A stretch of DNA of 64,000 nucleotides, taken from the IMG/VR virus record IMGVR_UViG_3300025413_001414, positions 14,699 to 78,698 of that record; one strand, given 5' to 3'. Below, piece after piece: positions 1 through 64,000 of this stretch. The translations under genes were made by a program, and so were the position numbers. Under the pieces are notes generated by a model. That model worked only from the letters and a program-made list of their open reading frames with translations, did no database searches and was not told the DNA's origin. How positions within the stretch are numbered: position 1 is the first letter of the stretch; each line of letters starts with the position of its first letter. Source of the stretch: a virus.

Positions 1-129
1 TGGTGCAAGTGCGGCTTCATACATCATATTTGATTGATGTAGAAAATATTGTCTAGCCTGCTCTTGAGGTGATAAATTTTTGTATCTTGGTAGGTTTTTA
101 AATCTTTCCCAATTTTGTCTATTCCACAT
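1..129 (-). CDS. Hypothetical protein, 5' part (runs off window)
   Basis: ATG at 129 reads MWNRQNWERFKNLPRYKNLSPQEQARQYFLHQ; AATATATA motif upstream (150-157 on - strand). Confidence 0.6.
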   Translation of the reverse strand, partial: MWNRQNWERFKNLPRYKNLSPQEQARQYFLHQSNMMYEAALAP

Positions 130-168
130 TTTGATTGTTTATTTTTTGCTATATATTAAAATTTCACT

Positions 169-792
169 TTAAAATATTTGGTTTTTAATAAAATTTAAAA
201 TCATTTGGTCTTTATTACACATTTCATTGTACCACATCCAGACATAGTTACTTTCTATGAATAATGTACCATCTCTATAAGCTTGTATATTCTTTTTAAG
301 AAGTTCTATATCTGAAGATTCTATATCATATTCAATAGAAAGTTCCTGACATATTTTATAAATACCAATTATATCATTTGAAGAATAAAATTTAGACGCT
401 TCCACGTAAAGGTTATTTAATCTTTTATTAATAATCTTATCAGTATGTGTTACCTTTGCTATTTCTCGGTACAATTTTTTAATTTTATTTGTTCTATTAT
501 CCTCGATATTATTATCTTCCTCATCGAGGTTCTCAATTTCGGTTCTAGAAGAATCATCTTCTTCATCAGATATTTCTTTTGATTGTGTGTCAATATATGA
601 TTTTAATTTTATGTCGAATTTTTCATTATAAATTGATTTTAATTCTGAATTTTTATTTAATATTTTATCTACGTCTTTTAAAAATTCAGAGTCGGCTTCT
701 CTAATCAATTCTGATTTATATTCATAATCTGCTTTAACAAATTCATACTCCTTGAGTAATTTATTAATCTCAAGTTTTTTTATATCTAACAT
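169..792 (-). CDS. Coiled-coil protein with degenerate DnaJ J-domain
   Basis: KKLYREIAKVTHTDK resembles J-domain helix II + HPD loop (HTD here). Confidence 0.55.
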   Translation of the reverse strand: MLDIKKLEINKLLKEYEFVKADYEYKSELIREADSEFLKDVDKILNKNSELKSIYNEKFDIKLKSYIDTQSKEISDEEDDSSRTEIENLDEEDNNIEDNRTNKIKKLYREIAKVTHTDKIINKRLNNLYVEASKFYSSNDIIGIYKICQELSIEYDIESSDIELLKKNIQAYRDGTLFIESNYVWMWYNEMCNKDQMILNFIKNQIF

Positions 793-848
793 AAATCTAT
801 ATATAAAGAAGAATCTTTTTTGAGTCTAATAATTTTATATATACTTTT

Positions 849-1580
849 ATGAAACTACATCAATTAACAATCGAAGAATTGGTAGAATTAAGAACTAAAA
901 TGATTCTTGAAAAAAAATCTACTAAAGAAATTAACCCAATCATTGAGAAAAAGGAAAAAGAATATTCTGATTCATTAATGGAAGATGGTGGAGGTGGTGG
1001 CGGAACTGCTGCTACTGGTGGTCCTGGTGGAGCAGTTGCTAGTGCTTCTGTAGGTTTTGGCGGTGGTGGAGTTGCTATGGGCAATGCAGCTCATGGTGGT
1101 ATGGGTAATGTAACAGCTGCTCAACCATCTACAATGCCAGGTGCTACTATCGGAAGTGCTTGGTCTGGACATGGTGGTACTATTGGCTCAGGTGATGTAG
1201 CAAATCCTTTTCCAGGTGGCGGAAATGTTTATCAAAAATCTCCAGCTATGGATATGGGTAAATCTCATGGTGCTAGAACTGGTAAAAAGAAAAGAGTTAA
1301 AAAATTAGATTTAAAAGCTCTTAAAAATACATTTGCAACAAAACAAGATTTTACTCAAGGATCTGAACATAAATCTAAAATCATGAACTTTAATGATTTT
1401 CAAAAACAAGGAGTAAATAAAGTAACAAAAGTTAAAGAATCTTTAGATAGTGAATATTTAGGTGATTGTGAAAAGTGCGATACTAAAATTTATAGAGAAG
1501 ATTGTTATTCAGGTGAATATCAATGTCCTAATTGCGATCATGCTGGGAAAATATATGAATTAAGAAATTTTAAACCATAA
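849..1580 (+). CDS. Gly/Ala-rich putative virion protein with C-terminal Zn ribbon
   Basis: Gly-rich low complexity, CEKC...CPNC, TATATATA upstream. Confidence 0.5.
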   Translation: MKLHQLTIEELVELRTKMILEKKSTKEINPIIEKKEKEYSDSLMEDGGGGGGTAATGGPGGAVASASVGFGGGGVAMGNAAHGGMGNVTAAQPSTMPGATIGSAWSGHGGTIGSGDVANPFPGGGNVYQKSPAMDMGKSHGARTGKKKRVKKLDLKALKNTFATKQDFTQGSEHKSKIMNFNDFQKQGVNKVTKVKESLDSEYLGDCEKCDTKIYREDCYSGEYQCPNCDHAGKIYELRNFKP

Positions 1581-1581
1581 G

Positions 1582-2988
1582 ATGATTAAAAAATATTTAG
1601 AATTTTTAAAAGAGGCTAAAGAAGAAAAAAGCTATTACAAACCAACTAATTTAATACAAGAGTTGTGTGTTGGTATGCTTTTAATTAATAACAGTTTCTT
1701 AGATAATATCTTAGATAAAGGATTAAAAGCTAGATATTCAGAAAATTCACAAGTGTTTTTAACAGATTTAAAAAATCTTTTATTTGCTAAAAATAGATTA
1801 CACTTAGGCAAATTTATAGGTAATGAATGTGTATCTGAAGACGAGCCATCAAAAGTAAATGGTTTATTTGAATCAGTTTCGTTTAATATAGAAGACGATT
1901 GGAATAAACTAGTTAATGCTAGATTAATTGCCAGAAATATTATTGATAAGTTGTTACCAGATGAAAAAGTTACTGAAGACAGAGTTAAACATGTTTTTTG
2001 GATAGGTCCTAACAAAGATGAAGATCACCAAGAAGACATGGTTGTTGAACTTTCAGATGGTAGACAATATTCTTTTTATTTAAATAAGAACTTATCTTCT
2101 TCTAAAACTGCAAGTTTTAACACATTTGCTGATGATTTAATTGGTAATGAAATTGATAAATTATATGGTCCTGAATATATTGCAAAATGGAATAAACTAG
2201 TTCAACAATGGGTTAGGACTATTTATGATAATGCTAATAAGAATGTTCAAGTACATATCGAAAAATTTATTGATGAAGATAGAATTGATTCTTTAGATTG
2301 GTTTAGATATTTTGAAATTCAACACAGAGACCCAAGATACAAACATCTTGGTGAATATATCAAAGAATTTGATAAAAACATTTTATATTTTTCTGATTTG
2401 ATGTCTGAAATTTGGAAACATCGTGATATGTGTTTCATGGATGTTGAGAGGGTTTATAATGAATGGGAAGAAACTAAAATATTTATTTTAAATTCTAAGA
2501 TATTAGAACATTTATTAACTGAATCATTGACTAAGAATAATATAGATGATATTAAGAAATTAGATGATGGGTTCAAATTAGCAGAAGGCACTGTTAAGAT
2601 GAAATTGGTTAAGACTATTGTTGAAAAAATGGGATGCTCTGAAAGATATACTTATTATTTAGGTAATAATGGTAATATATTTAATCAAATTCCTTCTAGA
2701 GATTTCTTTAGAAGCATCTATAACGATTTAACAGTTAAGTTTGACTATCATGTTAAATTCTTAGTAGAAGAGGAAGAGGAAAATAATGATTTTAATATTA
2801 AAATATCGGTCTTGTTGGATAATGATGTATTAATTAAGTTTAATATACTGGTTAAATTTGCTGGTGGTGACATTAGTTCCAAGCTAAGCGCTAAATATTT
2901 TTTTCATCTTAGTGATGACTTTAACTATAGGGTATCAAACATAGAAAAGTCTGAATCAGAAAATGAATTATCTACCCAGAAAACCTAG
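1582..2988 (+). CDS. Hypothetical protein with N-terminal IKKYLEFLKE tag
   Basis: 468-aa ORF, no family recognised. Confidence 0.6.
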   Translation: MIKKYLEFLKEAKEEKSYYKPTNLIQELCVGMLLINNSFLDNILDKGLKARYSENSQVFLTDLKNLLFAKNRLHLGKFIGNECVSEDEPSKVNGLFESVSFNIEDDWNKLVNARLIARNIIDKLLPDEKVTEDRVKHVFWIGPNKDEDHQEDMVVELSDGRQYSFYLNKNLSSSKTASFNTFADDLIGNEIDKLYGPEYIAKWNKLVQQWVRTIYDNANKNVQVHIEKFIDEDRIDSLDWFRYFEIQHRDPRYKHLGEYIKEFDKNILYFSDLMSEIWKHRDMCFMDVERVYNEWEETKIFILNSKILEHLLTESLTKNNIDDIKKLDDGFKLAEGTVKMKLVKTIVEKMGCSERYTYYLGNNGNIFNQIPSRDFFRSIYNDLTVKFDYHVKFLVEEEEENNDFNIKISVLLDNDVLIKFNILVKFAGGDISSKLSAKYFFHLSDDFNYRVSNIEKSESENELSTQKT

Positions 2989-3826
2989 CTCCCTTTGATA
3001 TATTTTCAAAGGCCCATAACGGTTGAAAATTATTAAAATTATTTAAGTTATAAACTTCCTCTTCTGTTTTTGCCCAACTACTAGGGATTATGTGATCTAA
3101 ATGCCACTCACCATAGTTTTCCCAACACATTCCGTCTATAAATTTATTTTCAATAAAAATGATAAATTCCTTGATTCCACAACCTAATATTTCCTCTGTT
3201 CTTCTGTTTTTATTACATCCATAATTTCTTATGGATGACCTGATTAGAGATTGTAAATTCATTCTTAATTTAAATAATGGATCATTATCTCTTTTATTTT
3301 TTGCCCAATTTCTATGGTATTTACGATGGATTTGAATATTTTCCCTGTATAATTCTCTACTTCTCTCACTTACCTTCTCTTTATTATTTTGATAATAGTT
3401 TCTTTTTTTATTATATTCTATATAATACTCCTTACGTTTATCCTTATTATTTTTCCTATATAATTCTAATTTTTCTCTATTGTTATTACACCATATTTTA
3501 CTTCTTTCATTATTTTTTATTCTATCTCTATCTTTATTTTTTTGATAATTTAATATTGAGTGACATTTTTTACAAACTGATAATTTCTTATAAAAGTCGC
3601 TAACCTCCTTTTCTGTATTGCAATTTTTACAAATTTTATTTGACATCTGTAAATTGCGACATTTCACAGAACATGAATAGATATTATTTTGTTTTTTAAT
3701 ATTCTTAATGTATTCCTTATACATCATTTCTTTATGTGTATCACAATAATCACATTTTATCTTAATCTTAATATGACTTCCTGAGCTTAAGTGTTCTACA
3801 TTAACTAGTATTGTATTACCGGACAA
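2972..3826 (-). mobile_element. HNH-type homing endonuclease, probably 5'-truncated
   Basis: CWENYGEWHLDHIIP...NFQPLWAFENISKG motif, Zn knuckles; only a TTG start. Confidence 0.7.
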
Positions 3827-4401
3827 ACAATCATATCCGAGTTTTCTATAGTGACTTCTGGACTATGGGTAACCCAACTGATATTTCTTTATCAGAATTT
3901 AATAAATCATGGTTTGCAGTTTGGTGGAATAATAAGTATGGAATAGGAATAGCCCAAAGTGATCCTACCGTTACACAACCACAAGCTTGGAGAATACCTC
4001 TTGTTTATCAATTTCAACAATCAATATTATCACCACAAGTTTGGTCTGACACATGGCATCATATAGCCATCGTAAGAGATCCAACATCACCAGGATATAA
4101 TGAGGATCCGAATGTTCCAACTCTTTGGAGATGTTATATTGATGGTCAGCTTATTACAGTTGCTCATGATCCTTATAATTTTAATGGATTATATGGAGTC
4201 CAAAACAATTCAATATTACCAACTACTGGAAAAATTGTAATAGGTAAAGATCCTTCAAATGGGTATATTGAAGGTAATGGCAGATTTAATATTTTAGGTG
4301 GACCTGGACAAATGTATTATGATGGTTATATAAGCGAATTAAGAGTTAGTGATATAGCAAGATACACAGATAGCTTCACACCACCTACGAATCCTTTTTA
4401 A
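3811..4401 (+). CDS. LamG/concanavalin-like domain protein (probably C-terminal fragment of a virion protein)
   Basis: WHHIAIVR...YIDG...GYISELRVSDIARYTDSFTPPT LamG-like signature. Confidence 0.65.
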   Translation: MYYRTNNHIRVFYSDFWTMGNPTDISLSEFNKSWFAVWWNNKYGIGIAQSDPTVTQPQAWRIPLVYQFQQSILSPQVWSDTWHHIAIVRDPTSPGYNEDPNVPTLWRCYIDGQLITVAHDPYNFNGLYGVQNNSILPTTGKIVIGKDPSNGYIEGNGRFNILGGPGQMYYDGYISELRVSDIARYTDSFTPPTNPF

Positions 4402-4430
4402 CAGAAAAAGATTGTAGTAATATATAACTA

Positions 4431-7334
4431 ATGGCAATTAAATTTTCATTATCACCTGCACCATTATTTTTAGTACCTGATATCAAATCGTTAGTAAAGT
4501 TCTCTAATGGTGATTTAGGCATATCAGATCAAACCAAGTTAAGAACAATTGCCAAAAATGTATCTAATTCTAAATCAGATTCACAATTAGACCAACTTAA
4601 AAATTTAATGGGATTTACATTAACTGGTGCAAATAGCAGTTATTATAAAAATGGAAAATATCAAATATCAACATCTGACATTAACTTAACACATAATAAT
4701 GATCTATCAGGATTAAAAGCTCTTGAAAAGTCTTTAATACAATCTATATTTGAGAGCCAAAAGCCTTATGCTGAGGTGTTCATACAAACAACTGGAGTCT
4801 TAGTTAAGATAGAAGATATAATTGCTCGTGTTTTATCTGTTGGTGGATCATCCCTCAAACCTTTTTATAATCCAAAAGCTTTAGGATATGGTGGATCAGA
4901 ATTAAATAGTGAGTTATCTAAATTACAATCTTTAAAAAATAAACAAAGAGGACACGGTAACACCCAAAGTGGCATTAATAATAATAAGGTAAAAACAACT
5001 GATCAACCAAATATTGGTTATGAGTATAAAATTGACTCAATAGTTTATTCAACAGGTGAATATGATCCAACGGTTAAATATAATTATGAATATAGAGATA
5101 TTTTAGATGATACTATAAATTTAAGCGATTTAAGTAATAAAGGAGTTGACGTTTTAAATCAAGAAAACAATCAACCAAAACCAAAGATTGTAGTTTTTGG
5201 AATATTTAATAGTAAAGGACATGTAGTTGATAATGTACCATCTTGGTTAGAAAAAAGTGGCAAGTGGTTTGGACACTTTGATATGGTTACTAATTTTAAG
5301 TATATTTGGTCTAAGCAAAATTTAGCTGATAAAATATCATTTGGATCACCCGGTAAAGGATGGGTTCAAAAAAAAGATATAATAGGAAATCCGATTGTAG
5401 TTGCTGGGACAGGTAGTGAATTGAATTCAATTGCTAATTATTACAATGATCAAATTCAAAGAAATTTAGATGATCTAAATATAGAGAAACAACAACAAAC
5501 TAAAATAAAAAGCCAATTAAATCAAAGTTTAAATTCTGGAACTCAATCAATTTATCAAACTCAATTAGATACAATAATCAGTTCAGGATTTTTACCAACT
5601 GTCCAATTAACAAATGGCAAAAATCCAATTGGAAAATATCCTTTTCTTCCTAAAAATATTGTTTGGTCTGGAACAAGCTCAACAATAGGACTCGGATTAA
5701 CAGGATCAACAACACAAGTTTGGATAGACCCTGAAAATGACTATGATATGAAATTGATTCAGATTAAGCCACAATTTGTAATCAAATTTTATGATAGTAA
5801 AAATAATTTAATTGAAGGTGTGATTGATCCATTATCTATATTGAAACATTTACAAAAAAATCAAGTTGAGGTTATTGTCACTGGTGGCAGTAAATTAGGA
5901 CACACCATGGTTATTAACATAGAGCAGATTGACAATTCTAAATTAAAAGTCAATACACCATATTCAAAGGGATATTACGGATCAAGTACAGATGGTCAAA
6001 AACAAACTATAGAAGTTTTATACAGATACGCAACAGCTTTGAATGATACTGACCACTATTATATTGTTGAAGGTATTTTATCATCAGAGAATACACAATC
6101 ATTTCCTGTAGTTGATAATGGTATCAGTGTTAATGGTAGTGGATACTATAGATTTCCTAAGGGACCGATTAGCGCAATTGGTGCTTTTATAAGAATGTTA
6201 ATAGATGTTTTTTCAAAATTGTTTCCATCAATTTCACTTTTAGAAAATATACTTGCTAATCCAGCTTCTTTTATTGTTGAAAGTGTTATACTTAAAAAAA
6301 TTGGTGATAACAATGGAACTGAGGGTATAAAGTTTGATATTTTTTCAGAAGATTTTCTAAAAGATTTTAACACGATGATTAGTATGGACCCTTCTTTAAG
6401 AAAATCATTTGTAAGTAATTCTAAATTAAAAGATTATGTTTATGTTGGTGAAGATAATAATTACCAATTTCTATTAGATGGAAAGTCAATGGTAAGTTTC
6501 CTATCTGCTAATTTTGGAATAAGCTTATCAAATTTAACTCCATCACTAATAACAAAAAGCTTACAGGAACAAGGATTAAGTGCATCAGTTCCACCTATGC
6601 CTAATGTCCCACTTGGTGGAATTAAACTACCGGATACACAACCAATATTGGAATTTTTATTAAATTTAGTAACATTCCCGTTAAATATAATTAAAAGCAT
6701 TATTGAATATATAATGAATTTTTTTAAAAAATTAAGCAATCCATTTGAGTTACCAAGTGCTATTGTAGAATTTGTTGGATTCGAGTGGTTATCTAAGTTA
6801 TTTAATCCTATTTCGTTATTGGAAATTTTAGATATAAAATTCGATGTAATTAAGTTTGGATATTGGATTGCCGCAATTGATACTTACCCAGATTCGCATT
6901 TGTTTGATTTAAGTGAAATCATATCAATGCCATTTATACCACCTATGTTTAAAGCAACAAAAAAGCAACTATTAGAGTTAGAAAAATCTCCGATGGAGTT
7001 TTTAAAAGCTATAATTTGTCTAATTGCTGATATAATAAATTCTTTTATAGATTTTATATGGAGTCTAATGGGGTTAACTCCTATTTTACCACCACCACAT
7101 GTGAATTTATGTAATGATATAAATAAGGCTATAGTTAATAATAAACTTCAAGGTTCGTTTGGGACACAATCATCGATAGAATCTCAACTTAATTCAAATC
7201 CAACTCAACAGTCATATGAATATTTATATAATATAACTTTATCTGATGGGACAATTTTAACAAATTTAACATATGATCAATTACAAAAATACTTATCAGA
7301 ACATAGTGATATAGAGTTTGATTTTAATTTCTAA
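4431..7334 (+). CDS. Large hypothetical, putative structural protein
   Basis: 967 aa, TAATATATA at 4418-4426, hydrophobic helical C-terminal third. Confidence 0.55.
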   Translation: MAIKFSLSPAPLFLVPDIKSLVKFSNGDLGISDQTKLRTIAKNVSNSKSDSQLDQLKNLMGFTLTGANSSYYKNGKYQISTSDINLTHNNDLSGLKALEKSLIQSIFESQKPYAEVFIQTTGVLVKIEDIIARVLSVGGSSLKPFYNPKALGYGGSELNSELSKLQSLKNKQRGHGNTQSGINNNKVKTTDQPNIGYEYKIDSIVYSTGEYDPTVKYNYEYRDILDDTINLSDLSNKGVDVLNQENNQPKPKIVVFGIFNSKGHVVDNVPSWLEKSGKWFGHFDMVTNFKYIWSKQNLADKISFGSPGKGWVQKKDIIGNPIVVAGTGSELNSIANYYNDQIQRNLDDLNIEKQQQTKIKSQLNQSLNSGTQSIYQTQLDTIISSGFLPTVQLTNGKNPIGKYPFLPKNIVWSGTSSTIGLGLTGSTTQVWIDPENDYDMKLIQIKPQFVIKFYDSKNNLIEGVIDPLSILKHLQKNQVEVIVTGGSKLGHTMVINIEQIDNSKLKVNTPYSKGYYGSSTDGQKQTIEVLYRYATALNDTDHYYIVEGILSSENTQSFPVVDNGISVNGSGYYRFPKGPISAIGAFIRMLIDVFSKLFPSISLLENILANPASFIVESVILKKIGDNNGTEGIKFDIFSEDFLKDFNTMISMDPSLRKSFVSNSKLKDYVYVGEDNNYQFLLDGKSMVSFLSANFGISLSNLTPSLITKSLQEQGLSASVPPMPNVPLGGIKLPDTQPILEFLLNLVTFPLNIIKSIIEYIMNFFKKLSNPFELPSAIVEFVGFEWLSKLFNPISLLEILDIKFDVIKFGYWIAAIDTYPDSHLFDLSEIISMPFIPPMFKATKKQLLELEKSPMEFLKAIICLIADIINSFIDFIWSLMGLTPILPPPHVNLCNDINKAIVNNKLQGSFGTQSSIESQLNSNPTQQSYEYLYNITLSDGTILTNLTYDQLQKYLSEHSDIEFDFNF

Positions 7335-7379
7335 AACTTTCATTTAGATTGAATTTATAATATAAAAAAGATTTTTAAA

Positions 7380-7598
7380 ATGGGAAAAAAAGCGAAAGAG
7401 CATAGAAAGAAAGTAGCTAAAAGAAATGAGTCTATTAAATTACAGCAAAAAAGAATTAAACAAGCTCAACAGGATTTTTTAATGGAAATGATTGAAAAGG
7501 AAAAATTAGCGGGTAAATTTGATAACAATCCTCAGATGCCGATTCCAGGTGGTTACAAGGGACCAGCAATTGATTTAGGACAAGGACCACAGATTTAA
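7380..7598 (+). CDS. Small basic hypothetical protein
   Basis: ORF MGKKAKEHRKKVAKRN. Confidence 0.6.
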   Translation: MGKKAKEHRKKVAKRNESIKLQQKRIKQAQQDFLMEMIEKEKLAGKFDNNPQMPIPGGYKGPAIDLGQGPQI

Positions 7599-7795
7599 AA
7601 TGATAACATAACAAGTGGTATATTAAATATCTCTGTTATGAAATCTCTTTTGCTATTAACTGAGTAGAATTTAGAAGATATAGAATTAACTTTAGATGTT
7701 AAGTATCCTCTTACTAACTCTTTCTTTTTATAATCGTTTTTATGATTAGCTAAATAACGATTTATAAAAATAATAGCTTCAATTTCCTTTTTCAT
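7595..7795 (-). CDS. Hypothetical protein
   Basis: ORF fills intergenic space, ATATATA upstream. Confidence 0.45.
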   Translation of the reverse strand: MKKEIEAIIFINRYLANHKNDYKKKELVRGYLTSKVNSISSKFYSVNSKRDFITEIFNIPLVMLSF

Positions 7796-7850
7796 GAAAT
7801 TACATAAAATTTAGAGTTATATATTAAATTTTAAAAATAAAATTTTAATT

Positions 7851-8909
7851 ATGATAGAAAACGTCAATATCAATATAAATAAAGATGATCATTCAATAAA
7901 TGATTATTTATATTGTTTTGCTGAATTCGGTGAAATGCCAAGTAAAATAAAAATTTTCAACAACTATGATATTGATAAATTTATAGAGTTTACTGATAAA
8001 AATTCAACAACTAAAAATATTTCCAAAGAGTTCATTCCAAGTGGATCCGACTTCATTATTAATGAAAAACATTTTATAAATATAGATGATATATTTATCT
8101 CATTTGTAGAGTATGATAAAATGTCTGAATCAGGACACATTACAGATATAGTTATCTTCTATAGAATTAGTTCAGAATCAAGTGTTAATTCCTTCTTAGA
8201 ATCAATACACCCATTTTTAATTGATTATGAAAATGTCGGTGTTGAACAAAAATTTAATGTCTTGACTTTAACCCCAGAGGGATTACAACTTGAACCAATT
8301 GATTTACTAAACGCTGATTATGAAAATATTGAATTATATTTTAACAAAGATGTCATTAAAAAATCTAATAAATTAATAAAGATCATAAGAAAAAAGCACA
8401 AGGGGTTGAGTATCATTCATGGTGAAAGAGGAGTTGGTAAAACAACACTGATTAATCATATGTTATCAAAAATAGATAAACTTAGTATTTTTATACCAGC
8501 TAATATGATTGATATAATAACTACTAATGAATTTAAAAATTTTATTAGAAAACACAAAAAATCGATTATCATTATAGATGATTGTGAAATATATTTTTCA
8601 AATAGTTATAGTAAGTCAAATATATTAACTAATAATATTTTACAAATGGTAGATGGTATAACATCTGATATGGACAATCTACACATTATAACAGTTTTAA
8701 ACACAGATAATATAAATGATGTGGATTCTGTCCTGTTAGAATGTAATAATTTAATAGATGTAATGCTTGTTGATAGATTAATTGATTCAAAGTCAAATGA
8801 ATTATGTGAGTACTTAAAACAAAAAAATAAAATCAAAAATCCAAGGTTAATAGATATACTCAAGAATAAAAAAGAAGATTTTGATATAGTCAAGATTGGA
8901 TTTCATTAA
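7851..8909 (+). CDS. AAA+ ATPase
   Basis: Walker A GERGVGKT, Walker B IIIIDD. Confidence 0.8.
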   Translation: MIENVNININKDDHSINDYLYCFAEFGEMPSKIKIFNNYDIDKFIEFTDKNSTTKNISKEFIPSGSDFIINEKHFINIDDIFISFVEYDKMSESGHITDIVIFYRISSESSVNSFLESIHPFLIDYENVGVEQKFNVLTLTPEGLQLEPIDLLNADYENIELYFNKDVIKKSNKLIKIIRKKHKGLSIIHGERGVGKTTLINHMLSKIDKLSIFIPANMIDIITTNEFKNFIRKHKKSIIIIDDCEIYFSNSYSKSNILTNNILQMVDGITSDMDNLHIITVLNTDNINDVDSVLLECNNLIDVMLVDRLIDSKSNELCEYLKQKNKIKNPRLIDILKNKKEDFDIVKIGFH

Positions 8910-8924
8910 ATAAATATATAATTT

Positions 8925-9224
8925 ATGTACAACCTATTTACTGAAAAAGACATATTAGATTATTTAATGACTTCTGATTTCAACGAAGGATTAACAAAAG
9001 AGGAATCAAAGTTTTTACTTTTAAAGTATAGGAATTTTTATAGAAATGCTTATTCAAGATATGAACATTTCAAAAATCTGTCAGAAGATTTAAATAAGGA
9101 TTTAGATAAAAAAAATCTTGAATTAGAAAAGTTAAATAAACAATTATCAAAAATTCAAGAGGATTTGGAAAAGGAAAAAAACAGAAAACTAACCTGGAAA
9201 GAAAGATTCAGAGGAAAAAAATGA
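8925..9224 (+). CDS. Coiled-coil hypothetical protein
   Basis: ORF with heptad pattern. Confidence 0.6.
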   Translation: MYNLFTEKDILDYLMTSDFNEGLTKEESKFLLLKYRNFYRNAYSRYEHFKNLSEDLNKDLDKKNLELEKLNKQLSKIQEDLEKEKNRKLTWKERFRGKK

Positions 9225-9451
9225 ACACACAATTTAATACAGGTCAAGTAGTTTATTATGTTACTGGTGCTACTACAGCAACAGTTCATGATCCAGGATC
9301 AACTGAAACTCATATAATGTATTTCAATGGTAAAGGTTTAGCTGCTCATTTTGTTAAAAATTATGAAATAATCGATTATCAAGAATATCTATCTAATCAA
9401 AGAGATGATAAAATAAATTCAATCATAAATGAATACAAGAATCTATCCTAA
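9221..9451 (+). CDS. Hypothetical protein with C-terminal RDDKINSII tag
   Basis: ORF, overlapping start/stop. Confidence 0.6.
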   Translation: MNTQFNTGQVVYYVTGATTATVHDPGSTETHIMYFNGKGLAAHFVKNYEIIDYQEYLSNQRDDKINSIINEYKNLS

Positions 9452-9659
9452 GGAATCATTTGATAAAGCTGTTAGACAATATGAGGTAAGAACTACAATT
9501 TGCCCAAGATGTTATTCAAAGGATCTTAGATTAGTTGATTCTAGATTTGCCTGGGTTAATGATTTTGAATGTATAAAATGTGATCATAAATTTAATAAAG
9601 AACAATCACTAACTGTTGAATCTCTTAGAAATAAAAAAATTGATGATATATTAAAATGA
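9429..9659 (+). CDS. Zn-ribbon protein with C-terminal RNKKIDDIL tag
   Basis: CPRC...CIKC. Confidence 0.6.
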   Translation: MNTRIYPKESFDKAVRQYEVRTTICPRCYSKDLRLVDSRFAWVNDFECIKCDHKFNKEQSLTVESLRNKKIDDILK

Positions 9660-10483
9660 TTTTAAAAAGTCCTTTAAATTATAGTGGTAGTAAAGACAAA
9701 ATTATTACACAACTAATTAAATATTTTCCCAAAAAAGAAGATGTGAATACTTTTTATGATGTGTTTGCAGGTGGTTTATCAGTTACTATCAATACTGACT
9801 ACAACAAATATATTTCTAATGATATTATCAATCCTTTAATAGAGTTTTATGAAATTTTACAAACAGCATCAATAACAGACAAAATAGATTCTGAAATTGA
9901 AAAAATTGTTAGTTTTAAGATTAATAAAGAATCACAAGAGGAATTTCTTAGAGTAAGAGAACGTTTTAATGAAAGTTATGATCCATATTTATTTTTTTCT
10001 TTGGTTTCATCTTGCACTAATAATTTAATGAGATTTAATCAAAAATTTAAATTTAATCAAACATTTGGTAAAAGAACTATAAATGATAACACTATTCAAA
10101 AATTAAAAGAATATTGTAACGTCTTAAAAAATAAAAATATTCAATTTACTAATCATCATTTTAGTAATTTATTTCAAATACATCCACCTAAACAAGGTGA
10201 CTTTATTTATTTGGATCCACCTTATTATCATATAACCTCTGCTGGATATAATGCTTTTTGGAAAAAACAGGATGAAGAATATTTACATCAAATATTAGAT
10301 TCACTTGATAGTAATGGAATTAGATTTGCATTAAGTGGTGTTTCAAAACACAAAGGAAAAGATAATCCATACATGAACAGAATAAATAAATATAAAGTAA
10401 TTAAGATTGAACACGATTATGAAAAAGTAGCTAAAAAGAAAGATTTAGGAGAAACGCAAGAGATTTTGGTTATAAATTATTAA
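9656..10483 (+). CDS. D12-class (Dam-like) N6-adenine DNA methyltransferase
   Basis: SPLNYSGSK, DVFAGG, DPPY. Confidence 0.9.
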   Translation: MILKSPLNYSGSKDKIITQLIKYFPKKEDVNTFYDVFAGGLSVTINTDYNKYISNDIINPLIEFYEILQTASITDKIDSEIEKIVSFKINKESQEEFLRVRERFNESYDPYLFFSLVSSCTNNLMRFNQKFKFNQTFGKRTINDNTIQKLKEYCNVLKNKNIQFTNHHFSNLFQIHPPKQGDFIYLDPPYYHITSAGYNAFWKKQDEEYLHQILDSLDSNGIRFALSGVSKHKGKDNPYMNRINKYKVIKIEHDYEKVAKKKDLGETQEILVINY

Positions 10484-10509
10484 TATATAATAAAAAATAA
10501 ATTACTTTT

Positions 10510-11058
10510 ATGGAAATAAAAAAATATTCAGATTTCACTATAAATGAAGCTAAAGTTAAAAAAGAAGAAATTATCGATAAATTATTAGATTTATTTAAGA
10601 AGAAGCCTCATGTAGAGATGGACAGACTATCAAATGAAAAAGGATTATATTCTTTATCTGGTATGAAGAAATATCTTTCTAATTATACTACTCTTCAAGT
10701 AGATCAGGCTTTACATGATATTAGAAATGATAAATCTACTGGTTTAAAAGTTATCAGAGTTTTTATTAATGTATGGGATGAGTCTATGCCTTATTATTAT
10801 ATGGATTTAACTGAAGCAGAAGCTAAGAAGATTAAATCTGAATATGAAGAGCAAGAAATGAAAAAGAATAAAGAAGAAATAGATAAAACAACTGAACGTA
10901 AAAAGGGTCAAAAAGCAGCAACAGGAGCAAAATTAGCAGCAAAAAAAGAAGAAACTGCAAAGAAAGCAGCGGTAAGAAAAAAGGCAGCTCCTAAGAAAAA
11001 AGCTTCTGGTGAAGGTGTAGAAAGAGCACCAAGAACAAGGAAAAAAACATCTAAATAA
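10510..11058 (+). CDS. Hypothetical with N-terminal IKKYSDFTINE tag and Lys/Ala-rich tail
   Basis: Histone-H1-like KKAA tail; TAATATATA at 10481. Confidence 0.6.
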   Translation: MEIKKYSDFTINEAKVKKEEIIDKLLDLFKKKPHVEMDRLSNEKGLYSLSGMKKYLSNYTTLQVDQALHDIRNDKSTGLKVIRVFINVWDESMPYYYMDLTEAEAKKIKSEYEEQEMKKNKEEIDKTTERKKGQKAATGAKLAAKKEETAKKAAVRKKAAPKKKASGEGVERAPRTRKKTSK

Positions 11059-11063
11059 ATATT

Positions 11064-11087
11064 AAAAACCAGGGAAACCTGGTTTTT
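11064..11087. terminator. Bidirectional intrinsic terminator
   Basis: AAAAACCAGG-GAAA-CCTGGTTTTT perfect hairpin. Confidence 0.75.
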
Positions 11088-11120
11088 GTATATATAACCA
11101 TATAAAAAATAAAAATTTTT

Positions 11121-11336
11121 ATGGATTATTTAGATAAGTATGATGATTTAATCAAGTTATTAACAGAAGAAATTGAGATTGATGGTAAGAAATACCTTTT
11201 AAAAGATGATTTTGAAAAATTTTTTGTAAAAGGAAATAAAACTGCTGGAACAAGAATACGAAAGGTAATGCAAATGTTGAGAAGAACAGCAGAGGATATA
11301 AGAAATAATGTTCAAGATTATAAAAAGTCAATCTAA
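11121..11336 (+). CDS. Histone H1-like (Hc1-family) protein
   Basis: FEKFFVKGNKTAGTRIRK motif. Confidence 0.75.
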   Translation: MDYLDKYDDLIKLLTEEIEIDGKKYLLKDDFEKFFVKGNKTAGTRIRKVMQMLRRTAEDIRNNVQDYKKSI

Positions 11337-11338
11337 TT

Positions 11339-11361
11339 AAAAATCCCTACGGGGATTTTTT
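11339..11361. terminator. Intrinsic terminator
   Basis: AAAAATCCC-TACG-GGGATTTTT. Confidence 0.7.
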
Positions 11362-11406
11362 AGTTTTAATATTAAATATATAAATAATAAATTAATATAT
11401 ACATTA

Positions 11407-11952
11407 ATGAAAAAATTTAGTAACATATCAAAAGTAGAAGTTGGTCAAGAACCAAAGCCAGTTGAACCTTCAAAACAAGAAGTAGAAATTAATGAATTTA
11501 AGCTTGAAGTTATGAAATTAATAGATGAATTATTAAGCATTCGTTCATATGGAGTAGCTAGACCAGAAATTATGATTCCTACTAAAATTGTAGGTAAGGA
11601 AATGTTTGTTGAGGCACTTACTGATTTACTTACTAAAAAGTCTAATAAAGCACAAGTAAAGGCATTAGAATCATTAAAATCTACAAATAAAGATTGGAAG
11701 TCAATTGAAGAAAAAATTGAATCAATTGAAAATAATAACTTTGATATTAAAGAGGTTAAAAAAATTAATGATATTATTGAAAAATGGGGAAGTGATGAAA
11801 GTAACTTATCATTTTTTTTAGAATCTTATGTTAATAGATTTGATGTTGAAGAAGCTAAGAATAAATATCAGATAGTGGAGAAGATGAATAAAAATAATGA
11901 TCCACTTTTAAATTTGATTTCTGAAAAATTTTTGGAAAGAAGTAAAGTGTAA
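11407..11952 (+). CDS. Hypothetical protein (late-type promoter)
   Basis: TAATATATA at 11393. Confidence 0.6.
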   Translation: MKKFSNISKVEVGQEPKPVEPSKQEVEINEFKLEVMKLIDELLSIRSYGVARPEIMIPTKIVGKEMFVEALTDLLTKKSNKAQVKALESLKSTNKDWKSIEEKIESIENNNFDIKEVKKINDIIEKWGSDESNLSFFLESYVNRFDVEEAKNKYQIVEKMNKNNDPLLNLISEKFLERSKV

Positions 11953-11953
11953 T

Positions 11954-12172
11954 TTATCTAAGAATTTTATTAATTAAATCATCTCTTTTTTCGGTTAAAA
12001 TAACAGATTTGTAGTCATTTATAGAAACTAAGTCTTCCTCGTTGAATAGACCTTCATGTAAATTTTCGGTAGCCCAAACACAGTCACACAAACCATCTTC
12101 TTTACATTCCACTACTCTCATTTTATTACCACCAGTATTTTTGATAACTAAATCTCCTGGTTTAAATTTCAT
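11954..12172 (-). CDS. DUF2158/YodC-like small beta-barrel protein
   Basis: FKPGDLV..KNTGGNKM.V...C.W. Confidence 0.6.
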   Translation of the reverse strand: MKFKPGDLVIKNTGGNKMRVVECKEDGLCDCVWATENLHEGLFNEEDLVSINDYKSVILTEKRDDLINKILR

Positions 12173-12222
12173 GATATAAAATAGTTTTTTTTATATATTC
12201 ATTTTGAGTCACTTTCTATATT

Positions 12223-12743
<521 letters not shown>

Positions 12744-12766
<23 letters not shown>

Positions 12767-12971
12767 ATAATTTAATTTTATTTTCTCTTATCATATCTTT
12801 AGTTAAATCAGCTCTTCTATATTGCTCAGCACAATAGTAACATCTGGATCCTTGAAATTGGTAATGAAGACCGAATGTATAAGAACAGTCTTCGCAGTAA
12901 TGTAATCCACAAGTATCACAAACCCATTCAGGCTCCACATTCTCGGTATAACAAATATAACAATGTATCAT
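12744..12971 (-). CDS. Cys-rich Zn-finger protein
   Basis: Four CxxC pairs. Confidence 0.6.
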
Positions 12972-12972
12972 A

Positions 12973-13827
12973 TCAATAATTCATTATTAAAATTTCAGTT
13001 GCCTTAGTTTGTGCTTTACCAGATTTAGCCATTGCAGCTTTATGAAAATCCATTTGCTTCCAAGTATATTCATCTTTTGGAAACCATTCTGATAATTGTG
13101 GAAAATCATAATAACTCAAAGAAAATTTACCCTTAATACTTTTTAGACAATTAGGCAATCTTTCATGATCTTCTCTTGTGAATGAGTGATTAGAATAATA
13201 TTTTCCTTCACCAACAATATAGTAAGGAGGATCACAATAAAAATAACTTTTCTCAGAATCATACTTTTTAATAACTTCCTCAAAATCTAAATTTTCAACA
13301 TCAGTAATAGCCTGAAACATCTTTTGCCACTTTGGATGTTCTAATTTATTTTTAAATGAAGTAAATTTAGAATGATACTTACCTTTCAAGTCAATGAACT
13401 TTGAGGTTGCTGGATTAGCTCCAGAAAAAACTTGACTCAATACATAAGCATAACCAGCTGCTAAATTGTAATTAGGCTCATCAGGAATTTTAAAATCGGG
13501 ACTAAAAATCTTTGATTGAATTTTATTAAAAGTCTCTCTACATTCAACAGGTGTAGGTGAGATACCTTTTTGTTGAACTGGTAGTTTGTTACAAGCTTCT
13601 AATAGTTTTTTAGGATTTCTAATACATCTATAAAGATTATAATTTAATGGATTAAAATCATTATAGACAATTGTTTTTAAATTAGGATATTCATCTAACT
13701 CCATTTTAAAAAATGTCCAGAACATACCACTAAAGCTCTCACAAAAAACTTCAATATCTTTTGGAATATTAGGAATTATTAAATTTGGAGCAATAGTAGA
13801 TTTACCCCCGATATAGCTTATACACAT
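12973..13827 (-). CDS. D12-class N6-adenine DNA methyltransferase
   Basis: ISYIGGK, ESFSG, DPPY, EILIMNY. Confidence 0.9.
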   Translation of the reverse strand: MCISYIGGKSTIAPNLIIPNIPKDIEVFCESFSGMFWTFFKMELDEYPNLKTIVYNDFNPLNYNLYRCIRNPKKLLEACNKLPVQQKGISPTPVECRETFNKIQSKIFSPDFKIPDEPNYNLAAGYAYVLSQVFSGANPATSKFIDLKGKYHSKFTSFKNKLEHPKWQKMFQAITDVENLDFEEVIKKYDSEKSYFYCDPPYYIVGEGKYYSNHSFTREDHERLPNCLKSIKGKFSLSYYDFPQLSEWFPKDEYTWKQMDFHKAAMAKSGKAQTKATEILIMNY

Positions 13828-13901
13828 AGTTATACATTATTTTATAACTATTATATTTAATTATCTGAAAAAGTTGCATTTCTATAAATTAAAAAAACCT
13901 G

Positions 13902-14114
13902 TTATTTTCTAACAGGTTTTTTCTTATTATTATAAAGTGTATCTGATTTTTTTAACCACATAACATAATCTTGAAATTGATTATGAAGAATTGTGGTATT
14001 ATTCTTTACCTTTTTTACTACGATAGAATCTTTAAAAATTTCAATCGGCACAATTACTTGTGACTTGACTGAGATTGAAAAAAATACTAAAATTATACCT
14101 AAAAATTTTTTCAT
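13902..14114 (-). CDS. Small secreted/membrane hypothetical protein
   Basis: Signal-peptide-like N-terminus. Confidence 0.5.
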   Translation of the reverse strand: MKKFLGIILVFFSISVKSQVIVPIEIFKDSIVVKKVKNNTTILHNQFQDYVMWLKKSDTLYNNKKKPVRK

Positions 14115-14115
14115 A

Positions 14116-14697
14116 TTATTTAACTTCTTTTAGTTTATTAATTCTATCTCTAATTTGTGAAGCAATTTCAAACTCCTCATCTTCAACTGCTTTTTCAAGC
14201 ATCTTTTCAAGACTCTCAATAGAGACGGTTTCTTTCTTTCTTTCTCTATGATTCTTTTTATTTTGATCATCAGCGATTTGACCATCATCTGTCATATATA
14301 TACCAGCCATATCTAATACTGATTGAGATGCGTAGATAGGACATTTATAGATAATTGACATTGCAACAGCATCACCAATACCACATTCAATATCATAACT
14401 ATCCATAACATTAGATAATGTGACTCTTGTATAAAATACACCCTCAGTTAAAGAATGTATGTATATCTCATTAATCTCACCACCTAAAGCATCAGTGAAA
14501 CTTTTGAATAGATCGTGTGTTGATGGTCTTGGTGATTCAATACCTTCCATTTTTAAAGCGATGTATTGAGCATCATTTGATTTAATAATGATAGGTAGTT
14601 TTCTGTCACCTTTTATTTCAGATAATACCAAAACATAAGATCCAATTTGACTTTGACTATAAGATAGTCCCAATATTTTTAATTTAATTCTCTTCAT
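14116..14697 (-). CDS. Bifunctional nuclease (DUF151) with UVR domain
   Basis: RKLPIII, PRPSTHDLF, EDEEFEIASQIRD. Confidence 0.85.
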   Translation of the reverse strand: MKRIKLKILGLSYSQSQIGSYVLVLSEIKGDRKLPIIIKSNDAQYIALKMEGIESPRPSTHDLFKSFTDALGGEINEIYIHSLTEGVFYTRVTLSNVMDSYDIECGIGDAVAMSIIYKCPIYASQSVLDMAGIYMTDDGQIADDQNKKNHRERKKETVSIESLEKMLEKAVEDEEFEIASQIRDRINKLKEVK

Positions 14698-14706
14698 AAA
14701 TATTTT

Positions 14707-15357
14707 TTAATCTTGTAACAATAAGTCTGCTGCGCTTGTGGCTGCAAATGCGATATTCTTACTAAAAACTCTATATCCCAAGCTTCTCAAGTAAGGAACC
14801 ATTGCTTTATAACTCATATTTGATTTATTTTTAGCATTACCTTTCTTATCAACATGACCTTCGCTTGGATTGTAGTCAACGTGAATATCAACTAATTTGA
14901 AAGGGATTTCTCTTTCAGCTTCAGTTAAACTCAAGTTGTTGATAAAAGAATCCTCATTGTGAGGTAATATATGAGAATATTGACCAGCGCATTTTAAAAT
15001 ATGAAACTTATACCTTTTTCTTTCCTTATCACTCAAGTCTTTTCTTTGATAGAATGGCTCTAATCCTTCTTGTAGCATATCAGCAACTGCAAGTGCTAAT
15101 TCAGCTTCTCTTTGAAGTCTTTCAAAGTGATCACGAACTTTATGAACGTTTTCTCTAAAGAATATAACGTGAGCACCGTTTCTAATATCAGTGTCATAAA
15201 GCATAATAGTAACTGCATAGACAGTTTTTCTACGTCGTTGCACAGAATCACAACCTACGCTAATAGTTACATTAGGAGATTTATTGATATACTCTTTAAG
15301 ATATTCTATTATATCAGGGATAAATTCCCCACCAAACCTTTTAAATTTATTTTTCAT
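14707..15357 (-). CDS. RNase H-like YkuK/DUF458 protein
   Basis: ISVGCDS, RLQREAELAL, IHVDYN, AATSAAD. Confidence 0.75.
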   Translation of the reverse strand: MKNKFKRFGGEFIPDIIEYLKEYINKSPNVTISVGCDSVQRRRKTVYAVTIMLYDTDIRNGAHVIFFRENVHKVRDHFERLQREAELALAVADMLQEGLEPFYQRKDLSDKERKRYKFHILKCAGQYSHILPHNEDSFINNLSLTEAEREIPFKLVDIHVDYNPSEGHVDKKGNAKNKSNMSYKAMVPYLRSLGYRVFSKNIAFAATSAADLLLQD

Positions 15358-15592
15358 CGTTTCCTTTTTCTTCTTTATCGTATTCTATTATATTTATTAA
15401 TAAAATGCTTTTTTGTGTAATAATAGGTGGTATTACCATAAATCCATCTTCTAACCACATTTCAAATCCATTTTCATCAACATAAAACTTTTTAGAAATA
15501 TCAACCATTTCTAAATATTGGTCACTTGTTATATTCATCTTTTCAGAATGAAATTCACCTAGTTCATTTTTGATGACCATTTGGACTATCAT
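15347..15592 (-). CDS. Hypothetical protein
   Basis: ORF. Confidence 0.55.
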   Translation of the reverse strand: MIVQMVIKNELGEFHSEKMNITSDQYLEMVDISKKFYVDENGFEMWLEDGFMVIPPIITQKSILLINIIEYDKEEKGNDEK

Positions 15593-15676
15593 AAGTATAA
15601 ATTTTTATTATTATACTTACGATATAGTAAATTGTTTAATTAACAAATTTAAGGAAAAACTTCGTATCAAAAAAAA

Positions 15677-16495
15677 TTATTTATAGAAAAGATGTGAAAA
15701 ATTATCTTTCTCCTCGGTTATAACCCTTGGATAATAAGGATCTGATTCGATATCGTAGATACTCGATTTAATATCTCTACCAAATAGGTCACCGAATGTA
15801 TTATCTTCTTTCATTTGAAAGCATTTATCTATATGATCTTGATTATCGTAAAGATGAACCTCATCATGTGCTGTATTTTTAAATTTGTTCTCAACATTAT
15901 CTTTACCAATCCAGCTGAAATGATAACCCATCGATCCTTCCCACGGAATATCCCACCTACCAGCTCTCCATATCTGTGGTTGAAATAGATTTTTCCTTTT
16001 TCCGACAACTGTTCCTTTCCACAAAACATCATTTTGTATTACATTTAAATAATAACAAAACGAACTCATACCAAAACTAAAGTAAGGATATCTATCGGTT
16101 AAATCATATATCATATCCATAGCAAAGTAGTTAGGAAATTCATCTAAATCACTAATCATTATTATATCTTCATTGTTAGCGTTAAGTAATCCATACATGA
16201 TGCCGTTTCTTTGTTGGTTATCTAGAATCATAAATGGACTATTAGGATTATACGAATCACCTTTGTAATTCATATCCATATTACCAAAATTCAAGTTTAC
16301 TTGAATATACTCAATCTTGTCTTTTGCCCATTCAAAATCTTGTTGAATTTTGCTAAAATTCCAATCTTTGAGTATACCTCTATGTGTCATATTTGCTTCT
16401 ACTATAACAAATTTATCAACGTAATTCCATAGATGTTTTAATCTAAAATATAGAATATCAGTTTCATTATTGAATGTAAAACAATCGTAAATCAT
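15677..16495 (-). CDS. Glycosyltransferase family 17-like
   Basis: IYDCFTFNNE, VDKFVIVEAN.TH.G, SDLDE, GYHFSW. Confidence 0.85.
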   Translation of the reverse strand: MIYDCFTFNNETDILYFRLKHLWNYVDKFVIVEANMTHRGILKDWNFSKIQQDFEWAKDKIEYIQVNLNFGNMDMNYKGDSYNPNSPFMILDNQQRNGIMYGLLNANNEDIIMISDLDEFPNYFAMDMIYDLTDRYPYFSFGMSSFCYYLNVIQNDVLWKGTVVGKRKNLFQPQIWRAGRWDIPWEGSMGYHFSWIGKDNVENKFKNTAHDEVHLYDNQDHIDKCFQMKEDNTFGDLFGRDIKSSIYDIESDPYYPRVITEEKDNFSHLFYK

Positions 16496-16496
16496 A

Positions 16497-18512
16497 TTAA
16501 TTATATATATCTTTAATTATTTTATCTAATATTTCAAACCTATCATATTGGTGAACAATTGCGTAAACTTCACCACTTTGATTCACTATTTGATTATCTT
16601 TATTAATCGAGATAAAATTAGTTTGACCTAAAGTAGATATTTCCTTAGTATTATTATAGTGTTCTTTTACTTTATCTGGAAATGCATTTGAATAGTAAAT
16701 AGGAATTGCTTGTTCGACTACAAAGGAGTTATCACCAGTATCAAGTGAGGATTTTTCAATAATTAATTGAATAAAGAATTCCAAAAAGGGCATTATTTCG
16801 TTTCTATTACCAGCTATAATACCACCATTTAATATAGGTCTATCTTTAACTTTTTCAAAATATTCATCTCCATAAACTCTTTTGATCCAAGTTGTATTAA
16901 TCCAACAATTACCAATTGTGTTATCTTCCATACCAAAATGAACAACTCTTTCTTTAAAATAGTTGAAAGGATTATCTTGAAATATAACATCTCTAGAATC
17001 TACTAATAATATATTTTCATATTGTAGATAATTATCTAATACTATTTTATAATAGAAAGGTCTTAGATTATTAATTGTATTTAGCTTCAGTTGAATATAT
17101 TCTGGCTTAATCAATTGATTAATTATATCTATATTGACTGAGTAATCAATTTGTATAGGTTCATATGATAATACCATCAAAGTTCCTTTAAAATTAACTC
17201 TTTCTAAACTTTTAATAAACGGTCTAATCATTTCTGATGTATAGTTTATAGCAACAGTTAGTATTAAATCTTTTTTCATTTCTTTTTTATATACCCAACA
17301 TCCTTGAAAATCTTGAATATCTTTTACATCAAAAGATTCATGAACTGCCTTTGTTACACCTTCTAACCCAATAGGCCCAATTCCACCCGGTGGGACGTAA
17401 GGTCCATAATCATGACCAGCAATAATACCACCAACTTTAACTTTAGGTAACCAATGCTCAATATCTTCTTTAACACTCTCATAGGAGTGGTCTCCATCTA
17501 TGAAAACAAAATCTAAGGACTCATCTTCATATAATTTAGATGCTGATACAGAAGTTGATCGTATTGGATTGATAATATACTTAACTGGTTTAATATTCTT
17601 TAGAAACTCAATATATAACCCATCTTTGTTGCTTAATAAAGGTTCAAACCACGGACTATAAGGGTCTCTATGCACATCGGCCCCATCCCAAGTATCAACA
17701 CAGTCGAACTGTATCTTTTTTCCTGAGTTATGTATCTCTACAGCCATATAAGCTGAGCTTCTACCTTTCCACGACCCAACCTCTACAAAGTGGCTTCCTT
17801 CTGGAAATTGTTTGACCATACTTGAGTATAGATCAGGGTAGGTAAACCAGTCCTCTCCTAAATTTTGATAAAAGTGTTCCATCTTTTTATTTATGAATAG
17901 TATATTTTTTTGGTGTAGATTAGTATATGTATTTACTAATTCATCTAATGTCTCTGCCTCTTTAAATCCCAATTCGTCCATGAACTTACAAACCTCATCA
18001 TACAATGGAGAACCCTGATTATAAGGAGTCATAGATACTTCTAATAATATCCCTTTAGCTCTACTACATATATTTCTACCACCTGTTATTATATCTAATT
18101 CAGAACCTTGTGTATCTAACTTTATTAAATCAAATTCCTCGTTTAAGATATCATCTAGTTTGACTCCTTTCTTTTTGATAATATTAATCTTATCATCAGA
18201 ATACCAATCTGTCAACTCTCTATATATAGAATTACCAGTTGAGATTGGATTATTAGTTGTATAAAAATCATATTCTGAATTATCTTTAGCTAATAAACCT
18301 ATATAGTAAGAATTGGTAAGTTTTTTGAGGTGTATTTCACATTCTTCTGAAGCTTCTACCGAGAATATGTAGGCATCAGGAAACTGTTCTTTAGCGAAGT
18401 AATGAAATTGTCCAATATTTGCACCTATATCTAATATTCTATTTGGGTAGAAATACTTTTTGATAGGGGTTAAGTCAGTGCTATCTTCTTTTTTATATTG
18501 ACTAAACTCCAT
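16497..18512 (-). CDS. Tri-domain FkbM methyltransferase / class I methyltransferase / glycosyltransferase-like fusion
   Basis: LDIGANIG..KLDTQGSE; VEVGSWKG..FIDGDHSYE; DSRDVIFQ..HQYDR. Confidence 0.8.
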   Translation of the reverse strand: MEFSQYKKEDSTDLTPIKKYFYPNRILDIGANIGQFHYFAKEQFPDAYIFSVEASEECEIHLKKLTNSYYIGLLAKDNSEYDFYTTNNPISTGNSIYRELTDWYSDDKINIIKKKGVKLDDILNEEFDLIKLDTQGSELDIITGGRNICSRAKGILLEVSMTPYNQGSPLYDEVCKFMDELGFKEAETLDELVNTYTNLHQKNILFINKKMEHFYQNLGEDWFTYPDLYSSMVKQFPEGSHFVEVGSWKGRSSAYMAVEIHNSGKKIQFDCVDTWDGADVHRDPYSPWFEPLLSNKDGLYIEFLKNIKPVKYIINPIRSTSVSASKLYEDESLDFVFIDGDHSYESVKEDIEHWLPKVKVGGIIAGHDYGPYVPPGGIGPIGLEGVTKAVHESFDVKDIQDFQGCWVYKKEMKKDLILTVAINYTSEMIRPFIKSLERVNFKGTLMVLSYEPIQIDYSVNIDIINQLIKPEYIQLKLNTINNLRPFYYKIVLDNYLQYENILLVDSRDVIFQDNPFNYFKERVVHFGMEDNTIGNCWINTTWIKRVYGDEYFEKVKDRPILNGGIIAGNRNEIMPFLEFFIQLIIEKSSLDTGDNSFVVEQAIPIYYSNAFPDKVKEHYNNTKEISTLGQTNFISINKDNQIVNQSGEVYAIVHQYDRFEILDKIIKDIYN

Positions 18513-18611
18513 TAATTTTTTATTTTTTATATATTTTTCACAAGGACAAGTTTAAATAAAAAAAGTTGATACACAAGGTATCAACTTTGTAAGGCTTCAA
18601 CAAGTAAAGAA

Positions 18612-19745
18612 TTACTTGGTTGGTTTATTGATTCGTTTGATATTAACGAGAACATCTTTGAACGAAATCATAAACTTCTTAATCTTCGGATCTGACACGT
18701 CAGGAACGTTATCGAGAACGTGTAACAGATAAGCCGTCAATTCATCATCACCGACCCTCTTCAAGAACTTGGTAACATTGTCGATTTGTTTATCAGACAA
18801 TTTCTTGATATCGTACTCCTTCAATGATTGGATCAATTCAGAGTTTTTATCACGATTATACTTATCCAATTCTTTTACTACAGTGTCGTAACGGTCAATA
18901 ATATCTTGGATAGTGATATTAATCATTTCTTGACAATATTGTAAGAAACGTTGAGCGCCGTTACCAATGTAAGAGTGTGCGATGTTCTGTAGAACTGGCA
19001 AGAATGCCTTTGGAGACGAATCTTTACCGAAATTGTTACAAATAAAGTCACTCAAGAATGTCCAAGAACGAGGCGTTGCGTAAGCCTTAGTACTTTCAGT
19101 TGGGGCTTGATACAACTTTTCAGGGTAGTTCTTGATGTAGGAAACTACAATCGGGTGAACTTTATCCTTAGCGAAGTTATCAATCCATTCATCAGCACCT
19201 AAAGTATGTGAATAGTGAATCAAACGGTTATTAAGAGCGTTGTCGAATTCTTCAACATCAGTACCATCTTCATCACCAAGGTTACCACTGGACATCATCA
19301 ATACGGTATCATTGAATTTGAACTCAGTACCGATTTGACGTTCAAGAAGAATTTGAAGAGCCGCGTTACGAACTGGTAGAGAAGCACGATTCAATTCTTC
19401 AAAGTGAATAATCGTAGGTTGTTTGTTAGCCTCAATAGCCCAACGAGGAACTACGAAGTCAAGACATTTAACACCCGAAACATCACTGACACTAGGATAA
19501 AGACCTACGTCGGTTTCGTCAACCATTGAAAGTCGAATATCCATATATCTAAATCCTATTTTTTCAGCAATTGAACGTGAAATTGCTGATTTTGCAATAC
19601 CAGGTTTAGAAGTAATGTAAAGAACACCGGATTTAGGCCACATTACCATGAAGTAAAGACGTTCACGTTCAGTAAGAGCGTTCATCTTGGCCATAAATTC
19701 TTGTGGTAGACCTGCTTTTGTATCTTTGTTTTCTGCCATAATCAT
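18612..19745 (-). CDS. MoxR-like AAA+ ATPase
   Basis: SKPGIAKS Walker A, IIHFEELNRA, NAALQILLER, ATPRSW. Confidence 0.85.
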   Translation of the reverse strand: MIMAENKDTKAGLPQEFMAKMNALTERERLYFMVMWPKSGVLYITSKPGIAKSAISRSIAEKIGFRYMDIRLSMVDETDVGLYPSVSDVSGVKCLDFVVPRWAIEANKQPTIIHFEELNRASLPVRNAALQILLERQIGTEFKFNDTVLMMSSGNLGDEDGTDVEEFDNALNNRLIHYSHTLGADEWIDNFAKDKVHPIVVSYIKNYPEKLYQAPTESTKAYATPRSWTFLSDFICNNFGKDSSPKAFLPVLQNIAHSYIGNGAQRFLQYCQEMINITIQDIIDRYDTVVKELDKYNRDKNSELIQSLKEYDIKKLSDKQIDNVTKFLKRVGDDELTAYLLHVLDNVPDVSDPKIKKFMISFKDVLVNIKRINKPTK

Positions 19746-19759
19746 TTGTTTTATTTATA

Positions 19760-19916
19760 CAAATTTACGAATTGTTTTTGAATTAAAAAAATTTATTTTT
19801 ACAATCACATATTCTCTGTAAGAGTTTATTTATACAAATATACGATATATTTCTTAATTACCAAAACTTATTTTTTATAACCAATTCATATTGTTCGTAT
19901 ATATCACACAAATGTA
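19760..19916 (-). promoter_or_regulatory. Three tandem Bacteroidota-type promoters
   Basis: TAnnTTTG at 19760-67, 19835-42, 19909-16, ~75-bp period. Confidence 0.7.
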
Positions 19917-20014
19917 AATCAAATTTCTAAATCCACAAAAAATTTGTTTCCGATAAATAGTTCAACTATCAAAGGGAAGGGAGGGTATTTAATATATAAG
20001 TAGAAATTAATTTT

Positions 20015-21742
20015 ATGCAAAACTATACATTTTTATATAATGATACAAAGTTAGACAAAAACAAACTAAAAGAGGATTGGATTAAGAAAAATGTCCCATC
20101 TTTATACAAAGATGTTATATCATTCTCAAACATGATAAACTTTGAGTATTCCAAATTTTCACAATTATTATATCATTATAAAATAAATAAGACTGAATTG
20201 CCAATATGTGACTATTGCAAAAAAGAAAATAAAAGATTTATTGGATTTGATTATGGATATAAACTAGGATGTAGTAGACATTGTGCAATTTTACTAACAA
20301 GACCAAAGTCAAATGAAACTAGGAGATTGAACACATTAGAAAAATATGGAGTTGAACACACCACCCAACTAAATTCAGTTAAAGAAAAAATAAAAAAAAC
20401 CAACATTAAAAAGTATGGAGTAGAACATGCTTCACAGAATGAAAATATTAAAAATTCAATTAAAAAAACAAACAATATACGATATGGTACTGATTTGCCT
20501 CTTCAAAATTTACAAATTAAGAATAAAATGATTGATAACTTTATAGAAAAGTATGGTGTCAGTAACCCAATTTTACTAGATTCAGTCAAAAATAAAATTA
20601 AAAAAAATAATTTGAAAAAATATGGATGTGAATGGCACATATCTTCTGATATTATCAAACAAAAAATAAAAAATTCACAATATCTTCATAATTATAAAAA
20701 TATTGTTTCTAATTATGGTAAAATCGATGGATTAAATATAATATCATATGAAAATAATATAGTAAAATTTTATTGTGAAAAGTGTAACAATGAGTTTGAA
20801 TCAAATTATGTACATCTTTATAATAGACATATCAGAGATAAATCTAATATTTGTACTATTTGCAATCCACTAAATAACAAAACATCTAATGGACAAAAAG
20901 AAATTATAAATTTTTTAAAGGAACTAAGAATAAATATTACAGTAAATGATAGAAAAATAATAAATCCATACGAAATAGACATTTATCTAAAAGATTATAA
21001 TTTAGGTATTGAGTTTAACGGCATATATTGGCACTCTGAAATAAACAAGGATAATGGCTACCATTATGATAAGTATAATAGATGCACACAAAAAGGTATT
21101 GGACTAATTCAAATTTGGGAAGATGATTGGACATATAAAAAGGATATAATAAAGTCAGTGATAAAAAGTAGGATAAATAAGAATTCATCAATTGGTGCTA
21201 GATTATGTATCATAAAAGTAGTTTCAAATGAAGATTCTAAAATTTTTCTAAATGAAAATCATATTCAGGGATGGTGTATTTCAAAATATAGATATGGATT
21301 ATATTTTGAAAATAATCTAGTTAGTATATTAACAATTTCAAATAGTAGAAAAAATATTACTAAAAATGCAAAAATCGGAGAATATGAAATAGTTAGATTT
21401 TGTAATAAAATTGGAACAAATATCATTGGATCTTTATCAAAACTTTGGAAGTTTTTTGTAAATGAAATAAATCCGGTAAGAGTTATTTCATATTGTGATA
21501 ATGATCTATTTAGTGGTAAATCCTATTATAAAATAGGTATGAAATTAGATAGTATGTCATTTAATTATTGGTGGTGTGATGGTGATAAAAGACAAAATAG
21601 ATGGAATTTCAGAAAAGATAAATTAATAAGTGAAGGATATGATAGAGAAAAAACTGAATCAGAAATAATGATAGAAAGAGGATGGTATAAATGTTATGGA
21701 TCTGGTAATAAAAAATTTATTTGGAATAAAGATAATATTTAA
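20015..21742 (+). mobile_element. Free-standing KYG-repeat / Vsr-like putative homing endonuclease
   Basis: EKYGVE repeats, EIDIYL..GIEFNGIYWHS, IWEDDW. Confidence 0.75.
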
Positions 21743-21747
21743 CATAA

Positions 21748-21778
21748 AAAAAAAGAATCCGATTGGATTCTTTTTTTT
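21748..21778. terminator. Bidirectional terminator
   Basis: A-tract GAATCC-GATT-GGATTC T-tract between convergent genes. Confidence 0.75.
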
Positions 21779-21798
21779 ATTTCTCCGAAATATTTTTA

Positions 21799-22434
21799 TT
21801 ATCCTTTAATAACTTCTACGTTTTTCACAGCGATTACAGGTTTAACTTCTTCTACAATATTGTAGATTTCCATATCAGCCTCTTGAGAGTAATCCTTCAG
21901 CTTATCGATTGTACCTTTAGCCACACTGAAAGAAACAACGGCTTTAACAATCTTTTCTTTATCATCTTCATCAATTTCATCACAAGCCTCAATCAATTGA
22001 GAAAGAATTTCACCATATTTATCAACCATTTCACTATCAAATGAGAAGCTCGTTTTTTCTTCAACAGCAGCTTCACCGAAGGTTTCAGTCAAATACTTAG
22101 CCCTATCTTCGTTGATAGAAATATACTTATCAGAAGGTACGAACATCATTTGAGCCGTATCCAAACCAGATTTAGCCTCCAACATGATAGAACCTGGATT
22201 TTTGCTGGTTTTATCATATACTTTAGACCACTCAACCTTACCAATTTCTTTTACTTCATCAGAAATCATATCAGCCTCGGCCTTATCACGCTTCATGTTA
22301 TCTTGAAGCTCTTGAAGCTTTTGAATTTTATCGAAGAAATCAGCATCTTTCACTTTAACACGAACTTTTTCATCTTTCGCTTTAGTTGTTTTAGCGGGAG
22401 CCGACTTTTTAGCTTTTGCAAATAAATTAGCCAT
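21799..22434 (-). CDS. Hypothetical early protein
   Basis: Higher-GC codon usage, own host-type promoter at 22472-79. Confidence 0.7.
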   Translation of the reverse strand: MANLFAKAKKSAPAKTTKAKDEKVRVKVKDADFFDKIQKLQELQDNMKRDKAEADMISDEVKEIGKVEWSKVYDKTSKNPGSIMLEAKSGLDTAQMMFVPSDKYISINEDRAKYLTETFGEAAVEEKTSFSFDSEMVDKYGEILSQLIEACDEIDEDDKEKIVKAVVSFSVAKGTIDKLKDYSQEADMEIYNIVEEVKPVIAVKNVEVIKG

Positions 22435-22513
22435 AATAATAAGTTTTAAGTTTTTTGATTGATTTGTTTCACAAAGATACGAACTTTTTCAGAAACCACC
22501 TAATTTTTTATTT

Positions 22514-22733
22514 AGAAATGACATGCTAAATACACCATACCCTTCATTTCTCTCGTTCTTTGTTACACAAAGATACGACAAATTTCCGAAACCACCAAAT
22601 AAAAATTCCCCTCGTATAGAGAGGAATTCTTATACCAAAACAAACAGTTATGAGACTAAAGTGACGTGCCAGATACACTATACCTTTCACTTTGTAAATG
22701 ACGTGCCAGATACACTATACCTTTCATTTACAA
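22514..22733 (-). ncRNA. Small RNA(s) built from three copies of a conserved hairpin
   Basis: 28-bp core repeat at 22662-89 and 22699-726 (identical) and 22519-46 (23/28); covarying closing stems; promoters at 22736 and 22568; terminator 22601-30. Confidence 0.6.
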
Positions 22734-22774
22734 TACAAAGATACAGCAAGATTTTGTAACCACCAAATTTATTT

Positions 22775-23410
22775 TTATTCAAACCAAGTCACTTTTCCAG
22801 TAAGAATATCATATACAGATCCAACTACTCTTACTTGATTTGTATTTACAAGATTATTAATAACTGGTTTAGAATTTTTGAGACTATCTACATTTGAAGT
22901 TACATTACATTTGATTGCTTCATAAATAAAATTACTATCAGTCTTTTTAACTTTCTTAGTAGATTGTTGAATTTTCTCAATAAGAACTTGAATATGATTG
23001 TCAAACTTACTATTTGAGTTGACCGCTGCAGTAACCGCACCACAACTAGTATGGCCCATTATAACAATTAGATTAGTATGTAGATTCAAAATAGCATACT
23101 CTATACTTGATAAGTTATCATCATTTATAACATTGCCAGCAACTCTAATTACAAAAAGTTCTCCAAGACCTTTATTAAATATTATTTCTGGAGAAACTCT
23201 TGAGTCAGCGCAAGTAATAATAACAGCTTTAGGATTTTGACCTTTAGATAAAAAAAGTCTGGTTAACGAATCTCGATTTTTACTGCTAAATAATCCAGAA
23301 GTATATTCATTATTTCCAGATTTTAACCAAGTTAGAAGTGAATCATTTTTAGATTGTGAGAAACTTAAATTACTAATTAAAAGTAATAAAATAAGGATAA
23401 AATTTTTCAT
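22775..23410 (-). CDS. Beta-class carbonic anhydrase with signal peptide
   Basis: CADSRV, RVAGN, GHTSCGAV. Confidence 0.92.
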   Translation of the reverse strand: MKNFILILLLLISNLSFSQSKNDSLLTWLKSGNNEYTSGLFSSKNRDSLTRLFLSKGQNPKAVIITCADSRVSPEIIFNKGLGELFVIRVAGNVINDDNLSSIEYAILNLHTNLIVIMGHTSCGAVTAAVNSNSKFDNHIQVLIEKIQQSTKKVKKTDSNFIYEAIKCNVTSNVDSLKNSKPVINNLVNTNQVRVVGSVYDILTGKVTWFE

Positions 23411-23411
23411 T

Positions 23412-23606
23412 TTATTTTTTTATATCTTTCGTAAATAAATTTGTTGAGAATTCAAAAAAAGATATAATATGTTCATTAACCTTGTGTTTATTTACCTTAC
23501 CACAGTTAGTACATTTTGATTCCTTTTCCTTTTCTTTAGAAGTATAATTGATTGTGTATTTATGATTGCACCCTTTACAAAGTACAAATTTATCTTTGAC
23601 TTTCAT
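23412..23606 (-). CDS. Small Zn-ribbon protein
   Basis: CKGC...CTNC. Confidence 0.5.
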   Translation of the reverse strand: MKVKDKFVLCKGCNHKYTINYTSKEKEKESKCTNCGKVNKHKVNEHIISFFEFSTNLFTKDIKK

Positions 23607-24090
23607 TAAAATATTCTAATATTTTATCCCAATTTTCATAAGGAGGTTTGCCATATTGTAATTGGGTTCCTTTGAATCCTGGCCAAGGCATATCATCAAT
23701 TAAATAATCTCCTATTAATAAATCTTTATTGGGTGATATAATTAACTTCTGACAAAATTTTAAATCAAAATGTTTTTCAATCCAAAGTCTTTTCTCTGTA
23801 TAACAAAGTGGATTCATATAGGATGGTCTAGTTAAAATATAAACATCAAAAGATTTTCTTAATTTATTTACTGCATCAATAGCCCCTTCCAAAGGTTCTA
23901 ATTGTAGAAAAAATCCTTCTTTAGATTGTGGGTATTTTATATCTGGATGTAATTCACGCATTTCATGATAATGTGATAAATAATCACAAATGGTATCGTC
24001 CATATCAATATATACTATCTCTTTCCCCTTTAACTCATTATCATCAATAGGTGAATAAACATTGGTCTCAAATCTTTTTAAGTATTTCAT
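23590..24090 (-). CDS. 5'(3')-deoxyribonucleotidase (NT5C/HAD)
   Basis: YIDMDDT, EKRLWIEKHF, GDYLIDD. Confidence 0.88.
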   Translation of the reverse strand: MKYLKRFETNVYSPIDDNELKGKEIVYIDMDDTICDYLSHYHEMRELHPDIKYPQSKEGFFLQLEPLEGAIDAVNKLRKSFDVYILTRPSYMNPLCYTEKRLWIEKHFDLKFCQKLIISPNKDLLIGDYLIDDMPWPGFKGTQLQYGKPPYENWDKILEYFNESQR

Positions 24091-24115
24091 ATTAATATAT
24101 ATTAATATATATTAA
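24091..24115. promoter_or_regulatory. Bidirectional late-type promoter
   Basis: Palindromic tandem ATTAATATATATTAATATATATTAAT between divergent genes that both carry the N-terminal tag. Confidence 0.55.
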
Positions 24116-24126
24116 TACAAAATTAC

Positions 24127-24588
24127 ATGAGACATATAAAAAAATTTGAATCTTTCTCAAGTGAAAGAGTTGGTGATGAACTAGTAACATATATTGACAA
24201 TATTTTTTATGGCTATGATAAATTTGAAAGTTTATTATCAAATGGTGAGATAGAAGAGATAACTGATGCTGAAGTTGAACGAATTAAATATTTAATTGAT
24301 TTAGAAGAACCTTCACCGATAAAAAAGTATGAAATTGGCAAAAGATTTAGATCTGATAATTTTAAATCCTGTGTAAGTTTTGATATGAATTTTGGTCGTA
24401 AAAATGGAACCGGGTATATTATATTCTATAAATTTAAAGATGAATGGTGGTTAGTTGAATTATGCACAAATGAAAATGCGACATCCAGATCGCGCAATAG
24501 AAGAGCATACAAAGCTTGGTTATTAGACAGTATGGATGGTATAGAAAAATGGGCAGATACAGAACTTGAAAAAGTTTTAGAAGTATAA
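24127..24588 (+). CDS. Hypothetical protein with MRHIKKFESF tag
   Basis: ORF. Confidence 0.6.
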   Translation: MRHIKKFESFSSERVGDELVTYIDNIFYGYDKFESLLSNGEIEEITDAEVERIKYLIDLEEPSPIKKYEIGKRFRSDNFKSCVSFDMNFGRKNGTGYIIFYKFKDEWWLVELCTNENATSRSRNRRAYKAWLLDSMDGIEKWADTELEKVLEV

Positions 24589-24593
24589 TTTAC

Positions 24594-24770
24594 ATGGAAA
24601 CATATTCATTTTTTTACAACGGCAAATGGTATCAAGTTGGTGACTTTATCAGAATGGGTTTATTTAGAAGTGCTTGGGAAATAATACACATAATTGACGG
24701 TGGATCCACTGTAATAACAAGAAACGGAAAATATAAAAAAATAGAAGGTAAGGTTAGAATATCAGATTAA
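24594..24770 (+). CDS. Small hypothetical protein (58 aa)
   Basis: METYSFFYNGKWYQVGDFIRMG..., below ORF-track cutoff. Confidence 0.45.
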   Translation: METYSFFYNGKWYQVGDFIRMGLFRSAWEIIHIIDGGSTVITRNGKYKKIEGKVRISD

Positions 24771-25358
24771 ATAATATTGCTTATTTTCTTTGTTATATCC
24801 AACGACTCCACTTTTGTATAGTTCAAAAATAATTTTTTCAGCTTTTGCGTGGCAGTTATTATGTTCTTGCACTGTACATATATCCAAATTTAATAAATTA
24901 TTATTTGATTTATCTCCATCTATATGATGAACAACTTCCCCCTTTTCAAGTGGTCTTCCAATTTTCTCTTGCATTAAAAAGATATGCTCTCTTATTCTTC
25001 CTCCATATACAGAAGAAGTTGATTTATTCAAATATTTATAATCTGATCCTACATATATACAAACATATCCATTACTATCAATAATTTTTGATCCAATGAG
25101 ATGATCATGCTTATTTGGATTCTTTTTATTATAAGATTTGGTAGCTAAACTAAAAACATTTCCGCAATTTCCACAAAAATGCTCGTAATTATTATTAGCT
25201 CTTTTTGGTGAAAAATTATCAGATGTTCTTTCAAATAGAGAATAACAATTATCACATTTTAATTTATATGTTTTCCTTTTTCTTTTCTTTTTAAATAATT
25301 TACCAGCAATTGATTTAAATTCAAATTCGGATTCTATATAATATATATCTATTATCAT
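24762..25358 (-). mobile_element. HNH homing endonuclease
   Basis: REH...VVHHIDGDKSNN..NL...EHNNCH. Confidence 0.85.
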
Positions 25359-25423
25359 AACTTTTTATTTTTATATATTAAAAACAAAAAGTCAAAAATT
25401 TCAAAAAAACAAAGTTTTTGTCT

Positions 25424-25759
25424 TTACATTGAAAATGAATTTCCGCATCCACAAACACGAGAAGCTTGTGGATTGATCCATTCAAAACCTCTACCATTTA
25501 ACCCATCAGAGTAATTTAATTCGGTTCCCCACAAATATAATAAAGATTTTTTATCAACTAAAACTTTAAGCCCGCCATCAACATCAAAAACTTCATCAAC
25601 TCCTTCCTGAATTTTATCATCAAAATCCATGGTATAGCTCAAGCCACTGCAGCCCCCACCCTTCACTCCGACTCTGAGGTGGTGTGTATCTGGTGTGATT
25701 CCTTCTTTCATCATTAATTCTATGATATGTTCTAAAGCTTGATTTGTAACGGTTATCAT
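25424..25759 (-). CDS. iscA: Fe-S cluster A-type carrier (IscA/HesB)
   Basis: GGGCSGLSY, CGCGNSF. Confidence 0.93.
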   Translation of the reverse strand: MITVTNQALEHIIELMMKEGITPDTHHLRVGVKGGGCSGLSYTMDFDDKIQEGVDEVFDVDGGLKVLVDKKSLLYLWGTELNYSDGLNGRGFEWINPQASRVCGCGNSFSM

Positions 25760-26070
25760 AATATTTGATTTAATTTTTGTTCTCTAATATATGATTGATA
25801 TTTACTAACTGTATCATTACAATACTTTGAGGTAAATTTCATATCATATTTTATAATATATTTATAATTCTTTTGCTTTTTAAAGAAGCTGTCGTAAAAG
25901 TGTCTCTCTAATTCTTCGATTAATTCACAATTATAAAAAATAAAATGTCTTTCAGAGTGCTTAGAATATTTTATAATTTGTGGAATATCTATTTTTTCAT
26001 TGACAATTATATGCAACAATCCACCATCAAATGTCACATTTACTATCACTATTTCATTTTTAAAACTCAT
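25756..26070 (-). CDS. Hypothetical with C-terminal REQKLNQIL tag
   Basis: ORF. Confidence 0.55.
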   Translation of the reverse strand: MSFKNEIVIVNVTFDGGLLHIIVNEKIDIPQIIKYSKHSERHFIFYNCELIEELERHFYDSFFKKQKNYKYIIKYDMKFTSKYCNDTVSKYQSYIREQKLNQIL

Positions 26071-26072
26071 AA

Positions 26073-26369
26073 CTAATAATCATAGTCGTCATCATCTTCT
26101 TGATCTTCATCTTCTTCGTCATCATCCTCAGAATAGAACTCCTCATAATCAGGATAATCGATAGCATCATTGTCCTTGAAAAAAAGAATTAAGTCTTTTA
26201 TTTCTTTAATATTTAAGCCTACATTTTTGATTTTTATCATTTTGTCATCTTCTTCTAAGATTGTATATTCTATCTTAGAGTCATTTTGTAAATCGTCTAA
26301 TTTATCAAATACAACACTTCTATCTTGTGATTCATCTAAGCTATAATATTTGCAAAGTTTCATAAGCAA
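26073..26369 (-). CDS. Acidic hypothetical protein
   Basis: D/E-rich tail. Confidence 0.55.
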   Translation of the reverse strand: MLMKLCKYYSLDESQDRSVVFDKLDDLQNDSKIEYTILEEDDKMIKIKNVGLNIKEIKDLILFFKDNDAIDYPDYEEFYSEDDDEEDEDQEDDDDYDY

Positions 26370-26372
26370 TTT

Positions 26373-27107
26373 TTATTTTTTCAATTTTCTATATATTAAA
26401 GTATTGGATAAAATTTGTTTATCACTTGAATCTTCCCATTTAGCAGATATCATTAAATTATCACCAATTAAACTAACTGTATAATATCTATTTTTACCAA
26501 TTCTGAAAGTGGCATAGTTGTCTTCTATCTTGATAGGTTCAACATCATCATTTTGATTACCATCAAAATTAGTTAGTGTTTTTACAAAATCAAAAGTTTC
26601 ATTTTTTTTGTAGTATTCATTTTTTAAAAGTTTTAAGAATGGATCAACTTCTGGTAAGACTTGATTTTTTCTAACACCAAATACATCTTTCCATTTCATC
26701 GCTATGGTTATGTGAAAATCCTGCTCAGAAAGTCCGTATTTTTTCCTGACTTCTTGTAATTCTTCGGATTTTACTACCACAAAATAAGCACGATTGCCAT
26801 TTTTTTCAGCAGTTCCCAAACCAATTAAATTTACATTAAATTCCATACTGAATATATGTTCCAGACTATTTACAAATTTATCTATACCTACTTCTTTGCA
26901 AAGTCTATTATACTCCATAACATTTATCACGGTAATATGATACTTTCCATGATCTCTATTTTTTTGAATATTTATATATTCCTCATATTCATCATTTAAA
27001 ATATTTTTAAGCTTTTCTAAATATGTGGCTACCATTTCTGGATAAATATTTACACCAATATAATTATTACCTATTGTATCGGTAATATAGGATAGTCTAG
27101 TATTCAT
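26373..27107 (-). CDS. 2H phosphoesterase
   Basis: Two HxT motifs: YHITV and FHITI. Confidence 0.75.
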   Translation of the reverse strand: MNTRLSYITDTIGNNYIGVNIYPEMVATYLEKLKNILNDEYEEYINIQKNRDHGKYHITVINVMEYNRLCKEVGIDKFVNSLEHIFSMEFNVNLIGLGTAEKNGNRAYFVVVKSEELQEVRKKYGLSEQDFHITIAMKWKDVFGVRKNQVLPEVDPFLKLLKNEYYKKNETFDFVKTLTNFDGNQNDDVEPIKIEDNYATFRIGKNRYYTVSLIGDNLMISAKWEDSSDKQILSNTLIYRKLKK

Positions 27108-27150
27108 AATCTATATATAGTTATTTTTTATTTAAAAAGATAATACAAAA

Positions 27151-27264
27151 ATAATACCATTATCAAGTGCTAAGACAGAAGAAGAGATAGTAAAATTGAA
27201 CCATTATACGAATCTTCAACCACTATGTGGTAAAATAAATAGAGATATCAAAAAGGAAAAATAG
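27151..27264 (+). pseudogene. C-terminal remnant of HNH endonuclease (same family as 2972-3826)
   Basis: IIPLSSAKTEEEIVKLNHYTNLQPLC..., no start codon. Confidence 0.7.
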
Positions 27265-27269
27265 TAAAG

Positions 27270-28445
27270 TCATATAATTTCTTTAAATTTTTCAATTTCT
27301 AATCTCTTTATTTCCTTACCTAATTCAGCACCTTTGAATCCTTGTTTCATTAACTCTTCAGCTGAAACAGATGGTTTGTATTTTATAAAAGCCAAATGAG
27401 TTGCATCATTTATTTGATTTATTTTATACCAATCTAAGATAACTTCATCACTAACTCTCGCAACTGTTCTCTTTTTATACATTTCTGTAACATCATCTAC
27501 TTTAAAATCTAAAAGAGATATCAAGAAAACTATCCTTCTAGCCATATCCACTTCAATTTTACAATCTTGAACTAACTTATCTAATATATTTTTGTTTTCT
27601 TTTAACAAATTAGCTAAGTAAACTTCTAAATATTTAGAATCTCTGATATCAGTATTGATTTTAAAGCCAGGTAGAATTTCTTCCCATAATCCGAATTTAG
27701 TCAATAGATTTAAATATTCTGAAAAATCTTTGGCTTGTTTGAAAGCTTTTTTAAGCTCATCCCAAATTCTCTCTTGTGATACATCATCTTTTGGACTTAT
27801 ACCTCTTAATCTATTATCTTTTCTTATGGCTTGATCCGTTTTAGAATCAATCTTACCACCAGTTCTTGTGGCAAACCTCAAAATTCTAAGGATTCTTAGA
27901 CGATCTTCTATAAATCTCTTATTAGCATCACCTACTGCTCTAACTATACCATTTTTTATATCATCAACACCACCAACTAAATCAACTATCTGTTTGTTTT
28001 TAATGTCATAGAATAGAGCATTCATAGTCAGGTCTCTTCTATTACAATCATCTTCAATAGTTACATCACCACCTACTTCAACTTTTTTTTCATCGCCTTT
28101 CGTATCTCTACCACCAGAAATATCCCTTCTATAAGAAGCAATTTCATAACCGCCTGGTTCATCTTTTGTATAGACTCTTAATACACCAAAATTTTTACCT
28201 TGTTCATCAGAAATATTGAATTCTTTTAATATTTCTTTTGATTCATTAGGAAGAGCATTTGTTACCAAATCATAATCTTTTGGTTCTATACCTTGTATGA
28301 AATCTCTAACTGCACCACCGACTAAAAAGATGTCTTTACCTGCTTTAATATAAGCATTTGATATGTCTATAATATCATTTGGTAGAGGAATTTCTGTTGA
28401 GATTTTATTCTCATTTATAAATTGTCTATATCTTTTAATTTTCAT
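27270..28445 (-). CDS. cca: tRNA nucleotidyltransferase (CCA-adding, class II)
   Basis: [29 protein letters not shown]. Confidence 0.88.
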
Positions 28446-28913
28446 TTTGGTTCATTTTTTTCTTTCTTTCTATCCAAGCAAGTTTCATTTTTAACTTGTG
28501 TTCTTCTGATTTTGGTTTACCTTTTCTTATCTCTGATAGCTTCTTTTTTGTTTCTTCGAATAACTTTTTACCTTTTTTTGATTGAGATAATTTCATTTTT
28601 GCTTCTTCTTACATAGGAATTCCCTTATTCCAAGATTTTGTTCCTTTTTTAGTTTTGGAAATTTTGTCTTTTGTGTTGTTTGAGTGCTTCTTACCATAAA
28701 AACTATTTTTTTACCTAACTTTGATTCTGATTTCTTTTTCCTAGTATCTTCTGGTTCTATCCTACCTGTCAATGCTTTAGATATTTTACTTTTTGTTTCT
28801 TCTGAAAGAGTGTCGACATATTTTGGATGATTTTGTCCTGCAGATGTTGATCCTATGTAGAATTTAGGTAATTTATCACCACTATAAGTAACTAAGTATG
28901 TAACATATTTCAT
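28445..28913 (-). pseudogene. Degenerate GIY-YIG/NUMOD3 homing endonuclease
   Basis: VTYLVT...FYIGST fused directly to SEETKSKISKALTGR; frameshifted tail. Confidence 0.7.
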
Positions 28914-28926
28914 ATGTAAATATAAA

Positions 28927-29172
28927 TTAAAATTTTAATATATATAAATTAATTAGTTCTAAAACTTCATCTGGAGTAGCATCAGTGCATAAGTCAAAAT
29001 CCTTTGGTCTCTCATTATTTAGAAAGTCTCTAACCGCACCACCTACTACAAACAATTTTTTATGATGTTGTTTGAACAATTGATGTAAATCTTTAACAGA
29101 TTGTGTAATAATATTCCACATATCACTTTTACTTTCTAAAAATTCATTGTATTTAGTATTATCATCTTGCAA
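28927..29172 (-). pseudogene. Truncated second CCA-adding enzyme (N-terminus only)
   Basis: [12 protein letters not shown]...KDFDLCTDATPDEV then stop. Confidence 0.8.
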
Positions 29173-29254
29173 ATGTAGTCAAAATTTTAATATATATGGA
29201 CAAAGAAGATCAGGTCGTGGATATTTTAATGGTGTAAAAACTAATATATAAGTA

Positions 29255-29497
29255 ATGAGACATATAAAACTATTTGAGGATTTTAAACAAAAAAATATCA
29301 CAACTGATGATATAATTGAATGTATAAATAATGGTGGAGTTTTATATGCAACTATTATTAAAAATTTTCCAGATAATGATCCAGAAATACCATTAAATCC
29401 AGTAAGTGTGGATAATGAAGGAACAGTAACGGTAGAATTAGATGGGAAAAACTATGAGGTTGAATTAAGACATGTAGATAAAATAGAGTGGAGATAA
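29255..29497 (+). CDS. Hypothetical with MRHIKLFEDF tag
   Basis: TAATATATA at 29242. Confidence 0.6.
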   Translation: MRHIKLFEDFKQKNITTDDIIECINNGGVLYATIIKNFPDNDPEIPLNPVSVDNEGTVTVELDGKNYEVELRHVDKIEWR

Positions 29498-29519
29498 TAA
29501 TAAAAATAATAAATTAAAT

Positions 29520-29867
29520 ATGGAACTTTTAACTAAATCTGGTGGTTCAGTTGAGCTTGTTGTAAGTAAATCGAGTTTAATTGGAACGAGATTAATATTA
29601 AATATAGACCAAAGTGCTAACATCAAAAATGGTGAAGGTGAGGCAGCAATTGCTTTAACCTCGGATGAATGTAAAGAATTGATAGCTGGTCTAAATGAAT
29701 TTATTAGATTATTAGAAGGTCAGGATTACGTGCTTACTGCAAAAAGTGTAGTTGATTTAATAGCTCAACCTGAAGTACAAGAAGTTATGAAAAAGTTAGA
29801 AGATGAAGGTAAGATTAAAAAATTAGAAATAAAAGAAGTACCATTAAGCGCTAGATTAATGAGATAA
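29520..29867 (+). CDS. Hypothetical protein
   Basis: ORF. Confidence 0.6.
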   Translation: MELLTKSGGSVELVVSKSSLIGTRLILNIDQSANIKNGEGEAAIALTSDECKELIAGLNEFIRLLEGQDYVLTAKSVVDLIAQPEVQEVMKKLEDEGKIKKLEIKEVPLSARLMR

Positions 29868-29870
29868 CTG

Positions 29871-30563
29871 TTAAATTAATATTTTTTCAATCTTTTCATT
29901 CCTTAACTCAGCCATATCTATATCCCAATCACGTAAATAAGAGTGAGGTAGATGATCCCTAAATGATGGTATGAGTTTAGTCCAACGCTCATCTAAAGAT
30001 GAATATTCAAATCTTGCATTAAAGATAAATGAATGATATGGTATCTCAAAATCTTTATAAAAATCATCTAAGAAATTAACAAACTCTTCCAATATTTTTT
30101 GTTCTGAATCATAGTTTTCATTTTCATCATCAACCAATCCCAATTGACTATTTGGAGTATAAAAAGTTACTTCATCACGAACATCATCTAAGACATGTGA
30201 ATTACCAAAAGGTCTTTTATAACACATCATAATTGCATTATCTTTATAATCATCAAAGTCAAGGTATAAAAAACGAAGTAATCCCATATGATAATCCTTG
30301 ATATTATGTTTATCTAAAGTGGATTGAGAGGGTTTACCTATCATACTAATGAACTGCATGCAAACAAATAAACGAGAGAGTTCTTCTATGTCTTTAATAT
30401 GCGGATTATCTGATAGCTTCCAAACAAGTTGAGGACTATAATAGCTTGATTCTGATTTGCTAGAGACCAAACTATTTATCTTCTCAATATCACTATCTGT
30501 AATAGAGAATTTTTGGTCTTTGACCAGTCCGTAATTTCCGTAAAAATAAGCTGAATTATACAT
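29871..30563 (-). CDS. Hypothetical with C-terminal RNEKIEKIL tag
   Basis: ORF. Confidence 0.6.
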   Translation of the reverse strand: MYNSAYFYGNYGLVKDQKFSITDSDIEKINSLVSSKSESSYYSPQLVWKLSDNPHIKDIEELSRLFVCMQFISMIGKPSQSTLDKHNIKDYHMGLLRFLYLDFDDYKDNAIMMCYKRPFGNSHVLDDVRDEVTFYTPNSQLGLVDDENENYDSEQKILEEFVNFLDDFYKDFEIPYHSFIFNARFEYSSLDERWTKLIPSFRDHLPHSYLRDWDIDMAELRNEKIEKILI

Positions 30564-30577
30564 AAATTTTATTTAAA

Positions 30578-30772
30578 AACAACAGCCCCGTTACGGTAGT
30601 AATCAGAGGTCCGGTCTTGTCGAAAGATAATTAGTCTTCCCCAGGTTAACCTGACTAAATCTGTTTAGACATCAGTGTAACGACTGACCAAAGTGAGTTT
30701 CACTACCTACAAAGCTTTAAAACGGAGTATGAATCCCGTTGCATCATTGTTGTCCTACAGATAACTGTTGTT
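30578..30772 (-). ncRNA. Unassigned ~195-nt structured RNA
   Basis: GC-elevated intergenic stretch, closing stem AACAACAGUU/GGCUGUUGUU, multiple hairpins, promoter TATATTTG at 30777-84. Confidence 0.65.
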
Positions 30773-30801
30773 ATCACAAATATACAAAATTAAATGAAAT
30801 A

Positions 30802-30831
30802 AAAAAATAGGAACCGAAGTTCCTATTTTTT
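30802..30831. terminator. Intrinsic terminator
   Basis: AAAAAATAGGAAC-CGAA-GTTCCTATTTTTT. Confidence 0.8.
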
Positions 30832-32350
30832 ACTTATCATCATTTTCCAAAACAATCTGTTTTACTTTACCATTTGAACGAGCGATTGGAACTTTAGTAC
30901 CAACAGATATCATCAAGACATTACCTTTAACTTTTGACAAATCAAGTGAGTCAGTATAACCATCTGTTAACAGAATTGTTGCGTATTGGTTGAAGTGTTC
31001 TACTACATAGTCAAATCCAGTTTGCATTATTGTACCTCCAAGTCCGCGAATTGGAACTTTATCCAATCCTTTCTTATTCTTGATATTTTTAACCCATTTG
31101 ATTTCAGTATCACTTTCAATCAAATTGATTTCAATATCGTTACGATATACATAAGAAAGAACTCTTTCAAAAGTGCCAGATCCACCCATACTTCCTGATG
31201 TATCAAGAATAACGTTAATCTTTGTTTTAATCTTACGGTTACCTTTCAAACCAGGCACTTGACGACGATTAGGTTTAACAATAGTCTTTTGTTTTTTAGT
31301 ACCAAAGATTTCATTAGCGATTGAACGCTTGATATGTTTCAAATAATCTTTCCTTTTCTTACGAAGCTTATTCAAAGTCTGTTCGATGTTTCCTACTTGA
31401 AGGCCACGAGCCTGTAATCTTTCCATCACATCTTTTACCATAGACTCTCTCATTTCCTCCGGAATTTCATCACCCATGTGGACGTCCATGTATTGACCTT
31501 GAGTATTCTCCATGTTGTCAAAGATTTGATCCAATGACCAAGTATCAATAGTTCCTTTGTCATTTTTCGGATCTTTACCATAAGGGCCATAAGAAGATTT
31601 ACCTTGAGAATCTTTACCATCTTGACCACCACTTCCACCACAATCTGGACAAGGTTCGCCTTTACCATGTTGATGACCTTGACCATTTTGATTCTGACCA
31701 TTCTGATCTTGTTGACCATCTTGACCACTCTGACCTTGACCATCTTGTGGCTGAGCTTCACCTTGATCTTGTTGAGGTTGACCTTGTTGATTCTTTTGAC
31801 CCTCTTGTTTTTGACCAGTACCGTTACAAGTCTTACACTGGCCGTTTTTCTTTTGTTTCTTTTTGTGCTCGTCTTGTTTATCACGAAGCCACTCATAAAC
31901 TTCTTCAAAGATTAATTTACCAGTATATTCTTTAGGAATAAACAAAGCCATGTTCTTACCATTTTCATCCTTAGGAATTTCAATGAAAGAATTTGGAATA
32001 TCTTCCCAGATGATATGATTGATAATCATATCTTGAGCGATATTAGAAAGTTGATGGTCGTATTGACCAGTAATAGTACGTTTAGGGTGATTCCACAAAA
32101 GGTGGAAATCTTCGTGTAGAGTAATGAAGTTAACCTCTTTTTGAGACATCTTCTCCAAGAACTCTGAATTGTAATAGAATTGCATACCCTTTGCAGTCAT
32201 ATTTACACCACAAGTAGGTACTGCTTTATTATTTTCGTGGAAGTTAATGAAAAGATTGAACGTTCCATAATATGGTAGGTTCACTTTTGTATCAATCAAC
32301 ATAATCTGTATAGATTCCATTAATTTCTCGTGAATGTTCTTTAATTGCAT
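30830..32350 (-). CDS. Metallopeptidase-VWA protein (DUF2201-like, MoxR partner)
   Basis: HEDFH, DTSGSM MIDAS, GLGGT, LTDGY. Confidence 0.85.
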   Translation of the reverse strand: MQLKNIHEKLMESIQIMLIDTKVNLPYYGTFNLFINFHENNKAVPTCGVNMTAKGMQFYYNSEFLEKMSQKEVNFITLHEDFHLLWNHPKRTITGQYDHQLSNIAQDMIINHIIWEDIPNSFIEIPKDENGKNMALFIPKEYTGKLIFEEVYEWLRDKQDEHKKKQKKNGQCKTCNGTGQKQEGQKNQQGQPQQDQGEAQPQDGQGQSGQDGQQDQNGQNQNGQGHQHGKGEPCPDCGGSGGQDGKDSQGKSSYGPYGKDPKNDKGTIDTWSLDQIFDNMENTQGQYMDVHMGDEIPEEMRESMVKDVMERLQARGLQVGNIEQTLNKLRKKRKDYLKHIKRSIANEIFGTKKQKTIVKPNRRQVPGLKGNRKIKTKINVILDTSGSMGGSGTFERVLSYVYRNDIEINLIESDTEIKWVKNIKNKKGLDKVPIRGLGGTIMQTGFDYVVEHFNQYATILLTDGYTDSLDLSKVKGNVLMISVGTKVPIARSNGKVKQIVLENDDK

Positions 32351-32482
32351 ACGGTATATATTATTTATTTATACAAAGATACAAAATATTTATGAAACTA
32401 AAAAATATTTTACTTAAAAGTCAACTTTACATATTAGGGATAATGTAATTATCCATATATAGATATAAACAAAGTTAATAAA

Positions 32483-34318
32483 ATGGTATTAGATAAAAAA
32501 ATAAAAGTTAAAATAAACAAAAAAAATATTTCACATTATATTCAATTTTATCCATCAATAAAATTAAAGGATATTATTGAGGTTGATGTTGAGAATCATT
32601 TAATGAAAGGAAGTAATCAAAAAATAAACGTCCAATGTGATATCTGTGGAATTGCTAGGTTTATAAATTTCCAATCATATAATATTAATTTAAATTCTTG
32701 CCCGGAATATCCAATTTATACTTGTGATAAATGTTCTCATATTAAAATAAAAGAGTATAATAAGAAAAAATATGGCGTAGAATATTATTCAAAAACTAAG
32801 GAATATTCAGAAAAGTTTAAGAGTACAATGATTGAAAAATATGGAGTAGAATATGCTTTACAAAGTGATGAATTAAAAAAAAGGCAAATAAATAATAATT
32901 TAGAAAAATATGGTAAAAAAAATGTTTTTCAAGTTGATAAAATTAAAGATAAAATTAAAGAGTATAATAAGGAGAAATATGGTGTAGAACATTATTCAAA
33001 AACTAAGGAATATTCAGAAAAGTTTAAGAACATAATGATTGAAAAACATGGGGTTGAAAGTCCACTTCAAGGTGGGAGTGTCTCAAGAGAAAAGGCTAAA
33101 AATACGATGTTAAATAAATATGGAGTTGATGTATATGCAAAAAGTAGTGAATTTTTAGAAAAGGTTAAAATAACCAATATGAAAAAATATGGAGTTGAGT
33201 GGATAATGAAATCAGATATTTTTAAAGACAAAAGCAAAAAATCTATTAAAAATAGATATGGTGTTGATAATATAGCTAAATACGAGAAGCATAGAAAGGA
33301 TTTTAAAATATCTAACGATCCAAATTATATAAAATATGTAAACGAAGGCATATCGCTATTAAAATGTAACAAAGGACATGAATTTGAGATACCATCACAT
33401 ATCTATTATAATAGAAGTAAATATAAAATAAATTTATGTACAATGTGTAATCCAGTTGGCGAAAGTTCATCTATAAAGGAAAACGAACTATTTGATTTTA
33501 TATGCAATAACTATAGAGGAGAAATAATAAATTCATATAGGGATAAAAAGGAAATTGATATTTATTTACCAGAATTAAAATTAGGATTTGAATTTAATGG
33601 ATTATTCTGGCATTCAGAATTATATAAGGAAAAAAACTATCACTTAGATAAAACAATTTTATTTAAGGACAAAGGTATAAGCTTATTTCATGTATGGGAG
33701 GATGATTGGATGTATAAACAGGATATAGTTAAATCGATGATTTTAAACAAATTAGGTGAAACTCCTAGTAGAATATTTGCTAGAAAATGTGAAATTAAAG
33801 AAGTTACTGATAGTAAATTAGTTAGATATTTCCTAAATAAAAATCATATTCAAGGATTTGTTGGATCAAAAATAAAATTAGGGTTATATTATAATGACGA
33901 ATTAGTTAGCTTAATGACATTCGGTAATTTACGAAGATCTTTAGGCCAAAAAAGCAGTGAAGGATCATATGAATTATTAAGATTCTGCAACAAATTAAAT
34001 ACCAATGTTATTGGTGGTGCTTCTAAATTACTCAAATATTTTTTAAAATTTAATAATGTCAGGGAAATTATTAGTTATAGTGATTTAAGTAGATCTAATG
34101 GTAATATGTATCAACAATTAGGATTTAAATTACAACATAATTCTAATCCTAATTATTATTACATTATTGGTGGTATTAGAAAACATAGATTTGGATTTAG
34201 AAAAGATGAATTAGTTAAGGATGGATTTGATCCGAATAAAACTGAAATTCAAATAATGAATGAAAGAGGTTATTATAGGATTTTTGATTGTGGAATGCAA
34301 AAATGGGTATTAAATTAG
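32483..34318 (+). mobile_element. KYG-repeat / Vsr-like putative homing endonuclease
   Basis: KYGVE repeats, EIDIYLPE..GFEFNGLFWHS, VWEDDW. Confidence 0.75.
32750..33029 (+). repeat. ~70-bp near-identical internal direct repeat (207-bp offset)
   Basis: KEYNKxKYGVEyYSKTKEYSEKFK encoded twice. Confidence 0.75.
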
Positions 34319-34345
34319 ACTTGAATTTACAATTCAATAATCCAG

Positions 34346-34705
34346 TCAAGCCCAGCCTGAATCCAACGTTTCATTTTCCACTACTGATTTAGCCGATATG
34401 AAATCATTATTTTTTAAATATGACTTGATTTTATCTAAATTTTGAGGAGTAATCCATTTTATAAATATTGTTGAATTACGATGTGAATTATAACGACTAC
34501 GAAGGTCGAAACTTGTAATTTTACTAATTAAATTTTCCAAGCCTTCGGTGGTTTCCCAATCACTACAAACATTATAACCCTCTAAACCTAAATCATCATA
34601 GATACCAAGAATTAATATGTAATTTTTATGAAATTCAACTTGCTCAGGGGTTCTTAATAGAACTGAAATTGAAATATCTCTCTTGATTGGAGTTAGTGTA
34701 TCCAT
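34346..34705 (-). CDS. Hypothetical, probably leaderless mRNA
   Basis: ATG immediately downstream of TATCTTTG (34710-17). Confidence 0.55.
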   Translation of the reverse strand: MDTLTPIKRDISISVLLRTPEQVEFHKNYILILGIYDDLGLEGYNVCSDWETTEGLENLISKITSFDLRSRYNSHRNSTIFIKWITPQNLDKIKSYLKNNDFISAKSVVENETLDSGWA

Positions 34706-34717
34706 CTCACAAAGATA

Positions 34718-35284
34718 CTAAACTTTTTTGAAACCACCAAATTCAATAATCCAGTAGTTCCAACCTATCATAATCATCGAGTGTATTGTTTCTGATATAG
34801 CCATACCATGAAAAAATTTAATAACTGATAGAGGTAATAACACCATCACTATTGAAAATATTAAATTAGTTTTCCAAACTCTTAATGGAATTTTGTTGTA
34901 GTTAAAATGTGCAAAAAGAAAAATAGCTAGTGGATATCCAAAAAAATAATACACAGCTAATATATTGTGTATGTAATATCTCATACTAAATAATCCAACT
35001 AAAAAAAGAGAAGCGTTGAGTGATATGAAAAATAAAATAATCAATTTTTTAAATACAAGATTATTAAAAGAATTTATATAAGTATAGACATTATACATCA
35101 TTGATATTGATAGTATAATAAGTGAAGCATTCCATATCCAAGGATGACTTGATTTTGTTCCCCAATATGAAAGTTGTATATCTGTAAATTTAAAATTAGC
35201 AGTAAAGAAAAAGTATAAAAATATAGCAAAGAATACCACAGTAGAAAATACTACTTGCAACATTCTAATTTTTTTGAGGTACAT
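34718..35284 (-). CDS. Multi-pass membrane protein (DUF998-like)
   Basis: 5-6 TM segments, LSYWG, H.ILA. Confidence 0.6.
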   Translation of the reverse strand: MYLKKIRMLQVVFSTVVFFAIFLYFFFTANFKFTDIQLSYWGTKSSHPWIWNASLIILSISMMYNVYTYINSFNNLVFKKLIILFFISLNASLFLVGLFSMRYYIHNILAVYYFFGYPLAIFLFAHFNYNKIPLRVWKTNLIFSIVMVLLPLSVIKFFHGMAISETIHSMIMIGWNYWIIEFGGFKKV

Positions 35285-35300
35285 TAATTCCTTATTTTAA

Positions 35301-35915
35301 TTATAATTTAATTTTAATAGTGTTACCAGAAAATGAAATATATTCAATTCCTAGGTTTTTTACTTCTGCTTCTAAATTGAATTTATCAACCATACTCAAT
35401 CCATTATTTTTATAAACAATAGATTTTTCAGGCTTGTCACCTTCAAGAGAATACTTAGATTCTTCTATTAATTTTTCTTCAATTTGAAATCTTTTGAAAA
35501 TACCCTCAAGCTTCTTTTCTAATTCTTCTTTTTCTTCATCAGTTGCTGCAGATTCATTAATTAATTCAAAAAGTGAATCTAATCTTTCAAAGTATTCGCT
35601 TTCCATCATTTTCTTGGTAAGAATCTCATGAATATCATTTGCAACATTATCAATTAAAGATACTCTTTCAATTTTATCAGAATTTTCATTTAAAGGATTG
35701 GTAAGGTAATTCCACTTAACAAAATTACCATTCAAGTCCTTTTTAGAAATTTCTACTTTAACAGTAGCTTCTTTTTTCTCACCAAGATACTGAACATAGT
35801 CAGTAGCATTGATTTCGAAATAAAAATCTCCTTTTCTATTCTTTTCGGAAATTTCAACCTGACTGAAAAGATTTTTTAAATTAAAATCTATTTTGTTGAT
35901 GTTTTCTTTAATCAT
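35301..35915 (-). CDS. Hypothetical protein
   Basis: ORF. Confidence 0.6.
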   Translation of the reverse strand: MIKENINKIDFNLKNLFSQVEISEKNRKGDFYFEINATDYVQYLGEKKEATVKVEISKKDLNGNFVKWNYLTNPLNENSDKIERVSLIDNVANDIHEILTKKMMESEYFERLDSLFELINESAATDEEKEELEKKLEGIFKRFQIEEKLIEESKYSLEGDKPEKSIVYKNNGLSMVDKFNLEAEVKNLGIEYISFSGNTIKIKL

Positions 35916-35919
35916 ATAA

Positions 35920-36234
35920 TTATAACATTTTTTTTAATTCATTAACAACCCAATCATACTGCCCATCACTTAGTTCATCACCTACTTCTAATATAATATC
36001 TTCCATAAACTCTGCTTTATAGTCTTTATCATTAGTAGTAATAAAATCATTTATCATACCATTTAAATCCGCACTACCAAATGATCCTAGAAAGGTTATA
36101 ACATCACTTTCCTGACTCACATCATCATTATCATCGTAGTTTTCTTTGATATACATATCAAATTTAGTAATAATACTTTCTTTGTATAGTGGAAGCCCAG
36201 CATGTTTTGTTTTCTTCTTTTTTGCCATGTACAT
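35920..36234 (-). CDS. Acidic hypothetical protein
   Basis: ORF; contains ITKFDMYIKE tag-like segment. Confidence 0.55.
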   Translation of the reverse strand: MYMAKKKKTKHAGLPLYKESIITKFDMYIKENYDDNDDVSQESDVITFLGSFGSADLNGMINDFITTNDKDYKAEFMEDIILEVGDELSDGQYDWVVNELKKML

Positions 36235-36268
36235 ATATATAAAAAAAGTGAAATCATAATTTCACTTT

Positions 36269-36859
36269 TTATATTATAATAACCGATTCTAATTCTGTTC
36301 TTTTTTTTGATTCTAATGAATTCATTCTTTTATCAAGTTCCCTATCAAATAGCATAGACATTTCATCAGCATACTTTTGAGGTATAAAAACTTGATAGTA
36401 TAAAATTCTTTTTGGGGTATCCATAACAGTTAAGTTAATATCAGTTCTATTTTTAAGAATCATAAGTAATGTTCCTTTCTGAATAAATCTTGTATAGGTT
36501 AAAAGATTTGAATTAAGAAAAGTAGTAGGATCTTTCAAAAGTGTATTCCACGATTGAATTGACTTTTGTTGCATTGAGTTTATCTCAACTTTATCATCAT
36601 AAACTTTAGTTTCAAGTTTAGAAAAAATTGAATTCAATTTTGATAAATTTCTTAGTAGAAAAAATTTAAAGATTAAAGGTGTCTTGAACTTCAATTTATA
36701 AATCACAAATAACAACACTGAGTAAGCAAGAAAGTAATAACCAAGTGGTATCATATACCAATCTTTATCACCTGCTCGAAATGTGTGCTCAACTCCAGAT
36801 GTTATAAAAGATAGGATACTGGAAATTATAACAATAAGTAAGAATAAAACTATATACAT
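36269..36859 (-). CDS. Membrane-anchored hypothetical protein
   Basis: Two N-terminal TM segments. Confidence 0.6.
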   Translation of the reverse strand: MYIVLFLLIVIISSILSFITSGVEHTFRAGDKDWYMIPLGYYFLAYSVLLFVIYKLKFKTPLIFKFFLLRNLSKLNSIFSKLETKVYDDKVEINSMQQKSIQSWNTLLKDPTTFLNSNLLTYTRFIQKGTLLMILKNRTDINLTVMDTPKRILYYQVFIPQKYADEMSMLFDRELDKRMNSLESKKRTELESVIII

Positions 36860-36868
36860 AAATTAAAT

Positions 36869-38209
36869 TTATTTTGATTTCTCAACAAGCTTTTTGTCAA
36901 GGTTTTCTTGGTTTTGTTTTTCAGCTGCCTCATTTTTATCATCACTACCATACATAGCAAAGTAAGAATTACTACCAGCCATTTTATCAAATTCAGGGTC
37001 TTGTGAAAATCCTTTCTTAATCATCTTATCAACGATTTCATGCCAAGTCATTTCACCAAGATACATTAACTTCTTGTCAATTATAACAACATCCACATCT
37101 TGATTCTTTTCTTCAATCAAGGATATACCAATATCTGAAAGTGTTTTCTTGATATCATCAGATAAAGACCAATAATCAGTAACTTCTGTTATAACATCAT
37201 CGACCTTTTGACCTAGTTTAATATGATATTCTCCTTGTTCAAAAAGTTTCATAAAAGCTTCAGCATTAATACTTTTTACTTTAGAAACTTTTTCCTTAAT
37301 TAAATTAGCGATATCTTCTTCCAAAACGACTTTCTCATTAAGCCTTTCTGAAACATGAAAAAAATATCCATTAGTTTCTTCATTGGGTTTCAAAGAATCA
37401 ATTCTTGATTCTAAAACTCTAATATCAGTTGTAGCATCAGAAATCTTTTTCTCAGCAGAAAACTTTTCATATTCAAATCTTTTCAATTCAGATTTTTGAT
37501 GTTCAAGTTTCTTTTGCAATTCTTGAAATTTTTCTTCTTTCATCTTTTTGAAAGATTCTTCCAACATAGATTTAGAACTATTTTCACCTTCAAATTCTTT
37601 TTTAGTCCCTTCATTTTTTTCAGTCTTATCCAATGATTTTTCTTCATATGAATTAATAGACATAATCATAGATTGTGCTTCTTCTGAGGCATCAGAATCA
37701 TCATCAAATAGTGAAAGCAAATCATCTAACTTAGAATTTTGTTCATCAGACATTTCCACTTCATCATCAAAGATTGAGGCTAGTTTTGAGATAGGAGTTG
37801 TATAGTCAACAGATAGATAAAGATTAATTGTCTTATCTAAGACTTTAGTAACACTTTTGAATGGCAAATCTGTAATTACCATCTTCTTATTGAAAGAAGT
37901 AATTGTTTTCTCACAAATAACATCTAAAAGACGTTCTCTTTGTTCAGCAGTAGTTTTATCTGTATCTACTTCTTCAAAGTTGACAGTTCCTTCATCACAG
38001 ATAGTTAGTTTAAAAGTAATATTATCCGAATCTATACCGGCTAGATACTTACCTTCGATAAAAGCTTCATTAGCAATGAAATGAATGTTTCCTTTCATAC
38101 CAAGAAATTCAATAAATTTTTCTTGAGGTTTAAAAGTGCCGATTACTTTTTCCTTTACAGTTTCTTGATTTTCTTGTTCGATGTTATCTAAAATGTCTTG
38201 CATATACAA
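36869..38209 (-). CDS. Coiled-coil hypothetical protein
   Basis: 446 aa; host-type promoter at 38217-24. Confidence 0.65.
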   Translation of the reverse strand: MYMQDILDNIEQENQETVKEKVIGTFKPQEKFIEFLGMKGNIHFIANEAFIEGKYLAGIDSDNITFKLTICDEGTVNFEEVDTDKTTAEQRERLLDVICEKTITSFNKKMVITDLPFKSVTKVLDKTINLYLSVDYTTPISKLASIFDDEVEMSDEQNSKLDDLLSLFDDDSDASEEAQSMIMSINSYEEKSLDKTEKNEGTKKEFEGENSSKSMLEESFKKMKEEKFQELQKKLEHQKSELKRFEYEKFSAEKKISDATTDIRVLESRIDSLKPNEETNGYFFHVSERLNEKVVLEEDIANLIKEKVSKVKSINAEAFMKLFEQGEYHIKLGQKVDDVITEVTDYWSLSDDIKKTLSDIGISLIEEKNQDVDVVIIDKKLMYLGEMTWHEIVDKMIKKGFSQDPEFDKMAGSNSYFAMYGSDDKNEAAEKQNQENLDKKLVEKSK

Positions 38210-38229
38210 TTTTTTACAAAAATACGTAA

Positions 38230-38643
38230 TTATTTTGAGTTATCCAACAAATTTTCAATACCGATTTCTCTTCGTTTGATTTTTGCTTCTTCGTCGGTAA
38301 GTGGATCAGGTAATTTTTGACCAAAAGTATCTACTAACTTTGAGACATTTATATATTTATCACTTATACTTATTAGATCAAGTAAATCTGGATCAGTAGT
38401 GGTTACCACATCTACATCTTCATACAAATCTGGAAGCGAATTATAAATCAATTCTAATTCTTTTGTAAATTCGGAAAAGTTTTCTATTACAATTGTATCA
38501 TCCTCACTAAAATTATCAATAGATAAAATTAATAACAGTAATAATTCTTTTCGAGTAAGGTTTTTAATTTTTTCGGATTGCTTAGTTACATTGAAATTTA
38601 AATAAATTTCTTTAAATAAGTCACTAACAGTTAAATTTTCCAT
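38230..38643 (-). CDS. Hypothetical with C-terminal RREIGIENLL tag
   Basis: ORF. Confidence 0.55.
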   Translation of the reverse strand: MENLTVSDLFKEIYLNFNVTKQSEKIKNLTRKELLLLLILSIDNFSEDDTIVIENFSEFTKELELIYNSLPDLYEDVDVVTTTDPDLLDLISISDKYINVSKLVDTFGQKLPDPLTDEEAKIKRREIGIENLLDNSK

Positions 38644-38927
38644 TATTCTTCTAATAGTTTTGATAAAACGTATTCACGGTATTCTTGAGCCCCAACAGAT
38701 CCAAGTGAATAGGCTCGTCTGAAAAAAACCTCAAATATATTTTCATTACCAATTTCTTTAGCAGCAATAGCACGATTGATACATTTATATTCATCGGTGA
38801 TTAGACTTGCTTGCTTTTGTGCTAAGTGTCTTTCCGTATCAACATTTCCATCTGACTTGGAAATAATATCTCTAACACGCTTATAGTTTTTTTCAAATTC
38901 TGATTTTGATTGACCACGTATCGGCAT
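38643..38927 (-). CDS. Hypothetical protein
   Basis: ORF ending YREYVLSKLLEE. Confidence 0.55.
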   Translation of the reverse strand: MPIRGQSKSEFEKNYKRVRDIISKSDGNVDTERHLAQKQASLITDEYKCINRAIAAKEIGNENIFEVFFRRAYSLGSVGAQEYREYVLSKLLEE

Positions 38928-38938
38928 AAATATTATAG

Positions 38939-39397
38939 TTAATTTTTTTCAAATAAAGAATTAATAATCTCATTTCTAATAACATCCTGATGTATGAAGT
39001 AATCCTCAAAGAAATGGACTGTAGTATCGAAATGATGAGATCCATACAATTCTTCTACTTCTAACTTTGTTAAATAACAAAAAAAGTGATTTACCGAATC
39101 TTGATCTAAGATATTATAAAAAGGTATTTCTACCTTTCTCCTATAAATATCTTTGTCGGATACTCTCTTATTAATTCTCTGTAAATCTTGTATTTCTTCT
39201 TCTGTTAATTTTTTACCAATGTAAGGCTTAGTCAGATTTAAAAAAGATTTTAATTCATACATATATTTTTTATAATCGGTGATAACTTCAACTTTTTTAT
39301 CGACTATTTCAGTCACATTATACCAATCATCTTGTTCAAAAAAGATGCCCCAATGTGCATCATATGTCTTTATACATTTTACTTTCATATTATTCAA
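38939..39397 (-). CDS. Hypothetical with C-terminal RNEIINSLF tag
   Basis: ORF. Confidence 0.55.
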   Translation of the reverse strand: MNNMKVKCIKTYDAHWGIFFEQDDWYNVTEIVDKKVEVITDYKKYMYELKSFLNLTKPYIGKKLTEEEIQDLQRINKRVSDKDIYRRKVEIPFYNILDQDSVNHFFCYLTKLEVEELYGSHHFDTTVHFFEDYFIHQDVIRNEIINSLFEKN

Positions 39398-39773
39398 AGT
39401 CAGCTATTGGTATTTCTTTAGCCAAATCAGACCTGGTTTTTTTAGGTTTAGGCTTATAAACCATATTTAAGGCACTATATTTTATATCTTCATTTTGAAC
39501 CACTTTACTTGATTTTAAAATATCTTGTAGTATTTTAGGATCCGGATTTTTATGAAGATACAAGGCTATATCTAATATCATATTTTGAGTATCCTTATGT
39601 CGTATTTTATCAATCTCATATCCATATTTATTAGAAAGATAGGTTACGAATCCATATGGCAAAGTATTATTACCTGATTCTATATTCTGAATAATAAGTC
39701 TATGATAGTCTATATTCATCACCAATTCTCTTGGGACTACTATAGACAAATCTTTTTGTATAAGTTCCATCAT
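39390..39773 (-). CDS. Hypothetical protein
   Basis: ORF. Confidence 0.55.
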   Translation of the reverse strand: MMELIQKDLSIVVPRELVMNIDYHRLIIQNIESGNNTLPYGFVTYLSNKYGYEIDKIRHKDTQNMILDIALYLHKNPDPKILQDILKSSKVVQNEDIKYSALNMVYKPKPKKTRSDLAKEIPIADFE

Positions 39774-39790
39774 ATTTTATATTTAATATT

Positions 39791-40013
39791 ATAGTGACGA
39801 TTATACCCGCGGTTCTGTTTTATTCTATCATTTATCTCACCTTTCGGTGGCCTATTAAGGCTGCCTCAACCCGACTATCGTTGGGAAACCGACACCCTAA
39901 GTCTGTATGAGTTGCTACTTCTTTGGTCTAACGACTGATTAGGTCTTCCAAATTAGGTTTTGTAGCCGCGAAGTTCCTCTAGCATTTGCCAGCGATAGAT
40001 CATCCATCACTAT
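39791..40013 (-). ncRNA. rnpB: Minimised RNase P RNA
   Basis: P1 AUAGUGAUGGAU/AUCGUCACUAU; P2 UCUAUC/GAUAGA; P3 CUGGCA/UGCUAG; CR-I GAGGAACUUCGCGG pairing with CR-V ACAGAACCGCGGG (P4); CACC-GAAA-GGUG; AGAUAAAUG CR-IV-like. Confidence 0.8.
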
Positions 40014-40477
40014 GTTAATATTTCTAAATTCAATTCTCTTTTAAACTTTTGTTTATACTCACCAATAAATTCCTCTAAAAGTGGGTGAATATGTGGATAT
40101 ATTTCTTCACGAATATTATCAACATCACCAATATACTCTTTGAATAATTTTAAAATTCTATTAGGTGTATTTGGTATAATATTAATTAAACATAAATAGT
40201 TTAAAACCCTTTCTTTTTTAGGATCTAATTTTTTACCACTTTTATTCCATGTGTCCATCCATTCCAATTTTAAAGACATTGCTTTAAAATCAGTAACAAC
40301 TACACTCTGCCACCAATCAGAAAATTCATTATCCCTAATCACTGGATCAAATCCAATCATCTTGGTATATTTTTCCCATATATAATCAATATTGGATCGT
40401 AAGACATATGTATCATTACAAGCCTTATGAAACATTATTGAAAATGTTAATAAGTTATCTACCTGGTCATTATTCAT
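40010..40477 (-). CDS. Hypothetical with C-terminal KRELNLEIL tag, probably leaderless
   Basis: TATATTTG at 40482-89 just upstream of ATG; stop overlaps 5' end of RNase P RNA. Confidence 0.6.
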   Translation of the reverse strand: MNNDQVDNLLTFSIMFHKACNDTYVLRSNIDYIWEKYTKMIGFDPVIRDNEFSDWWQSVVVTDFKAMSLKLEWMDTWNKSGKKLDPKKERVLNYLCLINIIPNTPNRILKLFKEYIGDVDNIREEIYPHIHPLLEEFIGEYKQKFKRELNLEILT

Positions 40478-40558
40478 ATTACAAATATACGATAAATTTA
40501 AGAAAAAAGAAAAAACAAAATCTTTAAAATTAAATATATAGATAAAATTATTTTTGAT

Positions 40559-41419
40559 ATGAATAGAAAATGGCTTATATTTTTGGTATCTCTTGCAGCA
40601 ATTACAATTGCTGGAACTGCTGCCTATTTTTCAGTTACAGGTCTTGGTGTATTATTTGCTGGTGCTTCTGTGTCAGTTATGATTATGGCTGGTTCATTAG
40701 AGTTTGCTAAACTTGTTACTGCTACATACTTAAAACAATCTTGGAAAACAATAAAAGGTATTAATAAATGGTATTTAACAATTGCTGTTGCTATTTTAAT
40801 GTTAATTACATCTGCGGGTATCTTTGGTTATTTATCAAATGCCTTCCAACAACAAAATTTGAAATTAGACCAAGTTCAGCGAGAAATCTCTGTCTGGGAC
40901 ACAAAGATTAAAACTAATAATGATCAAATTACATTCTTAAATACACAACTTACTAATTTACAACAAAATCAGGGTAAGTTATTGGAAAATGGTAAAGTTA
41001 ATAATCGTTTATTATCATCAGTTGATAATAGGGATAAACAAACAGCTAAGATATCCGATAAAATATCATCTTTACAAGATTCAATTGTATCCTACAATAA
41101 TCAAATCAATGAAATCAAAAACAAAAACATCGACATTGAAAAAGAAGTTGGTGGATTTAGATTCGTAGCTGAGGCTTTTAATGTTCCATTAAAAACAGTT
41201 GTTAAATTTTTCATAATTTTAATTGTAGTAGTTTTTGACCCATTAGCTATCGCACTTGTAATTGCTTTTAACGAGTTAACTTTACAAGGTAAAAAAGATG
41301 AAGAAGAAACTAAAACTGAACTACCACAAGTTGAGACTCCTAAAGTAGAACAGGAAATATCAACACCAACCGTTGAAACTACTGAATCTGATGATTCTGA
41401 TTTAAAAAAAAAGTCTTAG
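40559..41419 (+). CDS. Membrane protein with TM-coiled coil-TM architecture
   Basis: FSVTGL, LEFAKLV, TSAGIFGYLS, VFDPLAIALV. Confidence 0.75.
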   Translation: MNRKWLIFLVSLAAITIAGTAAYFSVTGLGVLFAGASVSVMIMAGSLEFAKLVTATYLKQSWKTIKGINKWYLTIAVAILMLITSAGIFGYLSNAFQQQNLKLDQVQREISVWDTKIKTNNDQITFLNTQLTNLQQNQGKLLENGKVNNRLLSSVDNRDKQTAKISDKISSLQDSIVSYNNQINEIKNKNIDIEKEVGGFRFVAEAFNVPLKTVVKFFIILIVVVFDPLAIALVIAFNELTLQGKKDEEETKTELPQVETPKVEQEISTPTVETTESDDSDLKKKS

Positions 41420-42297
41420 AGGATAAGGAAGAGTACCTTAAAAACTTAGAAAACCAATTAGAATCAAAATTAAAAGAAGTTGAAACTGTTAAAAATGAAT
41501 ATGCTTCTAAGTTAAAAGAACTAGAAGATAATAAGTTAAATTTCAACTCTACTTCACAAAAACATCTTCAAGATTTAGAAAGTCAAAAAAATGAATACTC
41601 TTCTAAATTGAAAGAATTAGAGTCATTAAAATCAATTAATGAATCACAACTACAAGATTTAGAAAATCAAAAGTCTGAATTTGATTCTAAATTAAATGAT
41701 TTAGCAAAACAAAAATCTGAAATAACTTCTAAATTAAATGAATTAGAAAGTCAGAAATCAAGTAGTGATGCTTTACAATTGGAATTAAACAATGCTAAAT
41801 CTGAATATACTTCTAAATTAAATGAATTAGAATCATTAAAATCTGAATATACTTCTAAATTAAATGAATTGGAATTAGATAAAACTAATTACAATAACAA
41901 ATTTATTGAATTACAAAATCTTAAAAATGAATATGATTCTAAATTGAAATCTTTAGAAAATAGACAAAATGGCTTAGACAATGAAGTAGAAGAAAAAAGA
42001 AGAGATTTAGAATTAAAATATAAATCTAAATTAAAAGAGATTGAAAAGACTTATCAAGATAAGATAAAGAATATGGAAGAAGATTTTGAATCTAAAATTG
42101 AACAATTACAAGAATCTTATAAGGATAAAATGTCTGACTTAATCGATACAAATAATTCTAAAGTTGATAAAGAAAATTTAAATAATATTAAAGAAATGTT
42201 AGTTAGCACACATGGATCACTACCATATTATCAAAATAGAATGGATGCTCTTAAAAGAAGAATTGAAGAAGTAATTGAGCAGATAGAAAGTCTGTAA
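41401..42297 (+). CDS. Coiled-coil extension in the -1 frame of the previous gene
   Basis: Frame open from 41401, no ATG until ~42072; 14-aa KSEYTSKLNELESL repeats. Confidence 0.65.
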   Translation, partial: FKKKVLEDKEEYLKNLENQLESKLKEVETVKNEYASKLKELEDNKLNFNSTSQKHLQDLESQKNEYSSKLKELESLKSINESQLQDLENQKSEFDSKLNDLAKQKSEITSKLNELESQKSSSDALQLELNNAKSEYTSKLNELESLKSEYTSKLNELELDKTNYNNKFIELQNLKNEYDSKLKSLENRQNGLDNEVEEKRRDLELKYKSKLKEIEKTYQDKIKNMEEDFESKIEQLQESYKDKMSDLIDTNNSKVDKENLNNIKEMLVSTHGSLPYYQNRMDALKRRIEEVIEQIESL

Positions 42298-42317
42298 TTA
42301 ATTTTAATATATAGTGT

Positions 42318-43052
42318 ATGTCTTTATCTAATTACAAAAAAACTCTTATTTATTTAAAAAAGAAGAAAAGAATTCTTTTCCTAACCACATCTACCAGATG
42401 GAATGATGAGGTTCCTAAATCATCATCTTTAGCCTATTCACTAAAAGAAGAATTAGGAAATGATAAAGTCACCATTATTGATGTTTCTAAATTAAAAATC
42501 TATCCGTGTGAAGGCAATGTTTCACAAATGAGTAATGGTAATCATTGCGGAACCAAAGAAGCTGTTTTAAAAGACAAACAAAAAAATCCATCAGGTAATC
42601 ACAGGTGTTGGTGCTCTATCAACAATGAAGATGATGAATTGTGGAAAATATCAAAAGAATTGTTAGAGTCGGATTGTGTAGTTTTCTTTGGGTCAATTCG
42701 TTGGGGTAAAATGAATGCTATGTATGCTAAATTAATTGAAAGATTAACTTGGTTAGAAAATAGACACACTACTCTTGGAGAATCCAATATTATAAAGAAT
42801 ATAGATTGTGGTATAATATCAGTTGGCCACAACTGGAATGGTAAAGAAGCAATTGAATTGGAAAAGAAAATTTTAACATTTTTTGGGTTTAATGTTCCTA
42901 ATGAATTATCATGGTCTTATCAGTGGACCGAAGATTATAAAGATGAGTCACAAGCTGGGTATAAACAAGATCCTAAGGATTTTGAAAAAGAATTTAGCTT
43001 TATTCAATTAATTAGAGAGAGTATTATAAAATTCAAAGATTTTATAAAATGA
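42318..43052 (+). CDS. Flavodoxin-fold NAD(P)H-dependent oxidoreductase
   Basis: IYPCEGNVS, SDCVVFFGSIRWG, KLIERL. Confidence 0.75.
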   Translation: MSLSNYKKTLIYLKKKKRILFLTTSTRWNDEVPKSSSLAYSLKEELGNDKVTIIDVSKLKIYPCEGNVSQMSNGNHCGTKEAVLKDKQKNPSGNHRCWCSINNEDDELWKISKELLESDCVVFFGSIRWGKMNAMYAKLIERLTWLENRHTTLGESNIIKNIDCGIISVGHNWNGKEAIELEKKILTFFGFNVPNELSWSYQWTEDYKDESQAGYKQDPKDFEKEFSFIQLIRESIIKFKDFIK

Positions 43053-43210
43053 GATAAAGCACATCAACAATTAAAAGATACAATATTATTTTAATTTGGA
43101 CTGTAGGAGGAATGTGCTTAAAGAAATAAACCGGCAGTTTAAATCTTTGAAGGGTTTGATTAAACGCTATTCGTGATCCACTCTAAATAAACCTTGTTGT
43201 GAAACATATC

Positions 43211-43498
43211 TCATATATCAAAATCTTGAAATCCTTGTAATTTATCCCTTAACCTAAGGAGTGTAAACATTTGATTTTTAGATAAGTGTTTAAATTTTTT
43301 ATTGGATTTAATAAACATAAGATCATGAACTCTCTTTTGTGAAAATTTAGCAATATAATCTTTGAATCTACTACTCATATTATTAGTTTGAAATATCTTT
43401 CCATTAAGTGAGGAAATGATTTCAAGAAACTCTTTCTTTTCAAAAATCCAAGTTCGAATTTTGTTATCAATAAAGTTATTTATTACACTAGCTTTCAT
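43211..43498 (-). CDS. Hypothetical protein
   Basis: ORF. Confidence 0.45.
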   Translation of the reverse strand: MKASVINNFIDNKIRTWIFEKKEFLEIISSLNGKIFQTNNMSSRFKDYIAKFSQKRVHDLMFIKSNKKFKHLSKNQMFTLLRLRDKLQGFQDFDI

Positions 43499-43499
43499 T

Positions 43500-44054
43500 T
43501 TAAAATCTTCGTTTATTTGATAAATAAATTAGTCCACCCATTAGAGCACCACCCACATGTCCAAAATGAGACACATTATCATGTGAATTGAATCCACTGA
43601 TTACCTCAATTAAAAATAGACCACCAATAATATACTTAGCTTTAATAGGAGCAGGTAGGAACATAAAATACATTGACTGATTTGGATACATCAAAGTAAA
43701 TATAACCATAATACCCCAGATGGAACCAGAAGCCCCAACTAAAGGATTACTACTCCCTACCATATAAAGATGAAGGGCTGCTCCAGCAATGCCACAAAGT
43801 AAATAGTAAATCCACATTTTTCGACCACCATAAATTTCCTCAACAGAAGGTCCAAAAGATAGTAATACTAACATATTGAAAATAATATGTAAAAAACCAC
43901 CATGTATGAATTGGTAAGTGATAAACTGAAATCCTAAATCGGGATTATTCAAAGAAAATAATCCATACATTAGATTTGGTAGCAATAGTGTCAATAAAAA
44001 GGCTACTACATTAATGTAGAAAATACTTTTAACGGTAGGTGTAGATTGGAACAT
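43500..44054 (-). CDS. Rhomboid intramembrane serine protease
   Basis: HIIFNM, GASG, HFGHVGG. Confidence 0.92.
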   Translation of the reverse strand: MFQSTPTVKSIFYINVVAFLLTLLLPNLMYGLFSLNNPDLGFQFITYQFIHGGFLHIIFNMLVLLSFGPSVEEIYGGRKMWIYYLLCGIAGAALHLYMVGSSNPLVGASGSIWGIMVIFTLMYPNQSMYFMFLPAPIKAKYIIGGLFLIEVISGFNSHDNVSHFGHVGGALMGGLIYLSNKRRF

Positions 44055-44146
44055 ATATTTAATTTAATTTAATATTTTATTTAATATTTTATTTAATTTT
44101 TTATCTCTAATAATTTGTGCAGTTATATCTCTACAAAGATAAGAAA

Positions 44147-45490
44147 TTATTTTAACTTCTTTTTTAATATTGATAAATCTTCTAAATACATATTTTTAGA
44201 ATCAATTTTACTAAGAGCATCCATTTCTTCTTTCTTAATCTTAAAATCTTCTTTTAATTTTTCAAACATTTCTTTTGTTAAAGACCAGATTGGCATTCTC
44301 AATAAGTAGTCGAAACTATCATCAATTTTATCCAAGCCTAAAGCATCAATATCTTTTATAAGTTTATCCTTTGGAACATTTTTTACCTCTAACTTACCAT
44401 CTAAAATAGCTTTAATAAATCTTGCTCTATTAGATAATATTTTTAATTCATGGTTTAACTTATCTAAAAGATATTGTTTTCTTTTATCATAATAAGTTAA
44501 CCTGAAATTAACAAAGTAGATAAATATATCTTCAATAGAATCAAATATTTTTAACTTACTATTTTCATCCAAAGTAGAGTAGATTTCAGTTTCATATTCT
44601 TCTAATTTAAGAAGTTTTATTAGCTTTTCCTCATCATACTTAGCTAACTGGTCTCGTGTAAATTTAATGGTATAATCTATATTATCCTTACAATTATCAT
44701 CATAAGAGATAATAACCTTCTTTTCAATTAAGTCATCTAAGATTGATTCGTATTTTTCGAAAGTCATTGATGGTGGTAATTCTGTTATCTTAACTGTTGA
44801 TGTATTAACAACTTGAGGCTTTCCTCTGATTATCCATCTTTTTTTATTTTCTTCATCTTGAATATAATCACCATTGAAGAAAGGATTATAGGGTTTAACT
44901 TGAGATATCTTTTTACCTTTTAATAAATTTTCACAAGCTGTAATTGCATCAATTGGATTTCTGTTTAATATATTAGAAGAAAATCCAACTGCGATACCAG
45001 ATGAACCGTTAATTAATACTGTTGGTATAATAGGTAGGAAAAATCTTGGTTCAATTTCTTCTCCTTCTTCTTCTTTATAATCTAGTAATTCAAAGTCTTT
45101 ATAAAGTAGTCTAAAGTTATTATTTAATTTGGTTCCAATATATCTTGGAGCACCTGGTTCAGGTGATCTCAAGGACCCGAATTGACCATCTTCTTCAAGA
45201 AGTGGCATATTGTTTTTGAATTTTTGAGCCATGTTAATAATAGCAGATTCAAGACTTGTGTTACCATGATGATAATAACAATCAGAAGCTACTTTTCCAG
45301 CTAATTGAAATATTTTTAATGGTTTTTCGTTACCCGTTTTCCAAACAGAGTTACTAACGTGAATAATCTTTCTTTGTGAAGGTTTAAGACCATCTATAAC
45401 AGATGGTATGGCTCTATTTTCAATAACATATAATGAAAATTCTTTGTATTCACTTGATAAAAATTCTGTAATTGTTTTTTCTGAATTCAT
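44147..45490 (-). CDS. Type II DNA topoisomerase subunit A (T4 gp52/GyrA-like)
   Basis: RAIPSVIDGLKPSQRK, YHHG, GAPRY active-site Tyr; likely start MNSEK at 45490. Confidence 0.92.
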   Translation of the reverse strand: MNSEKTITEFLSSEYKEFSLYVIENRAIPSVIDGLKPSQRKIIHVSNSVWKTGNEKPLKIFQLAGKVASDCYYHHGNTSLESAIINMAQKFKNNMPLLEEDGQFGSLRSPEPGAPRYIGTKLNNNFRLLYKDFELLDYKEEEGEEIEPRFFLPIIPTVLINGSSGIAVGFSSNILNRNPIDAITACENLLKGKKISQVKPYNPFFNGDYIQDEENKKRWIIRGKPQVVNTSTVKITELPPSMTFEKYESILDDLIEKKVIISYDDNCKDNIDYTIKFTRDQLAKYDEEKLIKLLKLEEYETEIYSTLDENSKLKIFDSIEDIFIYFVNFRLTYYDKRKQYLLDKLNHELKILSNRARFIKAILDGKLEVKNVPKDKLIKDIDALGLDKIDDSFDYLLRMPIWSLTKEMFEKLKEDFKIKKEEMDALSKIDSKNMYLEDLSILKKKLK

Positions 45491-45576
45491 AATGTATATA
45501 TAATAATATTTATTTTTTGTTTTAAAACAGGTATACAATCAGTGATCGAATGGCTTAAAATTTAATATATATATTT

Positions 45577-47406
45577 ATGATAGTAAATGAAAAAATAAGT
45601 ATAAATGTTAATCCAAATTCTAGAATTTATTACAATTCGATTGGATATAGATGTTCTAATTTTGAGAAAATAGAAATTAGAACAATTGATCTACCAAATG
45701 GGTCTAATATTAAAATATTGGTCAGGTGTGATGTTTGTTTTATTGATCAAACAACTAAGTACAATAAATACTTGAAAAACACAAGGAATAATACTATTCT
45801 ATACACCTGCAAAAAATGTTCTTTTATAAAAAATAAAAAAACAAAATTAGAAAAATACGGAAATGAAAATTATCAGAATACAGAAAAAATAAAGAAGACA
45901 AAATTAGAAAAATACGGAGACGAAAACTATACAAATAGAATAAAAGCGAAAAATACATGTATAGAAAAATATGGAGTTGATAATGTATCAAAGTTTGATG
46001 ATATAAAGTTAACTAAAAAGAAAACAAATATTGATAATTGGGGAGTTGATAATGTTTTTAAATCTGAAGAAATTAAGAGTAAAATATCAGAATCGGTTAG
46101 AATTAAATATGGATCAGATAATTATGTTACATCAGATGATTGTAAAAATAAGTATAAAATATTCTGTGAGGAATTAGGTGTTAGTCATTATTCACAGTCT
46201 AAAGAATTTAAAGATAAATTTGAGGAAACATGTTTAGTAAGCTGGGGATATAAGACGAATTTATTAAATAATGATATAAAAAATAAGATAAAGGAGACCA
46301 ATCTTATAAAGTATGGATTTGAGTATCATATGAAAAATGCAAAATATTCAGAATTAACATCAAAAAGAATAACAGAGGGCAGAAATGATTATTATAAAGT
46401 ATTAGGATATGAATTGATAAATTATGATTTTAATAAAAAGGAATATCTACTTAAAAGTATTTCATGTGGTCATGAATTTAAAATAAATCATGATTTATTT
46501 AGAAGTAGGATAAAATATAACAACAGTTCTTGTTTGATATGCTATCCAAAAGATGGGTTAACATCAATAAAAGAATTAGAGCTTGGTAACTTTATTAAAG
46601 AAATATCAAATAATATTATATTAAACTCAAGAGACTTGATTGATGGTAAGGAAATAGATATTTATTTACCAGATCATAAGATAGGAATAGAATTTAATGG
46701 ATTATACTGGCATTCGGATGAATTTAAAGATAAATATTATCATTATAATAAAACAAAATCCTGTTTAGAAAATGGAATATCCTTAATTCATATATGGGAG
46801 GATGACTGGTTAAATAAAAAAGATATAGTTAAATCAATAATTAAAAACAGATTAGGAATAATTGATAATAGAATATATGCCAGAAAATGTAAAATTGAAA
46901 TTGTTACAAACTCAATTAGTAATAAGTTTTTAGACGAAAATCACATTCAAGGTGGGACAAATGCTTCTGTTTGTATTTCATTAAAATATGAAAATGAAAT
47001 AGTATCTATAATGACATTTGGTAAAAGAAGAATAAACTCTAAATTGAACCTGGAACTTGTTAGATTTTGTAATAAGAAAAATACATCAGTCATCGGATCG
47101 GCTTCTAAATTATTCAAACACTTTATTGAAAATAACGAATACGATAAAATAACATCATATTCAGATTTGTCCATTTTTAATGGAGATTTATATGAAAGTC
47201 TTGGATTCAAAAATGACGGCGAAACATCTTTAAATTACTATTGGAGCGATTTAAAAAGAAGATATCATAGATTTAATTTTAACAAAAAGAGACTAATAAA
47301 AATAGGATATGATCCAAATAAGACCGAAGATGAAATTATGAAGAGCATTGGATATATTAAAATATGGTCTTGTGGTCAGGTAAGGTGGATTTTTAATAAG
47401 ATATAA
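45577..47406 (+). mobile_element. KYG-repeat / Vsr-like putative homing endonuclease between topoisomerase genes
   Basis: KYG repeats, GIEFNGLYWHS, IWEDDW. Confidence 0.75.
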
Positions 47407-47520
47407 TTGTTTTTTTACTATTAGAGCACAGTTTAAAATAATCTTTAAAAATTTTTATTAGAGACAAAAAAATTGAAATGTTATTAAGTTAGGATTTAGA
47501 AATTACAAATTTAAAATTTT

Positions 47521-47646
47521 CTATTCTGTTCTTTTTTTGTTTTGCTTCATTATTTTGTTATTTTTAATTGAGTAAATTCTACCAAAATTTGATATTTGAT
47601 ATTCACCATCATATCCTAATATATCTACCCATATTTCTTTTTCCAT
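47521..47646 (-). pseudogene. NUMOD4-motif homing endonuclease remnant (41 aa)
   Basis: MEKEIWVDILGYDGEYQISNFGRIYS. Confidence 0.7.
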
Positions 47647-47813
47647 AAACAAATCTATTATTTATAATATATATTGAAAATTAAAAATGTCAAAAAGGAC
47701 AGAAAAATACACACAATATGAGGATTTTAAATTTATATTAGAAACCAAAATGTTAAATAAATCTAAGATAATAGAGAGCTTAATTAAAAAATGGATTAAA
47801 GAAAATAAATTAA

Positions 47814-49562
47814 ATGATGAAAAAAATAGAAGATCAGTATAAAGTTTTAGATCAAATTTCACACGTATTGTTGAGGCCACAAACATATGTTGGATCAAAT
47901 AAGCCACACACCGAATCAAAATGGATAATAGAAAATGATAAAATGATTCAAAGAGAAATCACATATGTACCATCTTTTATTAAAATATTTGATGAGGTTG
48001 TCACAAATGCAATTGATGAGGCAAAAAGGAATAAAAATTTAAATAGAATTGATATAAAAATTGATTTAAAATCAAATCAAATATCAATAAAAGACAACGG
48101 AGGAATAGCCTGTGTTATACACAAGGAACAAAAAAAATATGTTCCGGAAGTCATATTTGGAATCTTAATGTCGGGATCCAATTATGATGATTCTGAAAAG
48201 AGAGATGTTGCTGGAATGAATGGATTGGGAGCTAAACTGACTAATATTTTCTCCACCGAATTTTCAGTTTCTACTTGTGATGGTAAAAATAGTTTTAAAC
48301 AAACTTTTACTGAAAATATGAGAAAGAGAACCAAACCTATTATTATAACATCCAATAAAAACCATACAGAAATATCATACATACCTGATTTGGAAAAATT
48401 TGGTCTCACCAATATTGATGAGGATAATTTTAAAATGTTAGAAAAAAGGGTTTATGATGTCGCAGCTTGTAACTCTAAATTAAAAATATATTTTAATGAT
48501 AAATTAATATCTATAAAATCCTTTGAAGATTATATCAAGTTATACACTGATACTTATTTTTATGAATCAAAAAAAGATAAATCTTGGTCTATTGGTATAG
48601 CTCCATCAGATAGTGGATTTAAACAAATTAGTTTTGCTAACTCAACTGATACATATGATGGTGGAACACATTTAGATTATGTTTTAAATCAAATAATTTC
48701 ATCCATGAGAGCTTTCTTTAATAAGAAATACAAGGTTGATATTAAACCATCTGAGTTAAAGAACCATATGTTTGTGTTTTTGGATTCAACTATTGTTAAT
48801 CCAAGCTTTTCATCACAAACAAAGGAAAAATTAATAACAGAGGTTAAAGATTTCGGATCCACATTTGAAATAAGTGATAAATTAATAAACTCTATTTTGA
48901 AATCTGAGATAGTTCAATCTGTTTTAGACTGGATTGAACAAAAGAAAAATGCTGATGAGAATAGAGCTGCTAGAGAATTAAATAAAAACTTAGCTAAAAT
49001 CAAAGTTGATAAACTAATTGATGCGAAAGGTAAGGATAGATGGAAATGTAGTCTAGCATTATTTGAGGGGGATTGTCTACACGAAGACACTCTTGTTAGA
49101 GTGATAAGAGATGGTGATATAGTAGACACTAAAATAAAAAATGCGACAACAGAAGATTTAGTTATAACACACAATAATTCAATATCAAATATTTATTCTA
49201 TTACAAAAAAGATAAAGAAAAAAGTTACAATTAAGACAAAAGAAGGTGAAGTAATATGTAGCCAAGATCACAAGTGGTTTATATATGATAAAGAAAAAAA
49301 TGAATTTTATTTTGAAATAACAAAAAATATAAATAAATCGAAACACAAATTGGTTAAAAATTACTTAGCATTTACAGAATCTCTATTAGAAATAGAGTCA
49401 AATGACGGGTTTACACTTAAATTAAAATCTGGAGAGATTATAAATACAAACCCAGATCACCAATTTGCTATTTATAATAAAATTGATAATAAATTTGAGA
49501 TGAGAAAATCAATTGATATTGATATTACTAGTAATTTTATAATAAACACCTTCAAATTATAG
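47814..49562 (+). CDS. Type II topoisomerase subunit B N-part fused to split intein N-half (from 49074)
   Basis: GHKL motifs (EVVTNAID, DNGG, GMNGLGAK); LFEGD followed by CLHEDT intein block A. Confidence 0.92.
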   Translation: MMKKIEDQYKVLDQISHVLLRPQTYVGSNKPHTESKWIIENDKMIQREITYVPSFIKIFDEVVTNAIDEAKRNKNLNRIDIKIDLKSNQISIKDNGGIACVIHKEQKKYVPEVIFGILMSGSNYDDSEKRDVAGMNGLGAKLTNIFSTEFSVSTCDGKNSFKQTFTENMRKRTKPIIITSNKNHTEISYIPDLEKFGLTNIDEDNFKMLEKRVYDVAACNSKLKIYFNDKLISIKSFEDYIKLYTDTYFYESKKDKSWSIGIAPSDSGFKQISFANSTDTYDGGTHLDYVLNQIISSMRAFFNKKYKVDIKPSELKNHMFVFLDSTIVNPSFSSQTKEKLITEVKDFGSTFEISDKLINSILKSEIVQSVLDWIEQKKNADENRAARELNKNLAKIKVDKLIDAKGKDRWKCSLALFEGDCLHEDTLVRVIRDGDIVDTKIKNATTEDLVITHNNSISNIYSITKKIKKKVTIKTKEGEVICSQDHKWFIYDKEKNEFYFEITKNINKSKHKLVKNYLAFTESLLEIESNDGFTLKLKSGEIINTNPDHQFAIYNKIDNKFEMRKSIDIDITSNFIINTFKL

Positions 49563-49599
49563 TGTCTCCCTCAAAAAGGGGAAACGTATTTTAATATAA

Positions 49600-49881
49600 A
49601 GTGAATTTTTCATAAAAAAATCGAATGAAATATTTTTCTATGACTTTACAATAAAGAGTAAAAAAATAATTATAGAATATAACGGAACCTTATTTCACCC
49701 GAAAAACGAAAAATCAGATTGGTTAAATCCTTTTAATAAAATGAGCTCAAAAGAAGCCTTTATAAAACAAAAGAATAAAATAGAAATAGCTGAAAAAAAT
49801 GGATTTAAGGTTTTGGAAATCTGGTCAGACGAATCAAATAATTTAGAAAAGTGTTTAAAATTTATAAAAAATAATATATGA
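49600..49881 (+). pseudogene. Start-less Vsr/DUF559-like endonuclease remnant between intein halves
   Basis: FFYDFTIKSKKIIIEYNGTLFHP...GFKVLEIWSD; TGA overlaps ATG of next gene. Confidence 0.75.
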
Positions 49882-50597
49882 TAATAGAAAATTTTTTAGA
49901 GTTAGTAGATATAGAAGATATCATATTCAAAGATGAATATGTCAATATGGTAGATATATCAGTTGATGTAGATCAAAGCTTTTTACTATCAAATGGATTG
50001 ATATCACATAATTCAGCCTCCTCGGCTTTTAGAAAATATAGAGATACAAATACACAAGGGGCTTTCTCATTAAGAGGTAAGTTTATTAATGCCGCTGAAA
50101 TTACAAATCAAAAATTAGTTGGTAATAATGAAGTTATTAATTTAATGGGTGCTTTAGGGTTAAAACTTGGTCAGAAAGTTATTCCTGGAACATTAAGATA
50201 TGGAAGAATTTTATTCTATTGTGACCAAGACTATGATGGATATTCAATCGTTGGACTATTAATTAATTTTTTAAATAAATTTTGGCCAGAACTATTTGAG
50301 CACAATATGGTTTATAAGGTAGAAACTCCAATTGTAGTGTGTCAAAACATCAAATCAAAGAAAAAAATTCCGTTCTACTCTCAACAAGATTATAACGATT
50401 GGCTCGAAAAGTCAAATCCAAAAGAATGGGAAATTAAATATAAGAAAGGATTAGCAGCTCTTGTTGATGATGAGTATAGAGAAATTATACACAACCCTAA
50501 TTTAACCAAAATCAAAAGAGATGATATAAGTAGTGAATCTCTAAATATTTGGTTTGGTAAAGAATCTGATTTAAGGAAAACTGAATTATTAAAATGA
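49878..50597 (+). CDS. Split intein C-half (45 aa) plus topoisomerase B C-part (TOPRIM)
   Basis: VDISV...NGLISHN|SASSAF, LRGKFIN, DQDYDG, YKKGL. Confidence 0.92.
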   Translation: MIIENFLELVDIEDIIFKDEYVNMVDISVDVDQSFLLSNGLISHNSASSAFRKYRDTNTQGAFSLRGKFINAAEITNQKLVGNNEVINLMGALGLKLGQKVIPGTLRYGRILFYCDQDYDGYSIVGLLINFLNKFWPELFEHNMVYKVETPIVVCQNIKSKKKIPFYSQQDYNDWLEKSNPKEWEIKYKKGLAALVDDEYREIIHNPNLTKIKRDDISSESLNIWFGKESDLRKTELLK

Positions 50598-50941
50598 TAA
50601 ATGATGTTCAATATCTATATTGTATAAATAAATCTGGAGAAGATTTTATAACCACATCATATACTTACATCAATAGCACAATCACCATTTATAATTTTAA
50701 TCAAGAAATTGATTTCAAGAATGTTGATGCTGTTTGTATAGATTATGCAAATGATCCTTTTGTATCATTTAATAAAAGATATACTAACTCAAATGCACTA
50801 ACTTGTTATAAGATTGAATATGTTGAGCAGGACGAAGATAGAATGACTATAACAATAAAAATAATTGAGCAAATCGACAAAATTGATTTACAAACATATA
50901 AAAGAGATACTAAAATACAATCAATTATAGATGACAAATAA
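50594..50941 (+). CDS. Hypothetical with C-terminal RDTKIQSII tag
   Basis: ORF. Confidence 0.55.
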   Translation: MINDVQYLYCINKSGEDFITTSYTYINSTITIYNFNQEIDFKNVDAVCIDYANDPFVSFNKRYTNSNALTCYKIEYVEQDEDRMTITIKIIEQIDKIDLQTYKRDTKIQSIIDDK

Positions 50942-51734
50942 AATATACAATATCAACTGTTTAGATGGAATGAAAATGATGGATCAAGAATCAGTTGATT
51001 TAGTCATTACTTCACCTCCGTATGCAGATATGAAGCAGTATGTTGATTTCAAGGGGATTCATCCAGATGAATATGTAGATTGGTTCTTACCTATTATTAA
51101 AGAGATCTATAGAATACTTAAACCAACAGGATCATTTATCTTGAATATTAATGATAAGGTTAATAATGGATTTAGACACCCATATGTTTATGATTTGATT
51201 TCTGAGGTTCATAAGCAAACAGATTTTAAAATGTATGATAGATTATTTTGGAATAAAAAGAAATTTATTCCAAATCCTCATAGATTTGGTGATAAAATTG
51301 AATATATCTTTTGGTTTGTTAAACAAAAAGATTTTACTTTTCATATGGATGAAATGCGAACTGAATACAATCAGAAATCAATTGAAAGAATGAAGTATAA
51401 ATTAAAAGCAAGGCACGCTAGAACTGAAGAAAATCAAGATAGTGATAATTATAAAGATTGGTCACCTAATCCAAAAGGAGCACTTCCTTCGACGTTAATT
51501 GATATATCTTCTGAGGTGAAAAGAGTTTCTTCAAAACATGTGGCGGTTTTTCCCGAAGCTTTGGTTGAATATCTGATTAAAGGCTCAACTAATCAAGGTG
51601 ATTTAGTTTTAGATCCATTTATGGGAAGTGGAACAACTGCTGCGGTTTGTCAGAGACTTAAAAGGAATTGGTTAGGATTTGAATTATCTTCGGAATATAT
51701 TACAGAGGCTAATAAAAGAATCTTATCTATTTAG
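50931..51734 (+). CDS. Beta-class N4-C/N6-A DNA methyltransferase
   Basis: TSPPY, H.AVFP, DPFMGSGTT. Confidence 0.9.
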   Translation: MTNKIYNINCLDGMKMMDQESVDLVITSPPYADMKQYVDFKGIHPDEYVDWFLPIIKEIYRILKPTGSFILNINDKVNNGFRHPYVYDLISEVHKQTDFKMYDRLFWNKKKFIPNPHRFGDKIEYIFWFVKQKDFTFHMDEMRTEYNQKSIERMKYKLKARHARTEENQDSDNYKDWSPNPKGALPSTLIDISSEVKRVSSKHVAVFPEALVEYLIKGSTNQGDLVLDPFMGSGTTAAVCQRLKRNWLGFELSSEYITEANKRILSI

Positions 51735-52200
51735 TCTTTTGCTTTTTACTTTTTTTAAGTGCGACAATATCTTTTTGTAAAGAAATAATAGCCTCTTTAA
51801 TTTTATTTAAAACCTCTGGTTCTTTTATCTCTTCTTCATCATCTTCTTCTTCCTCTTCTTCCATAATCCCATCAATGTTTTCACTAATCTCATCAACATC
51901 TTCGCTGATTATCTCAATATATTCAATAATGAACTTATTAGAAACAGGGTTTTTGTTACTCATATTAACAGAAATTTGAATGAATATAGATAAATAAATA
52001 GCTTCTAATGAAACAATTGTAGTTAAAACTAAAAGCATTTGATCGAAAGCCACTAATTTGAAAATTGACAATAGAAATGACACTATGAATAAAATAGTGT
52101 GTATTCTTAGTGATTGGACCGAGCCTATCCACTTTATGGCGCGTTCTGGAAATTTAGATAATAATTTAAGCATTTCTTTTTTTGACAGGAACGTCTCCAT
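51727..52200 (-). CDS. DUF1003-like membrane protein
   Basis: WIGS..., LTTIVSLEAIYLSIFIQISVN. Confidence 0.6.
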   Translation of the reverse strand: METFLSKKEMLKLLSKFPERAIKWIGSVQSLRIHTILFIVSFLLSIFKLVAFDQMLLVLTTIVSLEAIYLSIFIQISVNMSNKNPVSNKFIIEYIEIISEDVDEISENIDGIMEEEEEEDDEEEIKEPEVLNKIKEAIISLQKDIVALKKSKKQKTK

Positions 52201-52272
52201 AAACTTATTTTTTTATAATCCTATCATCAATTCCACACATCTAACAACACTCGAATAGGGTTAAATTATATA

Positions 52273-52803
52273 TTAAAAAAGTAAACTTATTTTTATCTCT
52301 CTTTCTAATGAGGAAATATAATTTCTAATATCTTCTCTATCTATAGAGTAGTGTTCTTTATCAACCCAATAATCATAGATTTTTGAGAGGGATATAGATT
52401 TTTGTTTTTGATAGACCTGCTGGAAAATTTCAAAGCACTGATACTTAACTAAATATTGTGCAAGATTTTGTGTAAAATCAAATCCTATTTTTTCAAATCC
52501 ATCAAAAAATTTTGAATCAGTAATATTTTTTAAATATTGTTTTAGATTGTGTTTATGAAACTCTTCTTCTGTGAACTTTTCATCAAAGAATATCAAAGTT
52601 GATTTAAATAAAAAATTAATATTTTTATCAGATAAAATTTTAACTAATTTTAAAACATGTTTTGCTATTTTAATATCTAAGTAAATCCAGATATCATCCT
52701 CTTTTTTAATAAGCATAGGTATCTCAGTGATATAATCTACATAGATTATATTTTTAGATACTATCCATTGGTTGTTCTGTGGTATAATTTTGTATAAATC
52801 CAT
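52273..52803 (-). CDS. Hypothetical with C-terminal REIKISLLF tag
   Basis: ORF. Confidence 0.55.
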   Translation of the reverse strand: MDLYKIIPQNNQWIVSKNIIYVDYITEIPMLIKKEDDIWIYLDIKIAKHVLKLVKILSDKNINFLFKSTLIFFDEKFTEEEFHKHNLKQYLKNITDSKFFDGFEKIGFDFTQNLAQYLVKYQCFEIFQQVYQKQKSISLSKIYDYWVDKEHYSIDREDIRNYISSLEREIKISLLF

Positions 52804-53137
52804 AACTTATATTTAAATGCTTTATTCCATAGTGCTCTTCAAGCATTTTTTTAAATCTAATTTTATTTGTCTGTCTGTTTCCAATTTTACTATCACTTGA
52901 CCACCTTTTATACCCACGACCTTTCTTTCCATATCTTTCTTTCCACTTACTATCCTTCGATGTATATGTTTTATACATGAAATGTGTATATGTTCCAATA
53001 AAATCCATCCATCTGAAATTTTCAATAGAATTACCATTAGCCTCAATAAATCTATAGTAATTTTTTCTACTTAAATTTTTAAGTCTACTTATTATCTTTT
53101 GTTCCTCTTTATATCTTCTCCAATCCCTACCACGCAT
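52754..53137 (-). CDS. Basic hypothetical protein
   Basis: ORF. Confidence 0.5.
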   Translation of the reverse strand: MRGRDWRRYKEEQKIISRLKNLSRKNYYRFIEANGNSIENFRWMDFIGTYTHFMYKTYTSKDSKWKERYGKKGRGYKRWSSDSKIGNRQTNKIRFKKMLEEHYGIKHLNISYGFIQNYTTEQPMDSI

Positions 53138-53170
53138 AATATAGATATTCCTTTTTTTATATATAGTTTT

Positions 53171-54718
53171 ATGAGAATTCGCAAAGTTAATGAAATTAAT
53201 TTAAGTTTGAAAGAACTTGACAAAAGATCTAATGGAGATATTTTAGTCAAGAAAATAAAGGAAGAAGATCCTATTCAAGTTAATAAAATCAGAAACAAAG
53301 CCACCCTTAAGAAAGGAGAAATTACGGTCATCAATCAAGATGATATTATTCCAAATATTACTAACGACGAAGGTCATTATGATAAAGAAAAAGGTAAGGA
53401 CTTTTTTTCCAAAGGTAGTAGATATAAAGAAGTAATTGATGGTGGTGAGCAAATGTATCAACTTAATGATATTGAAAAAACTACAGACTTTGGAAGCAGT
53501 GGTGGATCAAGTCTTGGATCACCCAGTACAAGAGATGTTGAAACAATTCAATGTTTCTTTTTATCCTATCGTCAATATAAAAGAAGTCTAATACTTAGTG
53601 AAGATATAGACTCTATTTTAGAAATGGAAGATGACTTATTTGAACATATTAAAAAATTTGTTGAAAGTCAAATTGATGTAACAAAAGAGTTAATAGAAAA
53701 ATATATCGAAAGAGGTTGGGTAACAACATTTATCAAAACAGCAAATGCTATATTTAGATTAGGAGAAGAAGATTCTGGATTTAGAGGAAGATTCCTAATT
53801 GATGTTAAAAAAATATACAAGTTTTGTCAAATTTCTTCTGAAACAGGTCTAGTAAATATCATAAAGAATACATATAGAAAATGTGGTAAAAAGATATCTA
53901 TTTCTAAATGGAATCCTTCAGATGTTTGGATGGTTGAAAAGAAATCAGAACTTAGAGTAATTGATGAATTTAGACACATAAATAATATCAAAGAATTAAA
54001 TAACTACATAGATAATAGTTTTGATAACAGGAAACTAATTGGACTATCACTTAAAAAAGTATCTGAGAAAGAAGATATTAAAATCATTGCTAATAAAGTA
54101 ACAGCACCACCTCGATATACTTATAATAATGTTAGAGTGTCTCAAGACGCTACTTCCACTACCGGTCTAAAGATATTGGTAGAAAGAAGAAGAAACCGTG
54201 ATTTCAGCTCAGGAATAGAATCTATGACAGTTAGAAGTAAGCAAGGTAGTGTCGTAACTAATATTATGGGTGAAGTTGATGGAGTTATGTCAAGACACGG
54301 TCAAATTAGTCTGACTAGAATAAACGAAATTTTAAAAAAATATGAAATCGAGCGTGTTCCAATGGCTAAATCTTCTGGTCCAGCGGGTGAATCTTTCTAT
54401 GAGTCAGGTTTAGAAACTTGGACCGATGATGAATTAAAAGAGGAGATTAATGTAATTAATGATGATATTATAGAACATTATGGTGAAGATATAGTTGCTA
54501 GAAAAGTTAGCAGACAATATCAAGAAAATAGAGCTAGATTAGTTTCTAAATATCAATCGCTTTTTTTAGTTTGGATTTTAATGGAAAATGCAAGTGTTCC
54601 TTCTGAACTTCCTGGGTTAAGCATCTCTGATAGAATTGTAGAGGAAATGTTTCATTATGCATTAGCTATCAATACAGGTCATTATAGAACTCCTAAATAT
54701 GTTAGAGTTGTCGATTAA
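53171..54718 (+). CDS. Putative PD-(D/E)xK restriction-like nuclease
   Basis: KWNPSDVW...LIGLSLKK; likely start MRIRKVNE at 53171 after TATATATA. Confidence 0.5.
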   Translation: MRIRKVNEINLSLKELDKRSNGDILVKKIKEEDPIQVNKIRNKATLKKGEITVINQDDIIPNITNDEGHYDKEKGKDFFSKGSRYKEVIDGGEQMYQLNDIEKTTDFGSSGGSSLGSPSTRDVETIQCFFLSYRQYKRSLILSEDIDSILEMEDDLFEHIKKFVESQIDVTKELIEKYIERGWVTTFIKTANAIFRLGEEDSGFRGRFLIDVKKIYKFCQISSETGLVNIIKNTYRKCGKKISISKWNPSDVWMVEKKSELRVIDEFRHINNIKELNNYIDNSFDNRKLIGLSLKKVSEKEDIKIIANKVTAPPRYTYNNVRVSQDATSTTGLKILVERRRNRDFSSGIESMTVRSKQGSVVTNIMGEVDGVMSRHGQISLTRINEILKKYEIERVPMAKSSGPAGESFYESGLETWTDDELKEEINVINDDIIEHYGEDIVARKVSRQYQENRARLVSKYQSLFLVWILMENASVPSELPGLSISDRIVEEMFHYALAINTGHYRTPKYVRVVD

Positions 54719-54747
54719 ACTTAAATAGTTTTTTAATTATAATACTA

Positions 54748-55143
54748 ATGGCGTTAAAAAGTAAAAAAGTTAAAAATACATCCAATAGTGTTTTAACCGT
54801 TCAAACCGGAAATAGTATAAACGTTACATCTAGTGGCACCCTGGTTACCTCAGGAACAACTACAGTTAATAGCCCTTGGTATATACCTTCTGGAACAACA
54901 ACAAATGTATTATATTCTATTAACAAAACAAGCTATAATGTTTTAGGAATAGAAATTGAGGTTGAAGGAGAAAGCAATTTTAATGTTGCTTTATGTTTAG
55001 CTTTAATAAATACAAATGGTCTTGAATTTTACATAGAACTAAAAAAACAGGAAATAAGTTTTCCTAATGAAATTGGTGAATATTTAGAATCTGAATTAGT
55101 AAAGTATCTCAGAGATAAAAAAATAGAAGAGGTTATTAAATAA
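54748..55143 (+). CDS. Hypothetical with C-terminal RDKKIEEVI tag
   Basis: ORF. Confidence 0.55.
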   Translation: MALKSKKVKNTSNSVLTVQTGNSINVTSSGTLVTSGTTTVNSPWYIPSGTTTNVLYSINKTSYNVLGIEIEVEGESNFNVALCLALINTNGLEFYIELKKQEISFPNEIGEYLESELVKYLRDKKIEEVIK

Positions 55144-55183
55144 ACATAACCTAATTTTTTATCTATACAAATAAAAACTCATT

Positions 55184-56161
55184 ATGATTTTATGCGATTT
55201 AATATTAGACGGCAACTATCTGCTTAATCGCAATGTTTTCAGTCTGCATAAAAATAATCTTTTATTTGGGGCACTTTCTAAAAGCTTAGAAATGTCGGTT
55301 ACAAATTATAAAAAATGGTTTCCCTTTGCTAATATTTATTTTGTATCCGACTCCAGAGAAAAATCTTGGAGAAAAAAAATTAACAAAGATTATAAAGCTA
55401 ATAGAAAAAAGGATAGTGATATAGATTGGGAATTCGTATTTGGTGCTTACTCGGAATTTAAAGAATCCTTACCATACAAAGGAATCAAAGTTTTGGAATC
55501 ACCTCACATTGAGGGTGATGATTTCATTTCTTATATAGTATCAAAATCAAATAATGATAATATTTCCACTTTGATTGTATCAAATGACTATGACATTAAG
55601 CAATTGATTAAATATAACTTAGATCCACTTTATATCAACATTATGTCCAATGAAATGTTAAATAAACAAAAACTATTCTTACCTAAAAACTATCAAATCT
55701 TTTTAACTGAAATTAATAAATTAGAGGATAATGATGATATTTTCAATCTAAATGATAATGTTGAATTTATTAATTTATTATCTAGTTTTATGGAAAAGTA
55801 TGATATACAAGAAGTAGATCCAATTGAATCTTTAATTATTAAATTGATTTCTGGAGATCAAAGTGATAATATATCATCTGTTTGGTCAATTATCAAAAAT
55901 GGTAAAAGACGTGGTATTGGAGAAAAAGGAGCTAAAAGTATTTTTGATAATTACTTAACAGAATTTGGAGATGTTAATTTATCTGACCCAGATTTATTTG
56001 AAAATATAGCTGATTTAATTTGTGAAAAAAAGAATTTAAGTAAAACAACAATATCAGAGATTAAAATTAATATTGAAAAGAATATGAGGTTGATTTATTT
56101 AGATACAAACTCAATGCCACCAGAGGTAAAAAGGAGAATTCAAAATGAATTCAATAAGTAA
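55184..56161 (+). CDS. rnh: RNase H / 5'-3' exonuclease (T4 rnh-like FEN family)
   Basis: ILDGNY, SWRK...YKANR, EGDD, SNDYD, GDQSDNI. Confidence 0.85.
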   Translation: MILCDLILDGNYLLNRNVFSLHKNNLLFGALSKSLEMSVTNYKKWFPFANIYFVSDSREKSWRKKINKDYKANRKKDSDIDWEFVFGAYSEFKESLPYKGIKVLESPHIEGDDFISYIVSKSNNDNISTLIVSNDYDIKQLIKYNLDPLYINIMSNEMLNKQKLFLPKNYQIFLTEINKLEDNDDIFNLNDNVEFINLLSSFMEKYDIQEVDPIESLIIKLISGDQSDNISSVWSIIKNGKRRGIGEKGAKSIFDNYLTEFGDVNLSDPDLFENIADLICEKKNLSKTTISEIKINIEKNMRLIYLDTNSMPPEVKRRIQNEFNK

Positions 56162-56696
56162 ACAATTTGAGGAATGGGTTTTAAGAAATAGAGATAGTAT
56201 TAAAAAATCCTGCTTAAATACGCTTTATGTAGAAAATCGTGTAGGTATCAAAGGAACAGTATTAGAAAAGAAGGTTTCGGTGAATAGTGAAATTATTCAT
56301 AAATGGGGTTCAATTGTCGAAAGTTTTTTTAAAAAAACAAATATTTCTGTTAGAGTTAAACAATATATTTGTTTATATTGTGAAATTCTTCACCTATTCA
56401 GTCAGTCAAGTTATTTTACATTTTTAAATCCGATAGACAAAATTAATATAGATGTAGAGCTTAATGAAATTTATAATAAAATTATTAATGGAAAAATAAG
56501 GTCTAAAATTATTGATAAATATTATAACTACTTAACTGGAGAAACTGAATATCTTTTAGAAGATGGTAGATATGTTCCTATTGATGGAGATAAACATCCT
56601 ATTTTAGAAATTGATTTATCGATTTTACCAACTGAATTACTAATGATTATAGATGATGTTGAATATAGAAACAATAAAATAGACCAACTTATTTAA
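56145..56696 (+). CDS. Hypothetical with C-terminal RNNKIDQLI tag
   Basis: ORF. Confidence 0.55.
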   Translation: MNSISKQFEEWVLRNRDSIKKSCLNTLYVENRVGIKGTVLEKKVSVNSEIIHKWGSIVESFFKKTNISVRVKQYICLYCEILHLFSQSSYFTFLNPIDKINIDVELNEIYNKIINGKIRSKIIDKYYNYLTGETEYLLEDGRYVPIDGDKHPILEIDLSILPTELLMIIDDVEYRNNKIDQLI

Positions 56697-56697
56697 T

Positions 56698-57099
56698 ATG
56701 GCTGAAATAATTGATGTTGCAAACGCAATGTTTAGAGACAGAAACAAATGGAAAGATATTACAGATGAAGATAAACAAAAGTTCTTTTTTATCTTTAATA
56801 GATATTTTTCAAAAAAATTCCCTGATAAATCTAAACTTTTGAATGATAAGTTAATAAATACCATATCCGCGATGGATTTATGGTTTCTTTTTATGCAAGA
56901 TAAATCCTATCCGAAATGGTTCTGGTCAAAGTCCAACTCTTCAAAGACTAATCCTCATATTAGTGATAAAGAAATTTCATACTTGCTACAAGAACATGAT
57001 TTAAAGAGAGAAGATTTAGAGATTTTAATGAAATTTTATCCTGATATTGTAAAAGAAGAGGTTAAATATTATAGAGATGACCAAAAAGAAAATAAATAG
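56698..57099 (+). CDS. Hypothetical protein
   Basis: FFIFNRYFS...PKWFW; family not firmly recognised. Confidence 0.55.
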   Translation: MAEIIDVANAMFRDRNKWKDITDEDKQKFFFIFNRYFSKKFPDKSKLLNDKLINTISAMDLWFLFMQDKSYPKWFWSKSNSSKTNPHISDKEISYLLQEHDLKREDLEILMKFYPDIVKEEVKYYRDDQKENK

Positions 57100-57255
57100 T
57101 AAAAATTGCACCCTTTTACACTGGTCCCTTTATAAGGGAATTTTTAAATCTTATTTTGTATTAAATAATAAATTCTATAGTGATATCAGATAAATAACAG
57201 TTCAAAACAAGATTACAACCTTATTTAAGAGTCGAAAAAATAAAAATAATAATAA

Positions 57256-57783
57256 ATGGAAACTAAATGTTACACAGTTAAAGTAATGTCTAATAGAGAG
57301 AAGTCTTTATCTGAAAGAATTAAATTAGAAATGAATAGAAATCAAATTGAAGTAGAGATTTTTATTCCAATGGAAAGAGTTTATTTTGCAAAAAATGGGA
57401 AAAAAGCTCATCGTGAAAAGATTATGTATCCTGGATACCTCTTTATTGAAACCGCTAATTTAGCCACATTACAAGACATTTTAAAATCAGTTCCAGGAGC
57501 TACTGGTGTTTTAAAGTCAAAAACAGGAGAGCCAACGATTTTAAAAGCTAATGAGTTAGAACAAATTAAAAGAGAGTCTAATAAAGTAGTTGAAACAGTA
57601 GATTTATTAAACTATGTTGTTGGAGAAACTGTAGAAATCATAGGAGGACCTTTTGATAAATTCAGAGGAACCATTGACGAAATTAATAAAGAAAAAAATA
57701 AGGTCAAGCTTAACGTCCTAATTTTTGGAAGACCTACTCCTGTAGATCTATCAATGGAACAAATTCAAAAAGTCTTAGATTAA
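57256..57783 (+). CDS. nusG: Transcription elongation factor NusG
   Basis: YPGYLFI NGN domain; GETVEIIGGPF KOW; IFGRPTPV. Confidence 0.92.
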   Translation: METKCYTVKVMSNREKSLSERIKLEMNRNQIEVEIFIPMERVYFAKNGKKAHREKIMYPGYLFIETANLATLQDILKSVPGATGVLKSKTGEPTILKANELEQIKRESNKVVETVDLLNYVVGETVEIIGGPFDKFRGTIDEINKEKNKVKLNVLIFGRPTPVDLSMEQIQKVLD

Positions 57784-58529
57784 TGTATCAAGCCAAGAAA
57801 AATACTATTTATGGAAATTGCAGTGTCCTTTCACCAGAAGGTATATTGATGTTTAAGTGCAATGAAAAGAAAATGAATTGGTATTTAAATAGAAACTTGG
57901 CTACTATAGTGAATAATAATCCACCAACTATTCAATTAAACTTCATTCCTAACGGACTTGGAAATCACAATAAATCTTATGGTTTAGGTAAAATGGAAAA
58001 TATTTGTGTTAATTGTGGGACTCCTCATCAATTAACTAGACATCATATAGTCCCATTTTGTTATAGAAAATATTTTCCAATGGATTTAAAATCACATAAT
58101 TTTCATGATGTTTTACCAATGTGTATTCCATGTCATAATAATTATGAAAGAGAAGCTGATAATTTAAAACAAGAGATAGCTAAAAAATATAACTCACCTA
58201 TAAATGGTGTGGTTATTGAAGATAAAATACTATACTCTTATTTTAAAATGGTAATTACTCTTTTAAGAAAAGATATTATTATTCCAAAACATCGAGTTAA
58301 AGAAATGAGGAATAATATTAAACAATATTTCAATATTAAAAGGCTAACAACTGCTAGATTAAAAAAATTATCTGAAATTGAATTTAGAAAATTAATATCA
58401 ACTCATGGAGAAGTTGTTATTAATCAAATTGAAGATATACAGGAATTCATCGAGATGTGGAGAAAGCATTTTATCAAAAACAATGAATGTAAATTTTTAC
58501 CAGAAAACTGGAGTATAAATACTAAATAG
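57783..58529 (+). CDS. HNH-like nuclease resembling the EXD2 C-terminal domain
   Basis: YGNC..LSPEG, WYL, CVNCG, HHIVP..YRKYFP..KSHNFHDVLPMC..CH. Confidence 0.7.
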   Translation: MYQAKKNTIYGNCSVLSPEGILMFKCNEKKMNWYLNRNLATIVNNNPPTIQLNFIPNGLGNHNKSYGLGKMENICVNCGTPHQLTRHHIVPFCYRKYFPMDLKSHNFHDVLPMCIPCHNNYEREADNLKQEIAKKYNSPINGVVIEDKILYSYFKMVITLLRKDIIIPKHRVKEMRNNIKQYFNIKRLTTARLKKLSEIEFRKLISTHGEVVINQIEDIQEFIEMWRKHFIKNNECKFLPENWSINTK

Positions 58530-58652
58530 CCATTAGTAATTATAAAACATTCTGTAATCAACTAAATCATATTTCACATGATTATGTGTAAAGATGTAGT
58601 TTCTTGAACAATGAATACAAAATTGATGACTTATCCAAAGACATGGTGTAGT

Positions 58653-59564
58653 TCATAAGAAGTCTTGTCTATACTTTAAGAGAGCTATATCCTTTTTTTT
58701 ACATTCTAATTCCGTATCAAAATCCAAACCAAAAGTTTGGATTTTTTCATAGATATAATCAGCATGTGCAGTCTGAACTGACTTTTCATCTTCAATTTTT
58801 TTAGATGAAGACATATGTGTTAATGGCTTAACATTCCAGGTTGATAAAGCCAACTTCAAAGCTTCTTCCATTGTTTGGTCTTGAGGACCATATAAAAAGT
58901 GAAATTGATCAAATACTATTGGAACTTTTAAATGTTGATAAATTCCATCATAAAGCATTTTAACAGAATATTGATTTGGACTATCATCATTTTCTAACGT
59001 TAATCTACTTTTACAAGAATCTGATAATAGTGGAAAATTCTGACAAAATCTTTGCATTGCCTCTTGACAAGTTGGTTTAGTAGTTCCGATATGTATATTA
59101 ATAGGATAATAATGTGATTTTTCTAAACCCATCAAATCCATTAACTCAGCATGTTTATTTAATTCATCAATAGTTTTAGTAACCACATCTGGATTTTCAC
59201 TTGCTAAGACACAAAAATGTGAAGGATGAAAAGATACTCTAATATCATTTGATTTTATTAAATCACCAAGATTTTTCATCTTTTCAGATATTAGTTTAAA
59301 ATTTGGCAAATCTGATAAATTGTAAAATCCGATACAAGGAAACATATCACTAGACATTCTATAAACATAAATATCTTTTGATATATTATATTCAAGTATT
59401 TTTTTGAGATCTGATATGTTTTGCAAAGCCAATTCAGAAACATAGGAAAGACCTTTGAATTCAAAAGTTTTTTTAATCATTCCCCTATTTACAAGAATAT
59501 GATCCTTTTTCTTTAACTTTTCATTTACTCCAATGCTTATACAACAATATCCAATTCTATTCAT
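58653..59564 (-). CDS. uvsE: UV damage endonuclease
   Basis: IGYCC, YRMSSDMFP, SFHP, LENDD, HADY; likely start MNRIG. Confidence 0.92.
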   Translation of the reverse strand: MNRIGYCCISIGVNEKLKKKDHILVNRGMIKKTFEFKGLSYVSELALQNISDLKKILEYNISKDIYVYRMSSDMFPCIGFYNLSDLPNFKLISEKMKNLGDLIKSNDIRVSFHPSHFCVLASENPDVVTKTIDELNKHAELMDLMGLEKSHYYPINIHIGTTKPTCQEAMQRFCQNFPLLSDSCKSRLTLENDDSPNQYSVKMLYDGIYQHLKVPIVFDQFHFLYGPQDQTMEEALKLALSTWNVKPLTHMSSSKKIEDEKSVQTAHADYIYEKIQTFGLDFDTELECKKKDIALLKYRQDFL

Positions 59565-59803
59565 AATATTAAAATATACACAAAGATACAAAATTTTTGA
59601 AATATCTGTTGCAGTTTATTATGAAATACTTCAATATCAAAGTCTGCCTCCCTTGCATAGGTAAACTCAAATACTTTAGGCATCATAAAAGTTTCCCTCT
59701 CTAGTTCTCTTAAATCTGAGGCGAACTCAAAATATTGACCTTCAACTGCCTGCATTTTCAAATTTCTAAGATATCTATATGATTTAAGGTATTTATTCTC
59801 CAT
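59561..59803 (-). CDS. Small protein with UVR-like motif
   Basis: AVEGQYFEFASDLRE. Confidence 0.5.
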   Translation of the reverse strand: MENKYLKSYRYLRNLKMQAVEGQYFEFASDLRELERETFMMPKVFEFTYAREADFDIEVFHNKLQQIFQKFCIFVYILIL

Positions 59804-59996
59804 TTAAAATTTTTTTAAGTTTTCTTTCTCTATTATCTTCTACTTTTTCAAAATTCATCTTATGAAACCATCCTGAGGGCCAATTCCAGCTAGTCTGGTC
59901 ATAATCTAAATAGTAGGAATCACCTTCTATATCAATGACTTTATATATTTTATGTTTCACTAAAAATTTTGAACCAGTAATACAAATAACATTCAT
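59793..59996 (-). CDS. Hypothetical with C-terminal RERKLKKIL tag
   Basis: ORF. Confidence 0.55.
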   Translation of the reverse strand: MNVICITGSKFLVKHKIYKVIDIEGDSYYLDYDQTSWNWPSGWFHKMNFEKVEDNRERKLKKILNGE

Positions 59997-60029
59997 AATT
60001 AAAATTTACGAAGAAATAATCAAATTTTT

Positions 60030-60533
60030 TTAAATGAAATTTTCTATATCTTTATAGTCATCAATTATTTTTAATAGAGCTAATTCTTTCTGAAATAGGA
60101 CTTCAAAACTATCAAATATATCTCTCCAAAATGAACCTATTAAAATAATAGGTGGCTTATTTTCCATCTTTCTTATAACATCTAATGATAAAAATAACTC
60201 AGATAATGTTCCAATACCACCTCTTTGCACAATATAAAGATCGGTATTTTCTATCAATCCTCTTAGTCTATCATAAATATCATCGCAAATTACCGTTCCG
60301 GTTAGATACTTATTACCTCTTGTGCTCGGAAATGTTTTACAAGTATATCCTATAGACTTTCCACCAGATTCATATGCTCCTTTGGAAACAGCTTCCATTA
60401 TACCTCTATATCCACCACTTTTTATAATGAATCCTTTATTTGTTAGAATTTTTACCAATTCAACACTTTCAAGATATTCCTTAGTTGAAGTATCATTCAT
60501 TGCTCCACCAAAAACAACAGCATATTTATTCAT
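60030..60533 (-). CDS. LOG-family (Rossmann-fold nucleotide-binding) protein
   Basis: GGYRGIMEAVSKGA, GGIGTLSEL. Confidence 0.85.
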   Translation of the reverse strand: MNKYAVVFGGAMNDTSTKEYLESVELVKILTNKGFIIKSGGYRGIMEAVSKGAYESGGKSIGYTCKTFPSTRGNKYLTGTVICDDIYDRLRGLIENTDLYIVQRGGIGTLSELFLSLDVIRKMENKPPIILIGSFWRDIFDSFEVLFQKELALLKIIDDYKDIENFI

Positions 60534-60970
60534 AATTTACTCATAAATTTTTTAACTAATTCTCTATCCACTTTAGCAGTTGTGGCACCACCTGGTTTAA
60601 AATAACTACCAACAATAGCACCATCAACCCATTCCATTTGATTTATATTATCAGCAGTTAGTCCAGCCCCAATAATTAAAGGAAAATTACCAATAACACT
60701 TCTGAAATATTTGATTTTATCCAAAGGAGTTTCTTTACCAGTTCCCTGTCCAGTTACAACAATGGCATCACAAAGTTTCATACCCATCTTTAAATCCTCT
60801 TCCAAATTAGAACCTTTAACAGGCGTGTAATATTTAGGCCAAACACCACCTAATACTTTTATATTAGGATATGATAAGTAATCATCTACATCAATCGCTC
60901 TATCCCTTTCATATCTACCGGAAATAAAATCAAGTTGAATGAATTTACCACCATATTTGTGAGCAATTTC
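60530..60970 (-). pseudogene. BtpA/SgcQ-family gene, 3' part (interrupted)
   Basis: EIAHKYGGKFIQLDF...PKY...DAIVVTG.GTG...DGAIVGSYFK. Confidence 0.8.
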
Positions 60971-61461
60971 GCCCTTGGGCTATACCCGGCACCCCCGGCT
61001 TGGAACACCGTGTTGGCGGACTGGAAAAACAAGATGTTACCGGTAATGTAAGTTACGATGCCGACAACCACCAGCATATGGTTAAAACAAGGCAGGCCAA
61101 AGTTGACATGATTGCCAACTACATACCCGAACAAACGTTGGACAGCGGGCCTGCCGCCGGCAAGGTGCTGGTACTAGGCTGGGGCAGCACGTACGGGGTT
61201 ATAAAAAGCAGTGTGCTGGAATTGCAAGCCCAAGGCCATGCGGTTAGCCACGCCCACCTACGGTACATACGGCCGTTCCCCCGTAATTTGGGTGAAATAC
61301 TCCGCAACTTTGACACTGTGTTAATACCGGAAATAAACAACGGCCAGTTGATTAAAATTATACGCGACCAATACTTTGTTGATGCAAAAGGCTACAACAA
61401 AATAATGGGTATACCCATTACTAAAATGGAGTTGGTGGATGAGATTAAAAAGTATATCTAA
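60970..61461 (+). pseudogene. korA: 2-oxoacid:acceptor oxidoreductase alpha subunit, 3' fragment (bacterial)
   Basis: RPWAIPGTPGLEHRVGGLEK, GWGSTYG, PEINNGQL; GC much higher than flanks. Confidence 0.85.
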
Positions 61462-61758
61462 ATCCCTTCCGAAGCAGCCCTAACGGACTAAACGCCGGTG
61501 AAGAAACTAACCACAGAGTTAAAGGAGTTTTTTCACGGAGTTACACAGCGTTTTTTAGCGAATTAAGCAGCAAGGCTACGGTTGTCAGTAATCTGAATAG
61601 CCCTTTCATTCAAAACAGCTGGTTAGGTGCGATTTATTTGACGCCCCTACCCAGTTTGTAGGTTATCGTTGAAGCATTGTCGTTGTAGGAGCAATCAGGG
61701 AACGTCAGCCCCTATAACGCCAATGCAATGTTAGGCGTAGCGCTTGTTCACGATCTGT

Positions 61759-63573
61759 CTATGCAAACATTGCGATTTGTCCATTACTTACGGGTGTCAT
61801 TTCGCTTAGAAAATTGTCCCACAAGTTCAATGTCAAGCTAAGTTTGTACTTGTCATTTAGCTCATTTAATTCTGTTTCCAAATTTTGCTTGTCGACGGTT
61901 TTTGCTAATTTCAAAAGGTCGATTCTCATTAATACATCTTTTGTAAATGTTCTTTTTGCGTCTGCAAAAGTTACTGATTGCAAAAACTGCATTGTCGTGT
62001 CTGAATTTAAAAGTATCAAAGCATAAACAGCAAATTCTATTTTGTCGAAACCTATCAAATAACAAGTGTCATCAAGCATTACCGGCTTGTCGGCTTGTGG
62101 TAGAATTAGTGTGAAATGAAACGTTTTATAAAGTCCTGATATGGCAACTTTATAGGGTTTAAAAGAGTAGTCCCCAATACCAAAAATTGAAAATAAAGGT
62201 TTGTTGTTATAGATACTTGATTTCCGTGCATCAAAATTTGCCTGATGTTCTGTCAAGTATTGATATGTTTTTGGATAATCGTGTTTTATGTATTTAGTTT
62301 CTTGTCCAACTTTTCGTTGTGTAACGATTGTGAATTTTCTTGTCTGGCTGATGACTGTGTTTTTAAGGTCAGAACTTTTAAGAAGACCATAAACCAAATC
62401 ATCTTCTAATTTCACTTCTTCATTTAAGCCATTTATATAATGTCCGTTTACTTTGTCCAATTCCATTACGCTTGAGCAGTCGTGTTTCAAGCCTTGTCGC
62501 CAAACGAAAGGACATTTGCCATCTATTTTTTTTGTATGAATGTAGGTGTCGATGTTTGAAACAAATTTGTCGTTTAACCAACCAAAACGTAGTTTTTTTC
62601 TTTCTTCTAATCTTCTTTGACTTCTTTTAATTGTTCGTAATTGATTTATTGAGTAAAAATCGAACTCTTCACAATCAAATTCAGGAGTAGCATTTAATTC
62701 ACAATAGAATAAAGAGGCTTCAACGGAAACATTGAATTCTTTCTTGCTGTCAATACAATGCTTTTCGATAGATGCAATGTTGTATTTGTTTTTAGTTTGG
62801 TCGAAAACAATATTCTTAATAACAGAATTTTTAACCAATAAAAGTAAATGTCCTTTCATTTTCTGAAAGGTTTCAAGCATTGTTATGGCAATGAATTCTG
62901 CAATGTCAAAGTTACCTTTGCCTGTCATTGCATCTAAACCGCTATGATTTTTAAAATTAGTCTTCTTGGGTAAGTTAGCTGAATTAAGGCTTCCCAATTT
63001 TGAGTTTGTAACCCACGGCGGATTGCCAATTACTAAAATGTCTTTATCCGAAAATTGCTTTTCAATTTGCTTGAATTCAAAGTCAAAAACATTACAATGA
63101 GCTATAGAAATTACTGGTTTTTTCGTTTCGGGGTTTTCAAGAAAAAAGTCGACAATACTAAATTTGGTCTCCCACACATAAGGTTTGTAAATTTCAATTC
63201 CGAATATGTTTTTGATGTTCTGAAAATTCTTTAAAGATGCGATGATAAAATTGCCTTTTCCACAAGTTGGCTCAACAATGATTGCTGGTGAAATATTTTT
63301 TGAAGCTAAATGTTGCGTTACCTTATTTGCTAAATCTTCATTTGTCTGAAAGTCGCCATATTCAGCCCTGTCAGGCTCTTCAAGTATATTGCAATTATCA
63401 GAAATGACTTCTTTAAGTGTTCCTAAATCTTCATCATTATCAAAAAAATGTTTAATGCCGAAGGCAACAAACATTTTTTGATTGGCTAATTCAAATGATG
63501 AAGTGTTTCTTAAATTCTGATTTAAGAAATCCGAAACTTTATGACTAATATTTGCTTCAAATACTTTCATCAT
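61759..63573 (-). CDS. N6-adenine DNA methyltransferase of a bacterial type II R-M system
   Basis: GDFQT, EPTCGKG, GNPPW. Confidence 0.85.
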   Translation of the reverse strand: MMKVFEANISHKVSDFLNQNLRNTSSFELANQKMFVAFGIKHFFDNDEDLGTLKEVISDNCNILEEPDRAEYGDFQTNEDLANKVTQHLASKNISPAIIVEPTCGKGNFIIASLKNFQNIKNIFGIEIYKPYVWETKFSIVDFFLENPETKKPVISIAHCNVFDFEFKQIEKQFSDKDILVIGNPPWVTNSKLGSLNSANLPKKTNFKNHSGLDAMTGKGNFDIAEFIAITMLETFQKMKGHLLLLVKNSVIKNIVFDQTKNKYNIASIEKHCIDSKKEFNVSVEASLFYCELNATPEFDCEEFDFYSINQLRTIKRSQRRLEERKKLRFGWLNDKFVSNIDTYIHTKKIDGKCPFVWRQGLKHDCSSVMELDKVNGHYINGLNEEVKLEDDLVYGLLKSSDLKNTVISQTRKFTIVTQRKVGQETKYIKHDYPKTYQYLTEHQANFDARKSSIYNNKPLFSIFGIGDYSFKPYKVAISGLYKTFHFTLILPQADKPVMLDDTCYLIGFDKIEFAVYALILLNSDTTMQFLQSVTFADAKRTFTKDVLMRIDLLKLAKTVDKQNLETELNELNDKYKLSLTLNLWDNFLSEMTPVSNGQIAMFA

Positions 63574-63899
63574 TTAGGTTTTTTGTAGCTTACAATTTTT
63601 GAAATGCCTGGAATATCATCAACCAATGCCACAATCCTCTGATATTGTAATCTCCATTGCAAGGCATTGGAAATAGTGAGGTAACCTTGTTCTGGTGGTG
63701 TTTGTAAAATTTGTTCAGCTAATTTGGATAGTGTTATTTCTAATGTATCAATTATATCATTTACACCACCGTGATAATTTTCAACAATAATACCTTGTAA
63801 CCCTTCTTCTTCATAGATTTTAATTTCTTCTATTGCTCTTTCTACCGGAACGACACTTGCTAAGTGTATCATCCCGAATATTGATTTATTAAATTTCAT
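63570..63899 (-). pseudogene. Chimeric ORF: BtpA N-terminus fused to a probable restriction endonuclease C-terminus
   Basis: GMIHL...GIIVENY (BtpA) then GYLTISNALQWRLQY; junction ~63730-63742. Confidence 0.7.
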
Positions 63900-64000
63900 T
63901 TGTAATTTCTTTTATTTTAATATCTCTCATTTTTGATTTATAATCAAGTATATAATCCCGTAAATTTTTACTCAAACTATGTTCAGTATCATATATACCA
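63889..64000 (-). CDS. 3' end of a hypothetical protein with C-terminal RDIKIKEI tag
   Basis: ...ILDYKSKMRDIKIKEITNEI*. Confidence 0.45.
   Translation of the reverse strand, partial: GIYDTEHSLSKNLRDYILDYKSKMRDIKIKEITNEI

Follow-up and report, generated by a model that had tools for sequence, protein, structure and literature searches.

A nine-residue helical tag at the C-termini of many small, otherwise unrelated proteins in a clade of huge phages resembles a docking label

Shared docking tails are already known as a principle. For AAA+ machines, the XB tail of SspB tethers the adaptor to the N-domain of ClpX, while ssrA and the MuA-type tail are C-terminal degrons. The ssrA-type degron is read through its last 2-3 residues and the free alpha-carboxylate, at a fixed distance from the end; the XB-type tail ends a flexible linker and needs a ClpX with an N-terminal zinc-binding domain. 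PIP boxes and the clamp-binding C-terminal tails of T4 and RB69 (gp43, gp33, gp55) follow the pattern Q-x-x-h-x-x-a-a, with two aromatics. PRANC is a folded domain of ~40 to 50 residues, C-terminal on poxvirus ankyrin proteins and read by Skp1. The T4 capsid targeting sequence is an N-terminal leader cut by the prohead protease at L/I-x-E, and membrane helices of the MinD/FtsA type have a hydrophobic face and a net basic polar face, with no conserved acidic residues. In jumbo phages, a MoxR and metallopeptidase-vWA pair has been proposed to act in virion assembly (Iyer et al. 2021, PMC7824862), and vWA domains have been proposed to capture peptides (Kaur et al. 2020, PMC7159879).

The window analysed here, 64,000 nucleotides in length, is part of a 78.7-kb fragment from an AT-rich, uncultured huge phage. 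About one eighth of its proteins, all of them small and otherwise unrelated, end in a common nine-residue helical peptide with the consensus Arg-Asp/Glu/Asn-x-Lys-Ile/Leu-x-x-Ile/Leu-Leu/Ile. The initial annotation had listed 16 C-terminal copies, 13 of which are found at the gene ends it gave (scores are from a PSSM, with a threshold of 8.0):

9221..9451, + strand: 76-aa ORF; RDDKINSII at 9401-9427, 7 residues before the stop; score 18.8
9429..9659, + strand: 76-aa Zn-ribbon-like ORF; RNKKIDDIL at 9627-9653, then K and stop; score 17.9
11954..12172, - strand: 72-aa ORF matching phrog_3261 (annotated as function unknown); RDDLINKIL at 11960-11986, then R and stop; score 16.3
25756..26070, - strand: 104-aa ORF; REQKLNQIL at 25759-25785, stop immediately after; score 20.0
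29871..30563, - strand: 230-aa ORF, downstream of a zincin-vWA gene; RNEKIEKIL at 29877-29903; score 19.2
38230..38643, - strand: 137-aa ORF; REIGIENLL, then DNSK and stop; score 14.5
38643..38927, - strand: 94-aa ORF; REYVLSKLL at 38652-38678
38939..39397, - strand: 152-aa ORF; RNEIINSLF at 38951-38977; score 13.4
50594..50941, + strand: 115-aa ORF; RDTKIQSII at 50903-50929; score 14.4
52273..52803, - strand: 176-aa ORF; REIKISLLF at 52276-52302
54748..55143, + strand: 131-aa ORF; RDKKIEEVI at 55111-55137
56145..56696, + strand: 183-aa ORF; RNNKIDQLI at 56667-56693
59793..59996, - strand: 67-aa ORF; RERKLKKIL at 59805-59831; score 19.6

A strict pattern, R[DENQRKT]x[KLIEV][ILV]xx[ILV][ILFV], was matched in-frame over the 92 ORFs of the window. 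Twelve of its 13 matches lie no more than 8 residues from a stop, where only 4.3% of all positions are found (binomial P = 5.6e-16), so the shared C-terminal tag is real. Comparison with shuffled controls, proposed beforehand as a check, bears out the excess: 2000 residue shuffles gave a mean of 0.08 strict matches and a maximum of 3, and shuffling the last 25 residues alone averaged 0.12. Matches at N-termini or inside proteins are about as frequent as chance predicts, and with the tag C-terminal, a T4-type capsid targeting sequence does not fit. An N-terminal copy, RDISISVLL (34346-34705), had also been noted; it does score 12.5, but it fits chance, because the window has 5 internal matches at that threshold.

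The remaining three noted copies are weaker, being below threshold, shortened, or in an ORF cut by the window edge, but are probably real. They are followed here by one doubtful match and two perfect tags that lie outside any ORF:

12744..12971, - strand: 75-aa Cys-rich ORF, its tag decayed to RENKIKLYV; score 5.3; the G004 homologue ends in two good tags in tandem
40010..40477, - strand: 155-aa ORF with a tag one residue short, RELNLEIL; orthologues have full good tags
63889..64000, - strand: ORF truncated by the window edge, 3' end only; RDIKIKEIT, tag-like, at 63901-63927; score 16.3
16497..18512, - strand: 671-aa methyltransferase with RFEILDKII near its end; borderline score 10.8, a doubtful tag
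44082..44108, - strand: orphan tag RDKKLNKIL, lacking a start codon and flanked by the genes for a topoisomerase A-subunit and a rhomboid protein; explained as what is left of a small tagged gene, which relative L001 has intact
47460..47486, + strand: orphan tag RDKKIEMLL with no start codon, adjoining homing-endonuclease debris; only six codons (SLKIFI) past an in-frame stop, in an entire open stretch of 16 codons

The borderline methyltransferase match is the one exception to the earlier statement that the tag is missing from core enzymes, which otherwise holds.

The tag is restricted to one clade of huge phages. In 69 related loci, 217 of 1512 distinct proteins carry it, against 2.7 expected, and across whole records it is present on 10.1% (G004), 12.3% (G009) and 13.2% (G000) of ORFs. 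It is essentially lacking in the related records G006, G007 and G008 (0 to 0.4% of ORFs), of which G008 is equally AT-rich (31% GC). The clade's phages put the tag on ~10% of their proteins, mostly small orphans encoded in clusters.

It is the peptide that selection acts on. The tag is encoded by 127 distinct DNA sequences, in which synonymous codon use at tag positions equals the genome background and I, L and V interchange, arguing for selection on the peptide rather than the DNA. Orthologues retain the tag, a conservation whose failure had been named in advance as refuting. The tag behaves as a label under selection for its peptide sequence. In one family of ~30% identity, the tag residues R168 and I170 are two of only six invariant columns, and in a second R122 and K125 are invariant; in both alignments the tag is conserved far better than the bodies.

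A sister phage with a 597-kb record, G003, uses a different dialect, R-[S/I/T]-x-[T/V/I/A]-I-N-[D/E]-I-L, found on 81 of its 881 ORFs. Position 2 is D, E or N in 87 of 101 tags vs 11 of 81 in G003 (P = 4e-24), and for K at position 4 the counts are 63 of 101 vs 4 of 81 (P = 3e-17). Two orthologous bodies change their tag with the genome: the G003 orthologue of the 38643..38927 ORF ends in RSYVISKLL vs REYVLSKLL in the window, and that of the 56145..56696 ORF in RSLSIEQII vs RNNKIDQLI. Because selection keeps the tag and its dialect shifts genome-wide, it has the look of a label for addressing or docking, and the switch points to one common reader.

AF2 models of two tagged families, with no detectable sequence similarity to each other and with different secondary-structure layouts, agree with the earlier proposal of a helical tag. 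In both, a long last helix ends in the tag (residues 157-175 of the 52273..52803 protein, 107-130 of the 54748..55143 protein); this helix is 19 to 24 residues long, continuous with the body and predicted at pLDDT ~86 to 95. Given this high confidence, the tag may partly pack on its own body instead of being free. It would make up the final two and a half turns of the C-terminal helix, with a putative conserved face of Arg1, Lys4, Ile/Leu5, Ile/Leu8 and Leu/Ile9, and with Asp, Glu or Asn at position 2. A MinD/FtsA-type membrane helix does not fit, since the tag has only three hydrophobic positions, conserves Asp/Glu at position 2 and frequently has D, E or N at positions 6 and 7.

We compared the phyletic distribution of several candidate readers with that of the tag, among them the two proteins of a MoxR and vWA pair, whose genes lie 11 kb apart in the window:

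18612-19745: MoxR-like protein
30830-32350: DUF2201_N zincin and vWA-like protein

A search of the tag-bearing records G001-G005 and G009 found the zincin-vWA protein in all of them, and none turned up in the tag-free G006, G007 and G008; homologues of the MoxR-like protein are present in G009 and G003. The cultured phage PA5oct has the pair with no excess of shared tails, while Phosso has it alongside a different tail. Like most genes, those for the MoxR-like protein and for the AAA protein (7851-8909) occur in tag-bearing but not in tag-free records. The clade also encodes ClpP, often in two copies, and a two-ring ClpC-like unfoldase without the usual N-domain; both are present in tag-free relatives as well (G006, G007, PA5oct). 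No reader was singled out among MoxR with zincin-vWA, ClpP, the ClpC-like unfoldase and the sliding clamp, so the hubs suggested in the initial annotation (the AAA protein, MoxR and the Clp type) gain no discriminating signal from their distribution; its phrase 'genome-wide targeting system' is fair as a description of the pattern.

We lean towards reading the tag as a short linear docking motif gripped by one common partner. Such a partner, which we infer to be a single reader acting in trans, would probably grip the helix and so handle all tagged proteins as one group. Docking could, for example, tether adaptors to a protease or unfoldase, have the proteins degraded at a set time, assemble them on a scaffold or bring them into a compartment. 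Alternatively, the tags may pair with one another as short coiled coils, giving mixed oligomers or a condensate with no separate reader. The empty search among the candidates compared is in keeping with such pairing, as is an amphipathic helix with hydrophobics at i, i+3 and i+4, whose flanking charges could form inter-helix salt bridges, and a genome-wide dialect change is equally expected if tags must match one another. We nevertheless think pairing unlikely: nine residues with three hydrophobic positions are very short, and the invariant Arg, placed centrally on the hydrophobic face, would be more at home in a specific pocket than in the core of a coiled coil.

A degron would be one particular form of docking, ending in the destruction of the bearer, and we give it about as little credence as tag pairing. 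One phage or host protease/unfoldase would recognise the tag and remove the mostly small accessory class at a set time. The clade's ClpP and unfoldase would be at hand for this, and tagged genes amount to 12.0% in operons with host-type TAnnTTTG promoters vs 5.3% in those with the phage AATATATA motif (P = 5e-4), but this bias is smaller after gene-length matching (10.2% against 15.9%) and the same protease genes occur in tag-free phages. Nor is the end of the chain read in the ssrA manner: among 119 distinct tags, the residues that follow number 0 in 21, 1 in 49, 2 in 16 and 3-8 in 33, and this variable spacing rules against an ssrA-type degron with its free carboxylate. Against an XB-type tail, the ClpX zinc-finger domain PF06689 was not found in five related records, of which CheckV rates four as 94 to 98% complete, and the models give a continuous helix in place of a flexible linker. 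The tag is like AAA+ adaptor tails and degrons in being a short, body-independent C-terminal peptide that would link different proteins to one machine; it is unlike them in being helical and on ~10% of the proteome, and in that Clp genes do not track it.

Still less probable, in our judgement, is common descent. The tagged proteins would then be very diverged paralogues, or would share an ancient terminal helix that works within the molecule, for instance by capping a helix or stabilising the fold, with no targeting. The continuity of the confident tag helix with the body would suit this, and tagged genes do cluster like tandem paralogues, adjacent pairs being ~3 times as frequent as expected. 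Yet the bodies fall into at least 57 families without BLAST similarity to each other, in agreement with the claim that they are unrelated, and the two modelled families differ in layout. The tag is also portable, as had been claimed: besides its presence on unrelated bodies, one body (family 20) is found both tagged and untagged, and one protein has two tags in tandem. Its conservation far above that of the bodies and its dialect shifts in step across families likewise speak against descent. Close to refuted is the idea that gene ends carry a signal in the DNA or RNA (a promoter, a terminator, or a site of coupling or recombination) which is translated only incidentally: many tagged genes do abut or overlap the next gene and two perfect copies lie outside ORFs, but one of these, at 44082, is explained as a gene remnant, one peptide is encoded by many different DNAs with ordinary codons, in-frame C-terminal copies far exceed off-frame ones, and some tags stand where two genes converge (11954, 29871).

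If a docking motif, the tag can be compared with the clamp-binding tails, which it resembles in its extreme C-terminal position, its polar(2)-hydrophobic(5)-hydrophobics(8, 9) spacing and the presumed sharing of one hub by many clients. Unlike in the PIP box, positions 8 and 9 are aliphatic (Phe stands at 9 in 12 of 119 distinct tags, ~10%) and the invariant Arg has no counterpart. Clamp-tail clients are DNA enzymes, whereas tag bearers are orphans: only 2 of 57 family representatives have any Pfam domain, and no DNA-enzyme domain is recognisable among them. No match above cut-off to gp45-slide_C or DNA_pol3_beta_2 was found in five related records, although a divergent clamp could escape such a search.

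Should the tagged proteins be adaptors, the closest parallel in function would be the PRANC/F-box strategy, in which many viral binding bodies bear a single C-terminal module that connects them all to one host machine; unlike PRANC, the tag is a nine-residue helix end on mutually unrelated bodies. As a speculative extension, which we hold to be doubtful, the tagged proteins could be a large, fast-evolving viral adaptor set in which every small body binds its own target, from host or phage, the common helix plugs all of them into one unfoldase/protease or assembly platform, and the recognition code co-evolves genome by genome, as a counterpart, in bacterial viruses, of the poxvirus strategy.

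We found no description of this motif, its scale or its clade-wide code in the searchable literature. Huge phages hold hundreds of small orphan genes, and a peptide marking a tenth of them is a first common handle. Naming the hub via the tag could place dozens of uncharacterised proteins per genome in a shared pathway, and the genome-specific dialects are a natural co-variation experiment for locating the reader. If this reader is a protease, scaffold or compartment, engineering would also gain a targeting peptide that is both compact and portable.

A nine-residue peptide recurs at the C-termini of small, otherwise unrelated proteins of the window, and this tag was sought with a strict pattern, R[DENQRKT]x[KLIEV][ILV]xx[ILV][ILFV], among the 92 ORFs of at least 45 aa obtained by greedy calling. 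Thirteen in-frame matches were found, 12 of them at most eight residues from the stop, a zone that makes up 4.3% of positions (binomial P = 5.6e-16). Shuffling residues within each protein gave a mean of 0.08 C-terminal matches (maximum 3 in 2000 trials), and shuffles restricted to the last 25 residues a mean of 0.12; the C-terminal excess over shuffled and internal controls that the initial annotation had anticipated is thus borne out. A position-specific matrix, trained on the relatives and with its cut-off set to an internal false-positive rate of 2e-4, counts 14 tagged proteins in the window. Thirteen of the 16 C-terminal copies originally listed are solid and three are decayed or truncated versions backed by orthologues, while the single N-terminal copy is compatible with chance.

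The contig (78.7 kb, of which the window is bases 14699-78698) is 16% complete by CheckV, and the GC content of the window is 25 to 34%. Its nearest relatives in a phage collection are uncultured phages of 634 to 642 kb. Window genes were annotated with Pfam, and the topoisomerase A-subunit-like gene by its motifs and relatives; the landmarks used below are:

44147-45538, (-): topoisomerase II A-subunit-like gene, T4-like replication (own sequence motifs and 69 tblastn-confirmed relatives)
55184-56161: FEN/RNase H gene, T4-like replication (Pfam)
18612-19745, (-): MoxR-like ATPase (Pfam; phrog_1297)
30830-32350, (-): DUF2201_N zincin plus vWA-like protein (Pfam; phrog_1314, labelled 'HNH endonuclease' in PHROGs)

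The MoxR-like and zincin-vWA genes are separated by 11 kb. Also present are several DNA methyltransferase genes, a CCA/poly(A) polymerase-like gene and a rhomboid gene (all by Pfam), four paralogous nucleases, and many small orphan ORFs.

Relatives were sampled by querying IMG/VR with the topoisomerase subunit, which gave 69 loci totaling 1.26 Mb. Among their 1720 ORFs the strict tag occurs 152 times C-terminally versus 29 times internally, and the matrix finds it in 217 of 1512 distinct proteins versus 2.7 expected. In consensus the tag reads R-[D>E,K,N,Q]-x-K-[I>L]-[N/K/D/E]-x-[I>L]-[L>I>F], most often with 0 to 2 residues after it. Once trimmed of the tag, the protein bodies group into at least 57 families unrelated by BLAST, with a Pfam domain in only two of the 57 representatives (a glycosyltransferase and a Zn ribbon); Pfam and PHROGs searches of the tagged proteins yielded almost nothing on function. 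The tag is nearly always kept among orthologues, the second expectation of the initial annotation to hold, often as variants outside the strict pattern such as R-[DEH]-I-Q-I-x-x-I-L. In the family of window ORF 52273-52803 (24 members, ~30% identity), only six columns are invariant, tag residues R168 and I170 among them, and the invariant columns in that of 54748-55143 include R122 and K125. The body of 36869-38209 and its homologues is found both tagged and untagged. A protein of the tag-bearing relative G004 (261549-261800, +) has a tandem pair of tags at its end, RDYKIDYIL followed by RNEKIKNIL-K, and its window homologue, 12744-12971, has a decayed tag.

Six related records were fetched in full for tag counts, given here with the window's contig.

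Share of ORFs bearing the tag
G004, 385 kb: 10.1%
G009, 281 kb: 12.3%
G000, the window's contig: 13.2%
G003, 597 kb: 5.4% by matrix
G007, 43% GC: 0.4%
G006, 50% GC: 0%
G008, 31% GC: 0%

Since G008 is AT-rich and tag-free, AT-richness alone does not make the tag; together with the shuffles, this rules out a composition artefact. Tagged genes are short (medians of 106 to 131 aa versus 164 to 193 aa for the others) and are clustered in G004, G009 and G003, with adjacent pairs at ~3 times the shuffled expectation; in the short contig G000 the excess is not significant (2 adjacent pairs versus 1.5 expected, P = 0.46). G004 and G009 are rated 94 to 95% complete by CheckV, yet each lacks large gene sets of the other and of G003, so that these completeness values look too high for this clade and absence calls are unsafe. 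A distant relative of the clade carries, as recognized by eye, GroES-like and GroEL-like genes (L060, 4168-6065), the latter encoding 537 aa with a typical Gly-Met-rich end.

The tag has a genome-specific dialect. With a looser pattern, R-x3-[ILVM]-x2-h-h, 81 of 881 G003 ORFs are tagged versus 4.5 expected, and the motif differs, R-[S/I/T]-x-[T/V/I/A]-I-N-[D/E]-I-L-K. D/E/N occupies position 2 in 87 of the 101 tags of G000, G004 and G009 combined versus 11 of the 81 G003 tags (P = 4e-24), Lys occupies position 4 in 63/101 versus 4/81 (P = 3e-17), and Leu position 5 in 37/101 versus 3/81. Two orthologous bodies switch tag with the genome, from REYVLSKLL and RNNKIDQLI in the window to RSYVISKLL and RSLSIEQII in G003. 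Such concerted change on dozens of unrelated proteins is what one shared recognition partner would predict, and the reading towards which we lean is that the tag is a putative docking label, helical and C-terminal, recognized by a single partner. Mutual recognition, with tags zippering to one another, predicts the concerted change equally well; we regard it as unlikely.

We searched for the presumed partner, or reader. The zincin-vWA protein occurs in all tag-bearing records searched (G001-G005 and G009) and is absent from the three tag-free records; MoxR-like ATPase homologues are in G009 and G003, and G004 ends before the region. Most genes share this distribution, and completeness of the tag-free records reaches only 43 to 83%; the distribution of the MoxR-like protein, proposed in the initial annotation as a hub, therefore does not discriminate. 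Twenty-nine G004 proteins have counterparts in both G009 and G003 and none in the tag-free records, with G004 and G009 being partial genomes, so the phyletic profile is too broad to point to the reader. A zincin-vWA query of IMG/VR returned close relatives only, PDB sequence searches gave no match for this protein or for the AAA protein at 7851-8909, and the latter has no PHROG relative either.

The MoxR and zincin-vWA pair has been described for jumbo phages, with a proposed role in virion assembly (Iyer et al. 2021, PMC7824862). Two cultured phages with the pair were included in a test of similarity among C-terminal 15-mers against internal controls. This tail test picks up the tag in G004 and G009 and stays flat for G006 to G008. 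Its values for G003, 6625 versus controls of 4821 and 5137, are raised in tails and controls alike by a large family of paralogues. That record (IMGVR_UViG_3300020045_008999) has ~82 paralogous repeat proteins of ~222 aa, nearly one tenth of its ORFs, all ending ..NFxxLIxEIxDGL (e.g. at 33719, 44928 and 59078). PA5oct showed no excess of similar tails (237 pairs versus controls of 215 and 173), and Sinorhizobium phage Phosso (PV764938.1) showed one (758 versus 329 and 326). The Phosso excess is due to another tail, ..DAMLFKLxW, carried by at least 14 small proteins that represent 13 BLAST-unrelated bodies; its fuller form, F-x4-[DE]-A-M-L-F-K-L-x-W, is found on proteins of 73 to 160 aa (e.g. 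2896-3189, 96459-96707 and 370098-370349) with only two internal matches.

Timed degradation would be a special case of the docking label, adding no probability of its own, and seems improbable. Most of the clade has one or two ClpP paralogues, and both tagged and untagged phages have ClpP and a two-ring ClpC/ClpA-like unfoldase that lacks the usual N-domain (loci L166-L169; G003 531557-533656). Neither discriminates tagged from untagged phages by phyletic profile. In tag-bearing genomes the unfoldase is extended at its N-terminus by an acidic stretch of ~45 residues that includes an Asp run. Neither a ClpX zinc finger nor a gp45-type or DnaN-type sliding clamp was found in five related records.

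AlphaFold2 was run on alignments of two families with no detectable sequence similarity to each other, and in both models the tag ends a long terminal helix. The model for 52273-52803 (-) is confident (pLDDT 88.6, pTM 0.84); its last helix spans residues 157-175, and the tag forms the C-terminal half of it. This protein may have a new fold, because Foldseek found no match to the confident model in the PDB at E <= 0.001. In the model for 54748-55143 the first 56 residues are disordered and a small domain follows; the tag closes its last helix (residues 107-130), and pLDDT is ~91 at residues 111-130 and 72 at the final residue. By helical geometry, Arg1, Lys4, Ile5, Ile8 and Leu9 would share one helix face. 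A purely intramolecular role for this terminal helix is less probable still than zippering or degradation.

A nucleic-acid signal or chance as the source of the tag is essentially excluded. In a six-frame scan of the window the peptide is mostly in frame at ORF ends, and it is encoded by 127 different DNA versions in the window and relatives. Synonymous codons match genome-wide usage at every tag position (for Arg: AGA 75%, CGT 10%, AGG 9% and CGA 5%, versus 72%, 10%, 8% and 6% in the genome), which rules out a DNA-level signal, and Ile, Leu and Val swap for one another; selection therefore acts on the peptide.

Two orphan tags lie outside ORFs:

44082-44108, (-): downstream of the topoisomerase gene, in the -1 frame
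47460-47486, (+): six codons past an in-frame stop, without a start codon

The first, a perfect tag, follows an in-phase A_AAA_AAG, a classic -1 slippery site, at the 3' end of the topoisomerase gene (44147-44200, -). All 65 orthologues whose 3' end is inside the fetched locus (four loci that end within the gene were left out) have the same ..LKKK[FL]K-type stop and no tag, ruling out a programmed -1 frameshift that adds the tag to the A subunit. Moreover, the closest relative, L001, has an intact 80-aa tagged gene at this place, so this copy is a gene remnant. The heptamer is probably no frameshift site, as it derives from the conserved ..LKKK.. ending and the orthologues have no extension. 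The second orphan, in an open stretch of 16 codons in total, lies amid homing-endonuclease debris. Beside it are a truncated NUMOD4-like N-terminal homing endonuclease fragment (47521-47661, -) and a 609-aa nuclease gene (45577-47406); the region is littered with remnants of mobile-element insertions.

A promoter-like (T)TAATATATA precedes 231 of the 900 operons of four related records, and a Bacteroidota-type TAnnTTTG is upstream of other operons, with TATATTTG in 88; in the window such motifs precede, for example, the genes at 849, 4431, 8925, 10510, 44147 and 45577. The two motifs, one of them Bacteroidota-type, suggest a phage-specific and a host-type promoter class, and a Bacteroidota host. 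By this timing class there is a modest bias: 5.3% of genes are tagged in AATATATA-motif operons versus 12.0% in TAnnTTTG operons (P = 5e-4), a gap that is smaller for ORFs of at most 200 aa (10.2% versus 15.9%).

The tag pattern is real and strongly non-random; the tag is portable, under selection at the protein level, limited to one clade and evolving in concert. As a principle, shared docking is already known, with adaptor tails, degrons, clamp-binding tails and PRANC as analogues; a description of this particular tag was not found in the literature searched. The Phosso tail occurs in a cultured huge phage and so is experimentally tractable.

What the first reader, a model, noticed from the sequence alone, without database searches (positions are those of the whole stretch)
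22514..22760. Promoter-to-terminator small RNA of tandem covarying hairpins (possible RNA decoy or antitoxin mimic)
Seen: a full host-type promoter (TTTG...TATCTTTG at 22736-43) fires into two identical 22-nt loops AAGGUAUAGUGUAUCUGGCACG with a 37-nt period. They are closed by different stems (UUGUAAAUGA/UCAUUUACAA and AAAGUGA/UCACUUU) and followed by a terminator hairpin with U-tract (22630-22597). A second promoter (22568-75) drives a third copy with five transitions, closed by AGAAAUGA/UCAUUUCU. The inner helix AGGUAU/GUAUCU is retained through G-U pairs, and GUG/CAY could form a pseudoknot; this folds only on the - strand. Inference: an early, multi-copy structured RNA that titrates a protein. 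The size and pseudoknot potential recall type III toxin-antitoxin (ToxI-like) repeats that phages are known to mimic. An RNA anti-CRISPR or other sponge is an alternative.
Basis: partly seen in the sequence, partly recalled or inferred. Interest (0 to 1): 0.8.

Follow-up and report, generated by a model that had tools for sequence, protein, structure and literature searches.

The report
Early hairpin small-RNA cassette, new loop variant
A very large lake phage of Bacteroidota carries, in front of a conserved early gene, three copies of a small RNA hairpin with one shared 22-base loop; it sits on the same promoter-and-stem scaffold as a widespread hairpin family of phages that matches no Rfam family, and its job is still unknown.

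Summary
On the minus strand, three promoters of the Bacteroidota type lie within 300 bases. P1 fires into two abutting hairpins with identical 22-nt loops, then a strong terminator. P2 fires into a third copy that differs by five transitions. P3 drives a conserved 211-aa gene of huge phages (P0001). The stems differ between copies but stay paired, with three pairs changed on both sides. A 15-nt self-complementary core of the loop pairs only on the minus strand, through G-U pairs.

No Rfam family matches. The motif was found in no other viral, metagenome or bacterial contig except an identical Trout Bog Lake contig.

New here: related phages keep tandem promoters at this site. Two of them carry a hairpin with the loop AACGAUUYAGAUACAA. 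That loop defines a widespread family, also absent from Rfam, in more than 120 viral contigs, with freely covarying stems. The window's first hairpin shares its promoter, start-site spacing, 5' arm and loop start with that family but has a different loop.

Best reading: an early hairpin small-RNA and leader cassette whose loop is a docking tag. Its function is unknown. Earlier notes of this scan describe similar cassettes on other DNA.

The parts
22736..22767 (-). Promoter P1 of the Bacteroidota sigma-A type: TTTG, 20 nt, TATCTTTG. The predicted start site is about 22731, the first paired base of hairpin A.
   Evidence: The TAnnTTTG box lies at -12 to -5 in Flavobacterium (PMC9723704), which places +1 five bases after the G at 22736. 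The start site is inferred, not measured.
22692..22733 (-). Hairpin A: 10-bp stem (8 bp if transcription starts at 22731) and a 22-nt loop AAGGUAUAGUGUAUCUGGCACG (22723-22702).
   Evidence: inverted repeat I3, 100% complementary; -10.6 kcal/mol, z -2.6.
22658..22693 (-). Hairpin B: 7-bp stem and the identical 22-nt loop (22686-22665). Its 5' arm overlaps the 3' arm of A by 2 nt. The fourth pair is G-C where A has A-U.
   Evidence: (family D2).
22596..22633 (-). Intrinsic terminator: 15-bp stem, 5-nt loop and a U-tract. The U-tract runs into the -33 TTTG of P2, making a composite terminator-promoter.
   Evidence: -17.6 kcal/mol, z -4.3. (the only terminator-like site in 21600-23000; 0.4 expected).
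22568..22599 (-). Promoter P2, 31 of 44 positions identical to P1. The predicted start site is about 22563.
   Evidence: (family D1). It is homologous to the upstream promoter of related phages (alignment A3).
22514..22551 (-). Hairpin C: 8-bp stem and a loop AGGGUAUGGUGUAUUUAGCAUG (22543-22522), five transitions away from A and B. It lies at about +13 of the P2 leader of the P0001 mRNA, and no terminator follows it.
   Evidence: (-8.8 kcal/mol, z -2.9).
22472..22503 (-). Promoter P3, the gene-proximal promoter. The predicted start site is about 22467, giving a 33-nt leader.
21799..22434 (-). Gene P0001, 211 aa. It belongs to a conserved family of huge Bacteroidota phages of unknown function and lies downstream of the cassette.
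   Evidence: 1447 homologues, on contigs up to 770 kb, no Pfam domain. No recognisable fold and no profile match to solved structures.

Best explanation
This is a strand-specific structured-RNA cassette transcribed by the host RNA polymerase from stacked early promoters.

P1 makes an RNA of about 135 nt. It begins with hairpin A at its very 5' end, continues into hairpin B and stops at the intrinsic terminator. P2 makes a long-leader form of the P0001 mRNA that carries hairpin C. P3 makes the short-leader form.

The three hairpins share a 22-nt loop on stems that need only pair. That is the signature of a loop read in a sequence-specific way by a trans-acting factor, a protein or another RNA, with the stem only presenting it. 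I therefore read the loop as a docking tag placed on early transcripts.

The free P1 RNA offers two tags and the P0001 leader offers one. The same factor would thus be recruited to, or shared between, the small RNA and the mRNA. It could control the stability or translation of the mRNA, or act on the polymerase at the adjacent terminator.

The cassette is a loop variant of a widespread phage hairpin small-RNA scaffold, absent from Rfam, whose common loop is AACGAUUYAGAUACAA.

Shown: the sequence anatomy, the pairing pattern, the homology of the scaffold, and the absence from Rfam and from other contigs.
Inferred: transcription, the start sites, early timing, the existence of a binding factor, and any effect on P0001.

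My odds: about 0.6 that it is a functional RNA at all, and about 0.35 for the docking-tag mechanism acting in cis on early transcripts.
For: 1. Pairing is kept by changes on both sides. A and B differ at only 2 of 34 core positions, and those two are partners (A-U to G-C). The outer pairs of A, B and C are built from unrelated letters. My own estimate: two random changes falling on one pair and keeping it paired has a probability of about 0.004-0.01.

2. Strand specificity. The 15-mer AGGUAUAGUGUAUCU is self-complementary at 7 of 7 pairs on the minus strand in both loop versions. On the plus strand it is 5 of 7 and 2 of 7. The minus strand is the one that carries the promoters, the terminator and both flanking genes.

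3. Selection rather than recent copying. From the P1 and P2 sequences printed I count 7 differences in 13 unconstrained spacer positions. The hairpin cores of the same two units differ at 5 of 34 positions, all transitions.

4. Small-RNA gene anatomy. A consensus promoter is followed by the only terminator-like site in the region.

5. The slot is a cassette site. Relatives keep two or three stacked promoters in front of the P0001 homologue. Between them lie short spacers, about half with a hairpin, or small ORFs.

6. Scaffold homology. Window: GTATCTTTG-TA-TTGTAAATGA-AAGG. Family hairpin 1: GTATCTTTG-TA-TTGTAATTAAA-GGA (L259) and TTATCTTTG-TA-TTGTTGATGA-AGGC (L169).

7. The family itself. It gave 144 instances in the first 120 viral stretches, 107 of them unique. 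Of these, 85 are closed by 5 or more base pairs, with 69 distinct 5' arms. It often occurs as 2-4 tandem copies, and the second hairpin often ends in a T-run. On 27 members, 8 of 8 stem pairs change on both sides and 92% of cells are paired, against 37-52% when slid.
Against: - There are no expression data.
- Outside the window only an identical contig carries the motif. The case therefore rests on three copies.
- The single hairpins are only moderately stable (-8 to -11 kcal/mol). The inner fold is not the same in the three predictions.
- A and B together fold better as one long loop-to-loop duplex (-20.8 kcal/mol), so the two-hairpin picture is not the only one.
- No candidate binding protein was identified.
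- The family model R2 does not hit the window hairpins. Kinship rests on the promoter, the 5' arm and the loop start only.
- The 27-member family alignment was selected for stems of 5 bp or more and for an exact loop core. This inflates its pairing figures and makes the invariant loop true by construction.
Confidence: 0.5

Rival explanations
1. It is a by-product of promoter-cassette shuffling. The stacked promoters recombine in the manner of PeSL cassettes of T4-type phages, and the hairpins are leftovers or simple 5'-end and terminator stabilisers. On this view the shared loop reflects recent copying or gene conversion, not a function of its own.
For: - The promoter is repeated three times at 62-83% identity.
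- The terminator abuts P2 as in PeSLs.
- Relatives show insertions and deletions of small ORFs or unrelated spacers between the same promoters. About half of those spacers have no hairpin.
- The P1-A-B-terminator module is an addition found only in this lineage.
Against: - The cores are far better kept than the promoter spacers of the same units (and my count from its printout).
- The stems differ while the loops are identical, the reverse of what plain duplication gives.
- The related family keeps one loop across more than 100 contigs on 69 different stems.
Confidence: 0.2
2. It is a trans-acting decoy or sponge RNA. The P1 RNA would soak up a host or defence protein by mimicking its natural RNA ligand, such as a type III antitoxin, a CRISPR repeat or another ligand.
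For: - The unit runs from a promoter to a terminator and carries two identical exposed loops.
- It sits in a slot where accessory cassettes are exchanged.
- The loop differs between phage lineages, as expected for a host-specific target.
Against: - The loop pattern has no counterpart with hairpin context in 185,579 species genomes. The two hits lie in unstructured sequence, one of them in Bacillus. Only exact matches could be found.
- There is no ToxN/AbiQ/Cas hit near the element.
- Only two units are head to tail, and each has its own stem, unlike ToxI arrays.
- The third copy sits in an mRNA leader.
Confidence: 0.12
3. It is an antisense, kissing-loop regulator. The loops would pair with another RNA: the 5' end of the predicted leaderless mRNA of gene 34346-34705, or each other (loop A or B with loop C in the P0001 leader).
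For: - Loops A and C both give an 11-nt run of Watson-Crick and G-U pairs with +2 to +12 of that mRNA. It comes from the only other promoter of the same extended type in the record. The three loop differences inside the run all keep pairing (the base-by-base reading is mine).
- For this one target p is about 0.004-0.01.
- The loops are self-complementary.
Against: - The match is not significant once all gene starts are considered. The best energies lie inside the range of shuffled loops.
- The match was noticed after the fact.
- Gene 34346-34705 has no homologue in five relatives, so co-variation cannot be tested.
- Loop-to-gene-start pairing is not enriched in two related genomes.
Confidence: 0.1
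4. It encodes mini-ORFs. Each copy starts with AUG or GUG inside the 5' arm and would give MKG(I/M)VYLA(R/C)H(L/F). The element would then be a leader peptide or micropeptide gene.
For: - Three of the five A-to-C differences are synonymous in this frame.
- The AUG of copy A lies 4 nt from the predicted start site.
- The phage seems to use a leaderless start at 34705.
- Leaderless mRNAs exist in Flavobacterium, at 5.5%.
Against: - Three of five synonymous changes is not significant (p 0.21).
- The three ORFs end at 23, 48 and 11 codons. B reads through the terminator and P2.
- A reads copy B in another frame, because the period is 37 nt.
- The start codon is buried in the stem.
- The ATG-to-GTG change in B is matched by CAT to CAC on the opposite arm, which serves pairing.
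Confidence: 0.06
5. It is a DNA-level site: an operator for a dimeric regulator, or a single-stranded DNA hairpin used in replication or recombination.
For: - The inverted repeats AAATGA...TCATTT lie next to promoters.
- The outer stems fold on both strands.
Against: - The distance from the promoter differs between copies: 2 nt for A against about 16 nt for C.
- The inner quasi-palindrome is good only with G-U pairs, on one strand, and decays as DNA in copy C to 2 of 7.
- A symmetric double change in both half-sites, as in B, fits base pairing better than protein contacts.
Confidence: 0.06

Closest known systems
AACGAUUYAGAUACAA-loop hairpin cassettes of phage contigs, probably of Bacteroidota
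   Same: - The same host-type promoter, the same spacing to the start site, and a near-identical 5' arm and loop start.
- Two or more tandem hairpins that share one 20-22-nt loop on different stems.
- The unit ends at a terminator.
- In L004 and L045 it occupies the same slot upstream of the P0001 homologue.
   Different: - The 16-18 nt loop core is a different sequence, and the family model R2 does not score the window hairpins.
- In the family the second hairpin is usually itself the GC-rich terminator. Here a separate third hairpin terminates.
HK022 put RNAs (putL, putR)
   Same: - Two stem-loops of about 70 nt in all, transcribed directly after an early promoter and placed ahead of terminators. 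The second site lies further from its own promoter (PMC9378689).
- Here hairpins A and B total 76 nt, start at about +1 of P1 and lie 24 nt before a terminator. Copy C lies after P2.
   Different: - The two put stems are unlike each other and carry bulges and a triplex. Here the two hairpins are near-identical repeats.
- There is no sequence likeness.
- Read-through was not tested.
- No gene follows that depends on read-through, since P2 and P3 come after the terminator.
Lambdoid nut sites (boxB hairpin bound by N)
   Same: A promoter-proximal hairpin is repeated in two transcription units of one phage, with a conserved loop and a stem that need only pair. The loop identity differs between phage lineages (my own knowledge).
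   Different: boxB is a 5-bp stem with a 5-nt loop and comes with boxA. No N-like protein or boxA was identified here, and the loops are 22 nt.
PeSL (promoter-early stem-loop) cassettes of T4-type phages
   Same: Repeated strong host-type early promoters are joined to a terminator stem-loop. They cluster where small accessory genes are swapped (PMC2839356). The terminator-P2 junction and the variable slot in relatives fit this.
   Different: PeSL stem-loops are the terminators themselves and carry no conserved large loop. Hairpins A-C are extra elements, with no U-tract and a conserved loop.
ToxI antitoxin RNA of type III toxin-antitoxin systems, and phage pseudo-ToxI
   Same: Short repeats with a period of about 36-37 nt, followed by a terminator and then a gene (my own knowledge).
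   Different: - Only two units are contiguous.
- Each unit is a self-contained hairpin.
- The downstream protein is not ToxN-like.
- No host array with this sequence was found.
C4 antisense RNA of phages P1 and P7
   Different: Only one weak candidate site was found here. There is no Rfam match.

Membership tests
Type III toxin-antitoxin antitoxin RNA (ToxI/CptI/TenpI) or phage mimic | Head-to-tail array of repeats of about 34-45 nt with no unrelated spacer | tested here: inconclusive
   Two units lie 37 nt apart. The third lies 143 nt further on, behind its own promoter.
Type III toxin-antitoxin antitoxin RNA (ToxI/CptI/TenpI) or phage mimic | An adjacent ToxN/AbiQ/CptN/TenpN endoribonuclease gene. 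A free phage mimic would not need one. | tested here: not met
   Pfam (eight nearby ORFs including P0001) names no ToxN- or AbiQ-type domain, and PADLOC (five ORFs) names nothing.
Type III toxin-antitoxin antitoxin RNA (ToxI/CptI/TenpI) or phage mimic | Sequence likeness to a host antitoxin array | tested here: inconclusive
   An exact degenerate 20-mer scan of 185,579 species genomes gave 2 hits, both without any hairpin context. Diverged copies would be missed.
RNA anti-CRISPR (repeat mimic) | Likeness to a CRISPR repeat of the host | tested here: inconclusive
   The same scan found no repeated counterpart. The host is unknown.
   R2 scores L045 at 51.7 bits and L004 at 33.7 bits but gives no hit on window 22514-22733.
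   Side-by-side comparison with 18 promoter-proximal members.
HK022 put-type antiterminator RNA | Two stem-loops directly after an early promoter and upstream of terminators | tested here: met
   compared with PMC9378689. This is architecture only.
HK022 put-type antiterminator RNA | Causes terminator read-through by binding RNA polymerase | not testable with these tools
   This needs a reporter or in vitro transcription.
PeSL promoter-terminator cassette | A repeated early promoter joined to a terminator stem-loop, at sites of gene shuffling | tested here: met
   The terminator's U-tract runs into the -33 of P2. There are three promoter copies. Relatives carry ORFs or other spacers between the same promoters. 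This covers the promoter-terminator part, not hairpins A-C.
Any Rfam family | Match at or above the gathering score | tested here: not met
   No match in the whole window at gathering score. Only chance-level hits at E up to 10 in 21500-23500.

The most novel reading that the evidence does not exclude
The 20-22-nt loops are exchangeable specificity tags of a new class of early phage small RNAs. Each phage lineage would write one tag on all its copies: here AAGGUAUAGUGUAUCUGGCACG, and AACGAUUYAGAUACAA in more than 120 other contigs. The tag would be read by a matching host or phage factor. The two-tag RNA made in the first minutes of infection would capture or redirect that factor, for example a host RNA-binding or defence protein, or the transcription and termination machinery. 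The window would then be a natural tag-switch variant that could reveal the partner.
Probability: 0.15. Interest if true: 0.8.

Novelty: new variant of a known kind. Interest (0 to 1): 0.55.

Why it matters
Small RNAs of phages that infect Bacteroidota are almost unexplored, and this phylum lacks the usual RNA chaperones Hfq and ProQ (my own knowledge). If the reading holds, this locus and the much larger family it led to define a common, compact building plan. The plan is a host promoter, a hairpin at the very 5' end, a second hairpin with the same long loop, and a stop signal. It is carried by over a hundred uncultured phages and is missing from Rfam.

A lineage that kept the scaffold but changed the loop in all three copies offers a natural experiment. 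It can show what the loop recognises. It can also show whether the RNA acts on its neighbouring early gene, on the polymerase at the terminator, or on a host factor.

If the rival holds and it is only cassette debris, the locus still documents stacked-promoter shuffling like that of T4-type phages, now in huge Bacteroidota phages.

Tried and rejected
- Rfam: no credible match in the region or the whole window, nor on three family loci. No tRNA or tmRNA.
- Exact-pattern scans for the loop. Viral contigs gave 4 hits, all the start of an unrelated capsid-like gene. The two half-patterns gave 37 and 24 stretches, none with the other half or a stem. Species genomes gave 2 hits without a hairpin.
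- Model R1 of the three copies found only itself in 42 sources and in five whole related records. The weak extra hits lie in uninterrupted sequence with no promoter or hairpin context.
- Relatives of the virus record cannot be drawn.
The closest relatives (80-99% identical P0001, from ENA and Logan) could therefore not be read.
- P0001 function: Pfam, PHROGs, PADLOC and NCBIfam gave nothing. The AlphaFold model (pLDDT 80) had no named match by Foldseek or VIA-align; the best Z was 3.6. The PDB profile search was empty. The ESM Atlas gave only a weak 'gp33 family' lead at 0.92.
- Antisense targets: no site beyond the range of shuffled loops in the 78.7-kb record or at gene starts. The 28-nt linker also has no significant target.
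- Sigma-54 promoter: copy A reads TGGCAC-N5-TTAC, but the -12 GC is missing and copies B and C do not fit. I rejected it from the sequence.
- Plus-strand 78-aa ORF at 22523-22759. It runs antisense across three promoters and the terminator and reads the repeats in different frames, so I judged it spurious.
- Constant neighbour gene for the family: none. P0001 lies next to it in only 1 of 120 loci, and the largest neighbour clusters hold 8-10 loci.
- Literature: no paper holds the family loop sequence.

Full report
**Where the window lies.** The window is bases 14699-78698 of a 78.7-kb viral record that CheckV rates as 16% complete. It has 27% G+C and promoters of the Bacteroidota type. Its conserved genes have their nearest DNA matches in 635-kb and 642-kb uncultured phages. 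An identical contig comes from Trout Bog Lake. It is thus a fragment of a huge freshwater phage, probably of Bacteroidota.

**The observation.** Reading the minus strand gives the following order, after the stop codon of a beta-carbonic anhydrase gene (22775-23410; Pfam Pro_CA, E 2.6e-41):
- P1: TTTG, 20 nt, TATCTTTG (22767-22736).
- Hairpin A (22733-22692).
- Hairpin B (22693-22658).
- A 24-nt linker.
- A 15-bp terminator hairpin with a U-tract (22633-22596).
- P2 (22599-22568).
- A 16-nt leader.
- Hairpin C (22551-22514).
- P3 (22503-22472).
- A 33-nt leader.
- The 211-aa gene P0001 (22434-21799).

The repeat finder reports both the promoter family and the 34-nt hairpin family. The loop 20-mer is far beyond chance. 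The record holds exactly three copies. The terminator is the only terminator-like site in 1.4 kb.

In Flavobacterium the TAnnTTTG box lies at -12 to -5 (PMC9723704). This puts the P1 start site at about 22731, the first paired base of hairpin A, and predicts an RNA of about 135 nt.

In the whole record the extended promoter TTTGGTGGTT...GTATCTTTG occurs only four times. Three of these are here.

**Is it RNA?** Four points favour RNA on the minus strand.
- A and B have identical loops and differ at two core positions only. Those two are partners, A-U against G-C.
- The outermost pairs of A, B and C are made of unrelated letters yet still pair. On the three copies, 3 of 8 outer pairs are changed on both sides, and 97.6% of cells pair against 27-55% when slid.
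- The central 15-mer of the loop is self-complementary at 7 of 7 pairs if G-U is allowed. It stays so in copy C after three transitions. On the other strand this falls to 5 of 7 and 2 of 7.
- The two promoter units have diverged much more in their unconstrained spacers than in the hairpin cores (my count).

There are limits. Only three sequences exist. The single hairpins are of moderate stability. The inner fold differs between predictions. A and B can also refold into one long loop-to-loop duplex.

**Alternatives at the same place.**
- Each copy carries AUG or GUG in its 5' arm and would encode MKG(I/M)VYLA(R/C)H. Three of five differences are synonymous, but that is not significant (p 0.21). 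The three frames end after 23, 48 and 11 codons, and one runs through the terminator and P2.
- A 78-codon frame on the opposite strand crosses all the signals and is taken as spurious.
- A sigma-54-like word in copy A is not kept in B or C.
- A DNA operator is unlikely. The spacing to the promoter differs between copies, and the palindrome decays as DNA.

- No ToxN-, AbiQ- or Cas-like protein was named among the nearby ORFs scanned.
- P0001 has no recognisable family or fold.
- A scan of one genome for each of 185,579 prokaryote species with the degenerate loop pattern gave two hits without hairpin context.
- Scans of viral contigs with the whole or half pattern gave only chance hits.
- A covariance model of the three copies finds nothing else, even in whole related records.

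The mimic ideas are therefore unsupported. They are not excluded, because only exact patterns could be searched in host genomes.

**The surroundings in relatives.** P0001 has more than 1,400 homologues on contigs up to 770 kb. In 37 viral and 12 metagenome loci the gene is preceded, more often than not, by two or three stacked promoters 45-130 nt apart.
- Alignment with the nearest relatives shows that P2 and P3 are the ancestral pair. P1, hairpins A and B and the terminator are an added module.
- The spacers vary. Some are A-rich and unstructured. About half hold one hairpin with a large loop. Two hold a small ORF.
- This is the behaviour described for PeSL cassettes of T4-type phages (PMC2839356).

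**A wider family.** Two relatives, L004 (LR745206) and L045, carry in this slot a hairpin with nearly the same loop (AACGATTYAGATACAA) on unrelated stems.
Many hold 2-4 copies 40-70 nt apart.
- Of 107 unique instances, 85 are closed by 5 or more base pairs, using 69 different 5' arms.
- On 27 members of one geometry, every stem pair changes on both sides and 92% of cells pair, against 37-52% when slid. These members were chosen for a stem and for the exact core, so the figures are inflated and the invariant loop is true by construction.
- In the tandem, promoter-proximal members a recurring unit is a host-type promoter, an AT-rich hairpin starting at the start site, a second and often GC-rich hairpin with the same loop, and a T-run. 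Across all 85 hairpins, 18 lie just after a -7 box and 13 are followed by a T-run.
- No Rfam family covers it. No paper in the library holds the sequence. It has no constant neighbour gene.

The window's P1 and hairpin A match these units letter for letter through the promoter, the TA, the 5' arm (TTGTAAATGA against TTGTAATTAAA, TTGTTGATGA and TGTTAATGA) and the loop start (AAGG against GGA and AGGC). The loop core then differs, and the family model does not score the window. I conclude that the window carries the same cassette scaffold with another loop, written on all three copies.

**Mechanism.** A fixed long loop on free stems, repeated within a genome and different between lineages, is what one expects of a tag read by a specific partner.

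I tested the simplest partner, another phage RNA. One site stands out: +2 to +12 of the predicted leaderless mRNA of gene 34346-34705. That gene is driven by the only other promoter of the same type. The site pairs with loops A and C over 11 contiguous bases. This is not significant once all gene starts are counted. The gene has no homologue in five relatives. Two related genomes show no enrichment of loop-to-gene-start pairing. It stays a lead.

The architecture of P1 resembles putL of HK022: two stem-loops at the start site, about 70 nt, then a terminator (PMC9378689). It also resembles the repeated boxB of lambdoid nut sites. Neither can be tested here, and P2 and P3 make read-through unnecessary for P0001.

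I therefore commit only to a loop-tag docking function on early transcripts. I put the odds at about 0.35 for that mechanism and about 0.6 that the RNA is functional at all. Shuffling debris (0.2), a decoy RNA (0.12), an antisense regulator (0.1), mini-ORFs (0.06) and a DNA site (0.06) are the rivals.

**Earlier notes of this scan.** A re-reading of the same stretch agrees with the observation. Notes on other genomes describe stacked promoter-to-terminator mini-units and same-loop hairpins in Bacteroidota phages. They suggested the loop-against-leader test, which I ran here with a negative result. These are unchecked notes and were used only as leads.

**Verdict.** The feature is real, and it is one loop variant of a phage hairpin cassette that matches no Rfam family. 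The specific mimicry readings are not supported, and the function remains open.

Noticed in passing
L146-L265 (IMG/VR); also L004:3644-3676 and L045:1374-1409: A widespread hairpin family with the loop AACGAUUYAGAUACAA on freely covarying stems. It often occurs as 2-4 tandem copies that form promoter-to-T-run units of about 110 nt. It is absent from Rfam, no paper in the library holds the sequence, and it has no constant neighbour gene.
   Followed up: partly
window 21799-22434 (-) and loci L010-L060: P0001 is a 211-aa protein with more than 1,400 homologues on huge-phage contigs. It has a basic N-terminal tail, one long helix and an alpha/beta domain, and no known family or fold. It is monocistronic and nearly always sits behind two or three stacked host-type promoters.
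   Followed up: partly
window 34346-34741 (-): The fourth copy of the extended promoter lies inside the end of the upstream ORF. It places +1 on the A of the ATG of a 119-aa lineage-specific gene, which suggests a leaderless mRNA. Bases +2 to +12 are complementary to the hairpin loops over 11 nt including G-U pairs.
   Followed up: partly
window 19835-19939 (-): A second stacked-promoter pair, with a 42-nt spacer and no hairpin, lies upstream of the AAA ATPase gene at 18612-19745.
   Followed up: no
window 22775-23410 (-): A phage-encoded beta-class carbonic anhydrase (Pfam Pro_CA, E 2.6e-41), an unusual auxiliary gene. P1 starts 8 nt after its stop codon, so its transcripts would also run through hairpins A and B to the terminator.
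   Followed up: no
L005:3620-3745 (-), record LR756502: In the same slot this 642-kb phage has a promoter followed by an RNA of about 65 nt. The RNA is closed by AGUAGU/ACUACU and ends in a U-run that overlaps the next promoter's -33. This is another mini-unit with an unrelated sequence.
   Followed up: no
window 1-64000; 30578-30784 and 39791-40013: Other first-stage notes propose a 195-nt structured RNA and a minimal RNase P RNA here. Rfam at gathering score finds nothing anywhere in the window, so neither matches a catalogued family at that threshold.
   Followed up: no
window 20015-21742 (+) and 24762-25358 (-): Homing and HNH endonuclease genes flank the region (PHROG 3339, E 1e-106; HNH_3). 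A bidirectional terminator at about 21746-21779 lies between the convergent genes.
   Followed up: no
L053:230-500 and L014:1090-1420: In these relatives the space between the two stacked promoters holds a small ORF of about 80-100 aa instead of a hairpin. The slot therefore accepts gene cassettes.
   Followed up: no

Follow-up and report, generated by a model that had tools for sequence, protein, structure and literature searches.

RNase P RNA, the ribozyme that trims new tRNAs, is considered a component of cells and organelles. What separates its type A form from type B is the P6 pseudoknot, formed between J5/7 and the P17 loop, together with the P15-P16-P17 arm. In type A enzymes the GGU of L15 pairs with the 3'-CCA of the tRNA, and P8 is the helix of the specificity domain (S-domain) that touches the catalytic domain. 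Laboratory deletions have demonstrated that the E. coli type A ribozyme is active without its S-domain, at a rate ~120-fold slower as compared with 25,000-fold for type B, and that this truncated ribozyme depends on P6-like pairing, whereas P18 is irrelevant (PMC5839562). Natural RNAs with a poor S-domain have been described as type T in the Thermoproteaceae (Pyrobaculum) (PMC3579882). Huge phages, for their part, carry translation parts such as tRNAs, tmRNA, aminoacyl-tRNA synthetases and CCA-adding enzymes, but RNase P RNA is absent from the RNAs reported for them. Rfam detected only tRNAs and tmRNA in megaphages (PMC8172020), and a full-text literature search returned no report of a virus- or phage-encoded RNase P RNA.

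By sequence comparison, positions 39791-40013 (minus strand) of the 64-kb window, the whole stretch of DNA analysed here, are a homologue of rnpB, that is, a natural minimal bacterial type A RNase P RNA gene of a large phage. The window belongs to a 78.7-kb IMG/VR viral record (G000) that is rated 16% complete and carries phage-type genes, among them topoisomerase II subunits, several homing endonucleases, DNA methylases, a 5'-3' exonuclease and UvdE. The gene of ~223 nt, delimited from the P1 5' strand to the P1 3' strand by the RF00010 and homologue alignments, is intergenic: ORF 40010-40477 (minus) lies on one side, ORF 39390-39773 (minus) on the other, and 39774-40009 is the sole ORF-free stretch between the two. 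It also forms a GC island, with ~44.5% GC as against 24-30% in the surrounding sequence and 28% in the phage contig.

The Rfam model of class A bacterial RNase P RNA (RF00010, model positions 1-367) aligned end to end to 39789-40011 (minus), with P1-P5, P15-P18, CR-I, CR-IV and CR-V all aligned, and it was the best member of its clan when the gene was examined by cmscan. The initial annotation had proposed an RNase P RNA of drastically reduced size, in which the specificity domain is shrunken and CR-I is a variant, and had named a covariance-model match and compensatory changes in P1-P4 as checks. Both were obtained. The model scored 44.6 bits (E 1.1e-12 in E-value mode with 501 bases searched, ~1e-10 when scaled to the whole window), and compensatory changes in these helices were abundant among the homologues. 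However, in gathering mode Rfam gave no match in the window, because ~140 S-domain positions are replaced by ~40 nt and the score thus stays below the model's 100-bit cut-off. The single-sequence MFE fold was unremarkable (z -1.3, not significant), and the support for a structured RNA is therefore comparative and not thermodynamic.

This comparative support comes from an alignment (A3) of 16 distinct members, built with MAFFT from sequence only, in which pairs were counted against a secondary structure derived from the type A model. Of 944 cells 89.1% pair, as compared with 66% for shuffled partners and 32-42% for slid partners, and 46 of the 60 pairs change on both sides; the observed values were reached by none of 500 shuffles. 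An earlier 14-member alignment gave the same covariation picture. All elements of RNase P RNA that the initial annotation had listed were recovered on the minus strand where it had placed them. The P1 5' strand (AUAGUGAUG with an imperfect inner extension, 40001-40013), located by duplex prediction, extends over the upstream ORF's TAG stop codon (40012-40010), and the 3' strand (CGUCACUAU with its inner extension) occupies 39791-39803. In the nested P1, 40013-40005 pairs with 39799-39791. In P1, both bases change in 12 of the 13 pairs, and a long P1, its sequence differing between members, was present in 17 of 17 members tested. P2 is formed by UCUAUC (39994-39999) and GAUAGA (39824-39829), with all cells paired and three of six pairs covarying. 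The P3 hairpin CUGGC-AAAU-GCUAG (39979-39992; strands 39992-39988 and 39983-39979) is likewise 100% paired, with covariation in four of five pairs and a length that differs among members.

The P4 strands, GAGGAACUUCGCGG (39979-39966) and ACAGAACCGCGGG (39818-39806), were found as first annotated. The former combines CR-I and the P4 5' strand with its bulged U and is a variant of the bacterial GAGGAAAGUCCGGG; the latter belongs to the CR-V and P4 3' strand element ACAGAACCGCGGGU (39805-39818), placed by the RF00010 alignment and covariation. P4 is paired in 98.4% of cells and five of its eight pairs covary. The bulged U is invariant and the S:S pair beside it swaps from C-G to G-C in step. Compared with the standard helix, A67-U359 is changed to S-S and G68-C358 to U-G. 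P5 (CUAC, 39962-39965, with GUAG, 39915-39918) is 98.4% paired with three of four pairs covarying. The P6 pseudoknot, a helix absent from the initial annotation, joins AAACC in J5/7 (39956-39960) to GGUUU in the P17 loop (39886-39890); it is 98.8% paired and all five of its pairs covary.

The remainder of the S-domain is confined to 39922-39952, where P7 (UUUGG with CCAAA, 93.8% paired) encloses one short hairpin, GAC-CUAAUCA-GUC (39933-39945, 97.9% paired); both covary. From its position after the P7 5' strand and the frequent UAA(C/U) loop, we read this hairpin as a putative P8. J5/15 is GCAA (39912-39915), in which the G and the last A do not vary across the 16 sequences and the C hardly does; its adenosines correspond to E. 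coli A248, beside the cleavage site. In the P15-P16-P17 arm (39865-39911), P15 (CUCA/UGAG), P16 (GACU/AGUC) and P17 (GGG/CCC) are 81%, 82.5% and 97.9% paired and all three covary, while L15 is GGGU (39869-39872) with the GGU invariant in 16 sequences. The P18 region (39838-39861) consists of two small hairpins, GCCU-UAAU-AGGC (39861-39850) and CACC-GAAA-GGUG with a GNRA loop (39849-39838); P18 is missing in nine of 16 members and is thus dispensable in the family. CR-IV, or J18/2 (AGAUAAAUG, 39829-39837), is invariant but for one R, and its final G starts the P2 3' strand. The invariant columns include the P4 bulged U, CR-I GAGGAA, the J5/15 adenosines, L15 GGU, AGAUARAUG and CR-V ACA. The phage RNA thereby keeps P1-P7, a P8-like hairpin, P15-P17 (with P18 in some members), the P4 and P6 pseudoknots and CR-I, CR-IV and CR-V, and is without P9-P14 and CR-II/III, which form the reader of the tRNA elbow.

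The RNA is not confined to one phage. Viral contigs, most of them large (86-735 kb, many 150-735 kb), yielded more than 20 homologues, a family size that rests on pattern scans. A CR-IV-to-CR-V pattern returned 22 viral loci, of which 19 were true members, and an independent pattern of CR-I, J5/15 and L15 added at least five further members among the 120 matches listed. Members share a P4 of GAGGAA-S-U-UC with GG-S-UA, P7 with a single hairpin, and AGAUARAUG followed by AARCARRA, and they lie on large-phage contigs. With blastn, partial matches were obtained in the published genomes of uncultured huge phages of 634 kb and 735 kb, in which the full length of the RNA could be aligned; searches of GenBank phages with three other family members returned the same uncultured huge phages only, or nothing. 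For the homologues in LR745206 and LR756501, an Rfam search in E-value mode gave no match at E 0.01, and their homology is based on alignment and covariation.

The pattern of change within the family indicates purifying selection on the RNA structure across many phages, as read from the alignments. The closest relative (L021) lies on G003, a contig of 185 kb in synteny with G000, where the gene order is likewise a 154-aa ORF, the RNA and an ORF. The two RNAs are 83.6% identical, whereas the flanking DNA is 70% and 57% identical and the flanking proteins 56% and 29%. The differences between the RNAs are mostly compensatory and fall in P1, P3, P4, P15, P16 and P17, including five compensatory ones in the P15-P16-P17 arm. 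Moreover, the architecture is kept across phages whose neighbouring proteins are just 26-30% identical. In one further relative (L017:8650-9330, minus, with the same sequence in L016) an insert of ~480 nt that contains an HNH endonuclease ORF splits the RNase P RNA gene within the P17 loop, with the target GGUGUCGGUU partly duplicated at both junctions. A group I intron was considered as an explanation and set aside, as an Rfam search of the insert gave no match to one. The L017 copy has a perfect Bacteroidota promoter of its own, TTTG-N19-TATCTTTG, and a tRNA 3' end just upstream.

Among cellular RNAs, the closest likeness is to the rnpB of Bacteroidota. The CR-IV-to-CR-V phage pattern matches at least 120 contigs of species-representative bacterial genomes, nearly all of them Bacteroidota. 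These matches are ordinary full-length rnpB genes, with the canonical CR-I GAGGAAAGUCCGG wherever CR-I could be located, a comparison in which many loci are cut or have no CR-I match; no short form or rewritten P4 occurred among the bacterial matches with a locatable CR-I. The distance from CR-I to CR-IV is 227-333 nt in bacterial rnpB as compared with 115-198 nt in the phages, and four cellular Bacteroidota rnpB genes scored 182-255 bits in an Rfam check. The module AGAUAAAUG..AG..UA(N)AAACAGAA, spanning CR-IV to CR-V and including the CR-IV variant of the phage RNA, is common to Bacteroidales, Chitinophagaceae and Flavobacteriales. By this sequence likeness, the 3' module of the phage RNA is of the Bacteroidota rnpB type.

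With type A rnpB in general the phage RNA shares P1-P7 and P15-P18, the P4 and P6 pseudoknots, CR-I, CR-IV and CR-V, the bulged U in P4, J5/15 and the L15 GGU. It differs in length (223 nt versus 310-373 nt), in the loss of P9-P14 and of CR-II/III, the T-loop reader, in P4 (GAGGAA-S-U-UC with GG-S-UA versus GAGGAAAGUCC with GGCUU), in a P18 that is two small hairpins or absent, and in being virus-encoded. We assign it to type A on the bulged U in P4, on P6 with the P15-P17 arm, and on L15 GGU, J5/15 and CR-IV, an assignment made with the S-domain (P8-P14 with CR-II/III) not in its type A form and the Rfam score under the gathering cut-off.

The resemblance bears on the host. The Bacteroidota promoter motif TTTG-N17-23-TAnnTTTG occurs 16 times in the window, as compared with 6.6 +/- 2.6 expected, and mostly upstream of minus-strand genes. 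The promoter enrichment and the rnpB-like 3' module together lend support to the Bacteroidota host that the initial annotation had assumed. The host of this large uncultured phage is probably a member of the Bacteroidota, and the RNA would then be a captured and reduced rnpB of the host type.

Two described systems lack all or most of the same domain. The engineered E. coli catalytic-domain RNA (CP RPR) resembles the phage RNA in being a type A catalytic domain that has lost the S-domain; its activity needs the P6 pairing and not P18 (PMC5839562), which parallels what the phage family has kept and lost. It is, however, a laboratory deletion, whereas the phage RNAs are natural and conserved, keep P7 and a P8-like hairpin, and have an altered P4. 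Type T resembles the phage RNA in being a natural RNA of ~200 nt with the catalytic domain kept, a degenerate S-domain with a small hairpin, and a predicted P6. Its own features are an archaeal type A origin, a 3-bp P2, a shortened P15, a 2-nt P5/P15 linker, the lack of P18, and archaeal proteins (PMC3579882). The phage RNA has instead a 6-bp P2, a linker of 3-4 nt (GCAA), a bacterial P15-P17 arm with a GGU loop and bacterial conserved regions, and P18 is present in the G000 copy. Reduction of the S-domain in type T and in the phage RNA is convergent, and the two are not one family.

Neither a promoter nor a terminator of its own was seen for the RNA gene, and a sigma-70 promoter scan did no better than shuffles. 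Transcription from a host-type promoter at 40482, as the initial annotation had suggested, holds in part: a Bacteroidota-type -7 box, TATATTTG, is present at 40489-40482 (minus), upstream of ORF 40010-40477, but the -33 TTTG is 26 nt away, which is beyond the usual spacing. No terminator-like site was found between this candidate promoter and the RNA, the first one on the minus strand being at 39361-39344. With the box in place and no such site intervening, co-transcription of the RNA with the upstream ORF is plausible.

The upstream ORF (40010-40477, minus) encodes a protein of 155 aa that belongs to no Pfam family and whose place next to the RNA gene is conserved in two phage lineages. Relatives are encoded at L008:3934-4425, L023:1515-1982, L001:983-1447 and L158:1501-1965 (26-56% identity), and the C-terminus RE(L/Y)NLE(I/L)L is conserved and ends where P1 begins. 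We considered whether this protein, since it abuts the RNA gene in both lineages, might be a dedicated cofactor of the RNA, and rejected the idea for want of support. Synteny extends over the entire block, the protein also occurs in a 281-kb, 94%-complete record with no adjacent RNA gene and no match to the RNA pattern, and it is acidic (pI 5.65).

The genomic setting differs among members. At seven or more loci the RNA gene is part of an array of tRNA genes on the same strand, from which only 2-7 nt separate it; the gene of G000 is not in such an array and sits between protein genes. Neither the 78.7-kb G000 nor the 185-kb G003 yielded a tRNA gene with ARAGORN or with the Rfam tRNA model, and the same search recovered 42 tRNAs in another member's contig and four in a 483-kb phage. 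The processing of phage tRNAs, one of the roles initially proposed, accordingly has no substrate in view in this lineage. By a crude count 41 of 112 array tRNAs have an encoded CCA, 24 of these in a single array. Many tRNAs in the arrays of L004, L006, L007, L012, L013, L019 and L024 are unusually long for their type (83-92 nt). A tRNA with a CUA anticodon, of the amber suppressor type, occurs at L019:4992-5065, which hints at recoding of TAG in that phage.

The protein subunit is similarly uneven in its distribution. RnpA (PF00825, above cut-off, with the RNR motif AVDRNRIKRLMRE) is encoded in LR745206 (L025:1465-1812) and in a 483-kb, 98%-complete relative from IMG/VR (L026:1462-1806), in both cases far from the RNA gene and adjoining a gene for a ClpP-like protease. 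It was not found in 13 other records, most of which are fragments. G000 and G003 yielded none, including at the ClpP-adjacent site, where G003 (L153:1186-1530) has a highly acidic 114-aa ORF in its place. These absences of tRNA and RnpA genes are provisional, since G000 and G003 are incomplete and their CheckV estimates are mutually inconsistent. The window does encode an enzyme of the class II CCA-adding/poly(A) polymerase family (27270-28445, minus; PF01743 at 104 bits, and PF12627) 12 kb from the RNA, whose activity as one or the other NCBIfam cannot separate, and an adjoining 2H phosphoesterase (PF22547; 26373-27107, minus). Both are functions of RNA or tRNA end repair, and the phage thus does invest in RNA or tRNA end metabolism.

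We consider it likely that the phage RNA is catalytically active, a minimal ribozyme that processes pre-tRNAs together with host RnpA. Counting for this reading are the RF00010 alignment and the covariation, the tRNA-array setting and the RnpA genes of relatives, the CCA-adding-like enzyme and the phosphoesterase of the window; counting against it are the rewritten P4, the Rfam score below the cut-off, and the negative searches for tRNA genes and RnpA in G000 and G003. It also draws on the agreement between what is retained and the bench data: the loss of P9-P14 and the optional P18 match the deletion studies independently, and after the loss of the S-domain selection has kept P4, P6, L15, J5/15 and P7 with the P8-like hairpin. 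Moreover, the invariant P4 bulged U, J5/15 GCAA adenosines and L15 GGU serve substrate binding or catalysis and not merely protein binding. The RNA, probably made within an mRNA started at ~40489 and then cut out, would fold into the catalytic core and bind the acceptor stem and 3'-CCA of a pre-tRNA through L15 (GGU) and J5/15. Cleavage of the 5' leader would then follow the usual metal-ion mechanism at P4, assisted by a protein cofactor, which we assume to be host RnpA here and which could be the phage's own RnpA in the two related huge phages that encode one. In phages with tRNA arrays the RNA would mature the phage's own tRNAs, and where it abuts them RNase P cleavage of the downstream tRNA would also make the 3' end of the RNA. 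The copy in G000, from a lineage where no tRNA genes were found (G000 and G003), prompts one to ask what purpose the enzyme serves. Its natural substrate there is assumed to be host RNA, and it would most likely sustain or boost host pre-tRNA maturation during infection, beside the CCA-adding-like enzyme.

Three other explanations were weighed against this one. An active ribozyme without an S-domain would make no T-loop check, and its targets might be hairpin- or guide-defined sites with CCA-like tails in phage or host transcripts, with a role in mRNA processing or host shut-off. Such a role would suit a lineage in which no tRNA genes were found and in which the RNA gene is flanked by protein genes of what looks like an operon. 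S-domain-less ribozymes do cleave model hairpin substrates (PMC5839562), and the window has unexplained candidate small hairpin RNAs and a 195-nt structured RNA candidate. We nevertheless hold it to be rather unlikely, as most family members are inside tRNA arrays, which makes tRNA the ancestral substrate. The hairpin RNAs at 22514-22743 have no following CCA and are thus not obvious RNase P model substrates, and no candidate substrate was identified.

Catalysis would be unneeded altogether if the RNA acted as a decoy, binding host RnpA or competing with host P RNA and so throttling host tRNA maturation. Competition for host RnpA had been raised in the initial annotation and is possible in itself, with no RnpA of the phage's own found in G000 or G003 and with the best-conserved module (CR-IV, J2/4, CR-V and P2-P3) being the protein-binding face and Bacteroidota rnpB-like. 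It fits poorly, however, with the conserved substrate-binding and catalytic nucleotides: L15 GGU, the J5/15 adenosines, the P4 bulge, P6 and P15-P17 are equally strictly conserved or covarying although irrelevant to protein binding. A phage without tRNA genes would also starve its own translation by such means, and relatives carry the RNA gene in tRNA arrays, two of them encoding RnpA as well. We therefore judge a decoy improbable. That the gene is instead a decaying relic of a captured host rnpB, non-functional in the tRNA-less lineage, appears very improbable. The G000 copy has lost the tRNA-array context and an HNH endonuclease ORF breaks up the gene of one relative, yet the RNA is far closer to that of L021 than are the flanking genes (83.6% versus 57-70%), the differences are mostly compensatory with all core motifs intact, and the same architecture is maintained where neighbouring proteins have diverged to 26-30% identity.

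One further reading is offered tentatively, and we regard it as unlikely. A hybrid RNase P of phage RNA and host RnpA, working without the tRNA-elbow check, might be selected for a job other than routine tRNA trimming in the lineage where no tRNA genes were found. This could be hairpin- or guide-defined cuts in phage or host transcripts. Alternatively, with the CCA-adding-like enzyme and the 2H phosphoesterase, it could rescue the maturation of host tRNAs that are damaged or atypical, in answer to tRNA-targeting defences.

As a pre-tRNA processing enzyme, the phage RNA would extend the translation repertoire of huge phages to tRNA 5' maturation, sometimes with both subunits, and would represent a natural minimisation of the type A enzyme. 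A compact and probably protein-assisted ribozyme of ~200-220 nt may be of use for structural and engineering work. The Rfam result for megaphages (PMC8172020) fits with phage RNase P RNA genes scoring below threshold, and such genes are consequently missed by current pipelines.

Several other features of the window were observed. An ORF-free RNA candidate of ~200 nt (30578-30784, minus) lies just after a TATATTTG box, has a long terminal stem and an MFE z of -2.55, and gave no credible match in Rfam. The three hairpins at 22514-22743 (minus) have a common 22-nt loop core and differing closing stems, with a TATCTTTG promoter box ahead of every one. The topoisomerase II large subunit is apparently split into two plus-strand ORFs, the main body at 47814-49562 and TOPRIM_C at 49878-50597, and three paralogous homing endonucleases of ~600 aa (phrog_3339) are encoded on the same strand at 20015-21742, 32483-34318 and 45577-47406.
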